Source: Escherichia phage vB_EcoM_Goslar
Direction: 5' to 3' (one strand)
Sequence record: NC_048170.1
Length of the DNA: 64,000 nt
The position numbers were made by a program, and so were the translations under genes. The notes beneath the pieces are model-generated. The model had not been told where the DNA came from. It saw only the letters and a program-made list of their open reading frames with translations, and made no database searches. Shown piece after piece: positions 1 to 64,000 of this stretch (the stretch's first letter is position 1; each line of letters opens with the position of its first letter).

Positions 1-406
1 CTGAATACCTGTAACTTTTTTACCATATCGAGCGAAAGCCGCTATCGCATACACTTCGTTGAAGGATTCAATATCCTCTATTTCACGCACGTCAAGACGC
101 AAGGTTTCACCCGTACCTTTCAGAGTTAGATTGCCATCGAACGCGCCTAACGGGATGGTCTTTGCCTTCACCATGAAGTTACCCAGTTTGTTGATTGCTG
201 AACCGAGAGCAGGGCAATAACCGGATACGAAGATTTCCGGCATTCCGTGTTCGGTTAGACCAACAGTATACATAAAGCCAGGCTCGTCGCTTCCCTCATC
301 AGGAGCGACACTGATAATAGCCCACTGCTTTTTCTCGATATATTCTTCGATAAAATCGTCCAGTTTTGAAAAATTGTTTTCATTAAGTTTAACTGTGTTA
401 CTCATG
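1..406 (-). CDS. hypothetical protein, 5' part only (gene runs off the window start)
   Basis: ATG at 406-404 on minus strand; frame stays open to position 1 (MSNTVKLNENNFSKLDDFIEEY...). Absent from ORF track because truncated. Confidence 0.35.
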
Positions 407-679
407 TTCTTTATCCTTTAATGCGTTTTCTAACCAGCGGACATAACTTTCACGATAAAGGTGAATATGTCTTTTACCGTCGCGAAAGTTAGGGTCAATA
501 AGATGAATCGCAGCATGGGTTGAGGTCGTCGCATGCTGTAAATGTTTTCGTGTTAATCGCCCAAGTTTTACCCAACGTTGAATATACCGTGCGTCTGCCG
601 CTAAACAGGTACGTTCATCGATGAAAGGTACCAATACCTGAACGATACTACCGTAATACACCATCGAACTGTTGAACAT
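398..679 (-). CDS. hypothetical protein
   Basis: 93-aa ORF in the minus-strand gene train; no recognisable motif. Confidence 0.35.
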   Translation of the reverse strand: MFNSSMVYYGSIVQVLVPFIDERTCLAADARYIQRWVKLGRLTRKHLQHATTSTHAAIHLIDPNFRDGKRHIHLYRESYVRWLENALKDKEHE

Positions 680-709
680 CTGCGTCTCCGTGCAAATGGA
701 TGGGGCGGA

Positions 710-1018
710 TTAGTGAAGAATTACCGTTTGCGATCCGTTCTCGTATTCGGTAAGTAACTCGTCGTACCGACGATCGACTGCCTTGATTGCATTATCAATC
801 TCCGACGTGTCTGATACAACAGATCGTTTCGCTTCCAGTCGATATACTAACGCATCACGCATACCCTCGGCTGCAGCGAGTTCACAGGTTGCTTGATGTT
901 TATTATCCGAAAAGACGAAGAATGGTTTGTTCTCTTCATCAGCCAAGAAGTAGTTACGAATCTCAACCAGCCTTTCATCTGGAACCAGGTTACAACTGTT
1001 TTCGTTCATTCTCATCAT
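710..1018 (-). CDS. hypothetical protein
   Basis: 102-aa ORF, co-directional tight packing. Confidence 0.4.
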   Translation of the reverse strand: MMRMNENSCNLVPDERLVEIRNYFLADEENKPFFVFSDNKHQATCELAAAEGMRDALVYRLEAKRSVVSDTSEIDNAIKAVDRRYDELLTEYENGSQTVILH

Positions 1019-1023
1019 CTCTC

Positions 1024-1356
1024 TTAAAGTTTTAACGTATTGACGCCGCTTATAAAGGCGTTGATTTCATTGTCGATGTTACCGGTTTGCTCGATAATCT
1101 TCTCCACCATCAATCTTGGTTTGTTATAAGCAATACTTACAGCATCGGGACCATTCCCATACATGCTCGCCACGTAAATTCGAAGTTCTTTTAAACGATC
1201 AAGTAACAACTGCGCGATTTCCAGAACTTCTTCTGTGGCGGTCTGTACATTGCATTCGCGTAACTTGTGCTCTAACAGCGATGTCGCGGCATCGAGCATG
1301 GATGTGTATTTACGGTAGTTATAAATATCAATTATAGCTGTCTGATTCATATACAC
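1024..1356 (-). CDS. hypothetical protein
   Basis: 110-aa ORF, 5-nt gap to neighbour. Confidence 0.4.
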   Translation of the reverse strand: MYMNQTAIIDIYNYRKYTSMLDAATSLLEHKLRECNVQTATEEVLEIAQLLLDRLKELRIYVASMYGNGPDAVSIAYNKPRLMVEKIIEQTGNIDNEINAFISGVNTLKL

Positions 1357-1361
1357 GTTAT

Positions 1362-1730
1362 TTATTTATCGGGGTCTGGAAAATAGTAAAATCGCCAATG
1401 TAACATAGAAATCGCATTTCTTATTCGATTCGCACGAACACGACGTCCGAGAAAGGACTTGTAGCAAGAATCGCAATCCATAAACAACTCATGGCTCGAT
1501 TTCATCAGAACCACGATGTCTCTTATATACGAATTGCAGTACTCGATAAACGGATCTGTATCGTACGTATATTTCCTCGCACTACCTATCCCCAACTCCC
1601 TATTTAACTCACGACAATTTATCATGAGCTTCACATAACGGATAAGCCGAACGAAGTCACGTAAATTACGATTAAACCAATATCGATACCAAAATGACCG
1701 TATATCCCAAACAGTTCTATTTAACTTCAT
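1362..1730 (-). CDS. hypothetical protein
   Basis: 122-aa ORF; start may be internal. Confidence 0.35.
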   Translation of the reverse strand: MKLNRTVWDIRSFWYRYWFNRNLRDFVRLIRYVKLMINCRELNRELGIGSARKYTYDTDPFIEYCNSYIRDIVVLMKSSHELFMDCDSCYKSFLGRRVRANRIRNAISMLHWRFYYFPDPDK

Positions 1731-2361
1731 TGATACCTTCTATTAGTTGTACAGCAACTTCTTTTTCGGTGCTATAAAAGAACTTGCGGTGGAACTGAAC
1801 AAGAAGCTTTTCGAATTTACATTGAACGATCTTTTTGCGTTCGATGTGACCCAGGGAGAGCAAAGCACCCATGCAGCGTACCGCTTGTTCGAGAACCTGT
1901 TTCGCGGTATCGTGATCGTCCGGTAACGGTAAATCTTCCTCGTCATCTTTAGCGATAAGACGTCTAATGATATTATCGATACGTATCTCATCACCGTTAA
2001 TGAAAGCGCCTTTCTCCCATTCATCAAATCGTTGATGGATTCGACGTTGTAAGTTGGCCCTGTCTTCCATTAACTCTTTCAACTGGCTTTCTAAGTTGAA
2101 TACGGTACGGCGGTCGGTATCAGTGAAGTTTTCCGATTCTTTGTACCACCAATCATTACGCGCTTGTAAGTCACTAATGCGAGAAATCGTCCGACGACAC
2201 TCGTTAACAAACGCATCACCGTTCGATAGCTCCGTACCGAAATAGCATTTGTATTTATAACGCATAACGCGGATTAGACGTTTCGCTAGAAAACCTTGCT
2301 TTTCCAGTTTCTTCTTCAATTGCGTGTATTTCTCTTCTTTTGTTTCCGCGATATCTTTCAT
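1717..2361 (-). CDS. hypothetical protein
   Basis: 214-aa ORF; 4-nt overlap with upstream gene suggests translational coupling. Confidence 0.45.
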   Translation of the reverse strand: MKDIAETKEEKYTQLKKKLEKQGFLAKRLIRVMRYKYKCYFGTELSNGDAFVNECRRTISRISDLQARNDWWYKESENFTDTDRRTVFNLESQLKELMEDRANLQRRIHQRFDEWEKGAFINGDEIRIDNIIRRLIAKDDEEDLPLPDDHDTAKQVLEQAVRCMGALLSLGHIERKKIVQCKFEKLLVQFHRKFFYSTEKEVAVQLIEGINEVK

Positions 2362-2708
2362 GCCATATTCTCCGTTATATGCTTTAAACTGTTACGTATA
2401 CTTTTCAATCGACGATTAAATCCGGAACGATAACATTTCCGTACAACCCTTGGCGCTCGCGCTTTATTCGCCTGGTGAAGCTGTTCATTCACCTGCGACG
2501 CTATACGTAAACGTTCTAATAAAGACCTCAACCGAACGACAACCAACGGTTGTTCTTTCACCTTCTCTAGTTTGAGTAAAGAGTCAATATGAAACTTTAT
2601 ATCGATAATCTGATTCCTGTTTTTGCGGTACTGATGAATATACCAGCATCGACGAAAATAGGTGATGCTAAGCATAGGGTGGATCCTCTTCAACGCTATC
2701 TCCAACAA
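2358..2708 (-). CDS. hypothetical protein
   Basis: 116-aa ORF, ATGA-type overlap with downstream gene. Confidence 0.4.
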   Translation of the reverse strand: MLEIALKRIHPMLSITYFRRCWYIHQYRKNRNQIIDIKFHIDSLLKLEKVKEQPLVVVRLRSLLERLRIASQVNEQLHQANKARAPRVVRKCYRSGFNRRLKSIRNSLKHITENMA

Positions 2709-2893
2709 TACATCGGATTAGGTGCTTTATGGCATTTATAAATACCTACTTTCTTCTGTCTACCTTTACCTGGGCCTCGTTTAACGCGTTTGTTATAAAC
2801 ACGATCCAAATATCGAGTGGCGATAAATCGGGATGAATACACCGGGTCGATATATTCTAGCGTACCTGCTTCTGTCACTTCGAGACATTGCAT
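2696..2893 (-). CDS. hypothetical small basic protein
   Basis: 65-aa ORF, lysine/arginine rich. Confidence 0.3.
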   Translation of the reverse strand: MQCLEVTEAGTLEYIDPVYSSRFIATRYLDRVYNKRVKRGPGKGRQKKVGIYKCHKAPNPMYCWR

Positions 2894-2919
2894 TCGTAAC
2901 CTCTCTTTCCTCTAAAAAG

Positions 2920-3126
2920 TCAGTCCAACATAAGCCACGGCATCGCTTTCGCGATAGAATCCACCGCAGCATTTGCGATCCTTCGTTCAGTCGTTGGTAC
3001 CACATGCGCAACAAACCGTTTCCCTTTATTGCAACCTTTCTTGTGTTTTCCTTTGACTAAACGAACACCGATCATGTCGCTGATAACATGATTTAGTATG
3101 TGGCGCTGTAGAGAATTAATCATCAC
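2920..3126 (-). CDS. hypothetical protein
   Basis: 68-aa ORF; start overlaps stop of a small upstream ORF. Confidence 0.3.
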   Translation of the reverse strand: MMINSLQRHILNHVISDMIGVRLVKGKHKKGCNKGKRFVAHVVPTTERRIANAAVDSIAKAMPWLMLD

Positions 3127-3262
3127 TTTTACTCCAGGCTGAGAAGATTCTCGGTTTTAGTTCTATCTGTCCACATATCCAGGTGTATCTCCATTTACCT
3201 TTACGAGGACCTTTCTTATTTTTAACACCTATCAGAATACGGTAGGGGTACGACCAAGTCAT
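3116..3262 (-). CDS. hypothetical small protein (below ORF-track size cutoff)
   Basis: ATG at 3262-3260 preceded by AGGAGG (plus strand cctcct at 3270-3275); about 48 codons, stop overlaps next start. Confidence 0.25.
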   Translation of the reverse strand: MTWSYPYRILIGVKNKKGPRKGKWRYTWICGQIELKPRIFSAWSKSDD

Positions 3263-3291
3263 TCTAACCTCCTAAATAAATCTCAATGTTC

Positions 3292-3618
3292 TTAATGCAG
3301 TTGCTTCTTAAAACCTAATTTAAGAAGCGTCATTCTCTTGTCGATGGTATCTAATGCTTCCAGCAAGGATTCACGCTGTTCTTTCGTAAGCATATCGACG
3401 CGTAGACGTTCGTTAATTTCTGCTTTAAGCTGTATAGGAAGGGTTTGTGTAAGTATGCTATCAGCCTCCATCTCGTAACTATTTTTCGGTATGGGTAATG
3501 CTTCAGTAACACCAGTGAGATAAAAACCGATAGTGGTTACTCGTTCATCCATTGCTTCTAACAGTTCAGAACTTACTTCATCCACGATAGTCCTCCGTAT
3601 TAGGGTGGGCGTACCCAC
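3292..3618 (-). CDS. hypothetical protein
   Basis: 108-aa ORF between a GC hairpin (3603-3620) and thyA. Confidence 0.4.
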   Translation of the reverse strand: MGTPTLIRRTIVDEVSSELLEAMDERVTTIGFYLTGVTEALPIPKNSYEMEADSILTQTLPIQLKAEINERLRVDMLTKEQRESLLEALDTIDKRMTLLKLGFKKQLH

Positions 3619-3632
3619 CCTCAGTTGTTAAT

Positions 3633-4652
3633 TTACACCGCCACCTTAGCCTTGATAGCGGGGTGTGATTGATATCCGACGAACACAAAGTCTTCGTAAC
3701 GGTAATCCGTAATACTTTCTGGTTTACGTACGATTGTTAGCTTCGGTAATGGATACGGCTCACGACTAAGTTGTTCTTTAACCTGTTCGAAGTGGTTGTG
3801 ATAGATGTGACAATCTCCACCCGTCCACACGAACTCACCAACGTCCATATTCAGCTGTTGGGCAAGCATGTGTGTCAGCAGTGAATATGATGCGATGTTA
3901 AAGGGAGTCCCTAAAACTGTGTCCTGTGATCTTGCGAGTAGCATGCATGATAAGGCGCGTGTCGGTACGTTGTGTGTATTCAACCAAAGTTCCGTTTCAC
4001 TGTGTCGTACATCATCCGTAACCCACTGGGTTCTTAATACGTCGTTGCGTTGAACATAATCAACACGTTCATCGATCGTGAGCTCGTGGGTATAGAACTG
4101 ATAGAAACTGTGGCATGCGGGAAGCGCCATATCGTCTAAATCACCTACGTTCCATGCGCTAACGATGATCCGTCGAGAATCAGGGTCTTCTTTAAGCTGA
4201 CGCATCACGTTTGCGATTTGGTCGTGGTGTTTAACATACAAGAGATGTTTGACCATACCGGCGTCAACAACACCGCAATACTCATAGCCGCGTTGCATCA
4301 ACTCACGAGTACGTTCTGTATCGTGCGGAACAACCACTTTGTAGTCGATCCATTCCCGCCATTGTTTGCCGTAAATCGGTCCTAGATTCCCTTCTTCGTC
4401 AGCCCATTCATTCCAGATACGAACACCGTTATCTTGAAGATAAGCAACGTTTGTGTCGCCGTTAAGAAACCAGAGCAGTTCGTGGATAACGCTCTTAAGG
4501 TGAATCTTCTTGGTGGTTACCAGCGGGAATCCTTTCTTCAAGTCAAAACGCATCTGACGCCCGAATACGGAACGGGTCCCGGTGCCTGTACGATCAGCTT
4601 TATCGCGACCGTTATCCATGATGTCTTGCAAAAGGTCCAAATACTGTTTCAT
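3633..4652 (-). CDS. thyA: thymidylate synthase
   Basis: Translation carries the ThyA core: [29 protein letters not shown] (catalytic Cys), [32 protein letters not shown]. Two insertions relative to bacterial ThyA. Confidence 0.9.
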
Positions 4653-4852
4653 TTTAATCCTCTAAGTGTTTCAAGTAGTTCCTGAAATTTATAACGATAT
4701 TTAGGATCGCTTAACGTGTAGCAGCAACCATGTAACACGTTATACGCGTAATCGGCTTGTAAACCACGAACCTTCGGATCCAATGATAGATTCAACGGTG
4801 CATCATCAAAAATCCACGCTTCAATGTTCTTCTTGGATTCCTTCGTTAACAT
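4649..4852 (-). CDS. hypothetical protein
   Basis: 67-aa ORF, 4-nt overlap with thyA start. Confidence 0.35.
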
Positions 4853-5017
4853 CGTTTTTCACCTCGTCGTAAAAGTAAATAGAGTTTTGTCGAGACGCCC
4901 TAATTACTTACAACGTCGGTTCTCCCGGCTTCAGAGAATTCTTAAAATCCGTTAGTTTTGATAGATAGGGTAAGACGGCATAAAAGCCTCCCATTACGGG
5001 AGGCTCTATTAATCAGC

Positions 5018-5566
5018 TTATTTCACAAGAACAGCGAATTCGAGAACATGAATAGCTTCATCGTCCATCGGATTTGTCGTGGTATAACCGACGAAGCAAT
5101 AGCCCATATCCACGATAAACTCTCTAAGTTTATCGATGACTGATGCCCCGATACGATCGTCAACAGACAGGCGACATTTACGGGTTATGTTTTGCCCGCG
5201 AGGAACGCCAGCTAACACGGATAGGAAATGTACGATCCGGTTATTGGTTGCGAACTGCTTGAAATCATCGTAGTGCTTAAGGTCTTTCATCGCAGACTCT
5301 ACCGTCATACGACGACCAGGCGACACATACTCAGAATAAGAATAAGCTGCAATCGTGCGGCGGTCTTCAGTGAGGTAAGTATTCCCTTCGGGATGATAGC
5401 TCTCGATTGTTCCGTCTTCATAAGCGACGGTCACAACAGGTGCGCCGTACTCGTCGCGACCGAAATCAATTTTACATTTATCCGAAAGCGGTAGAACCGT
5501 GCAAGGTTTTGCGTTGTTCTCATCAGGGAGATCGTAACCACTCATCATTTTCAAGAACATAGACAT
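5018..5566 (-). CDS. hypothetical protein, member of a tandem paralog family
   Basis: 182 aa; shares NNAKP, TIAAYSYS and a C-terminal ...VLVK with 5653-6186, and its C-terminal half with 6263-6562. Confidence 0.5.
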   Translation of the reverse strand: MSMFLKMMSGYDLPDENNAKPCTVLPLSDKCKIDFGRDEYGAPVVTVAYEDGTIESYHPEGNTYLTEDRRTIAAYSYSEYVSPGRRMTVESAMKDLKHYDDFKQFATNNRIVHFLSVLAGVPRGQNITRKCRLSVDDRIGASVIDKLREFIVDMGYCFVGYTTTNPMDDEAIHVLEFAVLVK

Positions 5567-5652
5567 AATAGAACCTCATGATAATAGATAATAGAAATGA
5601 TAGATAGTACAACAAATTGAGGGGGTATTATCCCACCCCCTCGTAGGGATTA

Positions 5653-6186
5653 CTACTTAACGATCACGATGATTTTTCCGCCCGCACCAGCGTAATATGC
5701 CGTTAAATTACCAGTAAACAACTCTTGTAAAAGACGATTTACGTGACTAACAAAGTTAGGATTGTCTGATTTTACAAACTCGATATTGCGCGTTTGTTTT
5801 ATATCACGATCGATTAAGCGTATTTCCAACAACGCACAAATAAGGCGATCGTCAAGTTTACCACTTGCATCCAGCACTTCTCCATACTTCGTAGCACGGA
5901 CGTCTGCATACATACGGTCAACATCATCCTTCCCAAAACCACAGGAATAGGCGTACGTTGCGATGGTATTACCATTGTCCATCACATAAACGTTACCGCC
6001 TGGGTAATCGATGAATCGTTGATCCTTATCACCATGAGCGACGAACTCCAGTGTCGGTCTACCTAGTGAATCGCGATTGAATTCGATTGTGGTCAAACGG
6101 TCAGGCACCACATGCAATGTAAACGGTTTCGCATTGTTACGATCGCTAGTATCGCAGTTAGCCATTACTTTTACAATAACACTCAT
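5653..6186 (-). CDS. hypothetical protein, member of a tandem paralog family
   Basis: 177 aa; NNAKP, TIATYAYS, C-terminal ...VIVK. Confidence 0.5.
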   Translation of the reverse strand: MSVIVKVMANCDTSDRNNAKPFTLHVVPDRLTTIEFNRDSLGRPTLEFVAHGDKDQRFIDYPGGNVYVMDNGNTIATYAYSCGFGKDDVDRMYADVRATKYGEVLDASGKLDDRLICALLEIRLIDRDIKQTRNIEFVKSDNPNFVSHVNRLLQELFTGNLTAYYAGAGGKIIVIVK

Positions 6187-6262
6187 GTTTATTCCTTAGT
6201 AGTCCTAGTAGTAGTAGTATTGAGGAATTTCACCTCATTAGATAATCAACTTTGGTAATGTT

Positions 6263-6562
6263 TTACTGAAACAAGACATTAAATTCGACGAGATACCCAT
6301 CGGATCTATCACCACGATATCTGTTGCAGAAAACACCGAATTTCATCAAGAACGCACATAACTCTTCGGCTTTGTATAGCGGAATACGATTTTCGTCGAG
6401 CAGAGGGCACTTATGGCTAACCCGCTCCGACGAATCAACGCAACACAAATAAAGAAGGAACCGAACGATAGCCCGGTTCTTAGTGAAGCTCTCGAATTCA
6501 CCTGCAGTTCTGAACTCATCGAGGAGCTTTGTCGTTTTCTTCAATCGTTCACGATCAAGCAT
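6263..6562 (-). CDS. hypothetical protein, resembles C-terminal half of the paralog family
   Basis: KNRAIVRFLLYL...RVSHKCPLLDENRI parallels NNRIVHFLSVL...ITRKCRLSVDDRI in 5018-5566. Start placed at the internal ATG because the longer ORF start overlaps a GC hairpin. Confidence 0.4.
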   Translation of the reverse strand: MLDRERLKKTTKLLDEFRTAGEFESFTKNRAIVRFLLYLCCVDSSERVSHKCPLLDENRIPLYKAEELCAFLMKFGVFCNRYRGDRSDGYLVEFNVLFQ

Positions 6563-6626
6563 GTTAACCTCAACACGAACATAACCCTCCTCCAACCCGT
6601 AAGGGAAGGAGGAGGTGATTATGCTG

Positions 6627-6941
6627 TTATTCTGTTTTAGGTGATGAGCCGTTCTTCTTGAAGTCGGATTCGTATTTCACGTTAGAATCGAGAACCTCAC
6701 GAACGGTTTTATCCGTACAGCCACGAGCGATGTATGCATTAAGATCATCACGTAATTTACGCATCGTTGTTTTATCCGCATCAGAAATATCTGACTTGGT
6801 AAGACGGAATGCGATTGCATCACGAATTTTATTCAACGTTGCTGGGTTATTACGCTGCTCTACAAATACCGCTTTGATGAATGTACCGCTATCTTTCGAA
6901 GCGATGGCTGCATCAAGAATCTCAATATGCTTTTCAGACAT
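6627..6941 (-). CDS. hypothetical protein
   Basis: 104-aa ORF. Confidence 0.4.
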   Translation of the reverse strand: MSEKHIEILDAAIASKDSGTFIKAVFVEQRNNPATLNKIRDAIAFRLTKSDISDADKTTMRKLRDDLNAYIARGCTDKTVREVLDSNVKYESDFKKNGSSPKTE

Positions 6942-6992
6942 CTTCTTTCCTTTAATAAACGATCATCGTCATATTCATTGCGCAGGACGCTA

Positions 6993-8246
6993 TCACTTCG
7001 GAAGCTTAGAGGCCGCCATGCTTCGCGCCTTCGCAACGTCATACGCATCCATGATTGCATCACCGATAGCGGTATGACGGATCAACGGAATACCCATATC
7101 TGGATACTCTTTGGTACCTAAGATGGATACCGGTTTGTCTTGATATGCGGCAATCATCGAACGGATATCCTGAACCTGGTTATAACGACAAACTGGCTTA
7201 AAGCCTGCTTTACGGAACCAATGCTCTAATTGAGGCCAATCTGTTTCACCGCGAGCAAGATAATAGAAGGTATCCTTACCGTAGTAATCAGTAAACACTT
7301 CACGAATTGTGTTAATAAACTCGTTTACTTCGGCGATGGCTTCTTTATAATCCATCACTTTACTATGTTGAAAACAATAGTCACGCGCTTCCTTCGGTGC
7401 TTTGGTTTGCCACCATTCTACCGTTGATTCACTGATACGACCACCGTCGGCGATTTGACCGTGAACGTCAGGGAAGATATCTATACGTGGACCGTTAGCG
7501 ATGGATTCCGGATTAGCTAGATCAAAGAACACAATACCGATTTCCAGCAGTACCCCGTTCTTTTCCAGACTGAGATTCTCAACATCCAGACAAAAAGCGG
7601 GTTTCTCTACCGTTGAAAGATCAAAACGTCCCTCATATCGTGGTGCTGGCTCGGCACCAAGGAACGTCTCTCGGATGAACTGGGAGAATGTTATATTCTC
7701 TGCTACTAAATCAATACCCAATTTACTTAACAAAGGTATAAGTTCACGATCGTTCTGCTGAATTAGCAACATTACTTGGTCGTTGACACAACAACTAATT
7801 GAGTAAAAGAGATGAACGATATCTAACGGTTTGTACGGAGCCTCAAAAATATGTGTCTGGAACGATTGGGCTAGCGCCTTATGCGTTTCTTCACGATGAT
7901 TCATCAGTTGGAAAATAGCACAGCGCAGATAATGTCGAAGTGTTATCTCGTGAAGATGCGACGTATCTTCTTGAAATAACGTCATGAAACCGTGATACGT
8001 ATAATACTCTCCTCTTTTAATTTCTTCGTGGAGTTCTTTGTTCCCCTTTATTTCTTCTGGCGTTATCGGGTCGATCTGATCACGGATAATGTTGAGTAGA
8101 TCATCGCCGTGTACCTTAAACAGTTTTTCAACGTCAAGATTAGGTAATGTCGCAATCGCCGCGTACATTAATGTTTCTGCGGGATTAAGTTCTTTATTGT
8201 CGATTGTGGTGGTTAAAGCCATTTTATTATACCTCATCGAAATCAA
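6993..8246 (-). CDS. hypothetical protein with C-terminal DnaQ-like 3'-5' exonuclease motifs
   Basis: FCLDVEN (Exo I D-x-E), LEIGIVFFD, HTAIGDAIMDAY (Exo III H-x4-D). Confidence 0.45.
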   Translation of the reverse strand: MISMRYNKMALTTTIDNKELNPAETLMYAAIATLPNLDVEKLFKVHGDDLLNIIRDQIDPITPEEIKGNKELHEEIKRGEYYTYHGFMTLFQEDTSHLHEITLRHYLRCAIFQLMNHREETHKALAQSFQTHIFEAPYKPLDIVHLFYSISCCVNDQVMLLIQQNDRELIPLLSKLGIDLVAENITFSQFIRETFLGAEPAPRYEGRFDLSTVEKPAFCLDVENLSLEKNGVLLEIGIVFFDLANPESIANGPRIDIFPDVHGQIADGGRISESTVEWWQTKAPKEARDYCFQHSKVMDYKEAIAEVNEFINTIREVFTDYYGKDTFYYLARGETDWPQLEHWFRKAGFKPVCRYNQVQDIRSMIAAYQDKPVSILGTKEYPDMGIPLIRHTAIGDAIMDAYDVAKARSMAASKLPK

Positions 8247-8266
8247 ATTAGTTCAGTTCTGGTTTA

Positions 8267-8602
8267 TCATTCCGGTCTATCAGCAGTCAGACCAAGTCCA
8301 GTCAACATCACGTAGTCGTACCAAGCTTTTACTTTTGCTTTCGCCTCATCTAAACTGAATGCGTTGATGTGTGGAAACTCATCGTTGACTGGGAAAGGTA
8401 AATCGCAGTCGTAGCTTGTATAATCCTTCCAACCTTTCCACTCGATAGTTAGAGAACCAAAAACGGTCTCAGCGACAACATGGTTATAGCGACATTCTTC
8501 ACATGGCGAGCGCTCTTCCGACCAAACAAGCTCATGCTGCGCTAAAAGTTGTTGTATGACCGATAACGGTTGCTCTTCATTAAGTTCGATGCTGTCTATC
8601 AT
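8267..8602 (-). CDS. hypothetical protein
   Basis: 111-aa ORF, 4-nt overlap with upstream gene. Confidence 0.4.
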   Translation of the reverse strand: MIDSIELNEEQPLSVIQQLLAQHELVWSEERSPCEECRYNHVVAETVFGSLTIEWKGWKDYTSYDCDLPFPVNDEFPHINAFSLDEAKAKVKAWYDYVMLTGLGLTADRPE

Positions 8603-9195
8603 CGCATACCCTCCTTTTCCTTATCGTAATCGCTGCAAATATTGACAAACGCAGTATTATCAGACAGCGTGGCGACCATCTGACGGATTGCGTCCAACGG
8701 TTCAAGTTTAGGATTGATTGATTCACCGGTCAACGCACTTATTGCTCGTGTGATCTCAACCAAATCGACGTTCGGGTCTTTGTCATCAATAATGAGTAAA
8801 CTCTTCGCCGGTTTCTGACGACGTTTGATAATTAACAGATACGTGATGAGATTCTCACGCCAAGCGTCAGAATCCAGATTGCGTATTACGGTTAACGCAC
8901 GACGTTCTTCCGCCCACGATGGTTTCTCACGGATAACAGGCATGTAAGATAACTGCTCAGCAAGCCCTTTCAAACTGACACGGTTGGTGCCACCGGGATG
9001 CTCACTAATCCGCAACATCTCGGCTAACAGACGGACATAGGCGGCTGTTGTCGAAACACCCCGCAGCGGCAGGAACACATTATGTCCTGGAACCCCATCG
9101 TGACTCAGCGGTGCGATATACGCCATGAATCGCCGAATATCATCATCGGTCTGTTCTCCAGCAACGAACTTAAACGCTTCACGTAAAACGCTCAC
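8599..9195 (-). CDS. hypothetical protein
   Basis: 198-aa ORF. Confidence 0.45.
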   Translation of the reverse strand: MSVLREAFKFVAGEQTDDDIRRFMAYIAPLSHDGVPGHNVFLPLRGVSTTAAYVRLLAEMLRISEHPGGTNRVSLKGLAEQLSYMPVIREKPSWAEERRALTVIRNLDSDAWRENLITYLLIIKRRQKPAKSLLIIDDKDPNVDLVEITRAISALTGESINPKLEPLDAIRQMVATLSDNTAFVNICSDYDKEKEGMR

Positions 9196-9481
9196 TATGA
9201 AGTCTCCTTAATGTTTCTTGCATACGTAGTCTCTTCGGCAGAAATAGACGTTTGTATAGATCAATTAACAGATAACGCATAACAGAAGCGACCACCAGGT
9301 ATTCACCTTCAGCTTCCGAATAACGTATCATGTTAATTGGGTAATTCAAATAAGAATAAGAAAAGAGATCATCGTTGGTAAGGTGATGATCTTCAAGATA
9401 CTGACGAAACAATTTTGCTAAGGCATCGTACTCCATTCCGTAGTAACACAACGACACCTGTCTTGCAGATAGTCGTTTCAT
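9179..9481 (-). CDS. hypothetical protein
   Basis: 100-aa ORF. Confidence 0.4.
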   Translation of the reverse strand: MKRLSARQVSLCYYGMEYDALAKLFRQYLEDHHLTNDDLFSYSYLNYPINMIRYSEAEGEYLVVASVMRYLLIDLYKRLFLPKRLRMQETLRRLHSERFT

Positions 9482-10320
9482 GCTGGGTTACCTTTTAGTT
9501 TTCCACGTATCATGTCGACAACGCGTGAGGGATCAGAAATAACACTGGCGATAAGATGATCGATAGGTAGGTCGAGAATGATATTCTTCAGCTGGAAAGC
9601 CGTATCTTTACGGCGCACGCCGTAGAACACGCCATCTTTAAACACAACCTCGTACGAAATGGGGAGCTGGCTAATAACCGTGTTAGCGTAATCACCCAAC
9701 CACATCGACCCCGCCATCAGATGCGCACAAACCGCATGACTAATACGCACATCTTTGTTCTTCCGGCTAACGTCTTTGGTTTTCGACATGGTAACCAGAA
9801 GCTCACCGATCTTACTCAGCATATCGTCGTATACCCCAAAGAACTTAATCAGTTGTCGGGCACCTAACGATATATATGTTTCTCGTGGTAAGACACAACA
9901 CACCTGCGGTAACGTTCCAACCCCATAGACACAACTGTGTGGTGATAATGGAAGCAAATCAGCAACCGCGTTCTTGATGTTGTTATACTCAACGATATCG
10001 TTGAACGGCGAAAGACCTTTCGTAATCGGTTTATCAATCGCCACATCGAACTCCGCGAACGTCCATGCTGCTTTACGTGGTTCCCCTTTCTGGTACGGTG
10101 GAGCCAGCACCGCGACAACACGAAGTCGATGTTCATGGGTATCACGTAGCTTAAGTTGGATACCCTCACCGTCACCCACACGCACAAGTGAGTAGCGGCT
10201 TGCGCAGTCATCACATACCACCGTTGGTTCGTGTTGACCGTATGCTGCAAGCATCGGTTTACTAAGATCTTTATCGCAGTGTTTACAGCGATGATCCTGT
10301 TCCTGATAACTGATTTTCAC
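9478..10320 (-). CDS. hypothetical zinc-ribbon protein
   Basis: N-terminal CKHCDK...CDDC cysteine pairs. Confidence 0.45.
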   Translation of the reverse strand: MKISYQEQDHRCKHCDKDLSKPMLAAYGQHEPTVVCDDCASRYSLVRVGDGEGIQLKLRDTHEHRLRVVAVLAPPYQKGEPRKAAWTFAEFDVAIDKPITKGLSPFNDIVEYNNIKNAVADLLPLSPHSCVYGVGTLPQVCCVLPRETYISLGARQLIKFFGVYDDMLSKIGELLVTMSKTKDVSRKNKDVRISHAVCAHLMAGSMWLGDYANTVISQLPISYEVVFKDGVFYGVRRKDTAFQLKNIILDLPIDHLIASVISDPSRVVDMIRGKLKGNPA

Positions 10321-10335
10321 ACCGAGACCCCTTTG

Positions 10336-11292
10336 TTAATGCAAGACACGATCTGCTGGAATTATCGAGGCATTGCTGTCGGACAGATTCGTCGCTTTAC
10401 GATCAGGACTGAATCGACGAGCGTTCTCTTCATGGTAGTTGACGGGGTTATCCTGTTTTAACAGTTCCATTGCCTCATCAAACGTTAGTTCCCGAAATCC
10501 TCTTGGATAGAGGAACAGGGGTTCATCAACATCCAACCCTTTAACAAACCCGTGCGACAACCAGACGCTACCATCAGCACTGTAAAGAACCGGCTCAACG
10601 TCATAATCCAAGACGTATTGATACCAATAATTAAACAGTTGGGCAATCCACCGATTACGTAATAAGTAATCGATCATAACCGCACTACGCACGCTGTGGC
10701 ACCAGCCGATCTTGCCATCAACTTTCTGCAACAACGTACCCTCATTTGCTTGATGAATAACCGCATTAAATAACCACGCGAGATCGGTTGCGAAAAGTGC
10801 GGCTTCTTGAATATCGCTAATGTAACGCACGGGTATCGTCAAATGTGTACGGTAATGCGACATCGCCTCTTCGTAGTTGTCTCCTTCGATGCAGAGAGTC
10901 CCGTTTGGTGACAGATGCCCCTGATTCAACGACTGACCAATATAAAGATCAGCGATCGCGTTAATATATTCGACGGTGCCCAAGGTTAACTCAGACATAA
11001 AACAATCGACATCAACAGCCATCGATGTACTGGAAACAAACGGATTGGTTGGGTGAGTTGTATTAGAGAAAATAATCGACCAAACCGCTTCATGTTTTTC
11101 ATCCGACGGCAAAAACGAAATATGGCGTTCTGCGCTATTATCGACAACAAATACCTTTACGGTTTTCAAACAGCTAGTACAAACATAGCACGTGTTCGGC
11201 AACGGCATATCCGAAAACATATCGTAACGAATCGATGCCAGCGAAATGTCATATCCGCAATGAGGGCATGTCGTATCAATAAGCGTTTTCAT
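10336..11292 (-). CDS. hypothetical zinc-ribbon protein
   Basis: CPHCGY...CYVCTSC cysteine pairs. Confidence 0.45.
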   Translation of the reverse strand: MKTLIDTTCPHCGYDISLASIRYDMFSDMPLPNTCYVCTSCLKTVKVFVVDNSAERHISFLPSDEKHEAVWSIIFSNTTHPTNPFVSSTSMAVDVDCFMSELTLGTVEYINAIADLYIGQSLNQGHLSPNGTLCIEGDNYEEAMSHYRTHLTIPVRYISDIQEAALFATDLAWLFNAVIHQANEGTLLQKVDGKIGWCHSVRSAVMIDYLLRNRWIAQLFNYWYQYVLDYDVEPVLYSADGSVWLSHGFVKGLDVDEPLFLYPRGFRELTFDEAMELLKQDNPVNYHEENARRFSPDRKATNLSDSNASIIPADRVLH

Positions 11293-11555
11293 TATTGAAT
11301 TCCTTTTGATAAGAATAACTGAATATCGGTAAACTGTTCTTCAGGAACATCGTCAGCGGCCGTTAGAACCTTAGGACCGTGTTCATTGAGGTAAGCTTCC
11401 CGTAGACAATGGTGACGTCGATTGGCCTCCTGGAACTCAGTGTCCGTCATGTAAACCAGCGTAAACTTCGAACGTTTATTCGGATTATATCTCTTATTAC
11501 GTTTCTTTGGTTTCTTCGCCATAATAGCCTCGTGAAGGTGGATGGATACACCCAT
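11292..11555 (-). CDS. hypothetical basic protein
   Basis: KKPKKRNKRYNPNKR tract; true start possibly the internal MAKK. Confidence 0.35.
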   Translation of the reverse strand: MGVSIHLHEAIMAKKPKKRNKRYNPNKRSKFTLVYMTDTEFQEANRRHHCLREAYLNEHGPKVLTAADDVPEEQFTDIQLFLSKGIQ

Positions 11556-11570
11556 CCACCTTCCTCCATG

Positions 11571-12092
11571 TTAAAGTGCGTTCAATTCTTCAGGTGTACG
11601 TACAGTACGCGTGTTGGGATCAACCATTGCTGGCACGCCCGCTGGGCATTTACGGACATCGATTCGCATCTCTGGTTCGATCGGACGAACGCGATAAGTT
11701 TTACCGTCGTCGGTTAACACCGAAATGGTCAACGCCTGATTCAATTCACTAACGAAGTTCACCAAACGCTGTTGTCCACCCTTCGACCAGAAGTTAAGAT
11801 CGGTTTCTCCATTGAAATAACTGATTCCATCAGCGGTTCCAATCGTGATTTTAACGATACCCGGATAGTCACGAAGAAGAGGTGCCTGATAACCTTCATC
11901 TTCCGTATCCAGTTTTACCCACGCGCCTCCCGTAGACAAACAGTTAACTTCCAGGGCGGTTGGTGCGCTGACTTCCGCCGATGACCAGGTATACATCGTG
12001 CCCAGTTTAGCGTGTCCGGTTTCCAGTTCGCTATAATCCCAAGCATGTGCTGATGCCGTAATAAATAAAGCCGCAAGAAACAACTTTTTCAT
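11571..12092 (-). CDS. hypothetical secreted protein
   Basis: N-terminal MKKLFLAALFITASAHA resembles a Sec signal peptide with AHA-W cleavage site. Confidence 0.5.
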   Translation of the reverse strand: MKKLFLAALFITASAHAWDYSELETGHAKLGTMYTWSSAEVSAPTALEVNCLSTGGAWVKLDTEDEGYQAPLLRDYPGIVKITIGTADGISYFNGETDLNFWSKGGQQRLVNFVSELNQALTISVLTDDGKTYRVRPIEPEMRIDVRKCPAGVPAMVDPNTRTVRTPEELNAL

Positions 12093-12147
12093 TCTTTTCG
12101 ATTCCTATTAAAAGTGACCGATTTCTGTGGTCGAGATTGCTAATAAA

Positions 12148-12609
12148 TTAATTCCGGTTTTGTTTCCGTATTGCACGGTTACGTTTACGTTCTTGGTCTT
12201 TGATGGCACCAAGAAACTTCTTTAATTCTGACGGTTCGAGCGTACCCTCACGTACCACACCGTTTTGTTCGATATGGTACGACCAATAACCAACTTCAGC
12301 CGTTAAGGATAACGTTGTCGGCTGCTCATCGGGTAACGATCTGGGTGAGAAAATAAAGAGTAATTCAAAAGGCGTTTCTCGGCTGATGGTGGGACGGATA
12401 CTAACGTCAAGCCCCTCCCATCGCTGAGGTTTAAATATTCCTCCAGCCGCGACGATTGTCTCCGAGCGTTGTTCTACAAGCTCGGCTAATTCACGATCGT
12501 CATTGAAATAAATATCGTGAAGGATATCCGTATCGATAAAAAACCCGCGATCCGAATCGTGACGAACAATGGAATTCTTCATTCTAACGCCTTTGTTGTT
12601 TGTTTTCAT
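12148..12609 (-). CDS. hypothetical protein
   Basis: 153-aa ORF. Confidence 0.45.
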   Translation of the reverse strand: MKTNNKGVRMKNSIVRHDSDRGFFIDTDILHDIYFNDDRELAELVEQRSETIVAAGGIFKPQRWEGLDVSIRPTISRETPFELLFIFSPRSLPDEQPTTLSLTAEVGYWSYHIEQNGVVREGTLEPSELKKFLGAIKDQERKRNRAIRKQNRN

Positions 12610-12656
12610 GTCCTATACGAACATGAAAAACCGTTAATTTTTACCATAGTCGTGTG

Positions 12657-12932
12657 TTAAAAATCCACACCGCGACCCGTCATCGACGAAGGAACCGCGC
12701 GATAATAGAAGTAGATGTAATGGTCACGATGGCTAAAATAGTTTTTGCAAGCATAGAACTCTCCAGATCCAATGAATGATTTAATACGTGTAACTTGAGG
12801 GTGTCGTGCGATTAACGCCCGTATAACGATTTCCATTTGGTGTGCGCTCAAGCCTGGTCGAGCGGCAACATGATAATGAAGCTCCCTAAGAAATTGTTTC
12901 CATGGGTCGGGGTGTGTCGATGATCGAGACAT
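12657..12932 (-). CDS. hypothetical protein
   Basis: 91-aa ORF. Confidence 0.4.
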   Translation of the reverse strand: MSRSSTHPDPWKQFLRELHYHVAARPGLSAHQMEIVIRALIARHPQVTRIKSFIGSGEFYACKNYFSHRDHYIYFYYRAVPSSMTGRGVDF

Positions 12933-12970
12933 CTTTATCTCCTTAACAGGTGCTGGTAACGCAGCATAAA

Positions 12971-12988
12971 CCCTCCCCGAAGGGAGGG
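12971..12988 (-). terminator. GC hairpin CCCTCCCC-GAA-GGGAGGG followed on the minus-sense RNA by UUUAUG
   Basis: Inverted repeat read directly; lies between two co-directional minus genes. Confidence 0.4.
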
Positions 12989-12998
12989 CGGTTGGCGA

Positions 12999-13556
12999 TT
13001 ACTCCATCCATACTTCTTCGTCGTAATGATTCTCTATCGCATTACGCCAAAAACGCACGGTGTCCAAACTAATCGGTGCGTAAAAATGTTGGTCAACGCC
13101 AACGTTAAGTCCGTTGGCCTTCGCTAACATACAGCGATGAATATGCCCGAATAGATTAAAGTAACCTGGGTTTCTTTCGCTGGGCTTATGGCATAGCCAG
13201 TAGGATTCGTCATTGCTAATCGGCAACACCAACGGGTGTTCATAAACAGCAGCAAACCCCATACCGAGCAGTTTATCACGCCACGCTTCGAAGCTTAATC
13301 CTGTCGCTTTGTATGCGTCTTCGTCCCAATTCCCCATTACCAATTGAACCTGGATATCAGAACGAATGGCTTCCACGAACTCAAACTTACCCCAATCACC
13401 TAAATGCCATAACACACTGTTCTTTGGAAGCTTGTTGATGGCTTTCAGCATATGCTGGTTCATATCGGCGACGCTTGCGAACGGACGGCGTGAATACGTC
13501 CATGTACGCTCGCTATCAAAATGGGTATCCGACATAAAGAAGATGGGTGGGGTCAT
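12999..13556 (-). CDS. calcineurin-like metallophosphoesterase
   Basis: FFMSDTHFD, HLGDWGK, MGNWDE, FGHIHR match metallophosphoesterase motifs I-V. Confidence 0.6.
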   Translation of the reverse strand: MTPPIFFMSDTHFDSERTWTYSRRPFASVADMNQHMLKAINKLPKNSVLWHLGDWGKFEFVEAIRSDIQVQLVMGNWDEDAYKATGLSFEAWRDKLLGMGFAAVYEHPLVLPISNDESYWLCHKPSERNPGYFNLFGHIHRCMLAKANGLNVGVDQHFYAPISLDTVRFWRNAIENHYDEEVWME

Positions 13557-14035
13557 TGATCTAATTGCTCCAGAAATGCACGACCCGATTTACTTGCTTT
13601 TAAATGCTGTTCTGCGGAAGTAAGCAGAAGATCGGTTGGCGTGTATGCAGCGCTACCTTTCCACTCTGTTTTCAGTTTACCCTCTTCGATACTGAACTGA
13701 ATCAGTTGTTGGGTGCCGAAGTTAAGCGTGTTCGTCGCAGCGCTAAATACACCACCCATCATGCTGTAACCAAAGACTTTCACGTCTTCCGTGTAGAAGT
13801 CATTGTCGATCAATTTGTTCTGGAGTTCGAGTTGGTCGGACGGCAGCAATCCCCCATCAAAGACGCTTAAAATACCCGCCAGGCGATACATACTCACCTT
13901 TCCTGAAACGCCCACCACGTAATTGCCGTACAGTGTCTCTTCCAGTTTAGCAACAACGGTGCGATCGTCGGAGGTTTTCATCGAAACCTCAATACCATCA
14001 CCAACTTCTGTTAACGTTAAATCAACGATACTCAT
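13553..14035 (-). CDS. hypothetical protein
   Basis: 160-aa ORF, 4-nt overlap with upstream gene. Confidence 0.45.
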   Translation of the reverse strand: MSIVDLTLTEVGDGIEVSMKTSDDRTVVAKLEETLYGNYVVGVSGKVSMYRLAGILSVFDGGLLPSDQLELQNKLIDNDFYTEDVKVFGYSMMGGVFSAATNTLNFGTQQLIQFSIEEGKLKTEWKGSAAYTPTDLLLTSAEQHLKASKSGRAFLEQLDQ

Positions 14036-14057
14036 TCATTATTCTCCGCTTTCATGA

Positions 14058-14744
14058 TTAACACATGATTTCACCATGTTTCTTTTCAACATACGTATAA
14101 ACGTCATCCAAATAAGCAATGAGTTTATCACGATCCGCACAGAGCGATTTAATCACCGCAATCTCTTTCATATAAAGCTGCTGACCTAACGCCGGATATG
14201 TAATCCACGCGTAGCCGTCAGGCGCAAATTTAGAAATAAGATAATCAGCGGTTTCCTGTAATGCGAACTCTTTACTCATCTGGCCGTAACGATGTTCGAT
14301 TGCGCGGATACCAAAACGTTCGCTATCGAGACGGCCCATATCTGCCAGACGAAGCACCTGAGAAGCAACCGAACTACGTGGACCAGAGTACGAGGCACGA
14401 TGTTCAGCAATAAGTACGCGTATCTCCTCGATGTCCTCCGGTGTGAAAATATGCTGCTCGTTACGAAGCAGGATAACCGACGCACGAATACCCCCGATAA
14501 GGTGGTGGTATGTTCTGTTTTCGTGGCAAGCGATATCATGCATAAAAGCAGCGGTTAATAGACGACGACGTTCCGTGGGTCTGATGATCCCAACCACATC
14601 AGCAAGTTCATTTGCCAGTTCAACAACAGCAAGCACATGTTCTTCTTGATGTGCAAGATCGTTCTTCCGAATATTTTCAATTACTTCGGTGCGTGTTTCC
14701 GGAGATAAGAAATTTAAACAATCCAACGAATATAAAGATTTCAT
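14058..14744 (-). CDS. putative HD-domain phosphohydrolase
   Basis: EEHVLAVVELA ... AAFMHDIA ... LRLADMGRLD gives an H...HD...D pattern. Confidence 0.45.
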   Translation of the reverse strand: MKSLYSLDCLNFLSPETRTEVIENIRKNDLAHQEEHVLAVVELANELADVVGIIRPTERRRLLTAAFMHDIACHENRTYHHLIGGIRASVILLRNEQHIFTPEDIEEIRVLIAEHRASYSGPRSSVASQVLRLADMGRLDSERFGIRAIEHRYGQMSKEFALQETADYLISKFAPDGYAWITYPALGQQLYMKEIAVIKSLCADRDKLIAYLDDVYTYVEKKHGEIMC

Positions 14745-14785
14745 CGCACGTACCTCTTTGAATCTATTAATAAATTTTCTTTACT

Positions 14786-14809
14786 CACGTAAGTAATATA
14801 GCCGTGAAA
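14786..14809 (-). promoter_or_regulatory. conserved promoter-like motif, copy 1
   Basis: Plus-strand cacgtaagtaatatagccgtgaaa, identical 24-mer at 38055-38078; minus-sense contains TATATTAC; 42 nt upstream of the minus gene start at 14744. Confidence 0.45.
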
Positions 14810-14888
14810 GGATTTGTGTTGGTCCGTCTCGATGCCCATCGTATTTTATGGATTGTCGAATGACGTCATTTTAAGGGACATCCCCGGC

Positions 14889-14922
14889 CTCCTCCCCAGG
14901 AAAGGTGTGGGGAGGAGTTTTT
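14889..14922 (+). terminator. intrinsic-terminator-like hairpin with U tract, plus orientation
   Basis: 10-bp stem ctcctcccca/tggggaggag, 9-nt loop, then TTTTTAT; sits 30 nt upstream of the helicase ATG with no plus-strand gene upstream. Confidence 0.4.
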
Positions 14923-14952
14923 ATCATACATTCTATTAAATCGAGCGCGATT

Positions 14953-17034
14953 ATGTTGGATAGAATCAATCGTTTAATGAACCGAATAACGGTTAAAAAT
15001 CAGAGTAACAATAGCGTGCATATCGGGGGTATCGATGCCTGGCGTCTTTCAGATGACATTCAGCGAATATGGGGTACCTCCCGATTTATGAAACATATGT
15101 TTCGTAATTTCTCTTCTAGTGGACTCAGTCTCCACAACTTTTACCTTCTCGATTTCGTTTATATTCTCGAAACGATCGTCGAAGCAAAGAATACCCGCAG
15201 TAATAAACGCATGCTGAAACACCTTATTGAGGTACTGCTGCAGGAAACCTGGTTGCAAAATACCACAATCGAGCAACCTGCAATCCTCGATAAAGCACGC
15301 ATGAACAAAATGCTAACGCTCTCCCTGTTCGATTATCAAGATGAGTTTATCGACATCTATAACCGTAACGTACCTAAATATCGACTGAAAGGATACGTGT
15401 GTGCGATGGGTGCGGGTGCTGGTAAAACAATCACCGCATTGGCTTTAAGCGCCGCAATGAACGTCGACGTATTTGTGGTCTGCTGTCCTAAGAACACCAT
15501 GCGTTCAGCATGGCAATCCGATGTAAACAAAGCCATCGTTGACCTCGCGACAGAAACCGCATTCTGGTCAGATACAATGCCACCATCACAGCTGCAGAAA
15601 AGCGATAAGTATTATTTTCTGCATTACGAGTCGATGGGTTTATTAAACGATGTAATGATCAAGCATAAACGCACCGCGAAGCGCGTGTTGATCGTGGTTG
15701 ATGAAAGCCATAACTTCAACGACAAGAACAGCCAACGTTCCCAACGACTGGTTGATCTCGTACAGACGATGCGTCAGACCATGAATGCGGATGTGCATGT
15801 CTTGTTTATGTCGGGTACGCCCGTTAAACAGATGGGTTCTGAGATGATCCCCTGTTTAGGTTGTATCGATCCGATGTTCCAAGGACAAGTGGTCGATAGC
15901 TTCAAAGCAATTTACGGTTTAACCAGCAGTCGCGCTAACGATATCCTCAGACATCGTCTTGGGTTCATGATGCATGTCGTACCTAAAGAGGCTTACCGTA
16001 AAACCCGTCCGGAAGTTCAGGATGTTTACGTGAAGCTTCCTAATGGTAGCGATTATACCATCTCGAGTATCCGCGACGACATGGCGATATTTGTACGCGA
16101 TCGGGCGAAGTATTACAAGGATAACTGGGGGCATTACAGAAAGATTTTTGATGACGCCTTGGACTACTATCGCAAGACTATTCGTACCGATGGTGAACGT
16201 AAAGAGCTATCTCGATACGAATCGATTGTTGCTCGTTTCCAGAAAGGTTACGACCCCGTCAGAGACAAAGAAGATGCGATGTTCTGCAACGTGTTTGAAA
16301 AACGAGCGATCATGCCGGTTCTTCCTTCTGATTTAAGGGTTGCTTTCAAAGACGCCAAGAGCGTCATCAAGTACGTTGGGTTGAAAATTCAGGGTGAAGC
16401 GTTGGCGCGTGTTCTAGGTGCAGCCCGCATTCGGTGTCATGTCGACATGGTGGAGTACATCGACTTCGAAGGGTACATCAACAACGCTGAAGCCAAGGTG
16501 TTGATCTTCACGTCGTACGTTCAGGTGGTTGAGCGCGTCGACAACATGCTTCGTGATGCGGGTTTCTTACCTGAACCCATTTACGGGAAGACCAACAAAA
16601 ACATCAACCAGATACTTGCTCGTCTACGCGATGATCCTGACAGCGGTCCCGCTATCGCAACATTTGATAGCTTAGCTGAAGGGGTTCCGATGCTGATGTG
16701 TAACGTCGGCCTTTTCCTGAACAATCCATGGCGCTCATCCGATGAAATCCAAGCCATCAGCCGTCTCGACCGTGTCGGGCAAACGCAGCCTGTTCGGATT
16801 TATCGTTTCATGTTGGATACAGGAAGCGAGGGTAACGTTTCTACACGTAGCCACGAAATCATGGAGTTAAGTCGACAGCTTGTTGAAGAAATCACGGGTG
16901 TCAAATATGTAGTGAACAAGCAAGACGATGTTAACTTGCAAGAAACGTTGGCGATGGAAGGATACGATCAATACGTTACCGTAAACACCACGGAATACGA
17001 TATTAAACCGCGACCTGCATTCTTGGAATGGTGA
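14953..17034 (+). CDS. SNF2-family (SF2) ATP-dependent helicase
   Basis: Walker A GAGAGKT, DExH box LIVVDESHNF, motif III MSGTP, motif VI QAISRLDRVGQ. Start set at ATG 14953 (ORF track begins at GTG 14905 inside the hairpin). Confidence 0.7.
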   Translation: MLDRINRLMNRITVKNQSNNSVHIGGIDAWRLSDDIQRIWGTSRFMKHMFRNFSSSGLSLHNFYLLDFVYILETIVEAKNTRSNKRMLKHLIEVLLQETWLQNTTIEQPAILDKARMNKMLTLSLFDYQDEFIDIYNRNVPKYRLKGYVCAMGAGAGKTITALALSAAMNVDVFVVCCPKNTMRSAWQSDVNKAIVDLATETAFWSDTMPPSQLQKSDKYYFLHYESMGLLNDVMIKHKRTAKRVLIVVDESHNFNDKNSQRSQRLVDLVQTMRQTMNADVHVLFMSGTPVKQMGSEMIPCLGCIDPMFQGQVVDSFKAIYGLTSSRANDILRHRLGFMMHVVPKEAYRKTRPEVQDVYVKLPNGSDYTISSIRDDMAIFVRDRAKYYKDNWGHYRKIFDDALDYYRKTIRTDGERKELSRYESIVARFQKGYDPVRDKEDAMFCNVFEKRAIMPVLPSDLRVAFKDAKSVIKYVGLKIQGEALARVLGAARIRCHVDMVEYIDFEGYINNAEAKVLIFTSYVQVVERVDNMLRDAGFLPEPIYGKTNKNINQILARLRDDPDSGPAIATFDSLAEGVPMLMCNVGLFLNNPWRSSDEIQAISRLDRVGQTQPVRIYRFMLDTGSEGNVSTRSHEIMELSRQLVEEITGVKYVVNKQDDVNLQETLAMEGYDQYVTVNTTEYDIKPRPAFLEW

Positions 17035-17038
17035 TTAA

Positions 17039-17068
17039 GAAGCTCTGCCTGACATCAGGCAGAGCTTC
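17039..17068 (+). terminator. intrinsic terminator of the helicase gene
   Basis: Long inverted repeat gaagctctgcctga/tcaggcagagcttc just after the stop, followed by a T-rich stretch. Confidence 0.55.
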
Positions 17069-17133
17069 ATGCTGTATTTGTTGCAAGATCGTATGACGTA
17101 TATGCGTCGTACTTATTTAATAGGACAGAATAA

Positions 17134-18585
17134 ATGAAACTCAAACAAAGCTGGAAAGACGAACTCCTTGCGCTAGTAAACAGCAAAAACAGCTTACAAC
17201 TGACGTTAGACGATGTAAAATTTGAACTGACGGCACCGGTAAGCGAAGTGCCTGGAACGGTTGTTGTTACGATCAAACCGAACGACGATAGCCGTTACTT
17301 TAACGAGCAATCTCTGACCTACGTTCGTCGAGACATCGCTAAAAACTTCACCGGGATCCCGTTACGGGTTATCGTTAAAAATGATACCGCCGTAAGGGAT
17401 ATCATCAATACGATCGCTGAACGTTACGGATTAGTATTTGACACAACCGTCGACTTCCTCGAATCCGAGCTGAATAAACAAATTACGTTCGCAGACACCG
17501 GTATTAAAGACATTACGGTTCCGGTTGCAAACACGTCTTATGTTTGGGCGGGTAATCTTCAGTTCAATATCGCTAACGATACGTTGAGCTTGATTACGAT
17601 CATCAAGCAAACCAATCTTACGAATCTGGTTTATCTGGATGGTGTTGAAGCTGACACATCGGGTTCGTTACTATTAGCAACAACCTCGGTTATCGGCGAA
17701 AACGGAAATGCCGAAACAACTGAAGGTGTCCTTGACGCCGCGTACTTCCAGAATATCCTGAACGTCATGGTTCGTTATGGTGATATTAACAGCGAACAAA
17801 TGCAACAAGCAATGCAGACAATTAACCAAAGCGAAGACGCTCGTAGAGTAGAAGTGCGGTCATACGGTGACGCCGAGTTACTGGTAACCACCAAGAAAGA
17901 TTGGGTTATCGGTAGCCTTAAGGGTGCTATGGTTGTTGGTCACGCTTCACCTAAACCGATCCAATACGTTCTTAAAACAAAAGGCGGCACCATTATATTG
18001 TCATTAGATGGTTGGACAAATGTCAATATCGATTGGGGTGATGGGAATAAGACGACGCAGGACTCAGGCGATAATGAATATCAGCACAATTATGCTGACA
18101 CTACAGAACGTACAATCGTCGCTACGGGTACCCCTACCAACACTGAAGATACAGACGTACAGCAAAGCTTCACCGGTGGTAACATCACTGAAATCGTTGA
18201 CTGGAACAACGGATTACCTAAGGCCCCATCATTCCTTGCGGCGAACAGTTTAATTAAGGTTCCCGATTATATCCCGGCATATTGGACGTCGTTAGAAAGT
18301 ATGTTTACGCGATGCAGCGCTATTAACGACGTGAGCATCACCAAATGGAACACCCGCAACGTTACTTCAATGAAGGACCTCTTCTACGGTTGCGCTACGT
18401 TCAACCAACCGATCGGTTCGTGGGATGTTTCGTCTGTTAAGAATGCAGACAATATGTTGTCTGGGTGCTTCGCGTTCAATCAGGATCTGAGTGGTTGGAC
18501 ATTCCCGGCAGGCACTTCACACATCAACTACGACGGCATGACCGCCGCATGGCAGCCTGATCACAAACCACGCTTCACCGAGTAA
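17134..18585 (+). CDS. hypothetical protein with C-terminal DUF285-like (BspA-type) repeats
   Basis: Repeats of the form F..C..FNQ.I..WDVS.V.N....LSGCFAFNQDLSGW near the C-terminus. Confidence 0.5.
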   Translation: MKLKQSWKDELLALVNSKNSLQLTLDDVKFELTAPVSEVPGTVVVTIKPNDDSRYFNEQSLTYVRRDIAKNFTGIPLRVIVKNDTAVRDIINTIAERYGLVFDTTVDFLESELNKQITFADTGIKDITVPVANTSYVWAGNLQFNIANDTLSLITIIKQTNLTNLVYLDGVEADTSGSLLLATTSVIGENGNAETTEGVLDAAYFQNILNVMVRYGDINSEQMQQAMQTINQSEDARRVEVRSYGDAELLVTTKKDWVIGSLKGAMVVGHASPKPIQYVLKTKGGTIILSLDGWTNVNIDWGDGNKTTQDSGDNEYQHNYADTTERTIVATGTPTNTEDTDVQQSFTGGNITEIVDWNNGLPKAPSFLAANSLIKVPDYIPAYWTSLESMFTRCSAINDVSITKWNTRNVTSMKDLFYGCATFNQPIGSWDVSSVKNADNMLSGCFAFNQDLSGWTFPAGTSHINYDGMTAAWQPDHKPRFTE

Positions 18586-18607
18586 AAAAAAAAATAGTTA
18601 GCATATC

Positions 18608-18639
18608 TTCCTCCCTACCCATAACGGGCGGGGAGGAAG
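18608..18639. terminator. GC hairpin between convergent genes
   Basis: cttcctccc ... gggaggaag inverted repeat followed by TTTAT; preceded by an A11 run. Confidence 0.45.
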
Positions 18640-18656
18640 GTTTATGACGATTTAAT

Positions 18657-18995
18657 TTAGAACCAGAGTTCTTTCATGAAGTAGGCTTCCACATCGTAGA
18701 TAAGCCATTCGTCAGGGATTTCTAAAGGATCGTCTTCGGTTAAGGTCAGCATGTGTAAGGCGAACGCACGCTTAATATCGTTCAGCAGTTTCTCGTCGTC
18801 GTAACCTTCTGGTAGTTTACGGTCTACCAGCTGGGTTTGTTTATAGACATCGCGGAACGCTTCAGGGTTGTGTTTATCCATCGGGAATTGTTCAGCAGCC
18901 TGAACCATCGAAAGCGTCCAGCTTACAACATTGTAACGCTCACCGTTAATTTCACTGAACTGATCATCGATTAAACAAATTTGTTGTACGTTCAT
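18657..18995 (-). CDS. hypothetical protein
   Basis: 112-aa ORF. Confidence 0.4.
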   Translation of the reverse strand: MNVQQICLIDDQFSEINGERYNVVSWTLSMVQAAEQFPMDKHNPEAFRDVYKQTQLVDRKLPEGYDDEKLLNDIKRAFALHMLTLTEDDPLEIPDEWLIYDVEAYFMKELWF

Positions 18996-19912
18996 TCATT
19001 TTCTCCATTCTTATCTTGGTCGCAATCACACTCTTCGACGTCTTTCTTACTTAAACGTAAGACACTGAGTGCAGCACGCTTAAGTTCTTGCAACGCGCTT
19101 TTCAGCTGACCTTCTTCATCGAAATCAAAATACTTCTCGTTGTAGCTTAATGCTGGAATCATATTTACGAGAGGTTCGATGGCGGGCATCAGCATTTCAA
19201 TGACGACCTTAGGATCAACAAAGCGTTCGAACCCTTCAGGAAGTTTGCTCGCTACAACCTTATCGTTTTTGATGTAGAATTTGTTCTTGAACAAATCGTC
19301 AAGAATAGCATTCTCTTCATCCGTACGTTTTGCGTGAGGACGATCGATCATCTGCACAAACACATCGCTCAACGCTTCAGGCAACGTCGGATTTTCACGA
19401 AGATAAGTTCCGGCCGGAATTTCAATATCGATCTTCGTCCACTCAACAACCTGGTGGTCTCGCGTATAGATGACGTCAACTTCCCATGCCAGGCCATCAG
19501 CGCTTTCTACGGTGTAACGTGTTTTCGCCTGGCCTTCAGGAGCCATGCGCTCGATCGCGTCAAACATCTCGACTGGGATTTCGACTTCGCTTTCCGTTGC
19601 ATCACCTGGACCACGATACACCTTCGTGGTCATGATGTATTTCGGCTCTTCGTTATCGATCTGTATCGCACGTGCGCGCACCTGACCTTTCACACCACCA
19701 ACGGCTGTGTTATCAAACAACCATTGATGTTGCACCATATGTTCGATTTTTGATGCGACTTGACGAAGACGTTCAACACCGTCTTCAGCCAGTTTACCAA
19801 AGAAGACCAGCTCACGTTCCTGCTGTGTCTCACCACTTAACATCATTAGATTGGCGATTTGTTTCACGCCTCTTACTTGTGACATACATGCTCCGGTTAT
19901 AAGGGCCTGCAT
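18992..19912 (-). CDS. hypothetical protein
   Basis: 306-aa ORF, 4-nt overlap with downstream gene. Confidence 0.45.
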   Translation of the reverse strand: MQALITGACMSQVRGVKQIANLMMLSGETQQERELVFFGKLAEDGVERLRQVASKIEHMVQHQWLFDNTAVGGVKGQVRARAIQIDNEEPKYIMTTKVYRGPGDATESEVEIPVEMFDAIERMAPEGQAKTRYTVESADGLAWEVDVIYTRDHQVVEWTKIDIEIPAGTYLRENPTLPEALSDVFVQMIDRPHAKRTDEENAILDDLFKNKFYIKNDKVVASKLPEGFERFVDPKVVIEMLMPAIEPLVNMIPALSYNEKYFDFDEEGQLKSALQELKRAALSVLRLSKKDVEECDCDQDKNGENE

Positions 19913-19953
19913 CTAGGCCCTTCATTGATTTTTGATTCCACCAAACGCTATCG

Positions 19954-21528
19954 TTACAATTCAAAATCTTCATCGATAACACGCTGGGTAAGCACCTTGT
20001 CGCTGAAGAACTCCACCTTGCGCTGATGGTATTTACGGTGCGCTTCGATAGATGTACATACCAGATACCAGAACGTTGGTGTCATTCCTTCGAACTTCCC
20101 TTTCAGCTGACGTAGGCGTCCCAATACCTGAATGTTACCGGTTCGTGACCCCATCGCTAACGTCATGAACGTCATCACCAAGTCAGGGAGGTCGATACCT
20201 GTACCTGCCGATTTCACCGTCGTAACGCTGATATCGTTATCCAACAAGACCATGAAATCTTCTTCAGCAGTATAAGGACCAATCTCTAACTCAGGAATAC
20301 GTTCACTGAGATAATGCGATAACGACTTACACATATCAACGGTTGCACAATACACCAGCATCTTCATGCCTTCCTGATACTGGTTCATGAAACCTTTGAT
20401 GATAACGGTATAGATAAAGTTGAAATAGGCGAGTTTGAGTTGCTTGTTCTTCATGATAGACTGTTCGAATATCGTGTGAGAATAAGAACCCCCAAAGCCT
20501 TTGTATCTGACTTTATCTGTACTGCGTAATCGATACGTTACCGCATTTACCGCAATGTATTTCTTGTATTCGCATTTCGCATAACGTGCTTCTTTCGGAT
20601 ACATCAAATACAACATCCGTTCGATGAACGGATCGTCGGACACTGCCGTTGCTGACAGATAGATGATTTCCGGAATATTCGCGTAACACTTCACTTTGAA
20701 CAAGAAATGCAATGCTTCGTGACATTCATCATGGATTAACAACCCAATGCCTGTTTTCTCCCAGAACTCGACAGGATGGAAAACATAAGGTGCGACACAG
20801 TTGTTCTTTTCATAATCGGTTATGTATCTCTGAAACATGTTCAGCGAGAATAACGCAATTTTGAAATCCAGCTCACCTTGTTCCACCAACGTCTGGAATT
20901 CCAGCATGCTGTAACGAGGAATGTCTGGATGTGGTGGGTCAGATTGAGCTGTGCCACGTATCTCGATAACATCGCCCGGTTCCATACCGAAGAAACTTAG
21001 CAGTGAGCTACGCCAACCAGGCATGTATCTCGGTGACAGGATAATACCCGTCCGTACACCGCGTCGGAAGGTGATCTCCTGCGACATGGCTGTTTTACCA
21101 GACCCCGTGCCTGCGGTGTTTAAGCTCATTCTGAAGGGGGTATCCTTACCCCCGTCCATGTACTCCAACCATTCTTGTTGATCTTCACGCCACGGAAACT
21201 TCCATTTCTTTACGAACTCCACTTCCTTACCTGGCACTGGATCGTGATAAACGATTTCCAACCACTCTTTTCGGATTCCTCGAGAGAAGATAAAATCCAA
21301 AAACGATTTCAACTGTTCGCGGAGTAAGTATACCTCGCTATAATCGCTTCTCGCTGCGGCATACGTGTTTATGGTATCGGTAACCATTCTCCGTGTACGA
21401 GGGTCACGCCGTTTCCTCAGATGCAAACAACGGTCTCGAAGGTAATGGCCGATAAGATGGGCAAATCGAAGTCCGTATCCGCTCAGCCTCATGCCATGCG
21501 AGAAGACGTCGATACGAGCTAACTTCAT
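19954..21528 (-). CDS. SF2 DExH-box helicase
   Basis: Walker A GTGSGKT, motif II LIHDECHEA, motif VI-like GSRTGNIQVLGRLRQ. Confidence 0.6.
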   Translation of the reverse strand: MKLARIDVFSHGMRLSGYGLRFAHLIGHYLRDRCLHLRKRRDPRTRRMVTDTINTYAAARSDYSEVYLLREQLKSFLDFIFSRGIRKEWLEIVYHDPVPGKEVEFVKKWKFPWREDQQEWLEYMDGGKDTPFRMSLNTAGTGSGKTAMSQEITFRRGVRTGIILSPRYMPGWRSSLLSFFGMEPGDVIEIRGTAQSDPPHPDIPRYSMLEFQTLVEQGELDFKIALFSLNMFQRYITDYEKNNCVAPYVFHPVEFWEKTGIGLLIHDECHEALHFLFKVKCYANIPEIIYLSATAVSDDPFIERMLYLMYPKEARYAKCEYKKYIAVNAVTYRLRSTDKVRYKGFGGSYSHTIFEQSIMKNKQLKLAYFNFIYTVIIKGFMNQYQEGMKMLVYCATVDMCKSLSHYLSERIPELEIGPYTAEEDFMVLLDNDISVTTVKSAGTGIDLPDLVMTFMTLAMGSRTGNIQVLGRLRQLKGKFEGMTPTFWYLVCTSIEAHRKYHQRKVEFFSDKVLTQRVIDEDFEL

Positions 21529-23531
21529 AACGTGATTACATCCTCCGGTTTAGGTTCTTTACGCGGTAAAAGCATGTAGTCGATCGGATGATCCGGCTTC
21601 ATGGTTGGGATATAACTGTTCGGGTTTTGGAACGCATCCAGTTGCTCTTGGTGAGCGAACTTCATACTCAAGGAGCGCATGTTCATGTTCTTCTTGAAGG
21701 TACTGAAGTATCGTGTTGTTCCCTGTTTCGGCATGCGATAATCTTTCGTGTGTGGTGAACGAATCATGCTGGCGTAGAGAATAACATCGAGATGCGAAAG
21801 GTTCATTCGCAGACGCTGGGCACACAGACGATGCCAATAGTACAGCACGTTTGCAACTTCTTCCGGTGTCGCTTCGTCTTCCGAAAGGAATCCGGCACTG
21901 AAAGAACCTTTCCCGAATTTGAATTCACGTTCGATTTCTTTTGCGTATTCCATCATGTTTTTGTGGATTAACGGCATCTGGAATAACGTACGTGAATTGT
22001 CCCAATGTTTCAAGTCGAAAATCACAATCCCGTCAGACGTCACTTCCCAGCTATGGCGTTTAAGATAACGGATAAACGCTTTACTCGGGACAACGGGACG
22101 TCCACAGAAATCGAAATTGACTTTGAGCTTACGGTAGCTTTCATCTTTCCTGTCGTAAATCTCCATATCACAAAGCGTCATGTTAAACAGGCGTTGCGGT
22201 ATCAGCGAACTGATTTCTTCCGCTTCCGCTACATCGTACAACATGTTCGCAAGACCTAACTTCATCTTAATCAGCACGTGTTTACCTTTCAGCTCACGTG
22301 CGAGTTTGATGTCGTTCATATTCTGGCTGTAGCGAAGGATATGTTGATATTCCGGTGGGATTGGTGCTGTGGATACCGTTGACGAACCATCATGGTGTTT
22401 GGTAGAAAGAATGTTCTGCGTTACCTGTTGCGAACAGGTACGCGCTGCGCCATCGCCGACATTATCGGTTAGTGCGAAGTTATGACTTAATTCACCGTAA
22501 CACGTCGTACATACCCCAGCAGGATCGGGATGATGACAATAGTTAACGGAGCGCATACGCACTGTGGTGCCGATCAATTCTTTCATGTGTGGTTGTATCG
22601 CTACCAACGAACCGTCATCGCGAATAATGAATCGACCGTGGAAGCCACGCAGGTCGGTCTCATCACGGATTGGCATCGGGATGGTCTCTTTACTACCACA
22701 ATCTCCAGGATGGAGTCGTTGTACAACCGCTGTCGCTATCTGAAGTTCACGACCGAAATATTCAGACTTCTTGATCTGCTCTTTGTTGAACAGCAACGAC
22801 TTCGCCGCAGAACGACTTTCTTTCAAGCTGTCGGGAAGAGAGATCAAACCTGCCGCGTACGACCGCATTACTGGATCACGGAATATCTCGGAGTTAATAT
22901 CGGTCAAGAATCCACGCATCCCAATACACTGCAGCACCTGCCCAATCGAAACGTGTTCGGTTCGTACCGCACGCGCAATAGGGTTTGCGTGTAACGTTTT
23001 ATCGGTGCTCAGTACCTTGGTCAGTTTCTTGTATGCGCTTTCGATACCTTCACGGGTGGGTTCCGCTTCGGCGATGATTTTCTTAACTTCAGGATGTACG
23101 GTAATCTGATAAAAATCATCCGCGCAAATAGTCGTTACGTATTCCTCCAGCGCATACGTAAAGAAGTTATATACATTGTTAAACATATCGAACAATGCTT
23201 TCCAGAGAACCTCACGATTCTCTTGTGGATAAGCATACATGCATTGACGATACGCGGCGCTTTGCAACGCAACCGACGAACCAGCAGTAAACTTGCGTTT
23301 ATCGACCAGGTTCTCTTTTGTCAATGGTGTCTCAGGATACATGCGATGCACAGACCAGTGCATGTAACTAAAGAAAATGCGTCGCGCACGCAATTCATGA
23401 ACGCCATCGTCCATCTCGATATATACACGGTCATTAGGCTGTGCCCACTCGAATACTTCATCAACCGGCCAGTGCATAAGCTCGCGTGCCCTCACACGAC
23501 GTTTCGTGGTGGTCGTCTGTGTTATAGTCAT
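21525..23531 (-). CDS. multisubunit RNA polymerase beta'-like subunit, C-terminal part
   Basis: MRSVNYCHHPDPAGVCTTCYGELS parallels bacterial beta' RSVVSCDTDFGVCAHCYG, followed by a degenerate bridge-helix region. Confidence 0.55.
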   Translation of the reverse strand: MTITQTTTTKRRVRARELMHWPVDEVFEWAQPNDRVYIEMDDGVHELRARRIFFSYMHWSVHRMYPETPLTKENLVDKRKFTAGSSVALQSAAYRQCMYAYPQENREVLWKALFDMFNNVYNFFTYALEEYVTTICADDFYQITVHPEVKKIIAEAEPTREGIESAYKKLTKVLSTDKTLHANPIARAVRTEHVSIGQVLQCIGMRGFLTDINSEIFRDPVMRSYAAGLISLPDSLKESRSAAKSLLFNKEQIKKSEYFGRELQIATAVVQRLHPGDCGSKETIPMPIRDETDLRGFHGRFIIRDDGSLVAIQPHMKELIGTTVRMRSVNYCHHPDPAGVCTTCYGELSHNFALTDNVGDGAARTCSQQVTQNILSTKHHDGSSTVSTAPIPPEYQHILRYSQNMNDIKLARELKGKHVLIKMKLGLANMLYDVAEAEEISSLIPQRLFNMTLCDMEIYDRKDESYRKLKVNFDFCGRPVVPSKAFIRYLKRHSWEVTSDGIVIFDLKHWDNSRTLFQMPLIHKNMMEYAKEIEREFKFGKGSFSAGFLSEDEATPEEVANVLYYWHRLCAQRLRMNLSHLDVILYASMIRSPHTKDYRMPKQGTTRYFSTFKKNMNMRSLSMKFAHQEQLDAFQNPNSYIPTMKPDHPIDYMLLPRKEPKPEDVITL

Positions 23532-23676
23532 TATTGCTTTCCGATTTAAATGGTTTTATCATACGGTTTACCAAATCCGTTGGACTTTACTATCGTTGTG
23601 ATAGCATTGGGAATCCCTTCCCTTAGGTTATGTAGGTGTTAATATATCTCCACTGCTGACCTTTATGTCGGCAGCA

Positions 23677-24162
23677 TTATCCAGCTTTCTGTTGTAAAGC
23701 GTATGGATCCATAGCGTCTGACATATCCGCAAAAACGGTGAGAATAAACCCCTTTATCTGTCTCACCTCGGTTACACGAAGCCCTTTATCATTGCGATAT
23801 ACGTTTTCTTCACCGACTAACTTTGGTCGAATAACATAAACTCCATCAACAAGCGGGAATGTCGGATACGGATAAATACCAATACGAATGATGTTTGGGC
23901 GATCGCCTAGAAGGTCACGTCCAAACTTATCGACTCGACCATAAATCGCCCCATCCGCACCTTCCACCTCAATGAGATCGTTTCGAATATCCTGAAATAG
24001 CTGCTCTAACGTGTCGGCGGGATACGCATATGCGACGCCTAACGCTGGATCCTCAATGGTTTTGACACTGAATCCGTTAAGCCAAACAATCCGTTCATCC
24101 GCCCATGTTTCTTCATATACCGTTAATCCATCGCCGTATATGTTGGCGTGTGCTATCTCCAT
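23677..24162 (-). CDS. hypothetical protein
   Basis: 161-aa ORF. Confidence 0.45.
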   Translation of the reverse strand: MEIAHANIYGDGLTVYEETWADERIVWLNGFSVKTIEDPALGVAYAYPADTLEQLFQDIRNDLIEVEGADGAIYGRVDKFGRDLLGDRPNIIRIGIYPYPTFPLVDGVYVIRPKLVGEENVYRNDKGLRVTEVRQIKGFILTVFADMSDAMDPYALQQKAG

Positions 24163-24319
24163 AATCTCATTTCCTCTTATACGTTAGGATAGATGACATG
24201 TTTGATATACGTTGCCTTTGCATATATTGCTTTATTTCCGTCAGAAATAACGGAAAATAAAAACAACGACATAGTTCCCTCCCACCTCCACATGGGAGAG
24301 GGAGGGCTATTCGTGTTTA

Positions 24320-24682
24320 TTACTCTATGCTGTCTTCTTCAGCACAATCCTCTTCTGAACCATCGAACGTTTTCTGCACTGCAGTGGTATCCCAGTTGGC
24401 AGCGTAATCAGCCATCGCTTCGCGCAGTGCTTCCTCACCAGCATCACCGGCCAGGTCAAGTACAACCAAACCTTGCGCGACGTTTTGAGCGACAGTATCA
24501 ATAACGGTCGCATCTTCTTCAAAACTACGTACCGGTTCAATGGTGCCTACATCAACAGCATAGTTCGTGGTCGCTGTAAGCACGGCGACTTGTAGCGCAT
24601 CACTATCTTCATCGTGCAATGCTGCTTCAATACCGATTGGACGGGCCAGTTCTTGTAGTGTTAATTTGCGAATTAAGTTCAT
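24320..24682 (-). CDS. hypothetical acidic protein
   Basis: 120-aa ORF, Asp/Glu rich. Confidence 0.4.
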   Translation of the reverse strand: MNLIRKLTLQELARPIGIEAALHDEDSDALQVAVLTATTNYAVDVGTIEPVRSFEEDATVIDTVAQNVAQGLVVLDLAGDAGEEALREAMADYAANWDTTAVQKTFDGSEEDCAEEDSIE

Positions 24683-24704
24683 TATGTTTTTCCTCAGGTG
24701 AATG

Positions 24705-25055
24705 TTAGCAATCGTTTAAAACTTTTTCGATACGATGGTTGACGAATTCATTGAACGACTCTTCGGCTTGTTCGATAATTTCATCAACATCGATATCTAA
24801 TTGTTGGGGTTGGATGACATGCTCTTTCATGGTTTCTAGCCAGTATTCGGCTTTAACCATAACGTTAGCGACTTGTTCGACCTGACTGCGTATGTCGACG
24901 ATCTGGCAATCAGGATTGTTAATATCGATGATGTGTCCGTGGTGTTTGATAAACCCTAACTTATTCGACGCCCTTACCGCATCGCGGGCAAGCTCTTGCA
25001 AGATTAAATTATTTACATAGTTCACTGCTATGGAACGACTTTCTTTATCACTCAT
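24705..25055 (-). CDS. hypothetical protein
   Basis: 116-aa ORF. Confidence 0.4.
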   Translation of the reverse strand: MSDKESRSIAVNYVNNLILQELARDAVRASNKLGFIKHHGHIIDINNPDCQIVDIRSQVEQVANVMVKAEYWLETMKEHVIQPQQLDIDVDEIIEQAEESFNEFVNHRIEKVLNDC

Positions 25056-25174
25056 ACCAGGGATCCTCTTTTAAGTGTTCACATTCTAGTGTTAAGCAGT
25101 TAAAATAAACCGTCCCTTTAATCAGCATAAACATCCTCCTCCCACCACATGGGCAGGAGGAGGCGTAATATGCA

Positions 25175-25585
25175 TCAGAAAGGAGGACGATCTTTAAATT
25201 CTAACAACGTGTCTTCGAAGCAAGCGATGAGTTCAGACTGTAATTCGGTACGGCCTTGTTCACCGAAGAGTTCCAGCAACATTAACCCCCGAGCGGTCTT
25301 CGTAGCAACCTCTTCGCAGATGCGGAGATCGTGAACTTCATCATCGTTGACATCTTTACGCAACTGTGCCGCAATGGGCTTAAGATTGCCGTTTTCATCG
25401 TGTTCGTCACGAAATGCATCATAAGCCGCATCGATGTTCGCGATCCGTGTCAATCCTTCAGAATCCCGCCAATCTCGATATAATCCAAGAAGACGATTAT
25501 GATTCTTCGTTTTGACGTTCGGTGCTGGAAGGTTGCGCAACAGATGTGGCGTAATCATTGCTATCACGCTATCCGAATGATTCAT
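25175..25585 (-). CDS. hypothetical protein
   Basis: 136-aa ORF. Confidence 0.4.
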   Translation of the reverse strand: MNHSDSVIAMITPHLLRNLPAPNVKTKNHNRLLGLYRDWRDSEGLTRIANIDAAYDAFRDEHDENGNLKPIAAQLRKDVNDDEVHDLRICEEVATKTARGLMLLELFGEQGRTELQSELIACFEDTLLEFKDRPPF

Positions 25586-25596
25586 CGTATACCTCG

Positions 25597-27765
25597 TTAG
25601 CTTTCGCAGTCATCTGCGTCGATGATTTGTCCGCCAGCAACGTTCAGCTGATGATACAGAATCCTCAACGCACGGTTGCCACCAATGGGATACTTCTCGA
25701 AGTTGGTTGCAATAGGAATCGCTGACGGCTTATCGGTCGCATAGATACTTTCAGTGATGCTATCCACCTGTTTTGGATTGTTCGCATAATCCATAAAGAC
25801 GCTTGCGAACCATCCGCCAGCAAAGGCGGTAACTTCGCGATGTTCAGATTCGCCACAGTAACGAGTTGGTTGCTCTTTACCCGGAGAACTGTATTTATCG
25901 CTATTACTGAGTTTCGACGGTAATCCATGCGCTTGCAATTTAGGAATACCCACAGCCGACCAATCGTTCGCCGTCTTCTCCAACATCATGATGTACGTGT
26001 CACCGATCGCAATATCGTTCTTGGTTGTCCGCCACTGCCCAGAACGCCCACGGTATCGTACAGGACCTTTCTTCAACGGGAACTCACGAATCAGATTCTC
26101 CATACGTTCTGAACCTGCTGCGATACTGTCCGTCGGGATATAAACTTCCGTACCGTGGCGTTGTACATACCGTAAATGATCCCATTTATCCTCATCCGTG
26201 ATACAGTATTTTTCAACAACCTGTTCCACGAATTCAGGACTGACGATATAGTAGTAACGCATTAGTGTGTTCCAAGCGGTCTCCAGATCGCCTGCATCCA
26301 TCACTGGTTTCAGTTCACGCATGATCTGATCGCCAACACCGTTGATGTAAGGTGCATTAACACGACTTAAACTCATCCTTTTGATTACCGTGCTATCGTC
26401 AAACATAAAGTCTGCAACGTTACCCCATTGGTCAACCGGCATCTCATCATCTTCCATGATGTCGGTTACGACGAATTTATCACCCGCCATACCAGTGAAT
26501 TTAAACCCGATACCTGGAACAACGTCGTACGTGTACGTGATGGTCACACGCCAATCATCGAGATTCTCTTTGCGGTAATCGCGGGTCGGTAACACATGAC
26601 GTAGCTGTCCATTAGGATTGCGGATATCAATACCATGTTCAGCATCAGCCAGGTTCAACCACCACATCACCGTTTGATGATGACGTATCGGCGTACCAAC
26701 GCGTTCACGTTCATACTTACGAACAGCATCCTGAATTCGGGTGTAAAGCAAACCGATTGCGTTCTCGTATTTCAGGAATTGACGATACGGAGGACGCATC
26801 TTCTCTTCCATCATAATCGCACGCTCGCGGGCTTGACGTCCAGAACGACGATGCCGGTCGCTGACAACATCGATATCCGTTACACGCGCATTCGGTTCAG
26901 CGTAAGTGAGGTCATCGTAAACATAATCCACACGCTGAAGATTACACGTCATCATGTCAACAACGCTGAGGATAGGATCTATTTCGCGTGTTGCTGCAAG
27001 TAACCCATCTTTACGAATACGCTCACCGTTCTCGGGTATTGCTTGATATACCTCATCATCGCCGTAGAGATTGATTGGGTATCGCGATTTACCTGATGTG
27101 ATTGTTCGCTTCTCAATGCCGGTACTGGTGAAATGTTTCAATACACCACGACGGGCAACACCACCATCCTCGATACACTGATAGAAGCTACCGAAACACA
27201 CTTTACAATCGCGACCGTAACCCCACTCGCGTGTTTCTTGATTGATCGCTGGGCTTTCCATCAAACGAGAATATCGCGGTACGATCTGGCCTCGACGGAG
27301 GGAATGGAACAAGTTGGTTGGTCGAAAACGGAAACCGTACTGCTGATGCATGATGTGATGCTCAGGCACTTCAAGCAAGCGTAGTTCGTGGCGGTTACCA
27401 TCCTCTTGGTTTTCATACAGCACGTAATGCATCGTGTTTGTTTTGATGCTGTTTGCTGTATGCCCCGGTTGGAAACGTGGGATGATATCTATGATGCGAG
27501 ATTCGACTGGAAACTCTACTGACCAAGTGTTCTGTCCGTACTGGTATTCAATCCCCGTCGTTAGTCGGGACGGTTTCGCATCTTTGATAACCAACGCTTG
27601 GCTAAGATGTCCACCAAACATCGCAGCGCGCTGTGCTGAGTTATAATGCAATAGCCCGTTAAGTCCAGTCCCTACGCCAGTATACTCCTGTTTAATGGGA
27701 ATGATTTTACCTTCAGCGATTGCCTGCTTCACAGATTCATAAAGAGGTTTTTCTTTATAATGCAT
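25597..27765 (-). CDS. multisubunit RNA polymerase beta-like subunit, C-terminal part
   Basis: GDKFVVTDIMEDDEMPVDQWGNVADFMF parallels beta GDKMAGRHGNKGV...EDMPYDENGTPVDIVLNP; YIMMLEK/GESEHREVTAF parallels YMYMLKL/GEMEVWALEAY. Start set at MHYKEK (ATG 27765, AGGAAG upstream) rather than the Ser/Arg-rich extension to 27930. Confidence 0.55.
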   Translation of the reverse strand: MHYKEKPLYESVKQAIAEGKIIPIKQEYTGVGTGLNGLLHYNSAQRAAMFGGHLSQALVIKDAKPSRLTTGIEYQYGQNTWSVEFPVESRIIDIIPRFQPGHTANSIKTNTMHYVLYENQEDGNRHELRLLEVPEHHIMHQQYGFRFRPTNLFHSLRRGQIVPRYSRLMESPAINQETREWGYGRDCKVCFGSFYQCIEDGGVARRGVLKHFTSTGIEKRTITSGKSRYPINLYGDDEVYQAIPENGERIRKDGLLAATREIDPILSVVDMMTCNLQRVDYVYDDLTYAEPNARVTDIDVVSDRHRRSGRQARERAIMMEEKMRPPYRQFLKYENAIGLLYTRIQDAVRKYERERVGTPIRHHQTVMWWLNLADAEHGIDIRNPNGQLRHVLPTRDYRKENLDDWRVTITYTYDVVPGIGFKFTGMAGDKFVVTDIMEDDEMPVDQWGNVADFMFDDSTVIKRMSLSRVNAPYINGVGDQIMRELKPVMDAGDLETAWNTLMRYYYIVSPEFVEQVVEKYCITDEDKWDHLRYVQRHGTEVYIPTDSIAAGSERMENLIREFPLKKGPVRYRGRSGQWRTTKNDIAIGDTYIMMLEKTANDWSAVGIPKLQAHGLPSKLSNSDKYSSPGKEQPTRYCGESEHREVTAFAGGWFASVFMDYANNPKQVDSITESIYATDKPSAIPIATNFEKYPIGGNRALRILYHQLNVAGGQIIDADDCES

Positions 27766-27796
27766 AGGACTTCCTATTATCGAATTGAGGTACGTC

Positions 27797-28150
27797 ATGT
27801 CTAACACGCCCCTGAACGACTTTCTTAAGACAAACCCCGATGACCTCATCCACGATCTTGATTTCAGGAACGTTGTTGAGATGCATCTGGAATATTTCAA
27901 AAATGCCGGACTGGTCTCTACGATAGACATACCACCCGAACGCGCCTACGAATTCGATGGTAACTTTTATGGATTGTGTCGTGTTCTGCTCGGCGAGGGT
28001 AGCGAACCAATGCACTGGATCACCCTGAGACTCAATGGTTATCGCGACCCTACGGAATACACCGCCGATGTTCTAACCATGAAGATTGTCGATACAAGCG
28101 CAATCAACACATTAAAACAACAGTACCGCACAATCCACTACAGCGCTTAA
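27797..28150 (+). CDS. hypothetical protein
   Basis: ATG 27797 with GAGGT 6 nt upstream; 117 aa; followed by GC hairpin. Confidence 0.4.
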   Translation: MSNTPLNDFLKTNPDDLIHDLDFRNVVEMHLEYFKNAGLVSTIDIPPERAYEFDGNFYGLCRVLLGEGSEPMHWITLRLNGYRDPTEYTADVLTMKIVDTSAINTLKQQYRTIHYSA

Positions 28151-28155
28151 GATAA

Positions 28156-28184
28156 CCCTCCCGCAACGTAAGGCGTAGGGAGGG
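28156..28184. terminator. GC hairpin between convergent genes
   Basis: ccctccc ... gggaggg inverted repeat followed by catttatg. Confidence 0.45.
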
Positions 28185-28215
28185 CATTTATGCCGTCGTT
28201 CGATGACTTAATACA

Positions 28216-29496
28216 TCAGAAACGATTTACAGTACGTCCTGTCCACGCGCTCAGGATGTTGTTACGTTCCATCTCAGCACGACGACGTAAACCGTTTGGC
28301 GACTGCGGTGCTGGCGGCATCCCCCATCCGGCAGGTTGCATGCCCATGCCCGGCCAAGCAGCATTATTGAACATCGTACCGTTACGTTCCGCAACACGGT
28401 TCATCAACGCATCAAACGTGCTATTACCTGCCGGTTGGTTACCACCACTTTCCCACTGATTAGGTTGGACAGGTGCGGTTTTACCTAACAGGTTATCGAT
28501 CACACTGCCTGTTGCAGCAGGACGCGGTTGCATACCTTCATGTGCGGCTGCCGATGGATTTGGCTTAACCGTCGGCTGTGGACGACTGTTCAGCGTTACA
28601 CCCATGTTGTATTTCGCTGGCGGAATCTGACCACGATGCTGATTAATCGGTTCAAAATCCTCGACCCAGGTAACATCGCAATAACCGTTCTCTTTACCGT
28701 CGTACTTATCACCAAACAGTTTGATGAGATTGTTCAGCGGTTCCATCAGCTTAGCGAAGCTGTGGATAAGACAGTCGAAATACGGAGCATGGGGATCGCT
28801 TGACCCAGCGTTGTACGTTTCGCTTACTTCACCCGCGTGCGGGATAACATACTCAACCAGGTTTCTCAGCATGTTAAGATCTTTCTTGGAAATCTCAACA
28901 CCACACCAATACGTTTTCTTATCTTTCGTGCTGATGTGTTCTTCTTCCATGAACGGGAAAGTAACGACCGCAACGCGGGTCATCTTCTTACCCATGTAGG
29001 TTGCACCAGTACGACGAAGATAAATTTTGGACAGCGTATACGGCGTATCACGTTTCAGCCAAACGGTGACCAGTTTGCCCAGGGTCGTTAGTGTTTTATC
29101 GCTGGCGTCCGCAAGGATGTTGAAGAACTCTTTTTGCTTCGGCCCGAAACGTTTTGCTTCTTTAGGATTGATTGCGGTTTCAACCATCCAAATCAGCATG
29201 GAGCATAGCGTGGCATTAAAACGAACAACCATCGCACGACGCAGGAACTGAAGGACTTCCGATTCGCCGTTCATCACGTCTTCACTTAGCGGATGGAACA
29301 ACACGCGTTCAGCTAACTGATTTCCGGTACGAACTTCAGAAACCGGCATCAACAACGGCATGCTTTCCACGGTAGCGGCAACTGCAACAACTTTACCATC
29401 CCCATCCGTAAAACGATATTCTAATTCGTGGGCGTCATTCTCAAAATAGTTAACGCTCTGTAGTGCTTTGCGATAAGCTTCGATAAGCTTCGACAT
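28216..29496 (-). CDS. hypothetical protein
   Basis: 426-aa ORF with Gly/Pro/Met-rich C-terminal region. Confidence 0.5.
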   Translation of the reverse strand: MSKLIEAYRKALQSVNYFENDAHELEYRFTDGDGKVVAVAATVESMPLLMPVSEVRTGNQLAERVLFHPLSEDVMNGESEVLQFLRRAMVVRFNATLCSMLIWMVETAINPKEAKRFGPKQKEFFNILADASDKTLTTLGKLVTVWLKRDTPYTLSKIYLRRTGATYMGKKMTRVAVVTFPFMEEEHISTKDKKTYWCGVEISKKDLNMLRNLVEYVIPHAGEVSETYNAGSSDPHAPYFDCLIHSFAKLMEPLNNLIKLFGDKYDGKENGYCDVTWVEDFEPINQHRGQIPPAKYNMGVTLNSRPQPTVKPNPSAAAHEGMQPRPAATGSVIDNLLGKTAPVQPNQWESGGNQPAGNSTFDALMNRVAERNGTMFNNAAWPGMGMQPAGWGMPPAPQSPNGLRRRAEMERNNILSAWTGRTVNRF

Positions 29497-29551
29497 ATTG
29501 TATTTCCTTTTCTTTACGTCAACGGTCCCCCTACAACAGGGGACCTATGGA

Positions 29552-31138
29552 TTAGAAGTTGCCTTTGGTAGTTACCGCATCCACCAGGTTAAACAAATCA
29601 ACACTCAGCTTATACACCTCCTGCTGGCTACGGTTGAGCAGCGGGCTGTATGCGGATGGGTTGATGTTCGGCATGGTGTACGGAATAGGTGCAGAGCCGT
29701 CAACGCTGATCTTGAACTGGCTGTCCAGGAACAGGTTAATCGCGCCGCTCACCATAACCGCATTCGGGTTGTTACCCAACATGGAGGGTAGGATATTGGT
29801 AATCATGTCAGAACGCATTTGTTCAGCAGCACGGTTACAATCGTATCCTTTAATGAACGGTACAGCGTCGGTAACCGCAACCGCCCACTGACCAGGCATG
29901 ATACCGAGTTCTGGGTGACCATGGTTGTCAGCAATGAAACGGAACGACTCCAACATGCGATACGTCATCGCAGCAGGCATCATCGCAGCAAGCGATGAGC
30001 AATACAGCGTTGGATAATCGATCACGTCCCAGCTCTGGCTGTCGGTCGGCATCCAACCAAACTCGGTGGTTGCTGATGTACCACGACGAGCTTCCACATA
30101 CGGGAATAACGTTAAGACGTCACGGATATGTTCACCGAACATCCGTTTCATGTCAGCCCAACTCAGGCTGCCGCTGAAAGCGAATCCTTCATCACGCATA
30201 ATCGCACCGAATACCGGATGTGCAACCAGCGGTTCTTCACGAACAGCTTGAGCGGCTTCTACGTAAATATCCTCGTTCTCTGCGCTACCTGGATGAGACC
30301 CGCTTTCGTACGTCTGACGAATAGCCCCAACATTATCGAAGGCTTTTCTCAGATAGATGGTTGGGATGTTCGTATCGGCACTAGCTGGTTTGATTTTCTC
30401 TGTTGCGAAACACATTGCTGCTTCCACACCACGGAAAACCGGTTCCGGTTGCGGTGGGTAGGATGTACGATGAACCACGTCAGCGTAGGCGGGATCGAAC
30501 TGCTGCATTACGTTCTGCATGGCTGGGTCCATGAACTGGTTATCAAAACCACCATTGCCCACCCAACGTGCTGTCGATGCATAAGTCAGCGTATCCTGAA
30601 CACGAGTACTGAACTGAACATCGCGATTAACAGGGTCGTACGCACCGGTCAAAAGGTTCGTTGCGTCCATCGGGGTCGCGCGAACGATTTGCTTACCGAA
30701 CATGTCCGTTGTGGTTGTTTCGGTTACCTGGATTACGTTCGTGAAGAAGAACACCAGTTCATTCGGCAGATCGATAGCACGCGTTGTAAACGCATCGAGG
30801 CTTACAGAATGGTCGGTGTATCCAGAAATGTAATGGACACGCTTGGTTCCTGGTGCAAGGGCCAAGGATTCTTCTACAGCCATCATGAAATGGAAACGAC
30901 GTGTGCCCCAACCATTCGCAATCTCCGAAACCCCCTCAGGTTCTGCAGACTGCTGCAACAAACCGGTTGCAAGCTTATTGATTGCTGATGGTGTTGTTGC
31001 CGTACCGAACCGCGTCGTGTTAATAAAGTCTTCGATGCTACGCATGCTATCTGCGTGGAATCGTAGTGGACGACGTTGTACGTTGTTGTACGGTGCGGTT
31101 TCAACCATCAGTATTTCACGAACATTCATCGGGATCAT
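29552..31138 (-). CDS. hypothetical protein
   Basis: 528-aa ORF. Confidence 0.5.
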   Translation of the reverse strand: MIPMNVREILMVETAPYNNVQRRPLRFHADSMRSIEDFINTTRFGTATTPSAINKLATGLLQQSAEPEGVSEIANGWGTRRFHFMMAVEESLALAPGTKRVHYISGYTDHSVSLDAFTTRAIDLPNELVFFFTNVIQVTETTTTDMFGKQIVRATPMDATNLLTGAYDPVNRDVQFSTRVQDTLTYASTARWVGNGGFDNQFMDPAMQNVMQQFDPAYADVVHRTSYPPQPEPVFRGVEAAMCFATEKIKPASADTNIPTIYLRKAFDNVGAIRQTYESGSHPGSAENEDIYVEAAQAVREEPLVAHPVFGAIMRDEGFAFSGSLSWADMKRMFGEHIRDVLTLFPYVEARRGTSATTEFGWMPTDSQSWDVIDYPTLYCSSLAAMMPAAMTYRMLESFRFIADNHGHPELGIMPGQWAVAVTDAVPFIKGYDCNRAAEQMRSDMITNILPSMLGNNPNAVMVSGAINLFLDSQFKISVDGSAPIPYTMPNINPSAYSPLLNRSQQEVYKLSVDLFNLVDAVTTKGNF

Positions 31139-31139
31139 T

Positions 31140-32726
31140 TTATTTTTTTCCTCTTAAATTTACTACGTGTTCATTTAATCGAACAACTAATTGCACAAGC
31201 TGCTGACGGATATCTGCTGGACAAAGCATCAATCCTTTACGGTCAGCTGGGACTTTCTCAAGGATTTCCGGGCCTGCTGCTGAAACATCCCAGTCCCATT
31301 CACAAAACGCATCGGCCACCATGTTAATACCGACAACCGGTAAAGTTGTACGTTCATCTTCATACATGGCGTGTGGATACAATTTATTGACAGTAATGAT
31401 CTCCTGTGGTTTTAATTGGTGGATAATCTGATAAACATCGTCGCGTTTAACCTGGATACCTACGGTCAGCGCTGCCAGTTGAGGAAAACCCCAATGGTCT
31501 AATAAGCAAGCTGCAATCGCTAACGCTTTTGCTTGATGCACGGCTTCAATCGGTGCCAGACTTCTCGCCGGAAGATGGCTATCAAGCAACCATTGTGCCA
31601 GTGCTCGGCATCCGCGGTTGATTGGTTTTAACTCAACGGTGTCATCATGTTTAGCGTACGTGTATCCGTCGTAACGTTTTGCGATACGCGCATACATGTC
31701 TTCAACTTTACCGTAAGGTGCTGTTTCGTCGACGTCGTGTAACACACGTTCCATCTGGGTAAGATACGCGATGTCAAGAATGAGTACACGCGGTGAACGT
31801 TTATCTTTCACCATCAACGCATCAATCACGCCTTGACTGTCTTCATCTTGCGCGTTCCCTCGTGGGGTTTTCTCACGAATCGGTCCGCTGAAACGTCGTT
31901 CCGTACAAAGGTTATTCACGTAGCTAAAGATCAGTGTTACCAGATGCGTACAACTCACCAACACCCCATCTTTAACGACAGGCTGTACGGCTTGGTCCAA
32001 ATCGCGTACGGCGAGACGGCGGACGATGGCTTGTGAACGCAACCAGCCGGGCACTTTCTCCGTCGACATGTAATCCACGGTCATCGACAGCGTGATCTTT
32101 TTATCACCCGTCTGTGCGCGGATATAGTCTTCCAGTCGGTCGTAAGCGGCGATATCATGAATGCATGTTTTATACATCAACGACATAGCCACTTCTTCTT
32201 TACGGACTGTCCCGTACGTTTTCCCTGCGTCAATCAGAAACTCCGCCCAAATCGGCACCATCAGACGGACGTAGATCGCTAACGCCGTTAACTCAACGTA
32301 ATCATTTCGTAAATAGGTTTTCTCAGGTATGTCATCCTCACCTAATGTTGTTTTCATGTCCGGTGGTAATTTTACCCAACCTGGGGTATTACACAACGCC
32401 AGAATCTCTTCATACACAACCGGTTTGTAAATTTCACCAACAGCGCGACTCAACTCCTCCATTTGTTGTTGTGGAGCAATGTAGTTATCCATCGCTTCAC
32501 GTGCTTTAACGAACCCTTCGAAGATGTCGTCAATTCGACGTGGGTTCTTTTGTTCTATCCAGGCGAGATACTTGTTAATCTCCCGCATCTGATTGCTAGC
32601 CATATCCCCATCAATCTTGATGTAACCCTGGCCTGAAAATTCCACAGTACGTCCATCACGATGTTTGATGAGATAGTGATCCAGCTTTTCTTTTCCTTGC
32701 GTCGTAATGACGGGCACTATGTGCAT
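31140..32726 (-). CDS. hypothetical protein
   Basis: Start set at ATG 32726 (MHIVPV...) preceded by AGAGG; the longer ORF to 32861 has an Arg-rich extension. Confidence 0.5.
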   Translation of the reverse strand: MHIVPVITTQGKEKLDHYLIKHRDGRTVEFSGQGYIKIDGDMASNQMREINKYLAWIEQKNPRRIDDIFEGFVKAREAMDNYIAPQQQMEELSRAVGEIYKPVVYEEILALCNTPGWVKLPPDMKTTLGEDDIPEKTYLRNDYVELTALAIYVRLMVPIWAEFLIDAGKTYGTVRKEEVAMSLMYKTCIHDIAAYDRLEDYIRAQTGDKKITLSMTVDYMSTEKVPGWLRSQAIVRRLAVRDLDQAVQPVVKDGVLVSCTHLVTLIFSYVNNLCTERRFSGPIREKTPRGNAQDEDSQGVIDALMVKDKRSPRVLILDIAYLTQMERVLHDVDETAPYGKVEDMYARIAKRYDGYTYAKHDDTVELKPINRGCRALAQWLLDSHLPARSLAPIEAVHQAKALAIAACLLDHWGFPQLAALTVGIQVKRDDVYQIIHQLKPQEIITVNKLYPHAMYEDERTTLPVVGINMVADAFCEWDWDVSAAGPEILEKVPADRKGLMLCPADIRQQLVQLVVRLNEHVVNLRGKK

Positions 32727-32930
32727 AACAACCTCTTTTCGCGGTTCCCTGTTAAAACGTCTTCTGTGACGTCTACCACAAAGGTAATATAAGCGTGAAT
32801 AATTTTGGATTCCGGCTGAGTTATCGCTCAGCATGCAAGGCATCCCGCCGAAGCGAGACACCTTGCACTAACGGAAAATATTCGCGTTACCTTCTGAATC
32901 GAAGACTCAGAATGCGATGCTAAAGCATTA

Positions 32931-33719
32931 TTAGAACGCTAAGCCATCAAAGGCTACGGACGGATCATCATCGTCGTTTGCGCTTGGCGCATCCCAACGG
33001 GTATCAGGGGCCGCTGAAGCCGAACTTGATGCGTTAGAGTTACCGTTGTACTGGCCGTTACCAGCATTACGGTTACCGCCGCCGTTGTTATTGTTACGGT
33101 TATAGCTATTGTTGCCATTACTTACGCTACGGCTTTCACCGTCGAAATTGGTTGCGAGGATGCTCGGCAACACCGCACGATGAATACGTACAAATTCCAA
33201 CGCACAAAGCGGAGAAACAACCCCGATCTGTAAAGGTTGCCCAGACTCATCAACCAGAGCGTGGAAGCGCGGTGGCTTGAATACGAATTGGATGTTCGGT
33301 TTTTGGTACGCCGTTACAGCGATATATACCGAACCATCATCGTTCTTACCAACCCATGTTGTACTTTCGGTAATCTGTTTCTTCTTACCTGGGTTATTGC
33401 GATCGTCGATAACCTTTTCGTTCTTCATCGCAAAACGTTGGCCTGGTTTACCCTTAGCAACCTGCTCGAGGATCGCAAGCAGGTTATAGAACGCGTATGA
33501 GCTCATGCGTGCCCAAATGCTTTCAGCGCGACCCTGCTGGTCTTTACGACCGGTGTAAACCGTGATACGCGGTTGATTCTTAGCAACGCTAATTTTCAAT
33601 GAGGGGATTGAATTACCGCCCTCAACCTTTTCGTCCGCCCACAGTTTCCAGTTGTTGTCGTCATACGCTGTAGGAATAATGTTTCCTTGTGGTTTACTGC
33701 CCGAATTCCAATTGCTCAT
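32931..33719 (-). CDS. putative single-stranded DNA-binding protein
   Basis: Asn/Gly-rich disordered C-terminal tail ending in an acidic tip (...SANDDDDPSVAFDGLAF), reminiscent of SSB tails; N-terminal domain not matched by eye. Confidence 0.4.
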   Translation of the reverse strand: MSNWNSGSKPQGNIIPTAYDDNNWKLWADEKVEGGNSIPSLKISVAKNQPRITVYTGRKDQQGRAESIWARMSSYAFYNLLAILEQVAKGKPGQRFAMKNEKVIDDRNNPGKKKQITESTTWVGKNDDGSVYIAVTAYQKPNIQFVFKPPRFHALVDESGQPLQIGVVSPLCALEFVRIHRAVLPSILATNFDGESRSVSNGNNSYNRNNNNGGGNRNAGNGQYNGNSNASSSASAAPDTRWDAPSANDDDDPSVAFDGLAF

Positions 33720-33791
33720 TTTCAGCCTCGTTACGTAGTTGAATCAATTTCTGGTTCAGATGATAGTTAATATTAGTTAAAAATTACAGCC

Positions 33792-34625
33792 TCAGCGGAA
33801 CATGTCCAACAGAAAACGTTTTGCAAAGGGGTCGCGTAACTGGTTGACACCGAAGCGTGTACGGTCTTCCGTTGTTAATGGATTCCACTGACTCTGTTTC
33901 GCAAGATCTAACAGCATCCTTTTTATTTTCACCGGCCCACTGTTAAACTGTACGGCTTGGTCACCGAACGTTCCCAAGGTCATCTTTGTAAATGGAAGAT
34001 TCGCAACCTCTGGACGATCCCCACCAGTAAGTTTAGTCGACCACTGATGTTTTCGTTTCAAGGTTCCGGTATGGCTCTCTACCAAAATAAGTTCACCAAA
34101 ACCGGTTCTTGCCAACAAGTCAGAAACATAGTGCGTGGTGATATACGATGTCTTGGTTATCGCGGGTAATTTACAATCCATCGATTCGATATTAGGGAGT
34201 CGATCTACAGACGCCATCAACCCACGATAAAGTGTAGCGAGTCCTTTTTGTTTTTCGGTGTGTGGCTCCTTATGTATAGCGTGCGGATAAACACGCTTTA
34301 TTGACGCATAGGTTGGCGCATATATCCGCAAGCGAATGTGGGGAACGAGTTCATTCACCAACTGTCTTAGCTGCAGTAACTCGTTTTGAAAATCCCCTGT
34401 TATCATCGATAACGGTAATTTATGTTGTTCAACGTCTTCAAAGCTTTCAACGAAATTGCGTGCTAAAGTACGCAGGTTGAACAACCAATCCATCGGTGTT
34501 TCTGGCTGTTGCTGTACTGCTGATAATGTTGCTGACGTCCCTACCGATAAAGGATAATCACCTAACGTGCGGGCGTACATATCGCTCATACCCCACAACT
34601 CCTTCTTATCATGGCAACGTATCAA
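33792..34625 (-). CDS. hypothetical protein
   Basis: 277-aa ORF overlapping the end of the Mre11-like gene. Confidence 0.45.
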   Translation of the reverse strand: MIRCHDKKELWGMSDMYARTLGDYPLSVGTSATLSAVQQQPETPMDWLFNLRTLARNFVESFEDVEQHKLPLSMITGDFQNELLQLRQLVNELVPHIRLRIYAPTYASIKRVYPHAIHKEPHTEKQKGLATLYRGLMASVDRLPNIESMDCKLPAITKTSYITTHYVSDLLARTGFGELILVESHTGTLKRKHQWSTKLTGGDRPEVANLPFTKMTLGTFGDQAVQFNSGPVKIKRMLLDLAKQSQWNPLTTEDRTRFGVNQLRDPFAKRFLLDMFR

Positions 34626-35751
34626 GCCAAGCAGAAACCTTTAAGGCATCAACGTTCGGGTATTTATTACGAATGCGTTCGACCAACAAACGCTTAACGT
34701 TGTCCTTTGTCAAGTCTCCACCTTTCTCGATAACGTTATTGACAAAACTGTTCTTTAATAGCGACTGGTTGTTCTTGGCATCCGTTTTAATTGACCAGAC
34801 AAAACCTGGATACAAAGAAGGAATAGAACGAAACGTTTTCGCCGCATCGTCTTCCTTATCGCAGCGTATTCGAATATGATCGCCCTTCTTCAGTGGAGCC
34901 AATTCCCGTTCCAACACACGGACAATTTCATCTCCAACAAGACCATGCAGTTTTATCGTCTTATAGACATCTGCTTTCTTGTTCTCAACAAATTCCCACT
35001 GGTCGTTAAACGATTCTGTTAACGTATAACGGAGATACCCCTTTGGACCTTCTTCGCCGTGCGCCAAGCGACCAAACGAACCGCCAACCATGATACGTCC
35101 TTTCTGGGATTGTAAGTGGATGTGCCCGCTCACAATCCATCCCTGGGTCTTCTCTACCATTGCGTTATACGCATCACTGCTATGAACACATGTTGCTTTT
35201 AACGCTTCTGGTGGAAGCTGATATTCGAACGCGCCATGCATCAGAATAAAGTCTGGCGATCCCTTCTCATCAATAAGTCGGTTCACGGCCGACAACGTCA
35301 CATCCGGATCGTGGCTGTAGTTATCTGGAAGATAAAGCACTTTTAAACCAAAGTCTTCATCAACCATGCAGAGGTCATCGTAATAACGAACTTTCGCTCC
35401 TATCTCCATGACCTCGTTCTGTTCAACGAACCACTGACTTTGCTTCTGGTCGTGTAAATTGGTACCCTCAAGAAAGATCAACGTAATATCGTGTTTTCTC
35501 GCATACCGTAACAACCAGGTACCCCAGGCACGAACAGCAACCACATCACTCGTCACAAATGTCGTAATACGATCGAAGACATCGCCACTGAACGTAATCA
35601 CATCAAGCAGCGCAGGATCTTCTTTTGTAATGTAATAACGCAGTTGGCTAATCAGGTTTACTGTCGGTGTTTGACGATGGATAAAGTGAATATCCGACAA
35701 ATTGATTCCACGTAATACCCCAGGCGTTTTATTTCGACTGAAGTCTCGCAT
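34609..35751 (-). CDS. Mre11/SbcD-like metallophosphoesterase nuclease
   Basis: INLSDIHF, FSGDVFD, GTNLHD, MHGAFE, SGHIH phosphoesterase motifs. Confidence 0.6.
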   Translation of the reverse strand: MRDFSRNKTPGVLRGINLSDIHFIHRQTPTVNLISQLRYYITKEDPALLDVITFSGDVFDRITTFVTSDVVAVRAWGTWLLRYARKHDITLIFLEGTNLHDQKQSQWFVEQNEVMEIGAKVRYYDDLCMVDEDFGLKVLYLPDNYSHDPDVTLSAVNRLIDEKGSPDFILMHGAFEYQLPPEALKATCVHSSDAYNAMVEKTQGWIVSGHIHLQSQKGRIMVGGSFGRLAHGEEGPKGYLRYTLTESFNDQWEFVENKKADVYKTIKLHGLVGDEIVRVLERELAPLKKGDHIRIRCDKEDDAAKTFRSIPSLYPGFVWSIKTDAKNNQSLLKNSFVNNVIEKGGDLTKDNVKRLLVERIRNKYPNVDALKVSAWLDTLP

Positions 35752-36533
35752 CAGAATTCCTCTAGGTTGCTGCTGCTAATAGTCCCCGTCGTAGACGGCA
35801 TGTTTCTACTGCTCGCTGACGCTGTTGTTGAAGAAGTTCTGGCTAGATTCAATCCATTTAATAACCCACGCTCTTTTACCGTACGACGTGAACCATCACG
35901 AACGTCGTAAAGGGGTACGTTATAATGGTCAAAAATCCGAAGCCATTGCACGTAATCAGCAACAACATGGTCTTTGCTTTCATTCGGGGCAAAGCGATCA
36001 AGCTGATGGTCGACGTAAGCTTTAGCGCTTTCAGGATTGAAGTTATACTGTCGACGTGCTTTGTCCACCATCGCGAGGAAACATGTGTTGGGGTCACGAT
36101 TGATGTATGAACGTGTCCGGATAAAGATAGCCGGTACCGTAAACAGAACCTTGTTGTTATTCCCATCAGCAACGATGTTAACCGCGCGATGTGGTTGGCC
36201 TGCTATCTTGCACCAATCGTGAACAATGGTACTATTACTCAGCATCTCCGCGTATTCAGGATCCTGTGAAAACATTCCTGCGAACGGATACAAGAAATGT
36301 TTAACAAACAGCGACTCAGGCAGGATGTTGGGACGCGTCATCTCTTGTAAACCTTTTCGTAGAAGCTCGCTGTTGTCTACCAGCTCCTGCCACATGTCTG
36401 GTCGTGTTTTCGGGATGGACGGATCCTGAGCGCGGCGAATGCGCTCTTCCTCATTTACAACCACTACCCCAGCCGGATACCCCAATAAATCCGTTCCTTC
36501 GCTAACGTTGCTGTTAGTTTGGCGCGCCTTCAT
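35751..36533 (-). CDS. hypothetical protein
   Basis: 260-aa ORF; stop/start overlap with the nuclease gene. Confidence 0.45.
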   Translation of the reverse strand: MKARQTNSNVSEGTDLLGYPAGVVVVNEEERIRRAQDPSIPKTRPDMWQELVDNSELLRKGLQEMTRPNILPESLFVKHFLYPFAGMFSQDPEYAEMLSNSTIVHDWCKIAGQPHRAVNIVADGNNNKVLFTVPAIFIRTRSYINRDPNTCFLAMVDKARRQYNFNPESAKAYVDHQLDRFAPNESKDHVVADYVQWLRIFDHYNVPLYDVRDGSRRTVKERGLLNGLNLARTSSTTASASSRNMPSTTGTISSSNLEEF

Positions 36534-36921
36534 TTACTTCCTCCTGCCACTTGATAAAATTACCACGCTCGGATCGCAGAACACCACCCAAATCGTACGA
36601 TATACCTTTCTCTGTGACAATCCCACCAATCTGGAGATCAACACGTTCCGTCGTCGGATCGATATACTTGACGCGGACTTTCAATTCCACGCGATCGTAA
36701 TAACGCATTAAATAATCATACAACATCCGGTATGTCGCATCTTCCAATTTGGGTGCGCTATACTGCGATGTTGCAATGAGGTACGGTAATGAAACGATAG
36801 AGCCTTGGTAGCAATACGACTGGGAATAATTCGATATTGCAAAATTGGTCATTAACCCATCCAGCTTTTTTCCCGACGCGGTTAAAAAGCTTGACAGCCC
36901 AGGTAATGGATTCGATGCCAT
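36514..36921 (-). CDS. hypothetical protein
   Basis: 135-aa ORF. Confidence 0.4.
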   Translation of the reverse strand: MASNPLPGLSSFLTASGKKLDGLMTNFAISNYSQSYCYQGSIVSLPYLIATSQYSAPKLEDATYRMLYDYLMRYYDRVELKVRVKYIDPTTERVDLQIGGIVTEKGISYDLGGVLRSERGNFIKWQEEVNEGAPN

Positions 36922-36934
36922 GAGGAACTCCTCT

Positions 36935-37408
36935 TTAAGCGTAATTCATTCCAACCAATCTATCGTAGTTAGGCATATGTCCTAACTCCAGTTCGACAGG
37001 CATGGATACATTGGTGCGCGGCGCGTAAAATGTTCGCGTATGCATATCGATATACCCACAGTCCAAATAAACAATATCGGACAACTCCGTCGGATGTTTA
37101 GGCGCGGGAATCTTTAATCGATTATAACACTCAAGCTGCCACCAGGCGTGAAAAAAGTTATTGTAGGCGTACGATTTACTGTTAGCAATTTTAAGACCGT
37201 AGATCACCCATAACGCCGCCATGAAGTTGGTCGCGTTAATTCGCATCGGTTGTTCATTATTGAGCATGTACGTGTAGGTAAATAACGGTGTGTTACCATC
37301 ACCGAAACGTCCGACCAGGGTATTGTTCGTGTGTTCGACCTCAAAGGAAAAATGCTGGCTGCTATTGCCATCAAAATGGATCATTCCGTTCTCCTCAAGC
37401 TTTTTCAT
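36935..37408 (-). CDS. hypothetical protein
   Basis: Start set at internal MKKLEE because the longer ORF overlaps the GC hairpin at 37464-37490. Confidence 0.4.
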   Translation of the reverse strand: MKKLEENGMIHFDGNSSQHFSFEVEHTNNTLVGRFGDGNTPLFTYTYMLNNEQPMRINATNFMAALWVIYGLKIANSKSYAYNNFFHAWWQLECYNRLKIPAPKHPTELSDIVYLDCGYIDMHTRTFYAPRTNVSMPVELELGHMPNYDRLVGMNYA

Positions 37409-37503
37409 TTCATAGAGTGGTGGAAATTCGTAGAAAGTTACAAAAATAAAAAAGAATGGGCAGCCCCTCCCCACCCGAAGGTAGGGAGGGACCGCAAATA
37501 TAC

Positions 37504-37989
37504 TTAAACCAAAGCTGCGATAACGTCGTTAACATTACGGCCTCGCAACTCTGCCGCTAAACGAATAACTTCATCCAGGGAACGGTTTGTACGAATCTTG
37601 GCCACTTTCCAATTTTCAGGATACTGTTCGAAGTTAAGCAACCAAGTCATTACCTTTGCTTGTTCCATACCGTTGAGTTTGATTGTCGTGCGCGGATTGG
37701 CTTTGAACCACTTCTTGCTCAGCTGTGCCATACGGCGAACAGGGTAAGCGTAAGCGCGAGTCCAGTCTTTGGACAGATTGTCGAGTAATTCACAGTAGCT
37801 GTTGTCGTAGTCTTTGTTGATACGACGTAATAACCAGTTGGCGGTCATCTGATAAAGTTTATCATCTTCACGTAACCGCATACCCGCTACTGCTAAATAA
37901 ACGATAAGACCTGCGCCCAGGATGAGAGACAGGATAAACAGAATTTGGGTTTCTTGTGCTAAAGTCATTTTACTATCCTCGGATTTCAT
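37504..37989 (-). CDS. hypothetical membrane protein
   Basis: Predicted transmembrane helix ILFILSLILGAGLIVYLAVAG near the N-terminus. Confidence 0.45.
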   Translation of the reverse strand: MKSEDSKMTLAQETQILFILSLILGAGLIVYLAVAGMRLREDDKLYQMTANWLLRRINKDYDNSYCELLDNLSKDWTRAYAYPVRRMAQLSKKWFKANPRTTIKLNGMEQAKVMTWLLNFEQYPENWKVAKIRTNRSLDEVIRLAAELRGRNVNDVIAALV

Positions 37990-38054
37990 TAGGATTTAAT
38001 TTCCAATATAAGGGCAATGTGATATGCCTTATACAGTCGATTGATGTTGTACAT

Positions 38055-38078
38055 CACGTAAGTAATATAGCCGTGAAA
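38055..38078 (-). promoter_or_regulatory. conserved promoter-like motif, copy 2
   Basis: Identical 24-mer to 14786-14809; 66 nt upstream of the minus gene start at 37989. Confidence 0.45.
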
Positions 38079-38087
38079 AATGTTGGA

Positions 38088-38924
38088 TTAACGTGTTCTC
38101 CTATCACGATGCGTATACGACTGAAGACCGATGTCCATATGCGGTAACGTCAGCGTCTGCCAGATCTGTCGTGCGTAACGATCGAGCGTATGATCATCAG
38201 TAACACAATCGACGGGTTCGATGAGGTGAGTCGTATACTGGCTTTTCTCAGAGAAAGGTTCGATGTTAGCTGTATCTCCTAATCCGCTTTTCACCGTGAA
38301 GACAAGACGTGTGACTACCATCGCCTTATGCTGCTGTTCATTATAGCGAAGGCTACGATATACCGCATAGCTCCCTCCTTTTAGGCTTCGGGTATAACGA
38401 AGGTCGGAGGTCGTCTCGGAAATCTGATACAGCATCCAGTCCAACGTATCACGCCAGTACGCATCATCCACATCAGGAACTGTAATACCATACCGCGTAG
38501 GCAGCAGTTCTAAAAGCAATTTATAAAGTCCGCGACGCAAGCCATGCTCTTCTGTTTCCGATAAACCGTTTCCAACATAACGTGAAATACGCGTACGTAA
38601 ATACGTACGGATGAACATATTCGCCATCAGTGTTTTCACTCTGCTACTGGTATCCTCAAAGCGATCAACGCTGAAACTCGTTTCAATCAGCCGTCCATTA
38701 AAATACAATGCGGCAACATACATCGCATTACTGCTATCACGTTCAATGTTTAAACGTCCGCAGATATTGGCTGCGTCGTTCATGGTAAATTCTAACTTAT
38801 CGTGTTCGATACGATAGATAATATCCTCTTGGGTTGCTAGGCTCGCAATACGACGATAGCCCGGAGAAGTACGTTTTACACTCATGATTGTCCTCGTTTT
38901 CAATTTTAAGATTGCATGCGGCAT
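38088..38924 (-). CDS. hypothetical protein
   Basis: 278-aa ORF. Confidence 0.45.
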   Translation of the reverse strand: MPHAILKLKTRTIMSVKRTSPGYRRIASLATQEDIIYRIEHDKLEFTMNDAANICGRLNIERDSSNAMYVAALYFNGRLIETSFSVDRFEDTSSRVKTLMANMFIRTYLRTRISRYVGNGLSETEEHGLRRGLYKLLLELLPTRYGITVPDVDDAYWRDTLDWMLYQISETTSDLRYTRSLKGGSYAVYRSLRYNEQQHKAMVVTRLVFTVKSGLGDTANIEPFSEKSQYTTHLIEPVDCVTDDHTLDRYARQIWQTLTLPHMDIGLQSYTHRDRRTR

Positions 38925-38967
38925 AAACCCTCCCCGCCTTATGCAGGGAGGGTAGCCATTAAATGGA

Positions 38968-39606
38968 TTAACCTAATTTACCACCGGCGATGTTGGTGAA
39001 ATCTTCGCCATCAGGAACTTGCAGTAGGATACGTGCCATGTCCCAGTTGGTTAATGTGATTGCTTTATCATCGATACTCAGTTCTGGTAGGTCGAGTTCA
39101 TGATCATCAAACTCGTAGGAAATACTCCACGTTTCGTCTGTTTTAGGATCGGTTATCAACACACCGTCTGTTACACGCATGTAGTCCGGATGCAGTTCAT
39201 TACTGAATGTGCTGAACGGATCGGTGTAACATTCAGCATACCCCTCGATCTGCTGACGCTGTGCCTTCGTACGTAATTCAGGGCATGCCATGATCAGTTG
39301 TCGAGATATGCCGTTTGCGGCACGGAAGTCTTCCACGGTGTTACATGGCATAACCACATCGTCATGGAAGATGTTCTCCGATTGTCTCAGCAAAGTCTTA
39401 CGGAGTTCAGCATAGTTTATCTGATTGAATGCATCGAACGTTGCTAACGATTCAGCGTAAAAATGCTTTACGTGTTCGCTTGCACCGCCGAGACTATTCA
39501 TCAACTTGTGACCGTACTCCATGAAACTTTTATCGAGACCGGAGGACATTTCTCCGAACCTCAGTGCACGATAACTGTCTCGTCCACCTGTAAATATTTG
39601 CGCCAT
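38968..39606 (-). CDS. hypothetical protein
   Basis: 212-aa ORF with AGGAGG RBS, directly downstream of beta'-N exon 3. Confidence 0.45.
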   Translation of the reverse strand: MAQIFTGGRDSYRALRFGEMSSGLDKSFMEYGHKLMNSLGGASEHVKHFYAESLATFDAFNQINYAELRKTLLRQSENIFHDDVVMPCNTVEDFRAANGISRQLIMACPELRTKAQRQQIEGYAECYTDPFSTFSNELHPDYMRVTDGVLITDPKTDETWSISYEFDDHELDLPELSIDDKAITLTNWDMARILLQVPDGEDFTNIAGGKLG

Positions 39607-39621
39607 TACAGGCGTCCTCCT

Positions 39622-39846
39622 TTAGCAATGGGTGTTAGTTGCTTCTATTTCGTCAAGATAAGGTTCTACGTCATCGCCCTCCACGAATTCGTTGAACCAG
39701 CAGTCAATGGTAGAAATAACCGGTGACTGGTGTTCACATTTCTTAGATACCTTAAAAGGTACGTTATTATCCATCATACCGAGTTCGGGTCGAAAACGCC
39801 CGAAATGTTTCGCAGTCCAAATGTCTGGGACGATATGGTTGTTCAT
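39622..39846 (-). CDS. RNA polymerase beta'-like N-terminal subunit, proposed exon 3
   Basis: Begins MNNHIVPD, aligning with beta' QMAVHVPL right after the catalytic DFDGD; in frame with proposed exons 1 and 2. The exact 3' splice site is uncertain. Confidence 0.45.
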   Translation of the reverse strand: MNNHIVPDIWTAKHFGRFRPELGMMDNNVPFKVSKKCEHQSPVISTIDCWFNEFVEGDDVEPYLDEIEATNTHC

Positions 39847-40201
39847 CGTGGTGTTCAGCATGAGTCGCTACCTCATACCCGCAGCTTTACCTGCAGCTTC
39901 CGGTGTTACCGGAATGTCCAGAATACATCTTATCCATATTCCAAATGGAACGTAGGACTTCCGCGCTGGATCTCGCTTGAGACCACGTATTCGTTGAACG
40001 TTCTCCTGAACGGAGCTTCGCTGCTGATCGAACATTGTCGCGTACGGTAGGCGTCCCCGAAGGGATTGTCATTGAAGCCGCGTACATCCGCTACCTTGTT
40101 TCTACCTTATCGGTTCCTCTTACGAGGCGTAGCGGCCTTAGCCCTTCCCAGCAATTCACGGAATCCAAGCTCTTCCTTTCGGAAGGCAGGGCCTATGATT
40201 A
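39847..40201 (-). ncRNA. putative group I intron 2 (ORF-less)
   Basis: Minus-sense elements in canonical order: P-like GAATTGCTGGGAAGGG (40157-40142), Q-like CAGCAGCGAAGC (40026-40015), R-like GTTCAACGAATACG (39999-39986), S-like AAGATGTATTCTGG (39931-39918). R/S pair as GAATAC/GTATTC. GAAA and UUCG tetraloop hairpins; ends in G at 39847. Confidence 0.5.
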
Positions 40202-40214
40202 AGCGTCACCGTCG
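40202..40214 (-). CDS. RNA polymerase beta'-like N-terminal subunit, proposed 13-nt mini-exon (encodes D-G-D-A)
   Basis: Minus-sense CGACGGTGACGCT supplies GAC GGT GAC; joined to exon 1 (...GAC TT) it restores NADFDGD. Confidence 0.4.
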
Positions 40215-41654
40215 CTTACGTGCACCGACGTTTATTAACTCATGGTTATCCACTGAAATACGGCGTTAGGGAAATAATCCTTCTTGCCGCGTTTTGAGAT
40301 TTGCAATGCCATATTACTCGGAGACAATCTGTAATGCCATGCTGCTTCATCGATAGAACTAAACTTCTTTGTTTCACCGTTATCAAAGATGATTTTCAAC
40401 GCCAGTTTAGGTAAATCGTCTTCCGTTTCTACTAATTCGAAAGAATCGATATTCTCTGCCAGCGTCAACGGATCAACTGGTAATATCAGCCAACCAGCAC
40501 GCTGCAATCCTCCACGTAGACTAATTTGTTTATTCAACGCAGGGGTAGCCATGCCAACTAACTTAGCAGCCAGCTTGCGGTCTTTAATATAAAGACGATA
40601 ATCTCCGGTATTATTAATAGCATACACACCAAAGTTATTGAACGATACCTTTCCAGCATCGGAACTAGTAAAGCCTACAAAGTCGTGGCTGTCGGTAGCC
40701 ACGTCGTATTTAAATGCTAATGGCTTGTTTCGACTGCCGCTAAGATACTTCTTGGCTGTAGATACCGATATGTTGAGATATCGTCCAATAGCATTCAAAC
40801 TTTCTAGTTCGATGATTTCTCCTGTCAATATGTCCTTTAACCGAACATTACCCATCGGTATTGGTGGTTTACCGACATAACCCAATTCACGATATGCGTG
40901 TTTCAAGTTATCTGAATCAGTAGCCCATTCCAAATTTTCTAGTCTGTTATCCCAACGCACCCCATTAAGATGATTAGGGACACGACGGATTATACCTGAC
41001 GTCGGATCTGGGTTAAATGTTTCAAGGACAATCTGATGATGGTATTTCACTTTATTGTTCCTAGTGAAAGCGCGATAGTTGTTTTTGCCCGACTTGGGTG
41101 GTTCAGTACGAAACAACACTGTCAGACTAGACACATCTACTATCGTACCGTTCTTATTAACAACGATACCATCAAAACCATTAACAGGACGATAATCAGA
41201 CAAACAATCTTCAGAAATTGCCTGTCCAACTAAAGGTTCACTCAATTTGACCTCCTTTATAAAAGAAGTCGGTGCACGTAATTATCGACTATATCTTCAT
41301 CCTCGTTGCGAGGAGTCTCCCGTTTTGGTCTGTGTTTAACAGAGCCTACTCTACTCGACATCGCGTCTTTCGATAGTCTGTGAGCACACATCTTAACGAA
41401 CATTCGTGGATTCCTAAACAGGTGAACGTTCTTGTTGAGATGCTTCGCTGCGGATTATTCCCGTCCTACCTCTTTTACCCTACCCAGTTCATTACGCTGG
41501 CCCTCATCTGTGTCACCACGATGAGTTGGTGTGTAGTCCGATTACAGAAACTTCCCGTCAATTAGAGAGTTTTAACTACGTTCCTGTTACCAGAAACCCG
41601 ACTCCGACGATATCAATAAATCAACGTAAGTTATTGATTTAATTGAAGAAACTG
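40215..41654 (-). mobile_element. putative group I intron 1 carrying an HNH homing endonuclease gene
   Basis: Minus-sense P AATTGACGGGAAG (41563-41551), Q AATCCGCAGC (41456-41447), R CTCACAGACTATCG (41384-41371), S AAGATATAGTCGA (41297-41285). Candidate internal guide GAGTCGG (41604-41598) pairs with the exon 1 end CCGACTT with G-U at the splice site. 14-bp inverted repeat (41268-41281 and 40216-40229) encloses the ORF; terminal G at 40215. Confidence 0.6.
40235..41245 (-). CDS. HNH homing endonuclease (intron-encoded)
   Basis: KYHHQIV...VPNHLNGVRWDNRLENLEWATDSDNLKH matches the HNH motif; C-terminal helix-turn-helix-like regions; TTG start 5 nt after AAAGGAGGT. Confidence 0.75.
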   Translation of the reverse strand: MSEPLVGQAISEDCLSDYRPVNGFDGIVVNKNGTIVDVSSLTVLFRTEPPKSGKNNYRAFTRNNKVKYHHQIVLETFNPDPTSGIIRRVPNHLNGVRWDNRLENLEWATDSDNLKHAYRELGYVGKPPIPMGNVRLKDILTGEIIELESLNAIGRYLNISVSTAKKYLSGSRNKPLAFKYDVATDSHDFVGFTSSDAGKVSFNNFGVYAINNTGDYRLYIKDRKLAAKLVGMATPALNKQISLRGGLQRAGWLILPVDPLTLAENIDSFELVETEDDLPKLALKIIFDNGETKKFSSIDEAAWHYRLSPSNMALQISKRGKKDYFPNAVFQWITMS

Positions 41655-42910
41655 AAGTCGGCATTATAACCTTTGAGGATCATCACGCTTAACCCGATGG
41701 TGTTATCCTGCGGATCGCGTTTAACCTTGGTGATTTCAAGACATTGGTTACTGCTTCGGTCAAGTGATGGGTTTCGAACAAAGCCACACACAATCCCATC
41801 GAACGGTGTATCAGCAATAAGCTCATCGTGCAGCTCGCTCATCATCGGATGATAATTACGGACATGTTCCGCAACGAACGCACGTGCTGCTCTCGGTGAA
41901 TAACCACGATGGAATAACTTGGATTGGATATGTTCTTTATTGGTTAAAGTAAATGGTGCGTATGGGAAATGCAGATGATAATAACGATGGTTCGCTGTTA
42001 TCGAACTGATTACAGTACGCGTGGTGAATGGATGTAATGTACCTAATATGTTTTTACGTGTAATACCTTTCTTCTTACCGATGAACTCATCGAAAATCGC
42101 CGCGTGGTATTGCAGCAGCTTCAATTGCACTTTCGCCATCCAGTTTTCTTTCTTTCTGGCGCTCAAAGGTGTTGTTGGATGATAGATACTATTCAACGTA
42201 CCGATAGCATCGATCGCACCTTCCATTTTGCTATCTGCATAACGACCGGTCGGCGTATTTTCGATAACGAACATCATGGCCGCAGGAAAGCTGATATACT
42301 GACTGAAGAACTTATCACGATGGATTCGGATGAATTCTCGTAGCGTGTCAACTTTCTCCGTGTTCTTCGGTCCACGTAACGTAGGTCCTTTATACAAGAT
42401 CTCCATGATGCGATCGAAGTTCTGTATAAAGCTATTTACGCCACGACGTATCCCGAATACATCGAATTGCTGCTCCAGATAGTTCTTGAGTTCGATGGGT
42501 CGTTTTACATTTGGACGGTAACTGGCATCAATGAGCCACGTCATCGTTTCAAAGCTTTTGATATTCAACTCGCTTGCCAGCACGAGATGGACCAACGGGT
42601 TAATGAACGCATCGATTCCTTCAGGAACACGCGCCCAAACCGTCGAACGAATCTCTTGTTCTGCTGGGTAGGTTACAACCGTTTTACAGTTTGGACACAC
42701 CGTGCCGAGTAGCTCACCACGATTGTAGAAACCACAACCACATTGTGGTGTGATATCCAACGTATCGCTGGAATAAACACGGGTGATAAAACTGTTTAAT
42801 TTCTTCTTCTCTTCGACGACTTTTGTATCGTAATCGTTCAACAAAATCGGCGTAAAAGGAAGTTCTGCGAGCTGTCTATCGAAACTCACGATATCGAGCA
42901 TGATGGCCAT
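41655..42910 (-). CDS. RNA polymerase beta'-like N-terminal subunit, exon 1
   Basis: Zinc ribbon CGCGFYN...CPNC; GITRKNILGTLHPFTTRTVI parallels [20 protein letters not shown]; ends ...LKGYNADF. The unspliced ORF then reads SFFN-stop. Confidence 0.7.
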
Positions 42911-42952
42911 GGGGTATCTCCTACAAATGAAAAAGAACGTTAGGACGTATAA

Positions 42953-42976
42953 GGGAGGGAGGTTGCCCTCCCTCCC
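42953..42976 (-). terminator. GC hairpin downstream of the 631-aa gene
   Basis: Perfect 10-bp inverted repeat gggagggagg/cctccctccc with 4-nt loop. Confidence 0.5.
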
Positions 42977-43002
42977 GTCAGATTACATCGAACGTTCTTC
43001 CA

Positions 43003-44898
43003 TTAGAACAGGTTGAATGCCCCACCCATGTTGTTAACGCCAACATTCGGACGATCGCTACGTGCGTAGATGTTACCGGAGATGTTACCCAGACCACGAG
43101 CACGTGCTGCCATGTTACCACGAACAGCGGTACCTGCCAGATGCTGGATGTTCTCAGGACGGATGGTGAAGCCAGCATCAGCAGCGGCTTCGATCAGCGC
43201 CTGCAGTGCTAACGGATCGAAGTCGTAACGCATTGCCCAGCCGGTTTGTTCCCAGCTACCAGACAGAACACGATCGATGATTTCGTGACGAGCGACAACA
43301 CGCTGAGACATCGTCATATCGGTACGGTCGAAGCTGTCTTCCCAAGCTTCTACGGTATCCGGGTTAGTGATGTTCATCATGTACAGATCGTCCATATCAC
43401 GAATATCGTGACGGTGACCATCCTGGTGGTTGTAGTGACCCAGCGGGATACGGTTACCGGTAGCGTAGACCAGCGGTAAGCCGTATTGATATTTCTTGCT
43501 GAAGCAACCCAGGGTAACATCATCGAACGCACGGTAAAGCGCTTTGTAACCTTCGGAGATTTCACGGACTTCACCTTCAACTTTGCCCGTATAGATCTTC
43601 TCAGCCGCCGGGATCATACGCAGCAGCCAGCTGTACTCACCTTCTTCCGGTACGTCGATAGAAATCAGCAGAGACGGATACAGTACCTGTTGCAGGAACT
43701 TGTAAATCTGCTCGTTGGTTTGAGTGGACAGATCCAGCGGTGCGGTAACTTCCGGATCCAGTACCATCGCCAGAGCACCCGGGTTATGCGGACCAATACC
43801 ACGGGCAGCGTTGCTGATTAAAGACTGTGCCCACGCCATACCGCTGTTCAGCGTAGCGATGGTGCCAATCAGCCCCAACACGAAAGTGTTCGGCGTGAAC
43901 GCATCCAGCTCCAGCGGGTAAGCGCTGGTCATCACGTAACGCGGCTGGTATTGTACAGTCGGCGGTACCGGATAACCGTTAACCAGAACAGGGCCTTGGT
44001 TGAAGGTCGGGTTCTGCGGGCTGTAGGTCAGGTCGATGTAACCGGTGGTGGCGACCAGACGCTGTTGACTATCGTAATCGCTCATCGCTTGACGGATACG
44101 GTTAGAGATAGTTACAGTGATGTCAGAACGCACAGGGTTACCAACAATATCGCTGTCCTGCATACCGCTGGTGTTATACTGAACGCTGCTGATTGGCTGA
44201 TCGCTTGCCATCATGCCCAGGTTGAACTGCGGCAGACCCAGTTTATCACCGAGACGGATTTCGATCGCGGTTTGGATTGCGTTATCTGCAGCAGACAGCA
44301 GGGTGGTTGCCAGATGCGCAGATTCAGCGGTGATTTCATTGGTCACCACAGCCAGACCAGCGATACGAGCAGTACCATTAGACTTACCGCCAATAGCTGC
44401 ATACATTGCCGCCATGACTTCGTTGATGAACGTACCGTTCAGGTTATCAACCCAGGTACGCGGTACCAGAATGTTACCATGCGGACCTTGTTCTTCACGA
44501 CGCGGCAGCGGAGCCAAACCGGCAACCAGCGGAAGCACATAACCAAAGAAGTGGTTATGGTCACCAACTTTTGCACCACTCATAACGACCAGGGTCGGAT
44601 ACGGTACGCTGTACTGGTTCGGGTCAACCGCAACAAAGATGAAGTCGTCTTTGAACCGGGTATCTTCCAGATATTTCTCCATCAGACGACGGAGATTCAG
44701 TACCTGCTCGGAGCCAGTATTACGGCTAATACGACGGCTCAGTGTACGGTTGATCGTACGCATCGTATGAGTTACTTTAGGCTGGCCAGCAAAATCTGCA
44801 GCGGTTTCCAGCGCCTCATCAGCACGTTGTGCGGTGCGGGTTTCAGCTGCACGAATTTCTACATTATCGTTACCGTTATTACGTACGTCTAAGCCCAT
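43003..44898 (-). CDS. abundant structural protein candidate: chimallin-like nuclear-shell protein (alternative: capsid or sheath protein)
   Basis: 631-aa ORF with codon usage that looks strongly biased; promoter-like motif 67 nt upstream; sits immediately upstream of the beta'-N gene, the arrangement I recall for the phiKZ shell-protein and RNAP genes. No diagnostic motif seen by eye. Confidence 0.45.
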   Translation of the reverse strand: MGLDVRNNGNDNVEIRAAETRTAQRADEALETAADFAGQPKVTHTMRTINRTLSRRISRNTGSEQVLNLRRLMEKYLEDTRFKDDFIFVAVDPNQYSVPYPTLVVMSGAKVGDHNHFFGYVLPLVAGLAPLPRREEQGPHGNILVPRTWVDNLNGTFINEVMAAMYAAIGGKSNGTARIAGLAVVTNEITAESAHLATTLLSAADNAIQTAIEIRLGDKLGLPQFNLGMMASDQPISSVQYNTSGMQDSDIVGNPVRSDITVTISNRIRQAMSDYDSQQRLVATTGYIDLTYSPQNPTFNQGPVLVNGYPVPPTVQYQPRYVMTSAYPLELDAFTPNTFVLGLIGTIATLNSGMAWAQSLISNAARGIGPHNPGALAMVLDPEVTAPLDLSTQTNEQIYKFLQQVLYPSLLISIDVPEEGEYSWLLRMIPAAEKIYTGKVEGEVREISEGYKALYRAFDDVTLGCFSKKYQYGLPLVYATGNRIPLGHYNHQDGHRHDIRDMDDLYMMNITNPDTVEAWEDSFDRTDMTMSQRVVARHEIIDRVLSGSWEQTGWAMRYDFDPLALQALIEAAADAGFTIRPENIQHLAGTAVRGNMAARARGLGNISGNIYARSDRPNVGVNNMGGAFNLF

Positions 44899-44964
44899 TT
44901 GGGATTCCTCTTTTCTTAAACTTTATTAAATGACGTCATTGAATCAGCTTCTACTCGCTCATTC

Positions 44965-44988
44965 ACCTAGGTAATATAACCCTGAAAT
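44965..44988 (-). promoter_or_regulatory. conserved promoter-like motif, copy 3
   Basis: cacctaggtaatataaccctgaaa, 20/24 identical to copies 1 and 2; 67 nt upstream of the gene start at 44898. Confidence 0.4.
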
Positions 44989-45152
44989 TTTTTTCAATAT
45001 TGGTGTAACCACATTGAACGATATAAACCCCTAGGCGAACGCTGCCGAGAAGCAACATTCTTTCTACATATAATCAGGATATGTCTGTAAACTTTTACTT
45101 CTCTTATTGAGAGTAATGTCATATCCGTTTACTACCTTCTTACGGAGTTCGT

Positions 45153-46247
45153 ATGTTTCGTGTTTTAAATAACCTCCCGCGAACATCATCGGGTGTGCAA
45201 CCCGTCCCTCAGAAAGACTATCTAATACGCGAAGTTCAAAGAAACCTACAGACAATCCAGAACCACTATCAAGGTTTTACCTTCGCGGTTCAGAGCGATC
45301 ACATCCTTGCGTTGCTGCTCGCACAGCTCCCTATGAGATACGACATCTCAGTACAAACTTACTACGACATGATTCTCGATCTTACCCCAGAATTGGGTAA
45401 TCGTGTCAAGTTGACAACATCAAGATACGCGGGTAAGTTATTCGACGGTGCTTTCTATCCGGGACTGCACGAAGCTATTATCGCAACCGGTGAAAGTCGT
45501 CTTATTTCACGTGATGTTCTTGACAACTGGCGTAATTGGTCACCAGTTAGAATCGTGACGCACCCATACGCAAATCTTCGTTACATTCCTCTTCACCAAA
45601 AGCAGGTTGAAGAAGGACGAGGTTTTGCGGTCATTATGGTTGATGTGCCTTTGTTAGCGCTACAGTATCGAATGTGGTCTTTGGTCATGGGTCATAACGT
45701 CGACGGTAAATGGGTGGTTAAAGAACCGGTTACAAGCTTCCTTGCGAGTTTTCCGTTGGTTAACGCATTATACTCACACAACGATGTTGTTATACGCAAT
45801 CGTTGTTTGTGGGTATCACCGGCTAAGAATCCACTCAAATCACCAATTTACGTTAACGACCTTGATAACGTATTCAGCCAAGTCGTTCTGTCCGTACAGC
45901 ATCATTTATTACGAAGAAGACGAAGCTACACCGATATGCTTAAACAGATACCGAGTTTATACGGGGATCAGTACCAAGCAACCCGAATGGGTTACACCGT
46001 CGATCTTCGACAAACACGATGGGCAAGGGATCTGGGTTGTCTGTCATTATGGCAACAACTCGTCACATTGCAAAACGTATCTGAAAGCGTCGGGTTCAGC
46101 AGTCAAATCGATAACGACCTGTACCGTGCTGCTGACCGTAGTCTAAAAGAAGGTAACTGGGAGTCCTCTCCGTTACCTGGCGATTTAAGACGTGAAGTTA
46201 TCGCACAGGTTGCCGACCTCTTAAAAATTCTTCCCGCCGGTGCATAA
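45153..46247 (+). CDS. hypothetical protein
   Basis: 364-aa plus-strand ORF followed by a GC hairpin (about 46256-46300). Confidence 0.5.
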   Translation: MFRVLNNLPRTSSGVQPVPQKDYLIREVQRNLQTIQNHYQGFTFAVQSDHILALLLAQLPMRYDISVQTYYDMILDLTPELGNRVKLTTSRYAGKLFDGAFYPGLHEAIIATGESRLISRDVLDNWRNWSPVRIVTHPYANLRYIPLHQKQVEEGRGFAVIMVDVPLLALQYRMWSLVMGHNVDGKWVVKEPVTSFLASFPLVNALYSHNDVVIRNRCLWVSPAKNPLKSPIYVNDLDNVFSQVVLSVQHHLLRRRRSYTDMLKQIPSLYGDQYQATRMGYTVDLRQTRWARDLGCLSLWQQLVTLQNVSESVGFSSQIDNDLYRAADRSLKEGNWESSPLPGDLRREVIAQVADLLKILPAGA

Positions 46248-46313
46248 TCACCCCCCTCTTCCCTTGCATCCTCCCAACCCGTAAGGGAAGGGAGGATGGG
46301 GTGGTGGGTTATG

Positions 46314-48467
46314 TTATTCTGCGGTTTCTTGCTTCGGTAAATAACTTGCTGCAATGTCTTGGGCTAACAATGTATTGTTTTTATTCGAGATGAAAATACC
46401 GTAACTTTCCATTAACGCGTAATACGAACGAACGAGCGTAGAGATCAATCGACGAATATCCATACCTTGAATAAAGATATCAGGAAGCCCGGAGGCTTCG
46501 ATCACCGGTAATGGTATCGTTAAGTTGCTTATCGTTTTCTTATCGTTACGTACAATCCAATCACGGAAACGTTGTTGTAACCCTTTATCCTCCCAGGAAT
46601 CAATCCAATCGTTAAGAAGCGTTTTGTTCTTCGTCGCCAACGGCACACGAACCCCAACATAGGGCGGTTCCTGGCAATGGCCGTACGATTGAGCAAACAC
46701 CTCTTCCCACATATCGTAAGACTGTTTCGTTACCGCAACATGTGGCTTCACTTTAACACGTGTTAAGAAATCGGGATCACCTCGTTTCATGGACTCAACG
46801 ATTTCGTTTTCTAACGAGATAATATCATCAAGAACCAATCGAATGCTGATCTTCTCGTTACGTAACAGCTTATCCATGATACCACACATCATGCGTTCAA
46901 CACGTTTGACGATCATTTTTGGTGCTGACGCGTCACGCATAACCGGACCTTTCAATTCCAGCTTCGGTGGGTTGATAGGAACCCCCTCACGCATGGTCAT
47001 GTAACCGTAATAGTTTTTACCCATCGAGGTTAACGACAGAATCAAGAACATATATTCGTTCTTCATTTCCATCACGTACATATGCTCTTTCGCTACACCG
47101 ATATTACCAGAACACATCGCCATCAGATGAACCGTAATCTGCGTAACCAGATAGATAAGCGTATTTGCTAAGCGCGTCGAAACTGGATTGATCTCCATAT
47201 TTCCAAATCGCCACTGCACCCACTCCTGGCAGGTAAACACCGTCGAGTCGGTATCAGACAACACACCCACTTCACGGATTGCTGATGGGAAAGCATAAAC
47301 GCCAGCCGGTTGGTTCTCGGTACGCCAGAATGCCATAATCAAATCTGCGTAGCTTTGAATACGCTGTAGCATTAATTTTGTCGTCGCCGCAGTAAGACGA
47401 TAACCAAGTTCATTTCCTTTTTCTAGCGCTACGTAAATCGCTTCCCCGTTCAAGAACTCCGTGCATTGTGCTGTAATCCAAGCGACCGTGTTGTTATCCA
47501 TGGAAGCAATAATGGCTTTAGCCTCTTCCATCGTTTCAACAGGTTCGGATGCCAGCTCACATAACGAGTCAAGAAAATCTCGAACAAATTCAGGATTAAG
47601 CTCACGTAACGAGTACAGGTTATTGCTGTACATGTAGCAGGCACGTTCCAACGGTGTTAAACCGGTAATTAACTCCCGGATAGTCAGTTCTTTCTCTGGG
47701 TCGAAAGTATATCGATGCAAGCATTTCGATACGTTAGCCCAAACCTCTTCCGGCGTAGGGTAATGTAGTTTGTATTTTACCATTACCTGCTCAATGGCTT
47801 TGCGATCGCTGTTACGAACAATACTTACGATGTTTTCAATTGCGATATCACAATCGTAATAATGGAAATTGCCCGCAAGGAAGCGTTCGTTGTTCGCATT
47901 GGCTGAACCTGAAGCACAGCGACATGTTGTCGTTAAACTTGGATGCGCGATCGGATTATAAAAAGGGTTAAACTTGGACGCCTGGGTTCCTGACAAACTG
48001 TTGTTGTCTAACTTGGTGTTGGTTTGTCGTTTATCGTGTAACTCAGCTTCGTCTTTACGTCCGTGTGCTTGCGCTATCGACATTTGTTTCTTTTGTTTCT
48101 TACGCAACTTACCGTTTTCAACCGCGAAGTCGCTTAGCACACTGGAACGTGTTTCACGTGGATAACAGTTAGCCCATACCGGCGTGATAATTAAATTATT
48201 TTCTTTAATATCATTGAAGTATTGGCTGAACTTGATGACTTCTTTTTCACGATTTCCTTCGGTACGCTGTGTTAATACAAGACAGTCGGGATCAACCATC
48301 CCGTATTTTCCACCGGGACGAACCGTATCAAGGACAAACTGCAACGCTTCCTGCTGTGATATCCCACGCATGCGCATTAAGAACAGGGTATAATCCTGTA
48401 CCGCTTCTTTGGTCATATCCAACGTACGACCATATCCGTTTTCATCGTAAAAGAACGGATTTTCCAT
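46314..48467 (-). CDS. hypothetical large protein
   Basis: 717-aa ORF; contains VLSDTDS, superficially like a polymerase motif C, but no other polymerase motifs confirmed. Confidence 0.5.
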   Translation of the reverse strand: MENPFFYDENGYGRTLDMTKEAVQDYTLFLMRMRGISQQEALQFVLDTVRPGGKYGMVDPDCLVLTQRTEGNREKEVIKFSQYFNDIKENNLIITPVWANCYPRETRSSVLSDFAVENGKLRKKQKKQMSIAQAHGRKDEAELHDKRQTNTKLDNNSLSGTQASKFNPFYNPIAHPSLTTTCRCASGSANANNERFLAGNFHYYDCDIAIENIVSIVRNSDRKAIEQVMVKYKLHYPTPEEVWANVSKCLHRYTFDPEKELTIRELITGLTPLERACYMYSNNLYSLRELNPEFVRDFLDSLCELASEPVETMEEAKAIIASMDNNTVAWITAQCTEFLNGEAIYVALEKGNELGYRLTAATTKLMLQRIQSYADLIMAFWRTENQPAGVYAFPSAIREVGVLSDTDSTVFTCQEWVQWRFGNMEINPVSTRLANTLIYLVTQITVHLMAMCSGNIGVAKEHMYVMEMKNEYMFLILSLTSMGKNYYGYMTMREGVPINPPKLELKGPVMRDASAPKMIVKRVERMMCGIMDKLLRNEKISIRLVLDDIISLENEIVESMKRGDPDFLTRVKVKPHVAVTKQSYDMWEEVFAQSYGHCQEPPYVGVRVPLATKNKTLLNDWIDSWEDKGLQQRFRDWIVRNDKKTISNLTIPLPVIEASGLPDIFIQGMDIRRLISTLVRSYYALMESYGIFISNKNNTLLAQDIAASYLPKQETAE

Positions 48468-48530
48468 AAATCCTCCAAAAGTTATTTAGTCTGTCTACAT
48501 CATCTCGTATATCTGTTAAAAAAGAAGGAC

Positions 48531-48570
48531 GGCATAAAAAAGAACCGATCCAGCCGAAGCCAGATCGGTT
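48531..48570 (-). terminator. rho-independent terminator, minus orientation
   Basis: Stem aaccgatc/gatcggtt; minus-sense RNA continues UCUUUUUUAUGCC. Confidence 0.55.
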
Positions 48571-48765
48571 AAAAAGGATAATAACTGACAGAAAGATATC
48601 GATGATGTTCGTGAAACAAGATCTTCTCTCGTGTACAATGATGCTAGATCAGAGGGAGGTTGTAACACGAGAGGTGGTTCGCCAAAGAAGGAATAAAAAC
48701 ACGAACCTATCTTATTTCACTGATGGCACTAACCACTCAAAATATATAGTACTGTATGTAAAAGT

Positions 48766-49179
48766 TTACTGATTAATCAAGTCGTTAGCAACAATCTTGG
48801 TGTAACCTGCCTGATTAAGAATCTGATTAATTTTCGTTACGTCGGTCGCATCCTCAATAACGATGCTGGGTTTATAGATCAGCGTCTTGGTAACGACGAT
48901 TGTACTCTCCTTAATCCAAGGAATCCCTAGAATCACATACTCGCCATCGGCTGTAATGACCTCGACGTAATTGTATTTCGTCGGATCGTTCGGTACACTA
49001 GACGGGAGCCGGGAATAAATCTGTTGGTGAATGGCGTCTACATCACGGCCGTTGCGCACAGCCGTACGATAGTTGTACACGGCGCTAATTTCTACTCCGT
49101 TGAAGTTAACCCCAAGTTCTGGGGCGTATACATCAAAACTCACAACAGAGCCAATCTTTTCTAAATCAGAAGCTGGCAT
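48766..49179 (-). CDS. hypothetical protein
   Basis: 137-aa ORF. Confidence 0.45.
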   Translation of the reverse strand: MPASDLEKIGSVVSFDVYAPELGVNFNGVEISAVYNYRTAVRNGRDVDAIHQQIYSRLPSSVPNDPTKYNYVEVITADGEYVILGIPWIKESTIVVTKTLIYKPSIVIEDATDVTKINQILNQAGYTKIVANDLINQ

Positions 49180-49190
49180 AATAGCATCCT

Positions 49191-49712
49191 TTATTTAAAA
49201 ATGTATTCGTATCCGAAGGTCGTCGCCGACCAGACCCGGATAGATGATAGTGTTCCGCCACGATAAAACGTTTTTGTGAATTCCATATCCTGGGCAACAC
49301 GATAATAAACACGTCCGATAATACGCACGATAAGGTTTCGTGATAACGATCTCTCCTCGCAGTATTCATCGATAAAGTCATCGTCGATATCCGATAAGAC
49401 AACATCCGCAATTTCTTGCAGTAGGTTCCTCATCAGCATCTGCCTTCCTTCGGTACCCCACCCAGACAAACAGTAATCGTCTTCTGCCTGACTATAGATG
49501 TCGTTAACCGCCTGTTCGAGCAGTTGCTCAAGATAGTAGTCATCGCGTTTTATAACGTGGCGACGGCGCTCAGTGGCGTATTTTTCCATCCTGTGTTTCT
49601 CTTGTTCGGCGTATGTATTAACGACGCCACAGTCTTTTCTGGATCGTCCCACAATGCACGACGAAAACTGGATACTACCATAACGGTAGGATAGATTTGT
49701 ACAACCTCCCAT
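49191..49712 (-). CDS. hypothetical protein (start uncertain)
   Basis: 173-aa ORF; overlaps the next ORF by about 160 nt, so the true start is probably internal. Confidence 0.4.
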   Translation of the reverse strand: MGGCTNLSYRYGSIQFSSCIVGRSRKDCGVVNTYAEQEKHRMEKYATERRRHVIKRDDYYLEQLLEQAVNDIYSQAEDDYCLSGWGTEGRQMLMRNLLQEIADVVLSDIDDDFIDEYCEERSLSRNLIVRIIGRVYYRVAQDMEFTKTFYRGGTLSSIRVWSATTFGYEYIFK

Positions 49713-50038
49713 CCGTAACGATGTGCGTTAGTCGTACGTCCGACATTGAACAGACATAGCTGATTTAAGAAACAGAGCTGCATCTTCGTAAACAACACCA
49801 TGTCTTCACGTTTAACGTATCCGAGGATATACGCATTCTCGAACGCCTCGCGTGACAAGACGGGACGATTAAGATACCGCAACGACAGTACCAACAACGT
49901 TGTTATGCGCAACGGATCTTCTGGGTCATTCATGGTGCTCAGCTCTGCTTGTAACCAGTCAGGGATAGTAACCGTCAGACGATAGGTATCTGTTCCACGA
50001 TCAACCACATTCAATGTTGAAAAAGGCAACATATCCAT
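49550..50038 (-). CDS. hypothetical protein
   Basis: 162-aa ORF. Confidence 0.4.
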   Translation of the reverse strand: MDMLPFSTLNVVDRGTDTYRLTVTIPDWLQAELSTMNDPEDPLRITTLLVLSLRYLNRPVLSREAFENAYILGYVKREDMVLFTKMQLCFLNQLCLFNVGRTTNAHRYGWEVVQIYPTVMVVSSFRRALWDDPEKTVASLIHTPNKRNTGWKNTPLSAVATL

Positions 50039-50576
50039 GAATTCCTTCTAGCTCGAGGTTGTTCTCGCCGGTCTTCGGTAATAACCCACTGGCCGTTAAC
50101 ATCTGCGTCATCGAGTAGTCAAAGCACGGAAATATCAGGTTAACGGTTTCCTGGATCGCGTCAACATAACTATAAATGGCTTCATAATACTCACCGTCAT
50201 GATCTACGCTAACCAGTTCCTGACACAGTTCTTCGCTTATCATTTCATATACCGGTGGATACCACGATTGAAATGGTCGCTGCATACGTAACGACCAATA
50301 CTCGTACGTCGTATACTGAAGCACGTCATAAGCCGATACGTTAATGCGGTCGAAGAAAGCATACTTGTCCATATGCTGATACAACATCGCCAGCACGGTT
50401 TCCAAGCACACCGATATCCGCACGCCGTCATCTTTCCCGTTAAGAAAATTAGGTTTCTGCCGATAACGCACAAATGCCGACGGCTTTGATTGCATTATTC
50501 CACCACCAACCATAACGTCATACTCGTATCTAACGTAAAATTGAAATGCCACCAATCTTCTACACGTGGAATCCAC
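50001..50576 (-). CDS. hypothetical protein
   Basis: 191-aa ORF. Confidence 0.4.
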   Translation of the reverse strand: MDSTCRRLVAFQFYVRYEYDVMVGGGIMQSKPSAFVRYRQKPNFLNGKDDGVRISVCLETVLAMLYQHMDKYAFFDRINVSAYDVLQYTTYEYWSLRMQRPFQSWYPPVYEMISEELCQELVSVDHDGEYYEAIYSYVDAIQETVNLIFPCFDYSMTQMLTASGLLPKTGENNLELEGIHGYVAFFNIECG

Positions 50577-51046
50577 GTACGAAGGATTTGGTTAACTTCG
50601 CTTCGCATCACCGATAAACGACAACGAAAATCGAACTTCTCATCATGACCGTAGTCTTCATGCATGAAAACTTCATCCAAAACGAACTCAAGTTGCATGT
50701 CGACATCACGGCCAGAGATATTCCGTTTGTACAAATACAACTCAATCGTGTCGTAAAGCAACGTATGAATATCATAATTTCCGTTCGGTGAGAAATAAGG
50801 TAATCGCTCATCGAGCATCGAAAACAGATATTCACTGTAGTTTAATAACGGGATGATGTACCGACGCCCTGTCTGTGGTGTGCGAATATGTATCGAAACC
50901 TGACTTGGGCGCGGAATAACCGACGGCTTAGAATCGTCTCTCTGAAATTGCTCTAAAGATCGCAACAAAGGTGGCCGCATTGTAACTCTCCAACGCCCAA
51001 TTGTAAGGCCCTTCCAACATGTGTTCCCATACGTGAATAAACTCAC
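50495..51046 (-). CDS. hypothetical protein (start probably internal, near MRPPLL at about 50980)
   Basis: 183-aa ORF. Confidence 0.4.
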   Translation of the reverse strand: MSLFTYGNTCWKGLTIGRWRVTMRPPLLRSLEQFQRDDSKPSVIPRPSQVSIHIRTPQTGRRYIIPLLNYSEYLFSMLDERLPYFSPNGNYDIHTLLYDTIELYLYKRNISGRDVDMQLEFVLDEVFMHEDYGHDEKFDFRCRLSVMRSEVNQILRTWIPRVEDWWHFNFTLDTSMTLWLVVE

Positions 51047-51557
51047 TACCGAAGACAGGCTCTAGTGCCATAGTGAGATTCGTAAGTTCTGACGCGGCCG
51101 CATGGTAAGCATCAACATGTCTTTCCATTGACGGATCGTCTTCATTGAAAATACGTTCTGTATCGCCAGCGCGCTCAATAAGTTCGGTAATGAGATCTGT
51201 CCATGTCTCGTGACACGTCATCATTTCCTGTTCTCGACTTAGTATGCCGATGTCTGCGTGGACGCTGGACTCGAACCGGTCTAAAAGGACCCGAAGAACG
51301 TGCACCTTGTCGATGTATTTCACCGTTATCCAGGAAAGCGGTTGCCACCGACTCAGCATCCATCCGGTACTCGGGAACCCCAAACTCATATAGTACGGGT
51401 TGCACCGGACCGAAGACGGAGCGACGTTGTTTAAATCGCTCCTTAAGGGCAAGGCCTTGTTTAATATAAACGGGTTCATTGGCGAGCTGTTCCGCTTTTC
51501 GTTTTGCGTGAGCCAATCGAAGTTCTTCCAATTGCCCAAGCCATTCAAATTGTTCAT
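50928..51557 (-). CDS. hypothetical protein (start uncertain)
   Basis: 209-aa ORF overlapping its upstream neighbour by about 380 nt in another frame. Confidence 0.35.
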   Translation of the reverse strand: MNNLNGLGNWKNFDWLTQNEKRNSSPMNPFILNKALPLRSDLNNVAPSSVRCNPYYMSLGFPSTGWMLSRWQPLSWITVKYIDKVHVLRVLLDRFESSVHADIGILSREQEMMTCHETWTDLITELIERAGDTERIFNEDDPSMERHVDAYHAAASELTNLTMALEPVFGSEFIHVWEHMLEGPYNWALESYNAATFVAIFRAISERRF

Positions 51558-52152
51558 CTGTTAGCTCCTGGGGACGTTCAACAATCGCGCCAGATGGGCA
51601 GACATTGATCGTGATGTTAATTGACGGCATCGCCATCACTCGAGGATTACTATTACGTACGCGGACAACGTGTTCGGTTGCTGATTTACGATCGACGCAA
51701 TACTCTGTTTCTTGGAACTCAAATGCTTTTAACGGTGTTGGTTTTGTTTGACGTTTAGGAACGCGGCCAAGATCGACAATATAGGCATAATCGCACACAC
51801 GTTCTATTCCGTAAATACGGTTATCCGACCAGTTCTTACCAAACAGCTTGTTGTGATGATAAGACAAATATTCGGTTACCATACCCTGGACAACATCGAA
51901 GTCTTCTCGAAATTCAGGTTGGTACCAAATCGGGCCGAGAATATCTGCGAACGATTCATGACGATATCGAGGATCATGTCGAGTCCAGGTCATTCTCTGA
52001 TTAAGATCGAAATCCACCAACAACTCGGTTAATTGCAATTTTTCCTTCGGAGAAAGCTGGCGTTGATGATGCAAACTCAGGCAATCGATAAGCGGTAATG
52101 AAACCCACGATGCTAATGTGTACAAATCGATCCTGGCTAATCTCTTGGTCAT
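51175..52152 (-). CDS. hypothetical protein
   Basis: 325-aa ORF; C-terminal about 40 residues Arg/Ser-rich and overlapping the next ORF. Confidence 0.4.
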   Translation of the reverse strand: MTKRLARIDLYTLASWVSLPLIDCLSLHHQRQLSPKEKLQLTELLVDFDLNQRMTWTRHDPRYRHESFADILGPIWYQPEFREDFDVVQGMVTEYLSYHHNKLFGKNWSDNRIYGIERVCDYAYIVDLGRVPKRQTKPTPLKAFEFQETEYCVDRKSATEHVVRVRNSNPRVMAMPSINITINVCPSGAIVERPQELTDEQFEWLGQLEELRLAHAKRKAEQLANEPVYIKQGLALKERFKQRRSVFGPVQPVLYEFGVPEYRMDAESVATAFLDNGEIHRQGARSSGPFRPVRVQRPRRHRHTKSRTGNDDVSRDMDRSHYRTY

Positions 52153-52243
52153 ACTCTTTTCCTAAGTCCCCATTGTTTATACACACGATATCTGGGAATA
52201 GTTAAAATATACGGCGTAAAACGAAGCAGGAGAGTTTCTGACG

Positions 52244-52564
52244 TCATTTTCTCCCTCTTCGAATACCACCGATACCTCTTTCGTCTAAGACGTCCCAAGC
52301 ACGCTTTATTTCATCCTCCGTTGCTCTGGTATCTGGAGGGACAACCATAACACAGTCGTGGAATGGCCAATGTGTAGGTCTGGGGTTAGCGAACAAATCA
52401 TCCCATTCAAATGTCCATTCTTTCTTTGAGCGATTGTAGTAGAGCGTAAGGTACGTGTTGGTATACGCCGGATAACCACGCATAACTTCAATATCCTTAC
52501 GATCTTGCCGTTCCTGATTCCAATCGTTAAACCGCTTTCTTATTTTCTCCCACCACTTTCCCAT
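52244..52564 (-). CDS. hypothetical protein
   Basis: 106-aa ORF. Confidence 0.4.
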   Translation of the reverse strand: MGKWWEKIRKRFNDWNQERQDRKDIEVMRGYPAYTNTYLTLYYNRSKKEWTFEWDDLFANPRPTHWPFHDCVMVVPPDTRATEDEIKRAWDVLDERGIGGIRRGRK

Positions 52565-52617
52565 GCTTTCTCCTACACGGCATAAAAGCCTGCCCCGAAG
52601 GACAGGCTCGATAGAAC

Positions 52618-52818
52618 TTAATAACCATCCAATTTCAATGAAGGATGGTTGACGATATGTGCGTGTTTTGCTGGGTCATATAGCTGATATGGAAAATAGC
52701 CATGCCATTGACGGCCTTGGCATTTCGTACACAGGAACTGACCAACACCTTGTCGATTCTCGTAAGCGAGTTCGGTACTATCAACATGTCCGCAACGTTC
52801 GCAGATAAACAGCGACAT
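52618..52818 (-). CDS. hypothetical zinc-ribbon protein
   Basis: CERCGH...CTKCQG cysteine pairs. Confidence 0.4.
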   Translation of the reverse strand: MSLFICERCGHVDSTELAYENRQGVGQFLCTKCQGRQWHGYFPYQLYDPAKHAHIVNHPSLKLDGY

Positions 52819-52855
52819 AGCGCATCCCCATTCACTTGAACCTTTTGGTTCGGCA

Positions 52856-53836
52856 TTAGAAAAGCAAGAAACCGCTATTCTTCGCTTCCGCTACAGTTTC
52901 GTCACCAACTTTCGGTGCTTGTTGACGTGCGTTACGATGTTCGATGTAACGTTTCGCTTCGTCAGCGATTTGTTTGATAATACCCCCTAAACGATCGGTA
53001 CTTAAAACAAACGACGTCGCTTCACGAATCGGGCTGCTTTCAGGCACAAAACCATCACAGCTATAAATAGCGCTAACACCCATGACTTTTGTCGCGTCTT
53101 TCGGATAAAGCGTACAGAAAGCAATCGGGCTATCGTTCTCTTTCGTCCATTCGTATCCCATGAACGTATTCAGTTCGGTGATCGTCGGTTCCAAACCGGT
53201 AACACGTGGATGGTTTAAGAAGTTTTCCAGGTCGGCGCTGTCAAGACGACGGTTCTCGCCAGAAAACAGAACACAAAGCTGGCTAATAACAACCTGCACG
53301 TCCAGGTTGACATCCTGCTCCGATTTCCCATTTTCGCCATTCATGTGATAGCTAACAATCACTGGACGTTTCAACCCTTCTGCAGCCGCCATCAGTCCTT
53401 TGAAGGTGCGATCGGCGTTGATCGTCTGGCGCTCATCATCGAACGAGGCAACGATACAACACACCACACGTTCACCGCGTTCCAGCAGGTTAGCAACCAA
53501 CGCAGGACCGGCAACAGAACCTGAACCACCGCTCAAACTAAAGACCACGATATTAAATTTACCTGGCGTATGCTTATTGAGAATACCTGGGATTTGTGAA
53601 CAGATCAGTTCAGCGTTCTCATCACGCTTCTTACCAGAACCGTCTAACTCACGACCAGCTGCATCTTTAAAGATGTAAATATGATCGTCGCCCAGTGTGC
53701 TATCGCGTAGGTTAGCGCGGCTGGTATCAACATACGTCATGCTGTGTAATCCTTTCGCGACTTCGCCTTCAAATGCTGAGCCGATTTCGCCACCACAACC
53801 ACCGACAGCCCAAATATGTACTTGGTTCTCTTGCAT
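52856..53836 (-). CDS. phuZ: tubulin/FtsZ-like GTPase, PhuZ-like
   Basis: N-terminal VHIWAVGGCGGEIG (FtsZ GVGGGGxN-like) and FSLSGGSGSVAGPALV (tubulin signature GGGTGSG-like); about 326 aa with an acidic C-terminal tail. Confidence 0.65.
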   Translation of the reverse strand: MQENQVHIWAVGGCGGEIGSAFEGEVAKGLHSMTYVDTSRANLRDSTLGDDHIYIFKDAAGRELDGSGKKRDENAELICSQIPGILNKHTPGKFNIVVFSLSGGSGSVAGPALVANLLERGERVVCCIVASFDDERQTINADRTFKGLMAAAEGLKRPVIVSYHMNGENGKSEQDVNLDVQVVISQLCVLFSGENRRLDSADLENFLNHPRVTGLEPTITELNTFMGYEWTKENDSPIAFCTLYPKDATKVMGVSAIYSCDGFVPESSPIREATSFVLSTDRLGGIIKQIADEAKRYIEHRNARQQAPKVGDETVAEAKNSGFLLF

Positions 53837-53900
53837 GTGAACTCCTAATTTAATATGTATTTAACGCACAATGAATCTTTCTTTGCTAAAGGGGTGACCC

Positions 53901-54743
53901 ATGGGTGCTATTGACTACAGTGTAGATCGTATCTGTCGTACAATACCGGCAGACATCCTACAGTATTGCTATATCGATCGCTACGACTGGCGTAATCGCT
54001 ATCCTCGTTCCGTAGAAGACATCATTACCGATTGGGTAATCCGTAAACGGGTTATCGGCGACATCGATATCTACGGGGGACTACAAACCGTTATTCCCCT
54101 TGATGATGCCGGTGTCACTATCGAAGAAGTCACCATCAACTGTTATGTTTTCCACATTCCGTTGGAAGCCACGCAGGGACGTTATATCACGTCTGCATTA
54201 TCCATTATCTCAGGGAGCGTGAACAACTACGGAATAAACTATAACGGGCAATGGGGCGCTTTCAACCAAACCCAATTTCAACGTCAGCTTTGTGGGTGGA
54301 ACCCCGCAAGCAACACGTTACAGCAAGGGATGAACGCGTTCGGTCCCATGAACGTTCTTAGTACAGCCAACGTTGATATCATCGCACCTAACACCATCAT
54401 GGTGAACAACGTCACGCCGGTACAATTTCCCCTGAGCCTACGCTGTTTCCTTGCCCACGATCCGGAACTTACCAACCTCAGCATGGAGGTTTGGAACGAC
54501 TTCTACAAACTCTGTTTATACGCCACACAAAGTGACATCTACAACAGAACCGTTATCCGTCTCGATAGAGGTGTTACAGCACAAGGACAAGAAGTCGGTG
54601 CATTCAAGGAATACATCGATCGCTTTGCCGATGCTGAAAACACATATCAGGAATTCCTGAACGAAACGTGGGCTGGCGTTGCTGCCTGGAACGATCCACA
54701 AACTAAACGTCGCGCCATTCGACTACAAACCGGTTACTTCTGA
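53901..54743 (+). CDS. hypothetical protein
   Basis: 280-aa plus-strand ORF followed by hairpin plus T tract. Confidence 0.45.
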   Translation: MGAIDYSVDRICRTIPADILQYCYIDRYDWRNRYPRSVEDIITDWVIRKRVIGDIDIYGGLQTVIPLDDAGVTIEEVTINCYVFHIPLEATQGRYITSALSIISGSVNNYGINYNGQWGAFNQTQFQRQLCGWNPASNTLQQGMNAFGPMNVLSTANVDIIAPNTIMVNNVTPVQFPLSLRCFLAHDPELTNLSMEVWNDFYKLCLYATQSDIYNRTVIRLDRGVTAQGQEVGAFKEYIDRFADAENTYQEFLNETWAGVAAWNDPQTKRRAIRLQTGYF

Positions 54744-55351
54744 TTAACGACAGCTTCCTCCCTCGGCGTTTTCGAGGGAGGTATTTGCCGTTTGAACACT
54801 TTCAGCATGTTCGCAAAATCAGCAGCAATAATACAGGCCGAGCTTGATAGCTTATTGCTGAAAATGAGATCGTCCGGTAAACAATCGAACTGAATACCGT
54901 ATTGCGTCTTTGTCTCATCAACGATCAATGATGGTGTCGATCTTGTCTTCGCGATGTCGGTGATATACAAACGTAAAAATAATTCACCGTCTTCGCTATC
55001 CATAAAACGATAAGCGTTACCAGAAAACGCAGCATGCGGCGTAACGATAAATTGAACACGATCGTCGGTCGGATGGATATTTAACCAACGTTCGATATCA
55101 TTACTACTCACATTTCGCATATTTACTACGGTAAAAGCAAATAGCGTATCGTGATGTTTGGAATAATGCAGCACATACGCCGCATCTTTCTTTCCGTGAA
55201 TCCCTTCAATGTATTCTATTGTCGTATAGCCGGATTTATATAGCTTTACTTGCGGTTTATCACTCATCATAACAACCCTTCCCGTTTCATCGCGGCACGC
55301 ATACTTGCGTAAAGCGCATTCTTCATTGCACCCGGACGCAACGGATAACAA
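54734..55351 (-). CDS. hypothetical protein
   Basis: 205-aa ORF. Confidence 0.4.
   Translation of the reverse strand: MLSVASGCNEECALRKYACRDETGRVVMMSDKPQVKLYKSGYTTIEYIEGIHGKKDAAYVLHYSKHHDTLFAFTVVNMRNVSSNDIERWLNIHPTDDRVQFIVTPHAAFSGNAYRFMDSEDGELFLRLYITDIAKTRSTPSLIVDETKTQYGIQFDCLPDDLIFSNKLSSSACIIAADFANMLKVFKRQIPPSKTPREEAVVNQK
54758..54781 (+). terminator. hairpin terminator of the plus-strand gene
   Basis: 9-bp stem cctccctcg/cgagggagg followed by TATTTG; overlaps the last codons of the convergent minus ORF. Confidence 0.45.
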
Positions 55352-55566
55352 ATCTCATATCGACGTCCTTGTTTTACAGCAATTTTCCTTCCGTTCAGAA
55401 ACAACGTGCCGTTATCCAGCAACAACTCACCTTGTAGTACCATGAGTCCTGCTTTAACATGACGTCCTTCTTCTTTAGTTAAGACCTTATAGCCGTGTTT
55501 ATCCAATAACCACAATTCGTAGATACCGTGCGCAGCCTTCGGCATTACTTTCTTCTTCGTCGTCAT
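55267..55566 (-). CDS. hypothetical protein
   Basis: 99-aa ORF. Confidence 0.35.
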   Translation of the reverse strand: MTTKKKVMPKAAHGIYELWLLDKHGYKVLTKEEGRHVKAGLMVLQGELLLDNGTLFLNGRKIAVKQGRRYEICYPLRPGAMKNALYASMRAAMKREGLL

Positions 55567-55578
55567 GGAAGATCCTCC

Positions 55579-55953
55579 TTAAACTCCTTGTCGGATCATC
55601 ACCAACCGGAGCATGTTGTATTCCAATGTAGCGCTTTCTAATTCGAATTCATATCGATACCAGAAATTCGGCTCTAATTGACCTACAACACATTTACGAA
55701 CATCTGTCTGCACCTTCCTCGACAACACCTGTAACAGTTGTGTTATCTCCGGCTTGAAGTAATACGCCAAACCTAACTGATCAGAATAAAACAGGCCACA
55801 ATCAAAGATGGCCTGTAAAATAACATATTCAACCATCAGGTGACGCGCATCGGGGTCAGGGAATGGCGAACGTAAAGCGAGGTCTAACACATCGACAATT
55901 GGGCCGACATAAATGGCGGCACGGTACTCACGAATAACACTGATGTTATCCAT
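55579..55953 (-). CDS. hypothetical protein
   Basis: 124-aa ORF. Confidence 0.4.
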   Translation of the reverse strand: MDNISVIREYRAAIYVGPIVDVLDLALRSPFPDPDARHLMVEYVILQAIFDCGLFYSDQLGLAYYFKPEITQLLQVLSRKVQTDVRKCVVGQLEPNFWYRYEFELESATLEYNMLRLVMIRQGV

Positions 55954-55966
55954 GATAACCTATTCG

Positions 55967-56791
55967 TTAACTGTCGCTTTCTGATGTATCGACGTAGTTG
56001 AAAATACGATCCCGTAAACACTCGTAACGAGGCAACGCACTAAGAATGATCATCTTCAGCTGCATCGCGATCGATACACGTTCTTCATCCGACGCATCGT
56101 CTCCCCATTTACCCGGCTTAACCTGAATGGGTTCGTGCGGATCCTGCGGGAATATAAAACTTAACAACAGATAATCCGTACGGAACTCCCATACTTCTCG
56201 ACCGTCGTTATCGGTTTCTTTACGCAACGTGAAGAGTTGGCGTTCGGTGGTTGGATCCAGCATCAGCGGTCGGCCACGAACAATCTCCAGTTTACGTGGG
56301 CTGACGAACGTCGTACGTTCAGGAAGGTATTTTTCAACATCATCCGTATCCAACAAGAACAAAATGATATCGTCGAAATACTTCGGTGCGTACGTGTGTA
56401 TCGGTTCGCCGTCGCTATACGAAGAGATCTCTTGAAGTATTGGTGTCTTACACGAAAAGTTCTGGCACGAACCACGGGTTATCGGTAAGGTGGTCCATTG
56501 ATGTTCTGTAGACAATTCAACAGGCACCAACGGATAATCATCGATGAAGACCACGCACGTTGTACTAATGGGTATTCTTCCATCATTACCTGGTTCAAAA
56601 ACCAAACGTATCTTACCGGTAATCAGCGCCATCTCATCTGGCATTAAATGGCTTGCTGAACGAGCAAGTCTGAAACCGCTCGCCTGTTTATAAGGTTCGG
56701 GTTTATAGCCACGGACAATAAGAGAGACATCCGCAAGTTCAACGCTCACGAATACATCTTTGGTGTCTTCATTGTTCGTCGTTAACGTCAT
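55967..56791 (-). CDS. hypothetical protein
   Basis: 274-aa ORF. Confidence 0.45.
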   Translation of the reverse strand: MTLTTNNEDTKDVFVSVELADVSLIVRGYKPEPYKQASGFRLARSASHLMPDEMALITGKIRLVFEPGNDGRIPISTTCVVFIDDYPLVPVELSTEHQWTTLPITRGSCQNFSCKTPILQEISSYSDGEPIHTYAPKYFDDIILFLLDTDDVEKYLPERTTFVSPRKLEIVRGRPLMLDPTTERQLFTLRKETDNDGREVWEFRTDYLLLSFIFPQDPHEPIQVKPGKWGDDASDEERVSIAMQLKMIILSALPRYECLRDRIFNYVDTSESDS

Positions 56792-57806
56792 TGTTCATTT
56801 TCTCCATTGCAACAAATCGTTCAAGCTCGCGTAATAAACGCTCTTTTAACGCAGTATCAACTTCCGGAGCATGTTTATCACGATACCACTCTGTCCCGTT
56901 GTATTGCAGGCTAACGTGCCATGTTCCTAACGGGCTTTCCTCTGCAGCAGCAATGAAATTCTTAACGCCGGTTTTGGTAGGATACTCCATGATAGGAACA
57001 GCCTGCTTCAGATCCATTACGGTAAGATCCTGGAAGTTATAATCCAGAAGCGTTAATGCACGTTTGTCGCGTAACAGTAACCCGCAATCTAAGATAGTGA
57101 AATCGATACCCCAAAATTGTAGCTTACCACCCGTACTGATAGGAATATGACCGCGATAGACCGCGAGATAGATCTCCCCTTTATCGGTTTCTTTATTGTA
57201 TCCTGCGATGAATGCTGCGGTAATTAACGGCTGATCGCCTTTCGCAAAGAAAACAGGATGCGTACGATAAAGCCAATCATTACGAATTAAATCTGATACT
57301 TGACCTAAACGTGCCGTAGGCACCATTGTCGATCCTAAGTCACCATTACTAACTTCGAATTGGTAATATTCAAACAGAACACCGTCGACTTCTTCTTTGG
57401 CGTATGGCTCACGAGCCGGGTTAGCGAGTAGGTAACGCAACTTGCTATCGATTTCGGTTACGCGTTCCTCATGGGTATCCATACGACTAGCGACGACGAA
57501 AGCGGCCAGATTACGTACGCTAAGGAACACGTCGTCTTTCTCTTGGTCAGTTAGCCCTTCTTCATCTGCTATCGTTGTCCAATGCAGTGGTCCCTCCACC
57601 ATCTTTAACCATTTGTCTTCACGTTCTGGGTAAACAAAGGGTTTATGTACAGGAACATTGGTATGCTGAACGCGCAATAGTAACGAACAAGGGGATTGCA
57701 TTATCGACTCCCATGGCACTATACCACTCGTGACAGCGATGACGTGACGATTAAGAACAAGAGAAGCTGAATAGGTGATGTTATCTAATCCTGGTAATTG
57801 ATCCAT
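56769..57806 (-). CDS. hypothetical protein
   Basis: 345-aa ORF preceded by a 300-bp AT-rich intergenic region. Confidence 0.45.
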   Translation of the reverse strand: MDQLPGLDNITYSASLVLNRHVIAVTSGIVPWESIMQSPCSLLLRVQHTNVPVHKPFVYPEREDKWLKMVEGPLHWTTIADEEGLTDQEKDDVFLSVRNLAAFVVASRMDTHEERVTEIDSKLRYLLANPAREPYAKEEVDGVLFEYYQFEVSNGDLGSTMVPTARLGQVSDLIRNDWLYRTHPVFFAKGDQPLITAAFIAGYNKETDKGEIYLAVYRGHIPISTGGKLQFWGIDFTILDCGLLLRDKRALTLLDYNFQDLTVMDLKQAVPIMEYPTKTGVKNFIAAAEESPLGTWHVSLQYNGTEWYRDKHAPEVDTALKERLLRELERFVAMEKMNNDVNDEQ

Positions 57807-58061
57807 GATAGGAATCCTTAGTATGTTTGATATGTTGTTTAATTGACATATTAAGTTTAAAAGAGGTTATGTTTTACGTAATGTTAATAACGTATTCTTA
57901 TCTCTATTAAGTTATGTTCTATCTAAAGATAGTAAACAGATATAATGCTCCCCACCTCCCCATTCTCCCAAGTAATACTGGCCTACCGGCCCTCTCCTTT
58001 TTAAGGGAGAGAGTAAGCATTCAGTATTGCTCAAATGAATAAGCAAAACAGTATAAACTTA

Positions 58062-58085
58062 CCGTCTCGAGACAACTCGAGACGG
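58062..58085. terminator. perfect 10-bp hairpin ccgtctcgag-acaa-ctcgagacgg
   Basis: Inverted repeat read directly, downstream of minus gene 58115-58468. Confidence 0.4.
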
Positions 58086-58114
58086 CGTAGTAGTATCTGT
58101 TTATCTCTTTTATG

Positions 58115-58468
58115 CTAACAGCCTATTTCTGCATGAACCTTTAACGATTCGAATACATCTTCCTTCTTTGTCATCGTCTTGTATAAACGCGATTGAGCGA
58201 TGATCTTTATCCATTGTTGGGGATCGTGTAAATTCACATTTTCAAAACGGGGTGGGGTATTATCTCCGTCGAGTCGGATATACCCTAAGAGCAATCCTTC
58301 ATGGTCTCCTCGACGGATTTCGATATGTGGTTTGAGGAAGACACGATTGTCTGGTGGATACCAGCTTACGGTGTAGTAATGGTTTCCTGAAACAACGAAT
58401 TCGTGAACGATTTTTGTCTCATCGTCAATGACCGCATTTACGCTGGGAATCATTAATTTTTGAAGCAT
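58115..58468 (-). CDS. hypothetical protein
   Basis: 117-aa ORF. Confidence 0.4.
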   Translation of the reverse strand: MLQKLMIPSVNAVIDDETKIVHEFVVSGNHYYTVSWYPPDNRVFLKPHIEIRRGDHEGLLLGYIRLDGDNTPPRFENVNLHDPQQWIKIIAQSRLYKTMTKKEDVFESLKVHAEIGC

Positions 58469-59052
58469 GGGACATAAACCTCCATCAACATCGCATAAAG
58501 CGCACCAAGCCCATGCAGGACTTGGTTAGGTGCAAAGGTCGGAGTGTAACATACTTGTTCGGTTGGTGCTTGTTGACGTAAGTCTAACGGATCTCCGTTG
58601 ATAAGCATCTGCAGGAGATCAGCATCATCTTGCAATGTGTCTTCATCGATATACGCATCAACACAAAGCAGTCGGTGTAACTGTTCGGGTTTAATTGAAA
58701 TACCTACAACCATGCAGTTGTTGTAGGTGGCGTTGTCCAGAAAGAAGTGGATGACGCCTGCTTGAGGATCGCCACCGTAGTGAAGCCAACGCGTAAAACC
58801 AGCCGACATCATCCATAGCGGGTTGTGTTGTAACGCACTGACGACACGGGTCTCGAAATCCAAACCAAACTTCTGGAAGATTGCACCCATCTGGAAACGA
58901 TCTTCATCGAGACGGTAGCGGAATATACAGGCATCCGATCCCGTTGAGTTATCGTACACCGAAAGATACCCACGATGGATTTCCACGGTAACATTGTTAT
59001 CGTCAAGCGTAGCGCTCGCAACGCCGTTAGAAAAGGTTGGAACAAAGCTCAT
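58453..59052 (-). CDS. hypothetical protein
   Basis: 199-aa ORF. Confidence 0.45.
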   Translation of the reverse strand: MSFVPTFSNGVASATLDDNNVTVEIHRGYLSVYDNSTGSDACIFRYRLDEDRFQMGAIFQKFGLDFETRVVSALQHNPLWMMSAGFTRWLHYGGDPQAGVIHFFLDNATYNNCMVVGISIKPEQLHRLLCVDAYIDEDTLQDDADLLQMLINGDPLDLRQQAPTEQVCYTPTFAPNQVLHGLGALYAMLMEVYVPCFKN

Positions 59053-59600
59053 CTTGTAATCCTTAATTTACCTGAATGAATTATCGTTGATGGGTCCACG
59101 ACGCGACCATATTTCGCGTTACGTAATACACGATGCCCAAAGAAGTCAGCGGTTTCCAAAACAACCGTATAACAACCCAGCTGATGTTGATGTCCCCAAA
59201 ACCGTTCAATGGGAATCCAGCAGGGCGACATGCCTTTGTGTCGCCAATCCGTAACACAGCCGAATTCAGCAAACTGTTCAGTAAACCACTCGTCAATGTC
59301 GGTATCCGTAAAGAGAAACACGTGGTTTTTAACCAGATAAGCGAACCCAGGATAAAAAAGCTGAGGGTCATCTGGGTCACGGAGATAAACACGAAGTTTG
59401 TCTAGCGTACCCTCGACAACGATCGTATCGGGTAATCCCGGCGGCGTGAACCGAAGTTGGAAGTTATCCTCGTTTGCCGAGGCGTTAACCAAATACCCCA
59501 ATTGAAGGGGCCGATGCAATTCGAAAAGGTTAAACGTTAATGCATATTCGATATACTCTAATCCTATATTCATGTCTGACCTATGTGGTATGGACGGCAT
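59049..59600 (-). CDS. hypothetical protein
   Basis: 183-aa ORF, 4-nt overlap with downstream gene. Confidence 0.45.
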   Translation of the reverse strand: MPSIPHRSDMNIGLEYIEYALTFNLFELHRPLQLGYLVNASANEDNFQLRFTPPGLPDTIVVEGTLDKLRVYLRDPDDPQLFYPGFAYLVKNHVFLFTDTDIDEWFTEQFAEFGCVTDWRHKGMSPCWIPIERFWGHQHQLGCYTVVLETADFFGHRVLRNAKYGRVVDPSTIIHSGKLRITR

Positions 59601-59705
59601 TGCATTGCCTTCCGCGAGTGTAATCAGGAAGGTAATGTAGGTTTATTTTAATCTCCATTTCGCGATGATATGACAGTCTTTATTACGTTTACCATCTGAG
59701 GGAGC

Positions 59706-60950
59706 ATGCTCATGTCTTCTATTTTACAGGTGTTTAATGCGCATGCGGAAGGCATTGACATCGACGAGTATTTTGTTAATCAGGTTATCCGTTACGCGAC
59801 ACGCTTCCGTACGCAAGACCAAGAACACATGCGTTTTTTCGGTGGGGTTCTGTTAGGTGTACAGAAAATCCGATTCACAACAAGACATAACGATACATGG
59901 TTTTCAGACGTCTTGATGATGGATGAAGAAAGCTTACGACGCGATTTGAGTAAACTACCCTTCTACAATACGCAGACCAACCGTGTTGCCTCAAACGCCT
60001 TTAACCTAAGTTGCTGTTGGTTGCTTTATGCGATCTTCCACAGCAAACAAATCAAAAAAGAAAAGGTTCGTGAAGCCGGGATGCTTGCAGCAATGCAAGT
60101 CCTCCATTATAAATTCATTTGCGGTCTGGTAGCACGACGTTATCCTTATAACGCTGATCCGGCTATCGCTATTAAAGCGTACGATGAGTTAACCCTCAAA
60201 TCAGGCATCAAGCGCATGAATAGCTGGAATGAGTACATCGACGAACGCTGTAATGCCATCATTGCGCGTAATAGTACACATTTCAGTCGTTGGTCAACCC
60301 TGGAACCTGATAGCGTCGCCGAACGTTTTGTGCGTGATGTGAATACCGGAATCCGTAAGGTTATCAACCGTATCACCGATACGTACTACGCGATGTACGA
60401 AGAAGGTAAGAAGATAGGCACGTCTTCTCAAACTGTAGAGTTAGACGATGGTCTCGCTGTCCGCGATATTAAACGCAACGAAACCACTTATCGTCAATAT
60501 CTGTTCGAAATCGCTTATGACCGAACGAGTTTCGTTAAACGCGAACTCATGGTCGTCATCCTTGACGTACACCATACTACCAATCTTTTATCCCTTGAGC
60601 GAGCGTTAAGCTATATCAGCGCTAACGTAGAACGACCGACAAGAGACGGAAAACAGGTCTCTCAGATGTTGCGGCTTGTAATGGAGCATGCTATCGAGTA
60701 TATCATCTTGAATAAGGTCGATATGCGCGATCTTACGTTCTTATTCTACATGCGTAACGTGTACACGTCTAACCGCACTAGCAACCCGAAACTGTTAGAA
60801 CTGCGTAAAATTGGCTCTGAAGTCATTAAGAAAGCAACCAATGCGAGAAATGACGCTGAGGCTGCGGCGACACGCACCGGTGTCTTTCTGTATATCCTGC
60901 TTCGTGTGTTTAGCCGTAACTATTACGTTCGACGTGCGATGTCACGTTAA
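59706..60950 (+). CDS. hypothetical protein
   Basis: 414-aa plus-strand ORF. Confidence 0.45.
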   Translation: MLMSSILQVFNAHAEGIDIDEYFVNQVIRYATRFRTQDQEHMRFFGGVLLGVQKIRFTTRHNDTWFSDVLMMDEESLRRDLSKLPFYNTQTNRVASNAFNLSCCWLLYAIFHSKQIKKEKVREAGMLAAMQVLHYKFICGLVARRYPYNADPAIAIKAYDELTLKSGIKRMNSWNEYIDERCNAIIARNSTHFSRWSTLEPDSVAERFVRDVNTGIRKVINRITDTYYAMYEEGKKIGTSSQTVELDDGLAVRDIKRNETTYRQYLFEIAYDRTSFVKRELMVVILDVHHTTNLLSLERALSYISANVERPTRDGKQVSQMLRLVMEHAIEYIILNKVDMRDLTFLFYMRNVYTSNRTSNPKLLELRKIGSEVIKKATNARNDAEAAATRTGVFLYILLRVFSRNYYVRRAMSR

Positions 60951-61143
60951 CAATGTAACGGTAAAACTTTACTGACGTTGGTTATTATTTGAAGCATAGG
61001 GCTTCACCCAGGAGTACCATCCCTTTAAGTCGTTTGTCCTCTCCTGGTTAACTGTCGTTCTCTCACAGTGCTCGACAGACCAAAAATGCTCAGGCCTCAT
61101 AGCCTCCTCTGGGAATGGAACCCAGAGGAGGACTATGTTTGCC

Positions 61144-61464
61144 TTAAAATTCAATGCGACCTTTTGTCGTAAACAATACACCTCTTTGCCAACAGAAAAG
61201 ATCCTCCGATTGAGCGCAAACACGAATACCCGCATCGAATAGATGTTTTGTTCTAGCGCTTAAACAATCAGGATCTTCTACATACAACAGAAGACGTTGG
61301 CATTTATTTTGAATGCGTTCGACAAGGATGTTCTTATCGCTTAAAATAAAATGCGCGTTATCTGTTAAGTTATCGTCGGTTTCCAGCTGCTTGACAAGTT
61401 TGATTAAAATACGTAATTGCTCAAGTGTGTCATGATCAAGTGAATCACCCATGGCGTACCTCAA
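61144..61464 (-). CDS. hypothetical protein
   Basis: 106-aa ORF immediately downstream of the terminase gene. Confidence 0.4.
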   Translation of the reverse strand: MRYAMGDSLDHDTLEQLRILIKLVKQLETDDNLTDNAHFILSDKNILVERIQNKCQRLLLYVEDPDCLSARTKHLFDAGIRVCAQSEDLFCWQRGVLFTTKGRIEF

Positions 61465-61537
61465 CGTTATACGTCGTTTGTATTATAATACGCTATCGTC
61501 TCCCCGCCTGTATTAACGGGGAGTCTGCAAACTACTC

Positions 61538-63769
61538 TTAGAAAAAACCGCCCGGACGGTATTGACCCATCGTCATCCACGCATTACGAGAAATATTCCG
61601 TTCATTCGAAGAGCGGCTTATTTGACGATAAGTATTCGCTCGTTCCTCCCTTGCTTTCGTGATCATCGCATCAATAGAAACAGCCGCTGAATCTTCCCCA
61701 CGTATTTTTCCTTTATACGTAAGAAGCTCTGCCTCCAATCGATCCAAGATAAGGCCGTTGGTTTCGGTCTTAAGCAACTCATAGATTTCAGCAACGCGTT
61801 GACGAAGCTTCGCCTGCTGTTGGTTAAGATAAGCTTCATACGGATCGATTTCACCCGTCACAGATGCCGGTAAACGACTCATGACTTTAAGCGGATCGAT
61901 ACCATAATGAATCTGTTTCTTAGCGCGCTTGATGAACCACATCGCTAACATCCAGGCGAACGTCATGTCGTCGTGCATTCCATCCTGGTGATCGACACGC
62001 CCATCTTTGATAACCAATCCAAGGATCTCGGAACACAACATCTTATCACGTAATTGCCCGCGGGTTTCTACAATACCTTCCATCAAGATGTCGGAATACA
62101 ACTCCATACGTTTGCGTGCATCCGTTGTGAAGCCCAAATGCCGTTTACGTTGAGCATACCAACTTTCATCACGCATGCTCAATGGTAATTTCAGGTCTTC
62201 GAACATCGCTGGGTTATCAGCATGTCTGTCCACAATTGTGTTGTATACGCGTTTGAATACGTCGATGCCCGCTTGTCTCAGGAACTCTTCAATTGCGTCT
62301 AACAACATGATTGCGCTGCTTTTACGTTCAGGAATCAACGTAACGTTCTTAAAACGCATCATGAAGTTGGCCATCCAACGAGCAAAAGAAAGCAAGCTCA
62401 GTTTATTAAAACGTCCTGTCGCAACAACTTCTGCTGTTTCTACATCCACCATCACCAAACCGATAGCGTCACGACCTATTGCATCGCTGGTGTCTAAACC
62501 AGCAACCACCTTATTGTTCTGCATGTATGTCTCGATTTGACCTCGAGGTATATACCAGTTAATGCAGTAGCCTTCAGGTGAGATCTCGATGTGGTCGATT
62601 TCACGTTGTCCTGCCATGATCATCTCAACCATCTCAGCGGTTAACGGGCTTTCTGCTGAACCGTTGGTCCAGATGTTCATGTAGTCGCGGTCTTTCTGAA
62701 GTTTATCACCTTCCGTTTCGTTCATGGTTTTTGCTAACCATTCATCACTGAATCCCAACTGAGCATGGTTCCATTGTGCCCCGATCCTGACGGTCGCTTT
62801 GCTGAGCTCGCACGGTACGTTGTTCAATACCGTCTGATGCAGATGCTTTTCGTTACGGCAGTCAAAGAAACTTTCAGAGAACGGCGCGGAACGCATGAAA
62901 ACTTCATAAGCCCATTTGCCTTCGCGTTTATCCAATTCACCTGCTGTTGTCGTATAGATGATACTTGTCAGGTCGCCGTTGCTTAATGCTTCATCGCGTG
63001 CCGCACCCATCGCACCGATACCAGCAGGAACAATAATTTCGATGTATTTCGTAAACGCGGTTTCGTCGCTATGGAATAGCGGGGTTGTTAGACCACGGCC
63101 GATGTTTGTTGCTTGTTTCTTATCCGAACGTGGAATCTTTACCGATAACTTGTTCTTGAAACGTGTGTAGGTTACGTTCTCTTTGTTCGATGAATCCCGA
63201 CTATCCAGCGTCCAGAGATACGCAGGTAACAGATCGCGTATACTACGCACGTCTTCTACCGTTTTCGTACGGGCGTCACCGTCTTTTGTTAATTGAATAA
63301 CCTCGGTGTTTCGACTACGAACATAGGTTAGATAACAGAACAGTCCTAACATGGTCATGGATTTACCGGTCTGACGTATCTGTATCTGATACCAGTTCGT
63401 TCGGGTAAATATCCCCCAGAGCATCGGAATGTTACCGCGGTTAGCACGGAATGAAATTTTGTTATCACCCGCTTTAGCCGGAACACGCATCACTTCACGG
63501 AAGAAGTACCATGGATTAAGATAGCATTCCGCACTGATCATCTGAATCTGTTCTGACGTCAAATTCGGTGCGTGGGGATCAACACCAATCAATCTTGGGT
63601 TTAATAACGCCATGAAAAACGCAGAGTTCCGGACACCGAATTCACGACGATACAAGATCGCTAAATCACGCCAACTTGTGTTTGTTGTTTCCCAGTGTGG
63701 AACAGCCTGAGGAAAATAATCCCAATCTTCCTCAAACAGGATGATTTTCTTCGGATCGACAATCGACAT
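61538..63769 (-). CDS. terminase large subunit
   Basis: Walker A-like IQIRQTGKS, Walker B-like LFHSDETAF, C-terminal acidic nuclease-type motifs (LVMVDVETAE, DHQDGMHDDMTFAW). Confidence 0.6.
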   Translation of the reverse strand: MSIVDPKKIILFEEDWDYFPQAVPHWETTNTSWRDLAILYRREFGVRNSAFFMALLNPRLIGVDPHAPNLTSEQIQMISAECYLNPWYFFREVMRVPAKAGDNKISFRANRGNIPMLWGIFTRTNWYQIQIRQTGKSMTMLGLFCYLTYVRSRNTEVIQLTKDGDARTKTVEDVRSIRDLLPAYLWTLDSRDSSNKENVTYTRFKNKLSVKIPRSDKKQATNIGRGLTTPLFHSDETAFTKYIEIIVPAGIGAMGAARDEALSNGDLTSIIYTTTAGELDKREGKWAYEVFMRSAPFSESFFDCRNEKHLHQTVLNNVPCELSKATVRIGAQWNHAQLGFSDEWLAKTMNETEGDKLQKDRDYMNIWTNGSAESPLTAEMVEMIMAGQREIDHIEISPEGYCINWYIPRGQIETYMQNNKVVAGLDTSDAIGRDAIGLVMVDVETAEVVATGRFNKLSLLSFARWMANFMMRFKNVTLIPERKSSAIMLLDAIEEFLRQAGIDVFKRVYNTIVDRHADNPAMFEDLKLPLSMRDESWYAQRKRHLGFTTDARKRMELYSDILMEGIVETRGQLRDKMLCSEILGLVIKDGRVDHQDGMHDDMTFAWMLAMWFIKRAKKQIHYGIDPLKVMSRLPASVTGEIDPYEAYLNQQQAKLRQRVAEIYELLKTETNGLILDRLEAELLTYKGKIRGEDSAAVSIDAMITKAREERANTYRQISRSSNERNISRNAWMTMGQYRPGGFF

Positions 63770-63780
63770 ATAAACTCCTC

Positions 63781-63808
63781 CGATGGAGGGTGCCGGGCAC
63801 CCTCCATC
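63781..63808 (-). other. 14-bp-stem GC hairpin immediately 5' of the terminase RBS
   Basis: cgatggagggtgcc/ggcaccctccatcg inverted repeat; minus-sense RNA continues GGAGGAGUUUAUAUG. Confidence 0.4.
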
Positions 63809-63819
63809 GTTGTATTACC

Positions 63820-64000
63820 TTATGCGACTTTACTAATAACGACTGCAGTGATACCAAGATGTAGGTCGACGCCATTCTGTACTTTAATCCAGCGGATATA
63901 CAGGTTAGCGTTATCCTGTCCCGTACCACCTGGGACGTTATTGTTCCTATTCCATTGCGAGATTTCGAAACGTTTCTGCACGTTAGGACCAACCATGATT
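63820..64000 (-). CDS. hypothetical protein, 3' part only (gene starts beyond the window end)
   Basis: Frame open from the window edge to TAA at 63822-63820 (...NANLYIRWIKVQNGVDLHLGITAVVISKVA). Confidence 0.35.
   Translation of the reverse strand, partial: IMVGPNVQKRFEISQWNRNNNVPGGTGQDNANLYIRWIKVQNGVDLHLGITAVVISKVA

What the first reader, a model, noticed from the sequence alone, without database searches (positions are those of the whole stretch)
14786..44988. Recurrent 24-nt promoter-like motif containing TATATTAC upstream of three minus-strand genes
cacgtaagtaatatagccgtgaaa occurs identically at 14786-14809 and 38055-38078, and with four mismatches at 44965-44988. Each copy lies 42-67 nt upstream of a minus-strand start codon. 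Read in the sense of those genes it is TTTCACGGCTATATTACTTACGTG, whose AT-rich core resembles what I recall of early promoters in phiKZ-like phages. One copy drives the chimallin-like gene, which would be expected to be expressed early.
Basis: partly seen in the sequence, partly recalled or inferred. Interest (0 to 1): 0.6.

Follow-up and report, generated by a model that had tools for sequence, protein, structure and literature searches.

The report
Early promoters of jumbo phage Goslar

Summary
The 24-mer is exact at 14786-14809 and 38055-38078, with a 4-mismatch copy at 44965-44988. A fourth copy lies at 32777-32799. The shared architecture is TTCA-N4-TATATTAC-YT-NN-GTG: 4 hits against 0.02 expected. 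A weight-matrix scan scores these four at 30-44 bits and the next site at 4 bits. All four are intergenic, on the minus strand, 42-87 nt upstream of start codons.

The window is E. coli jumbo phage Goslar or a near-identical phage: its chimallin is 100% identical to PDB 7SQT. The copies precede chimallin, the homolog of PHIKZ068 (sigma-like subunit of the non-virion RNA polymerase), an HD-domain gene and a small monocistronic gene.

The architecture and spacing match published early-promoter consensuses of 201phi2-1, OBP and N1M2, and the phiKZ core TATATTAC. The same signal precedes chimallin in phiKZ-like SL2, PhiPA3, D6, RSL2, Eowyn and a metagenomic phage with 28% identical chimallin. It has no match in 596 Gb of bacterial genomes, no sigma-70 -35 partner and no hairpin.

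Verdict: virion-RNA-polymerase early promoters; a new member of a known kind. No transcription start data exist for Goslar, so timing and start sites are inferred.

The parts
14786..14808 (-). Early-promoter copy P1: TTCACGGCTATATTACTTACGTG, preceded by T and followed by A. The 25 nt are identical to P2 and the flanks are unrelated. Predicted transcription start at or near the GTG(A) at about 14788-14785.
   Evidence: (39.7 bits). It lies in the divergent intergenic region 14745-14904, 42 nt upstream of ATG 14744.
32777..32799 (-). It lies 51 nt upstream of ATG 32726.
   Evidence: (30.5 bits). A GC-rich hairpin lies just upstream (about 32834-32865).
38055..38077 (-). Early-promoter copy P2: TTCACGGCTATATTACTTACGTG. 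It lies 87 nt upstream of the Shine-Dalgarno-backed ATG 37968.
   Evidence: (44.3 bits).
44964..44986 (-). Early-promoter copy P3: TTCAGGGTTATATTACCTAGGTG, preceded by the A-tract GAAAAAAAT. It lies 66 nt upstream of the chimallin ATG 44898.
   Evidence: (39.0 bits). Positional orthologs lie upstream of chmA in other chimalliviruses.
43003..44898 (-). chmA (chimallin, the nuclear shell protein), the first gene downstream of P3.
   Evidence: 100% identity over 631 aa to PDB 7SQT, Goslar chimallin. tblastn hits annotated nuclear shell proteins.
41639..42910 (-). Homolog of PHIKZ055 (nvRNAP beta' N-terminal part), the next gene after chmA on the same strand. A GC-rich hairpin at about 42953-42976 lies between them.
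   Evidence: searches (E 5e-62 to 7ogp_A; phrog_2987), for the hairpin sequence.
31140..32726 (-). Homolog of PHIKZ068, the sigma-like fifth subunit of nvRNAP; first gene downstream of P4.
   Evidence: E 6e-28 to 9rjs_B/7ogp_B, residues 23-518; phrog_3209. The role of gp68 is taken from PMC13282480.
25597..27930 (-). Homolog of PHIKZ071/073 (nvRNAP beta), further down the same minus-strand gene run as P4.
   Evidence: (E 1e-85).
21525..23531 (-). Homolog of PHIKZ074 (nvRNAP beta' C-terminal part), in the same minus-strand run.
   Evidence: (E 1e-86).
14058..14744 (-). First gene downstream of P1: an HD-domain protein (phrog_3921). It heads a long run of small minus-strand genes.
   Evidence: (Pfam HD, E 5.6e-8).
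37504..37968 (-). Small gene (154 aa, no family match) downstream of P2. It appears to be a one-gene transcription unit.
   Evidence: no family. The start codon was chosen from relatives.
37460..37495 (-). Strong terminator-like hairpin (16 pairs, 11 of them G-C) that closes the P2 unit.

Best explanation
The four sites are early promoters of phage Goslar, a member of the Chimalliviridae. [quoted passage not shown]

The signal has three parts: TTCA at about -20, preceded by T or an A/T-rich tract; the invariant TATATTAC centred near -10; and YT-NN-GTG(A), where transcription probably starts at a purine.

Immediately after injection the vRNAP would start at these sites and produce four sets of products:
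(i) chimallin, which builds the phage nucleus;
(ii) the sigma-like subunit of the second, non-virion polymerase (nvRNAP), and probably further subunits by read-through;
(iii) an HD-domain protein at the head of a run of small genes;
(iv) a small stand-alone gene.

Shown here: the existence, statistics, position and orientation of the sites; the gene identities; conservation of the signal in related phages; and the absence of a host-type promoter or a hairpin. Inferred: which polymerase reads the sites, the timing, and the exact start site.
For: 1. Statistics. There are 4 hits against 0.02 expected. The weight-matrix scores are bimodal: 30-44 bits for the four sites against 4 bits or less elsewhere. 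P1 and P2 are identical over 25 nt with unrelated flanks, which points to selection on the motif rather than a duplicated segment.

2. Position. All four sites are intergenic, co-oriented with the downstream gene, and 42-87 nt before a Shine-Dalgarno-backed ATG.

3. Match to published consensuses. The elements and spacing are those of the early-promoter consensuses of 201phi2-1 (TTTRARR_BTATATTACDWHDGTG), OBP and N1M2 (TTTCARRYAKATATTATYWAAGTG), and phiKZ (TATATTAC). A review states that every RNA-polymerase-encoding jumbo phage has such a motif centred near -10, and that it proved to be the early promoter wherever transcripts were profiled.

4. Gene logic. P4 lies directly upstream of the PHIKZ068 homolog, and P3 upstream of chmA followed by the PHIKZ055 homolog. 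The nvRNAP genes must be transcribed before nvRNAP exists. In phiKZ, PHIKZ054 has an early-motif primary transcription start site.

5. Orthologous conservation. The same signal lies upstream of chmA in SL2, PhiPA3, D6, RSL2 and Eowyn. It also lies 71 nt upstream of a chimallin only 28% identical in a metagenomic contig. A diverged version (GATATTAC) lies upstream of a 24%-identical gp68 homolog.

6. Family-wide scan. The pattern TTCA-N4-TATATTAC-N-T-NN-GTG in IMG/VR lands mainly in contigs of 140 kb or more (59 of the 80 rows shown). Of those sites, 77% are non-coding and 79% have a Shine-Dalgarno-backed ATG 15-130 nt downstream (median 52), against 9% and 9% for random positions. A control pattern of similar information content hits mostly small unrelated contigs (3 of 80 rows at 140 kb or more).

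7. Phage specificity. There are 0 matches in 596 Gb of bacterial and archaeal genomes.

8. The enzyme is present. All five Goslar vRNAP subunits were detected in virions by mass spectrometry (bioRxiv 10.64898/2026.04.21.720040).
Against: There are no transcription start or time-course data for Goslar in the searchable literature, so 'early' and 'vRNAP' rest on homology and logic.

Only four copies lie in this window. At least 7 distinct loci are visible in a 237.5-kb relative, fewer than the 28-32 early promoters of phiKZ. The class may therefore be incompletely captured.

GC-rich hairpins lie between chmA and the PHIKZ055 homolog, and before the PHIKZ071 homolog, so read-through into those polymerase genes is uncertain.

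The implied 5'UTRs (44-89 nt) are longer than the 31-40 nt typical of phiKZ.

To my knowledge, promoter-specific transcription by a purified chimallivirus vRNAP has not been reconstituted in vitro. Direct recognition is therefore unproven even in the model phages.
Confidence: 0.85

Rival explanations
1. The sites are middle or late promoters, or dual-use promoters, read by the non-virion polymerase (nvRNAP) rather than by the virion enzyme.
For: In phiKZ the chimallin gene has a second, middle-type start site. In 201phi2-1 some nvRNAP genes sit behind middle or late promoters. No timing data exist for Goslar.
Against: The phiKZ middle motif (TACT near -22 after an A-rich repeat) and late motif (TATG at the start site) do not resemble this signal. 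The early core TATATTAC is identical to it. A site directly upstream of an nvRNAP subunit gene cannot depend on nvRNAP for its first expression.
Confidence: 0.06
2. The sites are promoters for the host E. coli sigma-70 RNA polymerase, with TATATT acting as a -10 box.
For: TATATT matches TATAAT at 5 of 6 positions, and the sites lie upstream of genes.
Against: The sigma-70 scan reports no promoter-like site overlapping any of the four copies. Sigma-70-like sites in the region are at or below chance (24 against 30.5 expected; 17 against 27.2). The conserved TTCA lies 4 nt from the -10-like box, not 17. The strict pattern has 0 matches in 596 Gb of bacterial genomes. Relatives of this phage transcribe independently of the host polymerase.
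Confidence: 0.03
3. The motif is an operator for a phage or injected DNA-binding protein (repressor, activator or nucleoid-type factor), and not the polymerase recognition site itself.
For: The signal is long (23 nt) and shows a weak dyad (TTCAC...GTGAA in P1 and P2). Sequence alone cannot separate a factor site from a polymerase site.
Against: The dyad is not maintained in P3, P4 or the relatives; there is no covariation between the S position and the base before GTG. The position relative to start codons is promoter-like (median 52 nt). In the model phages, mapped start sites lie about 10 nt downstream of the homologous motif.
Confidence: 0.04
4. The motif is a structured element (an N4-type DNA hairpin promoter or an RNA hairpin), or a remnant of a duplicated or mobile repeat.
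For: P1 and P2 can form a 5-bp stem (TCACG/CGTGA) around a 13-nt loop.
Against: Folding energies are weak (-1.8 to -3.5 kcal/mol; z-scores -0.2 to -1.7) and the predicted structures differ among the four copies. The flanks are unrelated, so the copies are not part of a longer repeat. Rfam gives no match in the window at gathering threshold.
Confidence: 0.01

Closest known systems
Predicted early promoter of Pseudomonas phage 201phi2-1 (TTAWTAVAA_HYWTTTRARR_BTATATTACDWHDGTG; PMC7058600 Table 2; early motif with mapped starts in PMC11512511)
   Same: Identical core TATATTAC. TTT lies 6 nt upstream and GTG 4 nt downstream, at the same spacing. The sites are intergenic and sit ahead of early genes. 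The motif lies about 10 bp upstream of the mapped transcription start sites.
   Different: Goslar has C at TTTCA and prefers S-G-N-Y before the core. Its upstream A/T-rich tract is less regular. The host is E. coli, and no mapped start sites exist.
phiKZ early (vRNAP) promoters, core TATATTAC, 28-32 per genome (PMC8244752, PMC10914365, PMC13282480)
   Same: Same 8-mer, described as an extended -10 box, with a T-rich element upstream of about -19. It drives chimallin (PHIKZ054) and nvRNAP genes. The chmA promoter is a positional ortholog: SL2 reads GAAAAAAAATTGAGATTTATATTAC and Goslar reads GAAAAAAATTTCAGGGTTATATTAC.
   Different: The phiKZ consensus is AT-rich without the sharply conserved TTCA and GTG flanks. 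phiKZ has more copies per genome. Its promoters are experimentally validated and Goslar's are not.
Predicted early promoters of Pseudomonas phage OBP and Klebsiella phage N1M2 (…TTTCARRYAKATATTATYWAAGTG…; PMC7058600)
   Same: Same flanks TTTCA and GTG at the same spacing. N1M2 has 31 genomic copies ahead of operons, including RNA polymerase genes.
   Different: The core is KATATTAT rather than TATATTAC. These phages belong to a different clade.
The 'TTCAGATATATATTACYTAGGTG' family seen here in many 219-285 kb IMG/VR contigs
   Same: Same 23-nt architecture, several copies per contig, non-coding, about 50 nt upstream of a Shine-Dalgarno-backed ATG.
   Different: The four bases between TTCA and the core are GATA rather than CGGC. 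I did not establish the identity of these contigs.
Phage-polymerase promoters of T7 and N4
   Same: Long, sharply conserved phage-specific promoters present in a handful of copies. In N4 they are read by a virion-borne polymerase that starts the transcription cascade.
   Different: T7 and N4 use single-subunit polymerases, and N4 promoters are DNA hairpins. Here the polymerase is multisubunit and no hairpin is present.

Membership tests
Chimalliviridae / phiKZ-like vRNAP early promoter | Highly conserved AT-rich core of about 8-10 nt (TATATTAC in phiKZ and 201phi2-1) | tested here: met
   TATATTAC is invariant in all four copies. It is identical to the published core.
Chimalliviridae / phiKZ-like vRNAP early promoter | Core centred about 10 nt upstream of a mapped transcription start site | not testable with these tools
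   No Goslar transcription start data were found. The conserved GTG(A) 4 nt after the core would put the core at about -12 to -5, which is an inference.
Chimalliviridae / phiKZ-like vRNAP early promoter | Upstream T-rich / TTTCA element near -20, and a flanking architecture shared with relatives | tested here: met
   TTCA is present in 4 of 4 copies at fixed spacing. The spacing TTT-N6-core-N4-GTG equals that of the 201phi2-1, OBP and N1M2 consensuses.
Chimalliviridae / phiKZ-like vRNAP early promoter | Intergenic, co-oriented with the downstream gene, at the head of transcription units | tested here: met
   All 4 copies are intergenic and 42-87 nt from a start codon. Family-wide, 77% of sites are non-coding against 9% of random positions.
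Chimalliviridae / phiKZ-like vRNAP early promoter | Genome encodes two multisubunit RNA polymerases, one of them packaged in the virion | tested here: met
   The nvRNAP homologs gp55, gp68, gp71/73 and gp74 are in the window. The five vRNAP subunits lie outside the window but were reported in Goslar virions by mass spectrometry.
Chimalliviridae / phiKZ-like vRNAP early promoter | Drives genes needed first (chimallin, nvRNAP subunits), with expression in the first minutes | tested here: inconclusive
   The positions fit: P3 precedes chmA and P4 precedes the gp68 homolog. Expression timing cannot be tested here.
Chimalliviridae / phiKZ-like vRNAP early promoter | Conserved at orthologous positions in related phages | tested here: met
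   The signal lies upstream of chmA in SL2, PhiPA3, D6, RSL2, Eowyn and IMG/VR L083; LucasX has diverged. A diverged version lies upstream of a gp68 homolog in L122.
Bacterial sigma-70 promoter | -35 (TTGACA-like) and -10 (TATAAT-like) hexamers 16-18 nt apart | tested here: not met
   No scan hit overlaps any of the four copies.
N4-type vRNAP hairpin promoter | Stable DNA hairpin with a conserved stem and loop | tested here: not met
   Minimum free energies are -1.8 to -3.5 kcal/mol, not different from shuffles, and the folds are inconsistent among copies.
phiKZ middle / late (nvRNAP) promoters | TACT near -22 after an A-rich repeat (middle); T-3 ATG+1 at the start site (late) | tested here: not met
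   Neither signature is part of the conserved 23-mer.

The most novel reading that the evidence does not exclude
The signal may be more than a -10-like box. It could be a tripartite 23-nt recognition code (TTCA-N4-TATATTAC-YT-NN-GTG) kept almost unchanged across chimalliviruses of E. coli, Klebsiella, Ralstonia and Pseudomonas whose proteins have diverged to under 30% identity.

If so, it marks a conserved core early regulon (chimallin and the sigma-like nvRNAP subunit), and the first-minutes gene set of uncultured jumbo phages could be read directly from sequence.

The two ACCTACATWACCT sites (23625-23637 and 59630-59642) would then be a second, weaker or differently timed class built on the same -10-like element.
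Probability: 0.35. Interest if true: 0.45.

Novelty: new member of a known kind. Interest (0 to 1): 0.25.

Why it matters
The result gives Goslar, the main E. coli model for nucleus-forming phages, a concrete and testable map of where its injected polymerase should start. It names the first genes expressed: chimallin, the sigma-like nvRNAP subunit, an HD-domain protein and a small orphan gene. The sharply defined 23-nt signal can be used in three ways: to annotate early regulons in related metagenomic jumbo phages, to design reporters or knock-downs, and to test what the still poorly understood vRNAP recognises. It does not reveal a new mechanism.

Tried and rejected
- Megablast of 10 kb of the window against INPHARED phages gave no match. 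Identity came instead from the chimallin protein against the PDB.
- The 8-mer alone and its 1-mismatch variants are not enriched, so there is no halo of weak copies. The weight-matrix scan found no fifth site.
- The sigma-70 promoter idea was rejected.
- The hairpin or RNA-structure idea was rejected. Rfam found nothing at gathering threshold and there are no tRNAs.
- Enrichment of GACGTC near the promoters was rejected: 25 hits against 22 expected.
- The IMG/VR scan for the second motif (TAANACCTACATNACCT) returned mostly small unrelated contigs, so it looks like chance; I used it as a negative control.
- The 583-aa ORF behind an L025 site is not chimallin.
- I tried to obtain exact start-site spacing from Ceyssens 2014 and from the supplements of three transcriptome papers. 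None was held.
- tblastn of a putative last exon of the split nvRNAP beta' gene gave no match.
- No paper describing Goslar promoters was found.

Full report
**Observation.** The 24-mer CACGTAAGTAATATAGCCGTGAAA occurs exactly at 14786-14809 and 38055-38078, with none expected in shuffles. Read on the minus strand it is TTTCACGGCTATATTACTTACGTG. The copy at 44965-44988 reads TTTCAGGGTTATATTACCTAGGTG and has four mismatches.

Searching the core TATATTAC gave four exact hits, all on the minus strand. The extra hit, at 32784-32791, belongs to a fourth copy: TTCACGCTTATATTACCTTTGTG at 32777-32799.

The 8-mer itself is not enriched (4 against 2.6 expected), and neither are its one-mismatch variants (58 against 61.8). 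The shared 23-nt pattern TTCASGNYTATATTACYTNNGTG has 4 hits against 0.02 expected. A weight matrix built from these sites and their relatives scores the four at 30.5-44.3 bits. The next best site in 128 kb of both strands scores 4.0 bits, and the shuffle maximum is 7.8 bits. The window therefore holds exactly four copies of a sharply defined signal.

P1 and P2 are identical over 25 nt but have unrelated flanks, so the motif itself is what is conserved. It is not a leftover of a longer duplication.

**Position.** In a crude gene map about 10.7% of the window is non-coding. All four copies are intergenic and point at a minus-strand gene.

The distance from the 3' end of the motif to the start codon is 42 nt for P1 (ATG 14744), 51 nt for P4 (ATG 32726) and 66 nt for P3 (ATG 44898). 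For P4 the mechanical GTG at 32861 is too far upstream.

For P2 the distance is 87 nt to ATG 37968.

A strong terminator hairpin at 37495-37460 closes the P2 unit after one small gene.

**Which genome.** The 631-aa ORF behind P3 is 100% identical to the chimallin chain of PDB 7SQT, which is Goslar chimallin. It is about 23% identical to annotated nuclear shell proteins of Eowyn, PhiPA3 and RSL2. The window is therefore E. coli jumbo phage Goslar or a near-identical phage. Two IMG/VR contigs are 97-98% identical at this protein.

**Genes behind the copies.**
- P3: chmA, followed on the same strand by a homolog of PHIKZ055, the nvRNAP beta' N-terminal part (E 5e-62).
- P4: a homolog of PHIKZ068 (E 6e-28, full length). 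This is the sigma-like subunit needed for promoter recognition by nvRNAP (PMC13282480). Two conserved unknown genes follow, and further down the same strand lie homologs of PHIKZ071/073 and PHIKZ074.
- P1: an HD-domain protein heading a long run of small minus-strand genes.
- P2: a 154-aa orphan gene.

GC-rich hairpins lie between chmA and the gp55 homolog and before the gp71 homolog. How far each transcript runs is therefore open.

**Comparison with known promoters.** PMC7058600 (Table 2) lists these predicted early promoters:
- 201phi2-1: TTAWTAVAA_HYWTTTRARR_BTATATTACDWHDGTG
- OBP: …TTTYARRYAKATATTATYWWADTG
- N1M2: …TTTCARRYAKATATTATYWAAGTG…
- phiKZ: TATATTAC

The Goslar motif has the same elements at the same spacing: TTT, 6 nt, an 8-nt core, 4 nt, GTG.

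A review of jumbo-phage RNA polymerases makes three relevant points (PMC7598289). Such a motif can be found in every phage that encodes these enzymes. It is centred near -10. Wherever transcripts were profiled, it proved to be the early promoter, presumed to be read by the virion polymerase.

In 201phi2-1 the motif lies about 10 bp upstream of mapped start sites (PMC11512511). In phiKZ, dRNA-seq found the early motif at 32 start sites. These include the primary start of PHIKZ054 (chimallin), which also has a secondary, middle-type start (PMC8244752).

All five vRNAP subunits have been detected in Goslar virions (bioRxiv 10.64898/2026.04.21.720040).

**Independent comparative tests.**

(a) Upstream of chmA. 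The sequences are:
- phiKZ-like SL2: GAAAAAAAATTGAGATTTATATTAC
- PhiPA3: GAAAAAAATCTCACATCTATATCAC
- D6: TAAAAAATCTCAGATCTATATAAC
- RSL2: AAACAAATTTCATTGATATATTAC
- Eowyn: …AAACGTATATTACTTAGGTG
- Goslar: GAAAAAAATTTCAGGGTTATATTACCTAGGTG

These come, and the alignment is. A 46-kb metagenomic contig has TTCAGGCGTATATTACCTTAGTG 71 nt upstream of a chimallin only 28% identical. LucasX has diverged.

(b) Upstream of a gp68 homolog only 24% identical. A terminator is followed by TTTTTTTCGGACAGATATTAC about 70 nt before the ATG.

(c) The strict pattern across collections. It occurs in 15 stretches of IMG/VR, mostly in contigs of 180-237 kb. It occurs nowhere in 596 Gb of bacterial and archaeal genomes.

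(d) The looser pattern TTCA-N4-TATATTAC-N-T-NN-GTG. Of the 80 rows shown, 59 come from contigs of 140 kb or more, often with several hits per contig.

Among 97 usable sites, 77% lie outside any stop-free stretch of 100 codons or more. A Shine-Dalgarno-backed ATG opening an ORF of at least 50 aa lies 15-130 nt downstream in 79% (median 52 nt). For 550 random positions in the same loci both figures are 9%.

A control pattern of similar information content (TAANACCTACATNACCT) hit mostly small unrelated contigs; only 3 of 80 rows were 140 kb or more.

**Rivals.**
- Host sigma-70 promoter. No sigma-70-type site overlaps any copy, and such sites are at or below chance in the region.
- Hairpin. Single-strand folding is weak and inconsistent among the copies, which argues against an N4-type hairpin promoter or an RNA element.
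- nvRNAP promoter. The motif does not resemble the phiKZ middle or late signatures. A site directly upstream of an nvRNAP subunit gene cannot rely on nvRNAP for its first expression.
- Factor-binding site rather than polymerase site. Sequence alone cannot exclude this, but it fits poorly with mapped start sites behind the homologous motif in model phages.

**Mechanism (inferred).** After injection, the virion polymerase binds double-stranded TTCA / TATATTAC and initiates at a purine in the conserved GTG(A), about 5-8 nt after the core. That puts the start near 14788-14785, 32779-32776, 38057-38054 and 44966-44963, giving 5'UTRs of roughly 44-89 nt.

These transcripts supply chimallin and the sigma-like nvRNAP subunit, which sets up the switch to nvRNAP-driven middle and late transcription inside the phage nucleus.

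**Verdict.** This is the Goslar member of a known promoter class. I found no publication describing Goslar promoters. It is therefore a new member of a known kind, useful for annotation and experiment design, but not surprising to a specialist. Interest: 0.25.

Noticed in passing
window 23625-23637 (-) and 59630-59642 (-): A second motif, ACCTACATWACCT, occurs exactly twice. Both copies are intergenic and on the minus strand, and share a longer context (GGAGATwwAwwTAAmACCTACATwACCT). One lies 94 nt upstream of the PHIKZ074-like nvRNAP gene and the other 30 nt upstream of ORF 59049-59600. It resembles the predicted promoter of phage EL (…AAACCTACATTATY) and has a degenerate TATATTAC-like core. 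It may be a second promoter class, but with only two copies this is unproven.
   Followed up: partly
window 39600-42910 (-): The PHIKZ055-like nvRNAP beta' ORF ends …GYNADFSFFN*, inside the catalytic NADFDGD motif. It is followed by a full-length group I intron match just below Rfam's threshold (41269-41645, 46.9 bits against 50, E 3.8e-10) and by an HNH/NUMOD1 endonuclease ORF (40235-41245). After that come isolated 'DGD' codons near 40205-40213, a weak second intron hit (39959-40163), and an ORF reading …TMNNHIVPD…. This looks like a gene split by one or two introns with a micro-exon, as named for phiKZ (PHIKZ055/056.1). The exon junctions were not resolved.
   Followed up: partly
L121 about 1380-1460 (IMGVR_UViG_3300011560_000001, the ortholog of window 32777-32799): In this 99%-identical relative the gp68 promoter carries a 38-nt insertion immediately after TATATTACCT: CTATGAACAAAGTCATAGAGGCGACATAAATGTTACCT. 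It is flanked by a TTACCT direct repeat and, with the CT just before it, forms an 8-bp hairpin. The new junction reads TATATTACCTCTATGA, so a purine-TG is kept at the usual spacing. This is a natural test of what positions the start site.
   Followed up: partly
window 14860-14869 and 44930-44939: The 10-nt palindrome ATGACGTCAT occurs exactly twice, both times in the two divergent intergenic regions that hold early-promoter copies. One lies 52 nt upstream of P1 and the other in the predicted chmA 5'UTR. The core GACGTC is not enriched (25 against 22 expected). It may be a regulator site or a coincidence.
   Followed up: partly
window, e.g. 4976-4983, 12962-12969, 25123-25130, 48530-48537, 52578-52585 (all -): Many intergenic GC-rich hairpins (CCCTCCC…GGGAGGG stems, TTCG/CTTCGG loops) are followed by TTTATGCYG. 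TTATGCYG occurs 10 times against 3.8 expected. TATG is the phiKZ late-promoter core, so these could be combined terminator and late-promoter modules, or a phage-specific terminator tail.
   Followed up: partly
window 14000-49000: Sigma-70-type promoter-like sites are at or below chance (24 against 30.5; 17 against 27.2). This fits a phage that does not use the host polymerase.
   Followed up: no
window 2709-3291: A 583-nt stretch has no ORF of 60 aa or more in my crude map, yet contains several Shine-Dalgarno-like sequences followed by ATG (for example taggaggttagaATG). It may hold a cluster of very small genes.
   Followed up: no
L003, L005, L009, L011, L015 (IMG/VR contigs of 214-229 kb plus one 23-kb fragment): A more distant clade carries the same promoter with a longer conserved upstream element: TTTAAGATACAGnnnGTTTCACGTCTATATTACTTGGGTGATTAAGACAAT.
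   Followed up: no

What the first reader, a model, noticed from the sequence alone, without database searches (positions are those of the whole stretch)
14953..18585. Plus-strand two-gene island: SNF2 helicase plus a DUF285-repeat protein
These two genes are the only long plus-strand block among the minus-strand genes, and each is bracketed by its own hairpins. The C-terminal F..C..FNQ.I..WDVS repeats are a surface-protein-type repeat that is uncommon in phage replication modules; it could be a receptor-binding or host-interaction protein.
Basis: partly seen in the sequence, partly recalled or inferred. Interest (0 to 1): 0.4.

Follow-up and report, generated by a model that had tools for sequence, protein, structure and literature searches.

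The report
Jumbo-phage virion helicase and adhesin pair
Two real plus-strand genes in a nucleus-forming jumbo phage: a conserved helicase whose orthologue travels with capsids, and a member of a recently described virion filament family whose leucine-rich-repeat tip evolves much faster than its neighbours, probably to bind the host.

Summary
Genes at 14953-17034 (693 aa SF2/SNF2 helicase) and 17134-18585 (483 aa) are real, co-directional and bounded by four conserved hairpins. The window is an uncultivated ~240-kb chimallivirus (chimallin, split RNAPs) found in Enterobacteriaceae assemblies. This is not a variable island. The unit is in the same place in all five lineage genomes examined, and the helicase is antiparallel to its upstream neighbours in all eight more distant chimalliviruses where this was examined. 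The helicase is the orthologue of Erwinia phage RAY gp131, which localises with capsids. ORF2 has an N-terminal DUF7941 module, then a linker, a beta-sandwich and a DUF285/BspA-type LRR. DUF7941 is a chimallivirus-specific virion family (PhiKZ gp127 in PDB 9xqd; Goslar gp22/23 filaments; SPN3US paralog family B). An April 2026 preprint already describes DUF7941-LRR fusions as putative host-recognition fibres. New here: across 34 orthologues the N-terminal module is nearly invariant while the C-terminal half is hypervariable. Against one close relative, C-terminal dN is ~0.2 versus 0.007-0.047 in neighbouring genes. A paralogue sits next to a canonical tail-fibre gene, and the helicase-DUF7941 adjacency recurs in Klebsiella and Xanthomonas phages. 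Verdict: new member of a known kind; modest interest.

The parts
14745..14952 (.). Divergent intergenic control region between the minus-strand HD-domain gene and the helicase. It is nearly invariant among relatives.
   Evidence: 99-100% identical to L006 and almost invariant in L009, although flanking coding DNA is 92-95% identical. Contains a 26-nt exact repeat of 38054-38079, a TATATTAC on the minus strand 49 nt upstream of the HD gene start, the palindrome ATGACGTCAT (also at 44930) and TTTTATGGATTGT (also at 27965). Promoter roles are inferred and not shown.
14889..14922 (+). Leader hairpin (10-bp stem CTCCTCCCCA/TGGGGAGGAG) plus T5, ending about 30 nt upstream of the helicase ATG.
   Evidence: -20.6 kcal/mol, z -2.7. 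Conserved in L006 and L009, with a compensatory A-T to G-C pair change in L009. Its function (attenuator, 5' stabiliser or terminator of a short upstream RNA) was not determined.
14953..17034 (+). ORF1: 693-aa SF2/SNF2-like helicase, orthologue of the chimallivirus capsid-associated helicase RAY gp131.
   Evidence: Pfam ResIII, SNF2-rel_dom and Helicase_C; phrog_62 1.9e-87. Full-length hits (at least 80% of the query) in 200 of 203 matching jumbo-phage records at 33-39% identity, including RAY gp131, annotated 'virion-associated SWI/SNF family helicase'. RAY gp131-GFP localises like capsids (PMC10299810). Under strong purifying selection against L006: dN 0.0068, dS 0.24, dN/dS 0.028.
17039..17068 (+). 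Inter-cistronic hairpin 1, with 13 consecutive pairs in the predicted fold.
   Evidence: -25.8 kcal/mol, z -6.2, 0 of 200 shuffles fold as well. The stem is conserved and the loop varies in L006 and L009.
17091..17112 (+). Inter-cistronic hairpin 2, terminator-like, followed by a U-rich tract.
   Evidence: Flagged by the terminator scan. -11.9 kcal/mol, z -3.5. Conserved in L006 and L009.
17134..17598 (+). ORF2 aa 1-155: globular N-terminal DUF7941 domain, the proposed virion-anchoring and filament-forming module.
   Evidence: PF25613 1.1e-24 (87.9 bits, cutoff 27); phrog_1037 'virion structural protein' 8.6e-21. A DUF7941 profile that includes this sequence matches PDB 9xqd chain PHIKZ127 at E 1.5e-19. 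120 of 155 columns are invariant across 34 orthologues and mean pairwise distance is 0.043. The AF2 model shows an alpha/beta domain at pLDDT 52-86.
17599..17724 (+). ORF2 aa 156-197: predicted flexible linker. Its first part (aa 156-183) is conserved.
   Evidence: pLDDT 29-47, yet 18 of 28 columns in 156-183 are invariant. This fits the published model in which the linker of one protomer docks on the N-terminal domain of the next. The docking itself is inferred.
17725..17844 (+). ORF2 aa 198-237: helical connector, where the variable half begins.
   Evidence: Helices at 202-214 and 220-232, pLDDT ~70-94. Mean pairwise distance for aa 184-237 is 0.27.
17845..18207 (+). ORF2 aa 238-358: beta-sandwich domain with an invariant DWGDG...H.Y motif (PKD-like). 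This is the most divergent segment.
   Evidence: All-beta, pLDDT 84-95. No Pfam hit. The motif aligns to three repeated WGDG..H.Y segments in P0120, which carries a PKD annotation. BFVD hits include PKD-domain phage proteins. Nucleotide identity to L006 drops to 59-67%; dN 0.22, dS 0.93. Hypervariable patches at aa 309-319 and 335-349.
18208..18585 (+). ORF2 aa 359-483 plus stop: DUF285/BspA-type leucine-rich-repeat solenoid, the proposed ligand-binding tip.
18584..18641 (.). A11 run plus hairpin (CTTCCTCCC.../...GGGAGGAAG) between the convergent ORF2 and the minus-strand gene 18657-18995; a likely bidirectional terminator.
   Evidence: -26 kcal/mol (+ strand, z -5.5) and -25.4 (- strand, z -4.8, followed by a long U run). 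Conserved in L006; in L009 the stem becomes perfect.

Best explanation
The two genes form a conserved, oppositely oriented unit in a nucleus-forming jumbo phage (Chimalliviridae). I infer that both encode virion-associated proteins. ORF1 is the family's capsid-associated SF2/SNF2-like helicase, inferred to be packaged and delivered with the genome. ORF2 is a modular DUF7941 protein. Its nearly invariant N-terminal domain and conserved linker are inferred to insert it into the head-to-tail DUF7941 filaments proposed to hang from the peripheral baseplate. Its C-terminal beta-sandwich and DUF285-type LRR are inferred to form an exposed binding head that contacts a variable host-surface structure during initial adsorption. 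The binding head diverges about 4-9 times faster in sequence than the anchor. Most of this is accelerated amino-acid change at surface positions that repeat from one LRR turn to the next, with occasional allele replacement. Shown here: gene structure, domain content, LRR fold, family membership by sequence, conservation of the arrangement, and the variability pattern. Inferred: virion incorporation of this particular protein, its location on the particle, ligand binding, and late co-expression.
Against: There is no direct evidence that this protein is in virions. SPN3US DUF7941 paralogues were assigned to the head because they were detected in a tailless mutant, which conflicts with a baseplate location. 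The 'fibre cloud' is a preprint model that rests partly on AlphaFold predictions. The AF2 model of the N-terminal domain is only moderate (mean pLDDT 63), and oligomerisation could not be tested. dN/dS stays below 1 everywhere (maximum 0.58), so positive selection is not demonstrated gene-wide. A nonsense allele (Q277*) is common, so the LRR head may be dispensable. Late co-transcription is not shown, and two hairpins separate the genes.
Confidence: 0.65

Rival explanations
1. ORF2 is packaged inside the head and ejected into the cell together with the helicase and virion RNAP. Its LRR domain would bind an intracellular host protein (for example a defence factor), and its hypervariability would reflect an arms race with host immunity and not with surface receptors.
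Confidence: 0.15
2. The pair is a horizontally acquired accessory island (moron). The DUF285 protein would be a bacterial-type 'BspA surface protein' displayed on the infected cell, for example for superinfection exclusion, and would not be part of the virion.
For: [quoted passage not shown] The strand is opposite to the neighbours. The slot after the helicase holds different genes in different phages.
Against: G+C matches the rest of the genome. The unit is conserved in place in all lineage members, and the helicase orientation is conserved family-wide. The N-terminus is a DUF7941 virion module and, on direct reading of MKLKQSWKDELLALVNSKNS, has no signal peptide or lipobox. The bacterial equivalog NF045896 scores 53.9 bits against a cutoff of 500.
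Confidence: 0.05
3. The hypervariable C-terminus is the variable region of a diversity-generating retroelement.
For: Localised hypervariability in a C-terminal ligand-binding domain of a phage protein.
Against: No template-repeat-like copy of 17801-18585 exists anywhere in the 64-kb window. Substitutions against L006 are spread over all classes and are not adenine-specific. Variable sites extend over ~300 codons and include indels. No reverse transcriptase appeared among the 24 window ORFs scanned against protein-family libraries.
Confidence: 0.02
4. ORF2 is a decaying or dispensable paralogue whose C-terminus drifts under relaxed constraint and has no current function.
For: dN/dS is raised but below 1 (0.24-0.58). 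A Q277* nonsense allele is present in several sequence clusters (P0057 with 13 members, P0058 with 3).
Against: About 56 database clusters of orthologues keep the full length (480-485 aa; one of 513 aa) across 60-97% identity. Framework residues (DWGDG, Cys/Phe/Trp/Asn of each LRR unit) are invariant while variation is concentrated at recurrent surface positions. The frame downstream of the nonsense codon stays open for 207 codons. dN/dS of 0.24-0.58 still indicates constraint.
Confidence: 0.1

Closest known systems
Goslar DUF7941 fusion proteins gp86, gp92 and gp161, part of the 'DUF7941 fibre cloud' (Basu et al., bioRxiv 10.64898/2026.04.21.720040)
   Same: An N-terminal DUF7941 module followed by host-recognition-type domains including LRR/beta-helix. 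E. coli chimallivirus. The best structural match of the ORF2 model in BFVD is a Goslar 'Tail protein' (A0A482GKF4, 870 aa) aligned over 463 of 483 residues at E 1.7e-9.
   Different: Only 19% identity. ORF2 is shorter (483 aa) and has a specific beta-sandwich (DWGDG) plus DUF285 cassette. Which Goslar gp the hit corresponds to could not be checked because Goslar is not in the local collection. ORF2's position next to the helicase and its population hypervariability are not described in that paper.
PhiKZ gp126/gp127 (PDB 9xqd chain PHIKZ127) and Goslar gp22/gp23
   Same: The same DUF7941 family (profile E 1.5e-19 to PHIKZ127). The same layout of N-terminal globular domain plus flexible linker.
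   Different: Those are short DUF7941-only proteins (~290 aa) thought to build the filament. ORF2 adds a 250-aa binding head, so it is more likely a filament-borne adhesin than a structural protomer.
SPN3US virion 'Paralog family B' (gps 83, 138-154, 161, 237)
   Same: The same DUF7941 family by sequence: EarlPhillipIV gp143 matches the Pfam model at 3.5e-80 and is 60% identical to SPN3US gp143. Virion membership is shown by mass spectrometry.
   Different: They were assigned to the head (detected in a tailless mutant) and are mostly ~270-500-aa proteins in one tandem array. No LRR fusion is reported. The window phage has ORF2 as a single copy in its 64 kb.
Erwinia phage RAY gp131, capsid-associated SF2 (SWI/SNF-type) helicase
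   Same: ORF1 aligns over 97% of its length at 34% identity. It shows the same divergent orientation relative to its upstream neighbours and is followed by a co-directional accessory gene.
   Different: RAY's downstream gene (gp130, 279 aa) is not a DUF7941 protein; it has only a weak Gly_rich_2 match. Packaging of ORF1 itself is inferred and not shown.
Bacterial BspA / DUF285 / PARCEL-repeat surface proteins (Mycoplasma, Listeria, Bacteroides, Treponema TpLRR)
   Same: The same ~25-26-residue Cys-containing LRR unit and fold.
   Different: There is no signal peptide, lipobox or cell-wall anchor. Only about 3 Pfam-recognised units are present (about 5-6 LRR turns by fold). It is attached to a phage virion module. 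Bacterial equivalog models score far below their cutoffs.
Classical modular phage receptor-binding proteins (for example T4-like long tail fibres and T5/lambda side fibres)
   Same: It works like them in evolutionary architecture: a conserved N-terminal attachment part and a fast-evolving C-terminal binding part.
   Different: No sequence or fold relation. There is no trimeric fibre signature or intramolecular chaperone. The neighbouring paralogue locus has a separate canonical fibre with Peptidase_S74.

Membership tests
DUF7941 (PF25613) chimallivirus virion filament family | Sequence match to the family model above the curated threshold | tested here: met
   87.9 bits against a gathering cutoff of 27, E 1.1e-24, aa 4-186. 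phrog_1037 8.6e-21. A profile including ORF2 matches PHIKZ127 (PDB 9xqd) at 1.5e-19.
DUF7941 (PF25613) chimallivirus virion filament family | Encoded by a chimallin-encoding (nucleus-forming) phage | tested here: met
   Chimallin at 43003-44898 (PF25677, 4.8e-25). Split multisubunit RNAP genes (phrog_3015 and phrog_3295). Divergent PolB.
DUF7941 (PF25613) chimallivirus virion filament family | N-terminal globular domain followed by a disordered linker | tested here: met
   AF2 gives an alpha/beta domain at aa 1-155 (pLDDT 52-86) and then aa 156-197 at pLDDT 29-47. Model confidence is only moderate.
DUF7941 (PF25613) chimallivirus virion filament family | Head-to-tail oligomerisation and filament formation | not testable with these tools
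   No multimer prediction or experiment is available. Indirect support only: linker residues 156-183 are largely invariant (18 of 28 columns) although predicted disordered.
DUF7941 (PF25613) chimallivirus virion filament family | Physical presence in purified virions | not testable with these tools
   Shown for homologues in SPN3US and Goslar by mass spectrometry, but not for this protein.
DUF285 / BspA-type leucine-rich repeat | Repeat match above threshold and an LRR solenoid fold | tested here: met
Bacterial BspA/PARCEL surface (lipo)proteins | Secretion signal or lipobox for display on a bacterial cell; equivalog-level match | tested here: not met
   The N-terminus MKLKQSWKDELLALVNSKNS has no hydrophobic signal or lipobox on direct reading; no predictor was run. 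NF045896 scores 53.9 bits against a cutoff of 500, and TIGR02167 scores 26.8 against 30.
Chimallivirus capsid-associated SF2/SNF2-like helicase (RAY gp131 group) | SF2 helicase core (ResIII/SNF2 N-lobe plus Helicase_C) and full-length orthology | tested here: met
   Pfam hits are above their cutoffs. phrog_62 1.9e-87. 200 phage records cover at least 80% of the query, including RAY gp131 at 97% coverage. pir03 orthologue 4e-92.
Chimallivirus capsid-associated SF2/SNF2-like helicase (RAY gp131 group) | Packaging into capsids and injection | not testable with these tools
   Only the RAY gp131-GFP localisation is available, from the literature.
Defence-system SNF2 helicases (DISARM DrmD, DpdE, Dnd restriction and similar) | Equivalog-level match | tested here: not met
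   The best hit is 37.7 bits against a cutoff of 610 (DrmD). All hits are far below their cutoffs.
Diversity-generating retroelement target | Nearby template repeat with adenine-specific mismatches | tested here: not met
   There is no second copy of the variable region in the window, and the substitution spectrum is not A-biased. The rest of the ~240-kb genome was not searched.
PKD-type Ig-like domain (middle domain) | Match to a PKD model | tested here: inconclusive
   No Pfam hit even at E up to 10. The DWGDG..H.Y motif aligns to repeated segments of P0120, which has a PKD annotation (E 3e-4). PKD-annotated phage proteins are among the BFVD hits.

The most novel reading that the evidence does not exclude
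The recurrent pairing of the capsid-associated helicase with a DUF7941-headed protein (this lineage, Eowyn, LucasX; a DUF285 giant in pir03) reflects functional coupling. On this reading ORF2 would be co-packaged and co-injected with the helicase, and its hypervariable LRR would be an intracellular effector that recognises a polymorphic host defence or takeover target. That would be a phage-delivered LRR effector analogous to type III secretion LRR effectors.
Probability: 0.1. Interest if true: 0.7.

Novelty: new member of a known kind. Interest (0 to 1): 0.3.

Why it matters
How chimalliviruses recognise their hosts is poorly understood. The DUF7941 'fibre cloud' idea is only months old and rests on one phage. 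This locus adds independent, population-level support for it. In a widespread uncultivated Enterobacteriaceae jumbo phage, a DUF7941-LRR protein shows the conserved-anchor and hypervariable-tip pattern expected of a host-range determinant. That gives a concrete candidate to swap or engineer when tuning the host range of therapeutic jumbo phages. It also flags a misleading automatic annotation ('BspA family surface protein' of E. coli or Salmonella) for what is a phage virion-family protein. Finally, it shows that the slot after the capsid-associated helicase is a recurring site for virion accessory genes.

Tried and rejected
1. Near-identity DNA searches of the locus against deposited phages, PLSDB plasmids and complete E. 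coli genomes found nothing. The lineage is known only from draft assemblies and metagenomes.
3. The DGR hypothesis was rejected.
4. A second protein search with the N-terminal 190 aa, and a profile search with 22 diverse DUF7941 domains, were saturated by the same lineage and added little diversity. As a result the N-terminal AF2 model stayed at moderate confidence.
5. Goslar could not be fetched for direct comparison.
6. Pfam does not recognise the beta-sandwich domain, so the PKD assignment stays tentative.
7. No tRNA (for example a suppressor relevant to the TAA allele) and no Rfam family was found at the locus.
8. Free shuffling of modules was not supported. Distances in the N-terminal, middle and LRR parts are correlated (Spearman 0.66-0.88) and only 2 pairs are clearly discordant.
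9. Sigma-70 promoter and simple terminator scans were at or below shuffle expectation.
10. The short shared motifs in the upstream region are only marginally above chance.
11. RAY gp130 shows no relationship to ORF2.
Full report
**1. What is in the sequence**

Two co-directional plus-strand ORFs occupy 14953-17034 (693 aa) and 17134-18585 (483 aa). They lie among minus-strand genes.

This is the only multi-gene plus-strand block in the window. Three single plus-strand genes exist elsewhere: 45153-46247, 53901-54743 and 59706-60950. G+C is 0.44-0.48, no different from the rest of the window.

ORF1 has an SF2 helicase core: ResIII 6.5e-12, SNF2-rel_dom 7.9e-07, Helicase_C 7.3e-07, and phrog_62 'DNA helicase' 1.9e-87.

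**2. The hairpins**

Four hairpins are present and stable:

| Coordinates | Position | Energy (kcal/mol) | z-score |
|---|---|---|---|
| 14889-14917, followed by T5 | helicase leader | -20.6 | -2.7 |
| 17039-17068 | between the two genes | -25.8 | -6.2 |
| 17091-17112 | between the two genes | -11.9 | -3.5 |
| 18605-18641, preceded by A11 | after ORF2 | -26 | -5.5 |

- All four are conserved in two relatives. The leader hairpin shows a compensatory A-T to G-C change, so the structure itself is under selection.
- Only about ten hairpins with an uninterrupted stem of at least 9 bp and dG at or below -14 exist in the 64 kb. Two of them are in this unit, and the slightly imperfect 18605 hairpin makes a third.
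- Most of the ten lie in intergenic regions, several of them at strand switches, and most have CCTCC/GGAGG-type stems. They are this genome's usual terminator-type elements, concentrated at this unit.
- The last hairpin sits between convergent genes and, on the minus strand, is followed by a long U run. It is most simply a bidirectional terminator.

**3. What the window is**

The window encodes chimallin (43003-44898), a divergent family-B DNA polymerase, and split RNA polymerase beta and beta' subunits. It is therefore a nucleus-forming jumbo phage (Chimalliviridae).

No deposited phage, plasmid or complete E. coli genome is close at the DNA level. ORF2 orthologues are nevertheless abundant on 235-245-kb contigs from E. 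coli, Salmonella, Shigella and Enterobacter draft assemblies and from metagenomes. One IMG/VR contig of 237.5 kb is collinear with the window at about 92-96% identity.

**4. Synteny: conserved unit, not a variable island**

The layout HD gene (-), helicase (+), ORF2 (+), 112-aa gene (-) recurs across the lineage:
- the IMG/VR relative L006
- an E. coli-derived contig whose ORF2 is only 60% identical, L009
- an SRA-derived contig, L018
- the genome carrying P0034

In more distant chimalliviruses the orthologous helicase is again divergent from its upstream neighbours. It is followed by 0-2 co-directional genes:

| Phage | Genes after the helicase |
|---|---|
| Proteus phage 10, Salmonella SA002 | none |
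| Erwinia RAY | a 279-aa protein with a weak glycine-rich match |
| Klebsiella Eowyn | a 145-aa protein and a 172-aa DUF7941 protein |
| Xanthomonas LucasX | two DUF7941-headed proteins, 589 aa and at least 668 aa |
| Pseudomonas Noxifer | a 121-aa protein and a 593-aa 'virion structural protein' |
| Burkholderia FLC9 | an 882-aa SUKH-domain protein |
| Vibrio pir03 (helicase orthologue at E 4e-92) | a 548-aa protein and a 6417-aa DUF285 giant |

The reversed helicase is therefore an old, conserved feature. The slot behind it is a recurrent site for accessory genes, often of virion type, and DUF7941 genes occupy it in three separate lineages.

**5. Identity of ORF1**

RAY gp131 aligns to 97% of ORF1 at 34% identity. 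Its GFP fusion localises like capsids, and the authors propose that it is injected with the virion RNA polymerase (PMC10299810).

ORF1 is thus the family's capsid-associated helicase and not a replication-module enzyme. It is under strong purifying selection: dN/dS 0.028 against L006. Matches to defence-system SNF2 helicases are far below their family cutoffs.

**6. Identity of ORF2**

DUF7941 corresponds to a paralogue-expanded virion family:
- Erwinia phage EarlPhillipIV has at least 13 tandem 'virion structural protein' genes at this locus; all five that were scanned match DUF7941.
- SPN3US gp138-154 at the matching locus are 'Paralog family B'. All were detected in virions by mass spectrometry and were assigned to the head because they were found in a tailless mutant.
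- A DUF7941 profile that includes ORF2 matches PDB 9xqd chain 'PHIKZ127' at E 1.5e-19.

An April 2026 preprint on phage Goslar (10.64898/2026.04.21.720040) reports the following:
- DUF7941 is specific to chimalliviruses.
- gp22 and gp23 are present at about 580 and 2140 copies per virion.
- Purified gp22 forms filaments.
- AlphaFold predicts head-to-tail docking of one protomer's linker onto the next protomer's N-terminal domain.
- PhiKZ gp126-gp127 fits density at the peripheral baseplate.
- Three Goslar proteins (gp86, gp92, gp161) fuse DUF7941 to carbohydrate-binding, glycoside-hydrolase or LRR domains.
- The authors propose a 'DUF7941 fibre cloud' for host recognition.

ORF2 has exactly this architecture. 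Its AF2 models show:

| Residues | Predicted element | pLDDT |
|---|---|---|
| 1-155 | globular N-terminal domain | 52-86 |
| 156-197 | low-confidence linker | 29-47 |
| 198-237 | helical connector | ~70-94 |
| 238-358 | beta-sandwich | 84-95 |
| 359-483 | LRR solenoid | 88-97 |

The beta-sandwich has an invariant DWGDG...H.Y motif. The motif repeats before each DUF285 block of a PKD-annotated homologue. Pfam does not recognise the domain, so 'PKD-like' remains tentative.

**7. New evidence from variation**

*Comparison with the close relative L006.* Nucleotide identity is 92-100% across flanks, helicase and the first ~230 codons of ORF2. It falls to 59-80% between about 17850 and 18450. Nei-Gojobori estimates:

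| Segment | dN | dS | dN/dS |
|---|---|---|---|
| Helicase | 0.007 | 0.24 | 0.028 |
| ORF2 aa 1-236 | 0.026 | 0.12 | 0.21 |
| ORF2 aa 237-384 | 0.22 | 0.93 | 0.24 |
| ORF2 aa 385-483 | 0.17 | 0.29 | 0.58 |
| 12 neighbouring genes | 0.007-0.047 | - | 0.03-0.24 |

*Comparison across 34 full-length orthologues (61-97% identity).* Mean pairwise protein distances:

| Region | Mean distance |
|---|---|
| N-terminal domain (120 of 155 columns invariant) | 0.043 |
| Linker 156-183 | 0.071 |
| aa 184-237 | 0.27 |
| Beta-sandwich | 0.37 |
| LRR | 0.32 |

- Hypervariable sites cluster at aa 309-319, 335-349 and 363-371. They also fall at equivalent positions around the conserved Cys of successive LRR units. 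In a solenoid, such positions line up along one face (an inference from solenoid geometry, not checked on the model).
- Framework residues are invariant.
- Divergence of the parts is correlated (Spearman 0.66-0.88), with only two clearly discordant pairs. The main process is therefore rate acceleration with occasional exchange. The raised dS in the middle part is consistent with that.
- A diversity-generating retroelement is excluded for the window.
- The conserved but predicted-disordered linker fits the published docking model.

**8. Further context**

- A 584-aa DUF7941-DUF285 paralogue (46% identical) lies elsewhere in a genome of the same lineage. It sits immediately upstream of a 175-aa DUF7941-only gene and a 967-aa canonical tail-fibre gene (Phage_tail_fib, Phage_fiber_2, Peptidase_S74).
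- In the unrelated jumbo phages D3 and N1M2, DUF285 giants lie between tail and baseplate genes.
- A natural CAA to TAA change at codon 277 splits ORF2 in some genomes without any other disruption. The binding head may therefore be dispensable, or recently lost, in some settings.

**9. Interpretation and uncertainty**

The best-supported reading is that both genes encode virion-associated proteins. ORF2 would be a filament-borne adhesin with a conserved anchor and a fast-evolving binding head.

The main unresolved point is location. SPN3US data place the family in heads, while the Goslar and PhiKZ analysis places it at the peripheral baseplate. Self-assembling filaments could co-purify with either fraction.

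The rival that ORF2 is an injected LRR effector paired with the injected helicase is not excluded; I give it about 0.1-0.15. Virion incorporation, ligand binding and expression timing are all inferred.

**10. Novelty**

The architecture and its proposed role were published as a preprint in 2026, so this is a new member of a known kind. New here are the population-level conserved-anchor and variable-tip signature, the conserved pairing with the capsid-associated helicase across lineages, and the link to a tail-fibre locus. The finding is of modest interest.

Noticed in passing
window 19954-21528 (-); L009 10823-13084; L006 14149-14830; L018 6822-8831: The second SF2 helicase, next to the RNAP beta' gene, is 524 aa in the window. 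It is 753 aa in L009, has a 681-bp in-frame insertion in L006, and is at least 876 aa in L018, where a weak LAGLIDADG_3 hit is on record. This suggests an intein or homing-endonuclease presence/absence polymorphism. A Pfam scan of the 753-aa form found nothing.
   Followed up: partly
L018 4001-5452 (equivalent to window 17134-18585); clusters P0057, P0058: A natural nonsense allele of ORF2 (CAA to TAA at codon 277, with no indels and the downstream frame open for 207 codons) is present in several sequence clusters. No suppressor tRNA is encoded in the window. P0108 (271 aa, DUF285 only) may be another disrupted allele but was not examined.
   Followed up: partly
window 14785-14810 and 38054-38079; also 44971-44978: A 26-nt exact repeat. 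Read on the minus strand it contains TATATTAC. Three of the four TATATTAC copies in the window lie 49-73 nt upstream of minus-strand gene starts, including chimallin. From memory this resembles the phiKZ early-promoter consensus. The count alone is not above chance.
   Followed up: partly
window 14860-14869 and 44930-44939: The perfect palindrome ATGACGTCAT occurs exactly twice, both times in a divergent (-/+) intergenic region. One-mismatch copies occur at 52238 and 55459. There are 8 matches against 3.6 expected. It may be a regulator site.
   Followed up: partly
window 14844-14856 and 27965-27977: TTTTATGGATTGT occurs exactly twice on the + strand. It contains TATG, which from memory resembles the phiKZ late-promoter core. 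One copy lies about 100 nt upstream of the helicase ATG. There are 7 matches at up to 2 mismatches against 3 expected.
   Followed up: no
window 5618, 11534, 14889, 18605, 42953, 54757, 61103, 63781: The strong hairpins of this genome share CCTCC/GGAGG-type stems. All but one lie between the annotated genes (54757 overlaps the predicted 3' end of ORF 54734-55351), and several are at strand switches. This looks like a lineage-specific terminator style.
   Followed up: partly
L008 8001-13348 (GCA_961210045.1 contig, 235,874 bp): The paralogue locus elsewhere in the genome holds a 584-aa DUF7941-DUF285 gene, a 175-aa DUF7941-only gene and a 967-aa tail fibre with a Peptidase_S74 chaperone domain, all in a row.
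   Followed up: yes
orthologues P0003, P0016, P0018, P0021, P0052, P0056, P0084 and others: [quoted passage not shown] The ~240-kb phage contigs sit unrecognised inside bacterial isolate assemblies, and the element is absent from complete E. coli genomes and from plasmids. This may mean carrier-state infection or contaminating phage in the cultures.
   Followed up: partly
L010 8605-27858 (Vibrio phage pir03): A 6417-aa DUF285 giant protein lies two genes downstream of the orthologous helicase in a distant Vibrio jumbo phage. Its first 800 residues show no DUF7941 match.
   Followed up: partly

What the first reader, a model, noticed from the sequence alone, without database searches (positions are those of the whole stretch)
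21525..27765. Split multisubunit RNA polymerase genes scattered through the window
Besides beta'-N, ORF 21525-23531 carries the beta' C-terminal GVCxxCYG segment and ORF 25597-27765 carries the beta GDK...DEMP and YIMMLEK/GE.E..A segments with the usual RHGNKG deleted. These are highly diverged split subunits typical of phiKZ-like phages. Which of the phage's two polymerases each belongs to cannot be told from the sequence.
Basis: partly seen in the sequence, partly recalled or inferred. Interest (0 to 1): 0.55.

Follow-up and report, generated by a model that had tools for sequence, protein, structure and literature searches.

The report
Goslar phage non-virion RNA polymerase genes

Summary
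Both ORFs are real split RNA polymerase subunit genes. ORF 21525-23531(-) is the full-length ortholog of phiKZ gp74 (beta'-C; PDB 7OGP_D, E 1e-86). ORF 25597-27765(-) is the ortholog of phiKZ gp71-73 (beta-C; 7OGP_C, E 1e-85).

- RHGNKG is not deleted. GFKFTGMAGDKFVV aligns without gaps to E. coli GDKMAGRHGNKGVI, and both active-site lysines are kept.
- The polymerase can be told from sequence. Both genes belong to the non-virion enzyme. They do not resemble the phiKZ virion subunits, and they lie in a block collinear with phiKZ gp25-gp75.

That block also holds beta'-N (gp55-like), the fifth subunit (gp68-like), chimallin and PhuZ. Beta-N (gp123-like) and all virion-polymerase genes lie outside the window.

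An exact protein match names the source as Escherichia phage vB_EcoM_Goslar, so this is already known biology.

One new detail emerged. The beta'-N ORF stops inside NADFDGD because two group I introns, one carrying an HNH endonuclease, flank a 13-nt micro-exon (40202-40214). Sister strains show five insertion sites within about 31 nt and up to three introns at once. Every arrangement splices in silico to the same 497-aa protein.

The parts
21525..23531 (-). nvRNAP beta'-C subunit gene (668 aa), ortholog of phiKZ gp74. By homology it holds the bridge-helix and trigger-loop region and a Cys4 zinc site.
   Evidence: phrog_3015 at 4.7e-170, residues 11-658 of 668. PDB 7ogp_D (PHIKZ074) at 1.3e-86, residues 11-654. 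Aligns to E. coli beta' 733-947. An identical protein is listed in 104 blocks of the public assembly collection.
22494..22517 (-). GVCTTCYG segment. With C278 (GDCGS, 22692-22706) and C332 (NYCHH, 22530-22544) it corresponds to the second beta' zinc site.
   Evidence: Aligned with E. coli DCGT...C...GVCAHCYG; coordinates. phiKZ gp74 has a Zn-finger in the structure paper (PMC8287921). The identification with E. coli C814/C888/C895/C898 rests on my own knowledge.
25597..27765 (-). nvRNAP beta-C subunit gene (722 aa), ortholog of spliced phiKZ gp71-73. It is uninterrupted here.
   Evidence: phrog_3295 at 2e-180. PDB 7ogp_C at 1e-85, residues 88-767 of the 777-aa ORF. phiKZ gp71 at 3.6e-44 and gp73 at 7e-39. 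Start codon supported.
26467..26508 (-). GFKFTGMAGDKFVV, the diverged counterpart of E. coli beta GDKMAGRHGNKGVI (1063-1076). K422 and K430 are the two active-site lysines.
   Evidence: Gap-free HMMER alignment. K422, G428 and K430 are invariant in 21 homologs; most have HGGKG, while the window and relative P0071 have AGDKF. phiKZ K386/K394 are described as the conserved lysines (PMC8287921).
31140..32726 (-). gp68-like fifth nvRNAP subunit (528 aa; the mechanical ORF extends to a GTG at 32861).
   Evidence: phiKZ gp68 at 4.4e-31. PDB 7ogp_B / 9rjs_B (PHIKZ068) at 7e-28, residues 68-563. phrog_3209 at 1.6e-67. Called as 528 aa on sister contigs. Met at residue 46.
41655..42910 (-). nvRNAP beta'-N gene, exon 1 (gp55-like), ending ...GYNADF with the last codon split (GAC TT|). 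The mechanical ORF 41639-42910 reads on into the intron.
   Evidence: phiKZ gp55 at 4.1e-63. PDB 7ogp_A ('PHIKZ055,PHIKZ056.1', 508 aa) at 5e-62, aligned up to NADF. phrog_2987 at 2.3e-117.
40215..41654 (-). Group I intron A (1440 nt). The ribozyme core lies at about 41645-41269. The guide sequence GUCG-GAGUCGG lies at 41608-41598. The HNH/NUMOD endonuclease ORF is 40235-41245; by my reading of the sequence it sits in the loop of a 14-bp stem just before the terminal G.
   Evidence: RF00028 at 46.9 bits, E 3.1e-10, full model 1-253. The allele in L014 scores 54.8 bits, above the gathering score of 50. P/Q/R/S elements and guide sequence located. Pfam HNH_3 and NUMOD1 pass their cut-offs. The HNH ORF is cleanly absent in strains L006 and L015.
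40202..40214 (-). 13-nt micro-exon CGACGGTGACGCT, encoding (F)DGDA: two of the three catalytic aspartates.
   Evidence: Sequence. Splicing in silico gives ...GYNADFDGDAMNNH..., matching intronless relatives P0002 (...GYNADFDGDAMNHH...) and P0003 (...AYNADFDGDEMNNH...).
39847..40201 (-). Group I intron B (355 nt, no ORF). The guide UCAU-A-GGC lies at 40198-40191.
   Evidence: RF00028 partial hit at 16.7 bits, E 0.055 on the small search. P, Q, R and S core elements are in order. Paralogous copies in L016 give full-length RF00028 hits at 26-30 bits. The shared fold has 26 of 82 pairs with compensatory changes.
39622..39846 (-). beta'-N last exon (74 aa, MNNHIVPDIW...THC*), homolog of phiKZ gp56.1.
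   Evidence: Gene callers report it as separate 74-81-aa ORFs.
23677..25585 (-). Four small genes (136, 116, 120 and 161 aa) between beta-C and beta'-C. phiKZ has none here (gp73 and gp74 are adjacent).
   Evidence: No PHROG or Pfam family. No paralogy among them. Conserved in four sister contigs. phiKZ layout.
27797..28150 (+). Opposite-strand 117-aa gene between the gp70-like and beta-C genes. It fixes the beta-C start at 27765.
   Evidence: phrog_3455 at 5.9e-21. GAGGT lies upstream of the ATG by my reading. Called as 117 aa on sister contigs.
28216..31138 (-). gp70-like (28216-29496) and gp69-like (29552-31138) genes of the conserved nvRNAP block.
   Evidence: phiKZ gp70 at 2.2e-23 and gp69 at 1.6e-18. 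By position, the PhiPA3 counterparts gp64 and gp63 are nucleus-associated proteins (PMC11077065).
19954..21528 (-). gp75-like helicase immediately downstream of beta'-C, overlapping it by 4 nt.
   Evidence: phiKZ gp75 at 5.1e-51. phrog_16 at 6.4e-26.

Best explanation
ORF 21525-23531 and ORF 25597-27765 encode the beta'-C (phiKZ gp74-like) and beta-C (phiKZ gp71-73-like) subunits of the non-virion multisubunit RNA polymerase (nvRNAP) of Escherichia phage vB_EcoM_Goslar or a near-identical strain.

They sit in the conserved chimallivirus early-gene block: SbcD, gp66, ChmC/gp67, gp68, gp69, gp70, beta-C, beta'-C, helicase. The window also holds the gp68-like fifth subunit and the beta'-N gene. 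The beta-N (gp123-like) gene and all virion-RNAP genes lie elsewhere in the ~239-kb genome.

By homology with the solved phiKZ enzyme, I infer the following. The five polypeptides assemble into an alpha/omega-less enzyme. Beta'-N supplies the DFDGD magnesium site. Beta-C supplies the second double-psi beta-barrel with two lysines. Beta'-C supplies the bridge helix, trigger loop and zinc site. The gp68-like protein acts as an integral sigma-like promoter-binding subunit. The enzyme is made from early transcripts and carries out middle and late transcription inside the phage nucleus.

Shown here: homology, orthology, synteny, and retention of key residues. Inferred from phiKZ work: assembly, timing, localisation and activity.

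The beta'-N message must in addition be spliced twice. Group I introns A and B flank a 13-nt micro-exon, and both must be removed to restore DFDGD.
For: - Full-length matches to the phiKZ nvRNAP chains 7OGP_D, _C, _A and _B at 1.3e-86, 1e-85, 5e-62 and 7e-28.
- PHROG RNA polymerase families at E<=1e-117.
- Discrimination from virion paralogs and one locus per phage genome in tblastn.
- Window genes from 63769 down to 19954 are collinear with phiKZ gp25...gp75.
- K422, G428 and K430 are invariant in 21 homologs.
- The zinc cysteines and the bridge/trigger region align with E. coli beta'.
- The exact protein is named 'RNA polymerase beta subunit [Escherichia phage vB_EcoM_Goslar]'.
- nvRNAP composition and the roles of gp55, gp68, gp71-73, gp74 and gp123 come from PMC8287921. 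The conserved block with ChmC comes from PMC11077065.
- Introns: RF00028 hits, intronless homologs that span the junction, guide sequences and core elements, covariation, and six strain configurations that all splice to one 497-aa protein.
Against: - No expression, proteomic or biochemical data for this phage were examined.
- Absence of these proteins from the virion is inferred from orthology only.
- The canonical beta motif is unusually diverged. The His of (R)HG(N/G)KG is Ala and the final Gly is Phe, unlike most relatives. A change in catalytic detail cannot be excluded.
- Beta-N was not found in the window, so the full subunit set was not verified.
- Intron A scores just under Rfam's gathering score in the window (46.9 against 50), and intron B scores weakly (16.7 bits).
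- Splicing itself was not observed.
Confidence: 0.93

Rival explanations
1. One or both ORFs belong to the virion-packaged RNA polymerase (phiKZ gp80/gp149/gp178/gp180 set), which transcribes early genes.
For: Both enzyme sets are split beta/beta' homologs, and short motifs alone (GVCxxCYG, DEMP) do not separate them.
Against: - gp80 scores only 0.0037 over 67 residues, against 8.1e-91 full-length for gp74.
- gp149 is not reported at all for the beta-C ORF.
- No window ORF hits gp80, gp149, gp178 or gp180 at E<=0.01.
- Synteny matches the nvRNAP block.
Confidence: 0.03
2. The beta-C gene is a decaying or catalytically altered paralog, because its RHGNKG motif is lost.
For: The window has MAGDKF where cellular enzymes have RHGNKG and most phage relatives have HGGKG.
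Against: - The alignment is gap-free, and both lysines plus G428 are invariant.
- The ORF is intact and full-length relative to 7OGP_C.
- A 99%-identical representative stands for 163 member sequences.
- The gene is called at the same 722-aa length in all four sister contigs examined.
- By my knowledge, Goslar is a viable, cultured phage with only one such gene in the conserved block.
Confidence: 0.03
3. The beta'-N gene is split at the protein level into separate polypeptides (423 aa plus 74-79 aa), or is a pseudogene, rather than being restored by RNA splicing.
For: Public gene calls list the pieces as separate ORFs. The family is already split into several polypeptides.
Against: - The DGD codons lie in a 13-nt segment with no start codon, which cannot be translated on its own.
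- Both intervening sequences carry group I core elements, a U before the 5' splice site, a terminal G, and P1/P10 guides that match the flanking exons.
- Relatives at 61-64% identity have one continuous ORF across the junction.
- The phiKZ ortholog is a fusion of PHIKZ055 and PHIKZ056.1 in the solved structure.
Confidence: 0.04

Closest known systems
phiKZ non-virion RNA polymerase (gp55, gp68, gp71-73, gp74, gp123; PDB 7OGP/7OGR/8QUE/9RJS)
   Same: - Four of the five subunits have full-length orthologs in the window, in the same gene order.
- Both lysines, the zinc cysteines and DFDGD (after splicing) are retained.
- The beta'-N gene is interrupted by an HNH-bearing intron at the NADFDGD codons, as in phiKZ.
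   Different: - Only about 30% identity, as seen for beta'-C in tblastn.
- Beta-C is uninterrupted here. In phiKZ, gp71 and gp73 are separated by the gp72 HNH gene within this same motif (gp71 ends ...FKMTDFHG).
- The motif is MAGDKF rather than FHGGKG.
- Four extra small genes lie between beta-C and beta'-C.
- Beta'-N has two introns and a micro-exon, at sites different from the single phiKZ site (APN|ADFDGD).
Bacillus phage AR9 non-virion RNA polymerase (PDB 7S00/7S01/7UM0)
   Same: A split beta/beta' phage enzyme. It is the second-best PDB match for beta'-C (1.3e-13), beta-C (3.4e-17) and beta'-N (about 3e-8).
   Different: Much more distant, with only partial alignment. AR9 keeps GRYGNKG. 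By my knowledge, AR9 is not a chimallin-encoding nucleus-forming phage.
PhiPA3 gp210 HNH intron in a virion RNAP beta gene (Birkholz et al. 2024, PMC11620839)
   Same: A group I intron with an HNH endonuclease, inserted next to conserved catalytic aspartate codons of a chimallivirus RNA polymerase gene.
   Different: That intron lies in the virion polymerase gene and is a single intron. Here the non-virion beta'-N gene carries two (window) or three (sister strains) introns with micro-exons. No competition phenotype was tested here.
Multi-intron phage genes: Twort orf142 (three introns) and the phiNIT1 rNDP reductase large subunit (small exon between two introns; PMC11878797)
   Same: Several group I introns in one essential phage gene. 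A small exon between two introns has been seen experimentally.
   Different: Here the exons are 11-18 nt, five insertion sites fall within about 31 nt, and the arrangement varies among otherwise about 98%-identical strains.

Membership tests
Chimallivirus nvRNAP beta'-C subunit (phiKZ gp74 family, phrog_3015) | Full-length sequence homology to gp74 | tested here: met
   7ogp_D at 1.3e-86, residues 11-654 of 668. phrog_3015 at 4.7e-170, residues 11-658.
Chimallivirus nvRNAP beta'-C subunit (phiKZ gp74 family, phrog_3015) | Region homologous to the beta' bridge helix/trigger loop, and the Cys4 zinc site | tested here: met
   Aligns to E. coli beta' 733-947. DCG, C332 and GVCTTCYG are conserved.
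Chimallivirus nvRNAP beta'-C subunit (phiKZ gp74 family, phrog_3015) | Closer to the non-virion paralog than to the virion paralog (gp80) | tested here: met
   gp74 at 8.1e-91 against gp80 at 0.0037.
Chimallivirus nvRNAP beta'-C subunit (phiKZ gp74 family, phrog_3015) | Protein absent from virions and part of the five-subunit complex | not testable with these tools
   Needs virion and complex proteomics.
Chimallivirus nvRNAP beta-C subunit (phiKZ gp71-73 family, phrog_3295) | Full-length homology to spliced gp71-73 | tested here: met
   7ogp_C at 1e-85. phrog_3295 at 2e-180.
Chimallivirus nvRNAP beta-C subunit (phiKZ gp71-73 family, phrog_3295) | Two conserved active-site lysines (phiKZ K386/K394; E. 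coli K1065/K1073) | tested here: met
   K422 and K430 align and are invariant in 21 homologs. PMC8287921.
Chimallivirus nvRNAP beta-C subunit (phiKZ gp71-73 family, phrog_3295) | Family consensus HGGKG between the two lysines | tested here: not met
   The window has AGDKF: His replaced by Ala and the last Gly by Phe. P0071 shares this and P0070 shares it in part. This is a lineage substitution, not a deletion.
Cellular RpoB (Pfam RNA_pol_Rpb2_6) | Pfam gathering score reached | tested here: not met
   16.3 bits against a cut-off of 23.4. It is a homolog but too diverged to be filed under the cellular family model.
Virion RNAP subunits (phiKZ gp80, gp149, gp178, gp180) | Significant similarity of any window ORF to these proteins | tested here: not met
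   No hit at E<=0.01. The remaining ORFs of at least 150 aa hit no RNA polymerase PHROG.
Group I intron (Rfam RF00028) | Covariance-model score at or above the gathering score (50 bits) | tested here: inconclusive
   Window intron A scores 46.9 bits (E 3.1e-10) over the full model. Its allele in L014 scores 54.8, and another intron in L013 scores 55.3. Window intron B scores 16.7 bits, and its paralogs in L016 score 26-30 bits.
Group I intron (Rfam RF00028) | U before the 5' splice site, terminal G, and an internal guide pairing with both exons (P1/P10) | tested here: met
   - Intron A: exon CCGACUU pairs with GAGUCGG, and GUCG pairs with CGAC.
- Intron B: GCU pairs with GGC, and UCAU pairs with AUGA (pairings read directly from the sequence).
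- 13 of 14 introns across strains have U at -1, and all 14 end in G.
Group I intron (Rfam RF00028) | Self-splicing that yields ligated exons | not testable with these tools
   Needs in vitro transcription and splicing, or RNA-seq.
HNH homing endonuclease, I-HmuI-like | HNH_3 and NUMOD1 domains above the Pfam cut-offs | tested here: met
   HNH_3 31.1 bits (cut-off 24.8) and NUMOD1 24.0 bits (cut-off 22.8) for ORF 40235-41245. Similar to phiKZ gp56 and gp72.

The most novel reading that the evidence does not exclude
The roughly 31 nt that encode KGYNADFDGDAM in the nvRNAP beta'-N gene are a hot spot where several group I intron lineages compete in Goslar-like phages.
- Five distinct insertion sites occur among near-identical strains, and phiKZ adds a sixth.
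- A strain can carry up to three introns at once.
- Micro-exons of 11-18 nt carry the catalytic aspartates.
- HNH endonuclease ORFs are gained or lost.
- The window strain has two introns and a 13-nt micro-exon. The gene calls and source names I could see treat the pieces as separate ORFs.

By analogy with PhiPA3 gp210, the endonucleases could act in competition between co-infecting Goslar-like strains.
Probability: 0.75. Interest if true: 0.5.

Novelty: already known. Interest (0 to 1): 0.27.

Why it matters
For the finding as given, the value is in correct annotation.
- The two ORFs can be named nvRNAP beta-C and beta'-C.
- The neighbouring 528-aa gene can be named the gp68-like fifth subunit.
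- The 'truncated' 423-aa beta'-N ORF in public records should be annotated as a three-exon gene.

Anyone expressing Goslar nvRNAP recombinantly, as was done for phiKZ, needs the spliced 497-aa beta'-N sequence. The annotated ORF lacks two of the three catalytic aspartates.

The intron hot spot offers a natural panel for study. It consists of near-isogenic strains with 2-3 introns, with or without HNH genes, at sites 2-13 nt apart. It could be used to study how group I ribozymes fold and splice around 11-18-nt exons, and whether intron endonucleases mediate interference between co-infecting nucleus-forming phages of E. coli and Salmonella.

Tried and rejected
- Megablast of 21000-28000 against the phage collection gave no match. 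The collection evidently lacks Goslar-like genomes, so identity came from an exact-protein cluster look-up instead.
- Pfam alone is nearly blind here. Rpb2_6 scores 16.3 bits, below its cut-off, and nothing matches beta'-C.
- Rfam at gathering thresholds found nothing in the window. E-value mode was needed.
- My first guess for the last exon's start (39869...RLMLNTTM...) was wrong. Intronless homologs moved it to 39846.
- I rejected a single-intron model (41654 to 39847) because it would delete DGD from the protein.
- I rejected a micro-exon upstream of the HNH ORF, near the second 'cgacttc' at about 41266-41260, because no DGD codons are there.
- An exact look-up of the chimallin ORF found nothing, probably because the called start differs.
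I reached the variant loci through the gp59-like neighbour instead.
- The four small ORFs at 23677-25585 gave no family hits and no paralogy.
- I ran no structure prediction, because the sequence matches to solved phiKZ chains are already full-length.

Full report
**Observation**

The window's minus strand carries ORFs at 21525-23531 (668 aa) and 25597-27930 (777 aa mechanical ORF).
- AGGAAG lies 4 nt upstream of that ATG.
- The stretch 27797-28150 is occupied by an opposite-strand gene matching phrog_3455 at 5.9e-21.
- Gene callers on four independent ~239-kb contigs give 722 aa.

The quoted motifs are present: GVCTTCYG at 22494-22517, GDK...EDDEMP at 26437-26508, YIMMLEK at 25975-25995, and GESEHREVTA at 25825-25854.

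**Identity of the two ORFs**

Pfam barely sees them. Rpb2_6 scores 16.3 bits, below its cut-off. Phage-specific and structural libraries are unambiguous.
- phrog_3015 scores 4.7e-170 and phrog_3295 scores 2e-180; both are 'RNA polymerase beta subunit' families.
- The best PDB sequence matches are phiKZ non-virion RNA polymerase chains. They are 7OGP_D (PHIKZ074, 1.3e-86, residues 11-654) and 7OGP_C (the PHIKZ071-073 fusion, 1e-85).
- AR9 nvRNAP chains come second, and cellular beta'/beta a distant third.

According to the phiKZ structure paper, gp55 and gp74 are the beta'-like pieces and gp71-73 and gp123 are the beta-like pieces. gp68 is an integral, sigma-like fifth subunit. The virion enzyme is gp178/gp149/gp180/gp80 (PMC8287921).

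**Which polymerase**

I extracted phiKZ proteins from NC_004629 and searched them against all window ORFs.
- The beta'-C ORF hits gp74 at 9.2e-89. With all filters off, it hits the virion paralog gp80 at only 0.0037 over 67 residues.
- The beta-C ORF hits gp71 and gp73 (1.4e-42 and 3e-37). It does not hit gp149 at all.
- tblastn against 50,697 phage records finds exactly one place per genome.

Gene order settles the question. Window genes from 63769 down to 19954 are collinear with phiKZ gp25 (TerL), gp32, gp39 (PhuZ), gp42, gp49, gp50 (DNA polymerase), gp52, gp54 (chimallin), gp55, gp56 (HNH), gp59, gp62, gp64, gp65 (SbcD), gp66, gp67, gp68, gp69, gp70, gp71-73, gp74 and gp75 (helicase).

This is the conserved chimallivirus block described for PhiPA3, with ChmC next to the nvRNAP genes (PMC11077065). 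The window therefore contains four of the five nvRNAP subunits:
- beta'-N, starting at 42910
- the gp68-like subunit, 31140-32726 (7OGP_B, 7e-28)
- beta-C
- beta'-C

No gp123-like beta-N gene and no virion-RNAP gene is in the window.

**'RHGNKG deleted'**

HMMER aligns window residues 420-433, GFKFTGMAGDKFVV, without a gap to E. coli beta 1063-1076, GDKMAGRHGNKGVI (rpoB taken).

In fact both lysines are kept. E. coli K1065/K1073 and phiKZ K386/K394 correspond to K422 and K430. In an alignment of 21 homologs, K422, G428 and K430 are invariant. Most relatives read HGGKG. The window and its 66%-identical relative P0071 read AGDKF, and P0070 reads HGGKF. This is a lineage-specific substitution of unknown consequence, not a deletion.

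**Source**

The exact 423-aa product of ORF 41639-42910 is named 'RNA polymerase beta subunit [Escherichia phage vB_EcoM_Goslar]'. It also occurs in many Salmonella, E. coli and Shigella assemblies. The exact beta'-C protein is listed in 104 blocks of the public assembly collection, on contigs of about 229-239 kb.

The finding therefore concerns a cultured, published chimallivirus, and its RNA polymerase genes are already recognised. The phage BLAST collection simply lacks it.

**What turned up beyond the finding**

The beta'-N ORF ends ...LKGYNADFSFFN*, inside the universal NADFDGD motif. The phiKZ counterpart in the structure is a fusion 'PHIKZ055,PHIKZ056.1'. In the phiKZ genome the two parts flank the gp56 HNH gene, with exon 2 reading ADFDGDQLNL....

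In the window, an HNH/NUMOD ORF (40235-41245) follows the ORF. A gp56.1-like reading frame lies at 39622-39846. Between them, just after the HNH stop codon, sits CGACGGTGACGCT (40202-40214).

Joining 41655 to 40214 and 40202 to 39846 gives ...GYNADFDGDAMNNHIVPDIW... and a 497-aa protein. Uninterrupted homologs from metagenomes read ...GYNADFDGDAMNHHSAPD... (P0002, 64% identity, 496 aa) and ...AYNADFDGDEMNNHIPPD... (P0003).

*Intron A (40215-41654)*
- It matches the Rfam group I model over its full length: 46.9 bits, E 3.1e-10. Its allele in strain L014 scores 54.8 bits, above the gathering score.
- Its 5' splice site follows a U, and it ends in G.
- The sequence 41608-41598, GUCG-GAGUCGG, can pair with the start of the micro-exon (CGAC, P10) and the end of exon 1 (CCGACUU, P1, with a U.G pair at the splice site) (pairings read from the sequence).
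- By my reading, the HNH ORF lies in the loop of a 14-bp stem (UUACGUGCACCGAC / GUCGGUGCACGUAA) just before the terminal G.
- The ORF is cleanly absent in strains L006 and L015, where the intron is 376 nt.

*Intron B (39847-40201)*
- It scores weakly (16.7 bits), but it contains the P, Q, R and S core elements in order.
- Its guide UCAU-A-GGC matches exon AUGA and GCU.
- It has diverged paralogs in strain L016 that give full-length RF00028 hits (26-30 bits).
- Those paralogs share a fold in which 26 of 82 pairs show compensatory changes.

**Strain polymorphism**

Ten loci retrieved through the neighbouring gp59-like gene fall into configurations with different intron sets. Together with the window there are six configurations, and all splice in silico to the same 497-aa protein. 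The insertion sites are:

| Site | Strains |
|---|---|
| GGG T\|AT | L012, L013 |
| AAC GCT\|GAC | L016 |
| GCA GAT\|TTT | L013 |
| GAC TT\|C | window, L012, L014, L015 |
| GAC GCT\|ATG (GCC\| in L016) | all |

phiKZ uses yet another site, AAT|GCT.

L012 and L013 carry three introns at once, with micro-exons of 13+13 nt and 11+15 nt. L016 has an 18-nt exon. Thirteen of the 14 introns have U at -1, and all 14 end in G.

I found no description of Goslar introns in the papers searched. Known relatives of the phenomenon are:
- the phiKZ and PhiPA3 RNA polymerase introns
- the three-intron gene of phage Twort (cited)

This makes it a new instance of a known kind.

**Mechanism**

Shown here:
- homology and orthology
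- synteny with phiKZ
- conservation of the key residues
- intron anatomy

Inferred from phiKZ work:
- The five polypeptides assemble without alpha or omega subunits.
- The gp68-like subunit is needed for the active centre and for promoter binding.
- The enzyme carries out middle and late transcription in the phage nucleus.

Inferred from group I intron rules:
- Both introns must self-splice, or splice with help, from the beta'-N message to restore the magnesium-binding triad.
- The HNH enzyme promotes intron spread, and possibly interference with intronless co-infecting relatives, as shown for PhiPA3 gp210.

**Verdict**

Two sub-claims are wrong. The genes are already known (Goslar nvRNAP). 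The unannotated twin-intron and micro-exon structure of the partner beta'-N gene, with its strain-level hot spot, is the only part with some novelty.

Noticed in passing
window 39622-42910 (-): The beta'-N (gp55-like) gene is a three-exon gene. Exon 1 is 41655-42910, the 13-nt micro-exon is 40202-40214 (CGACGGTGACGCT, encoding DGDA), and the last exon is 39622-39846. They are separated by group I intron A (1440 nt, with an HNH ORF) and intron B (355 nt). The gene calls and source names I could see list the pieces as separate ORFs (423 aa and 74-81 aa).
   Followed up: yes
L012-L016 and L006 (sister strains); homologous to window 39847-41680: Intron hot spot. Among about 98%-identical Goslar-like strains there are five insertion sites within about 31 nt of the KGYNADFDGDAM codons. 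Strains carry two or three introns, with micro-exons of 11, 13, 15 or 18 nt. Three different HNH ORFs (336, 326 and 320 aa) are present or absent. All configurations splice in silico to the same 497-aa protein.
   Followed up: yes
L008 12420-13121 and L010 (sister strains); the corresponding point in the window is about 21090 within helicase gene 19954-21528: In some strains the gp75-like helicase is 753 aa instead of 524 aa. The extra 227 aa sit in-frame inside the Walker A motif (GSGK|AIPLNTP...IVTHN|TAMSQ), which looks like an intein. The window strain lacks the insert.
   Followed up: partly
window 23677-25585 (-): Four small genes (136, 116, 120 and 161 aa) lie between beta-C and beta'-C, where phiKZ has none. 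They have no PHROG or Pfam family and are not paralogs of each other. They are conserved in four sister contigs.
   Followed up: partly
window 27797-28150 (+): A 117-aa gene on the opposite strand lies inside the otherwise minus-strand nvRNAP block (phrog_3455, function unknown). The mechanical extension of the beta-C ORF to 27930 overlaps it and is not coding.
   Followed up: partly
window 14905-18585 (+): A plus-strand island in a minus-strand region. It holds an SNF2/ResIII-type helicase (709 aa) and a 483-aa protein with DUF7941 and DUF285 domains, which matches virion structural protein PHROGs.
   Followed up: no
window 3633-4652 (-): The thymidylate synthase ORF (339 aa) matches phrog_160 end to end but is about 60 aa longer than the matched profile span. 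Other ThyA profiles match in two stretches. This suggests an internal insertion.
   Followed up: no
whole window / public collections: Proteins identical to those of the window occur on ~229-247-kb contigs in many Salmonella, E. coli, Shigella and Enterobacter isolate assemblies and in gut-type metagenomes. Goslar-like phages therefore seem to be frequent passengers in enterobacterial cultures. The phage BLAST collection has no nucleotide match to this region.
   Followed up: no
window 26467-26508 (-): In phiKZ, the gp72 HNH gene interrupts beta-C within this same motif (gp71 ends ...FKMTDFHG). In the window the site is unoccupied and the motif has diverged to MAGDKF. Whether this divergence relates to escape from a homing endonuclease was not tested.
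   Followed up: no
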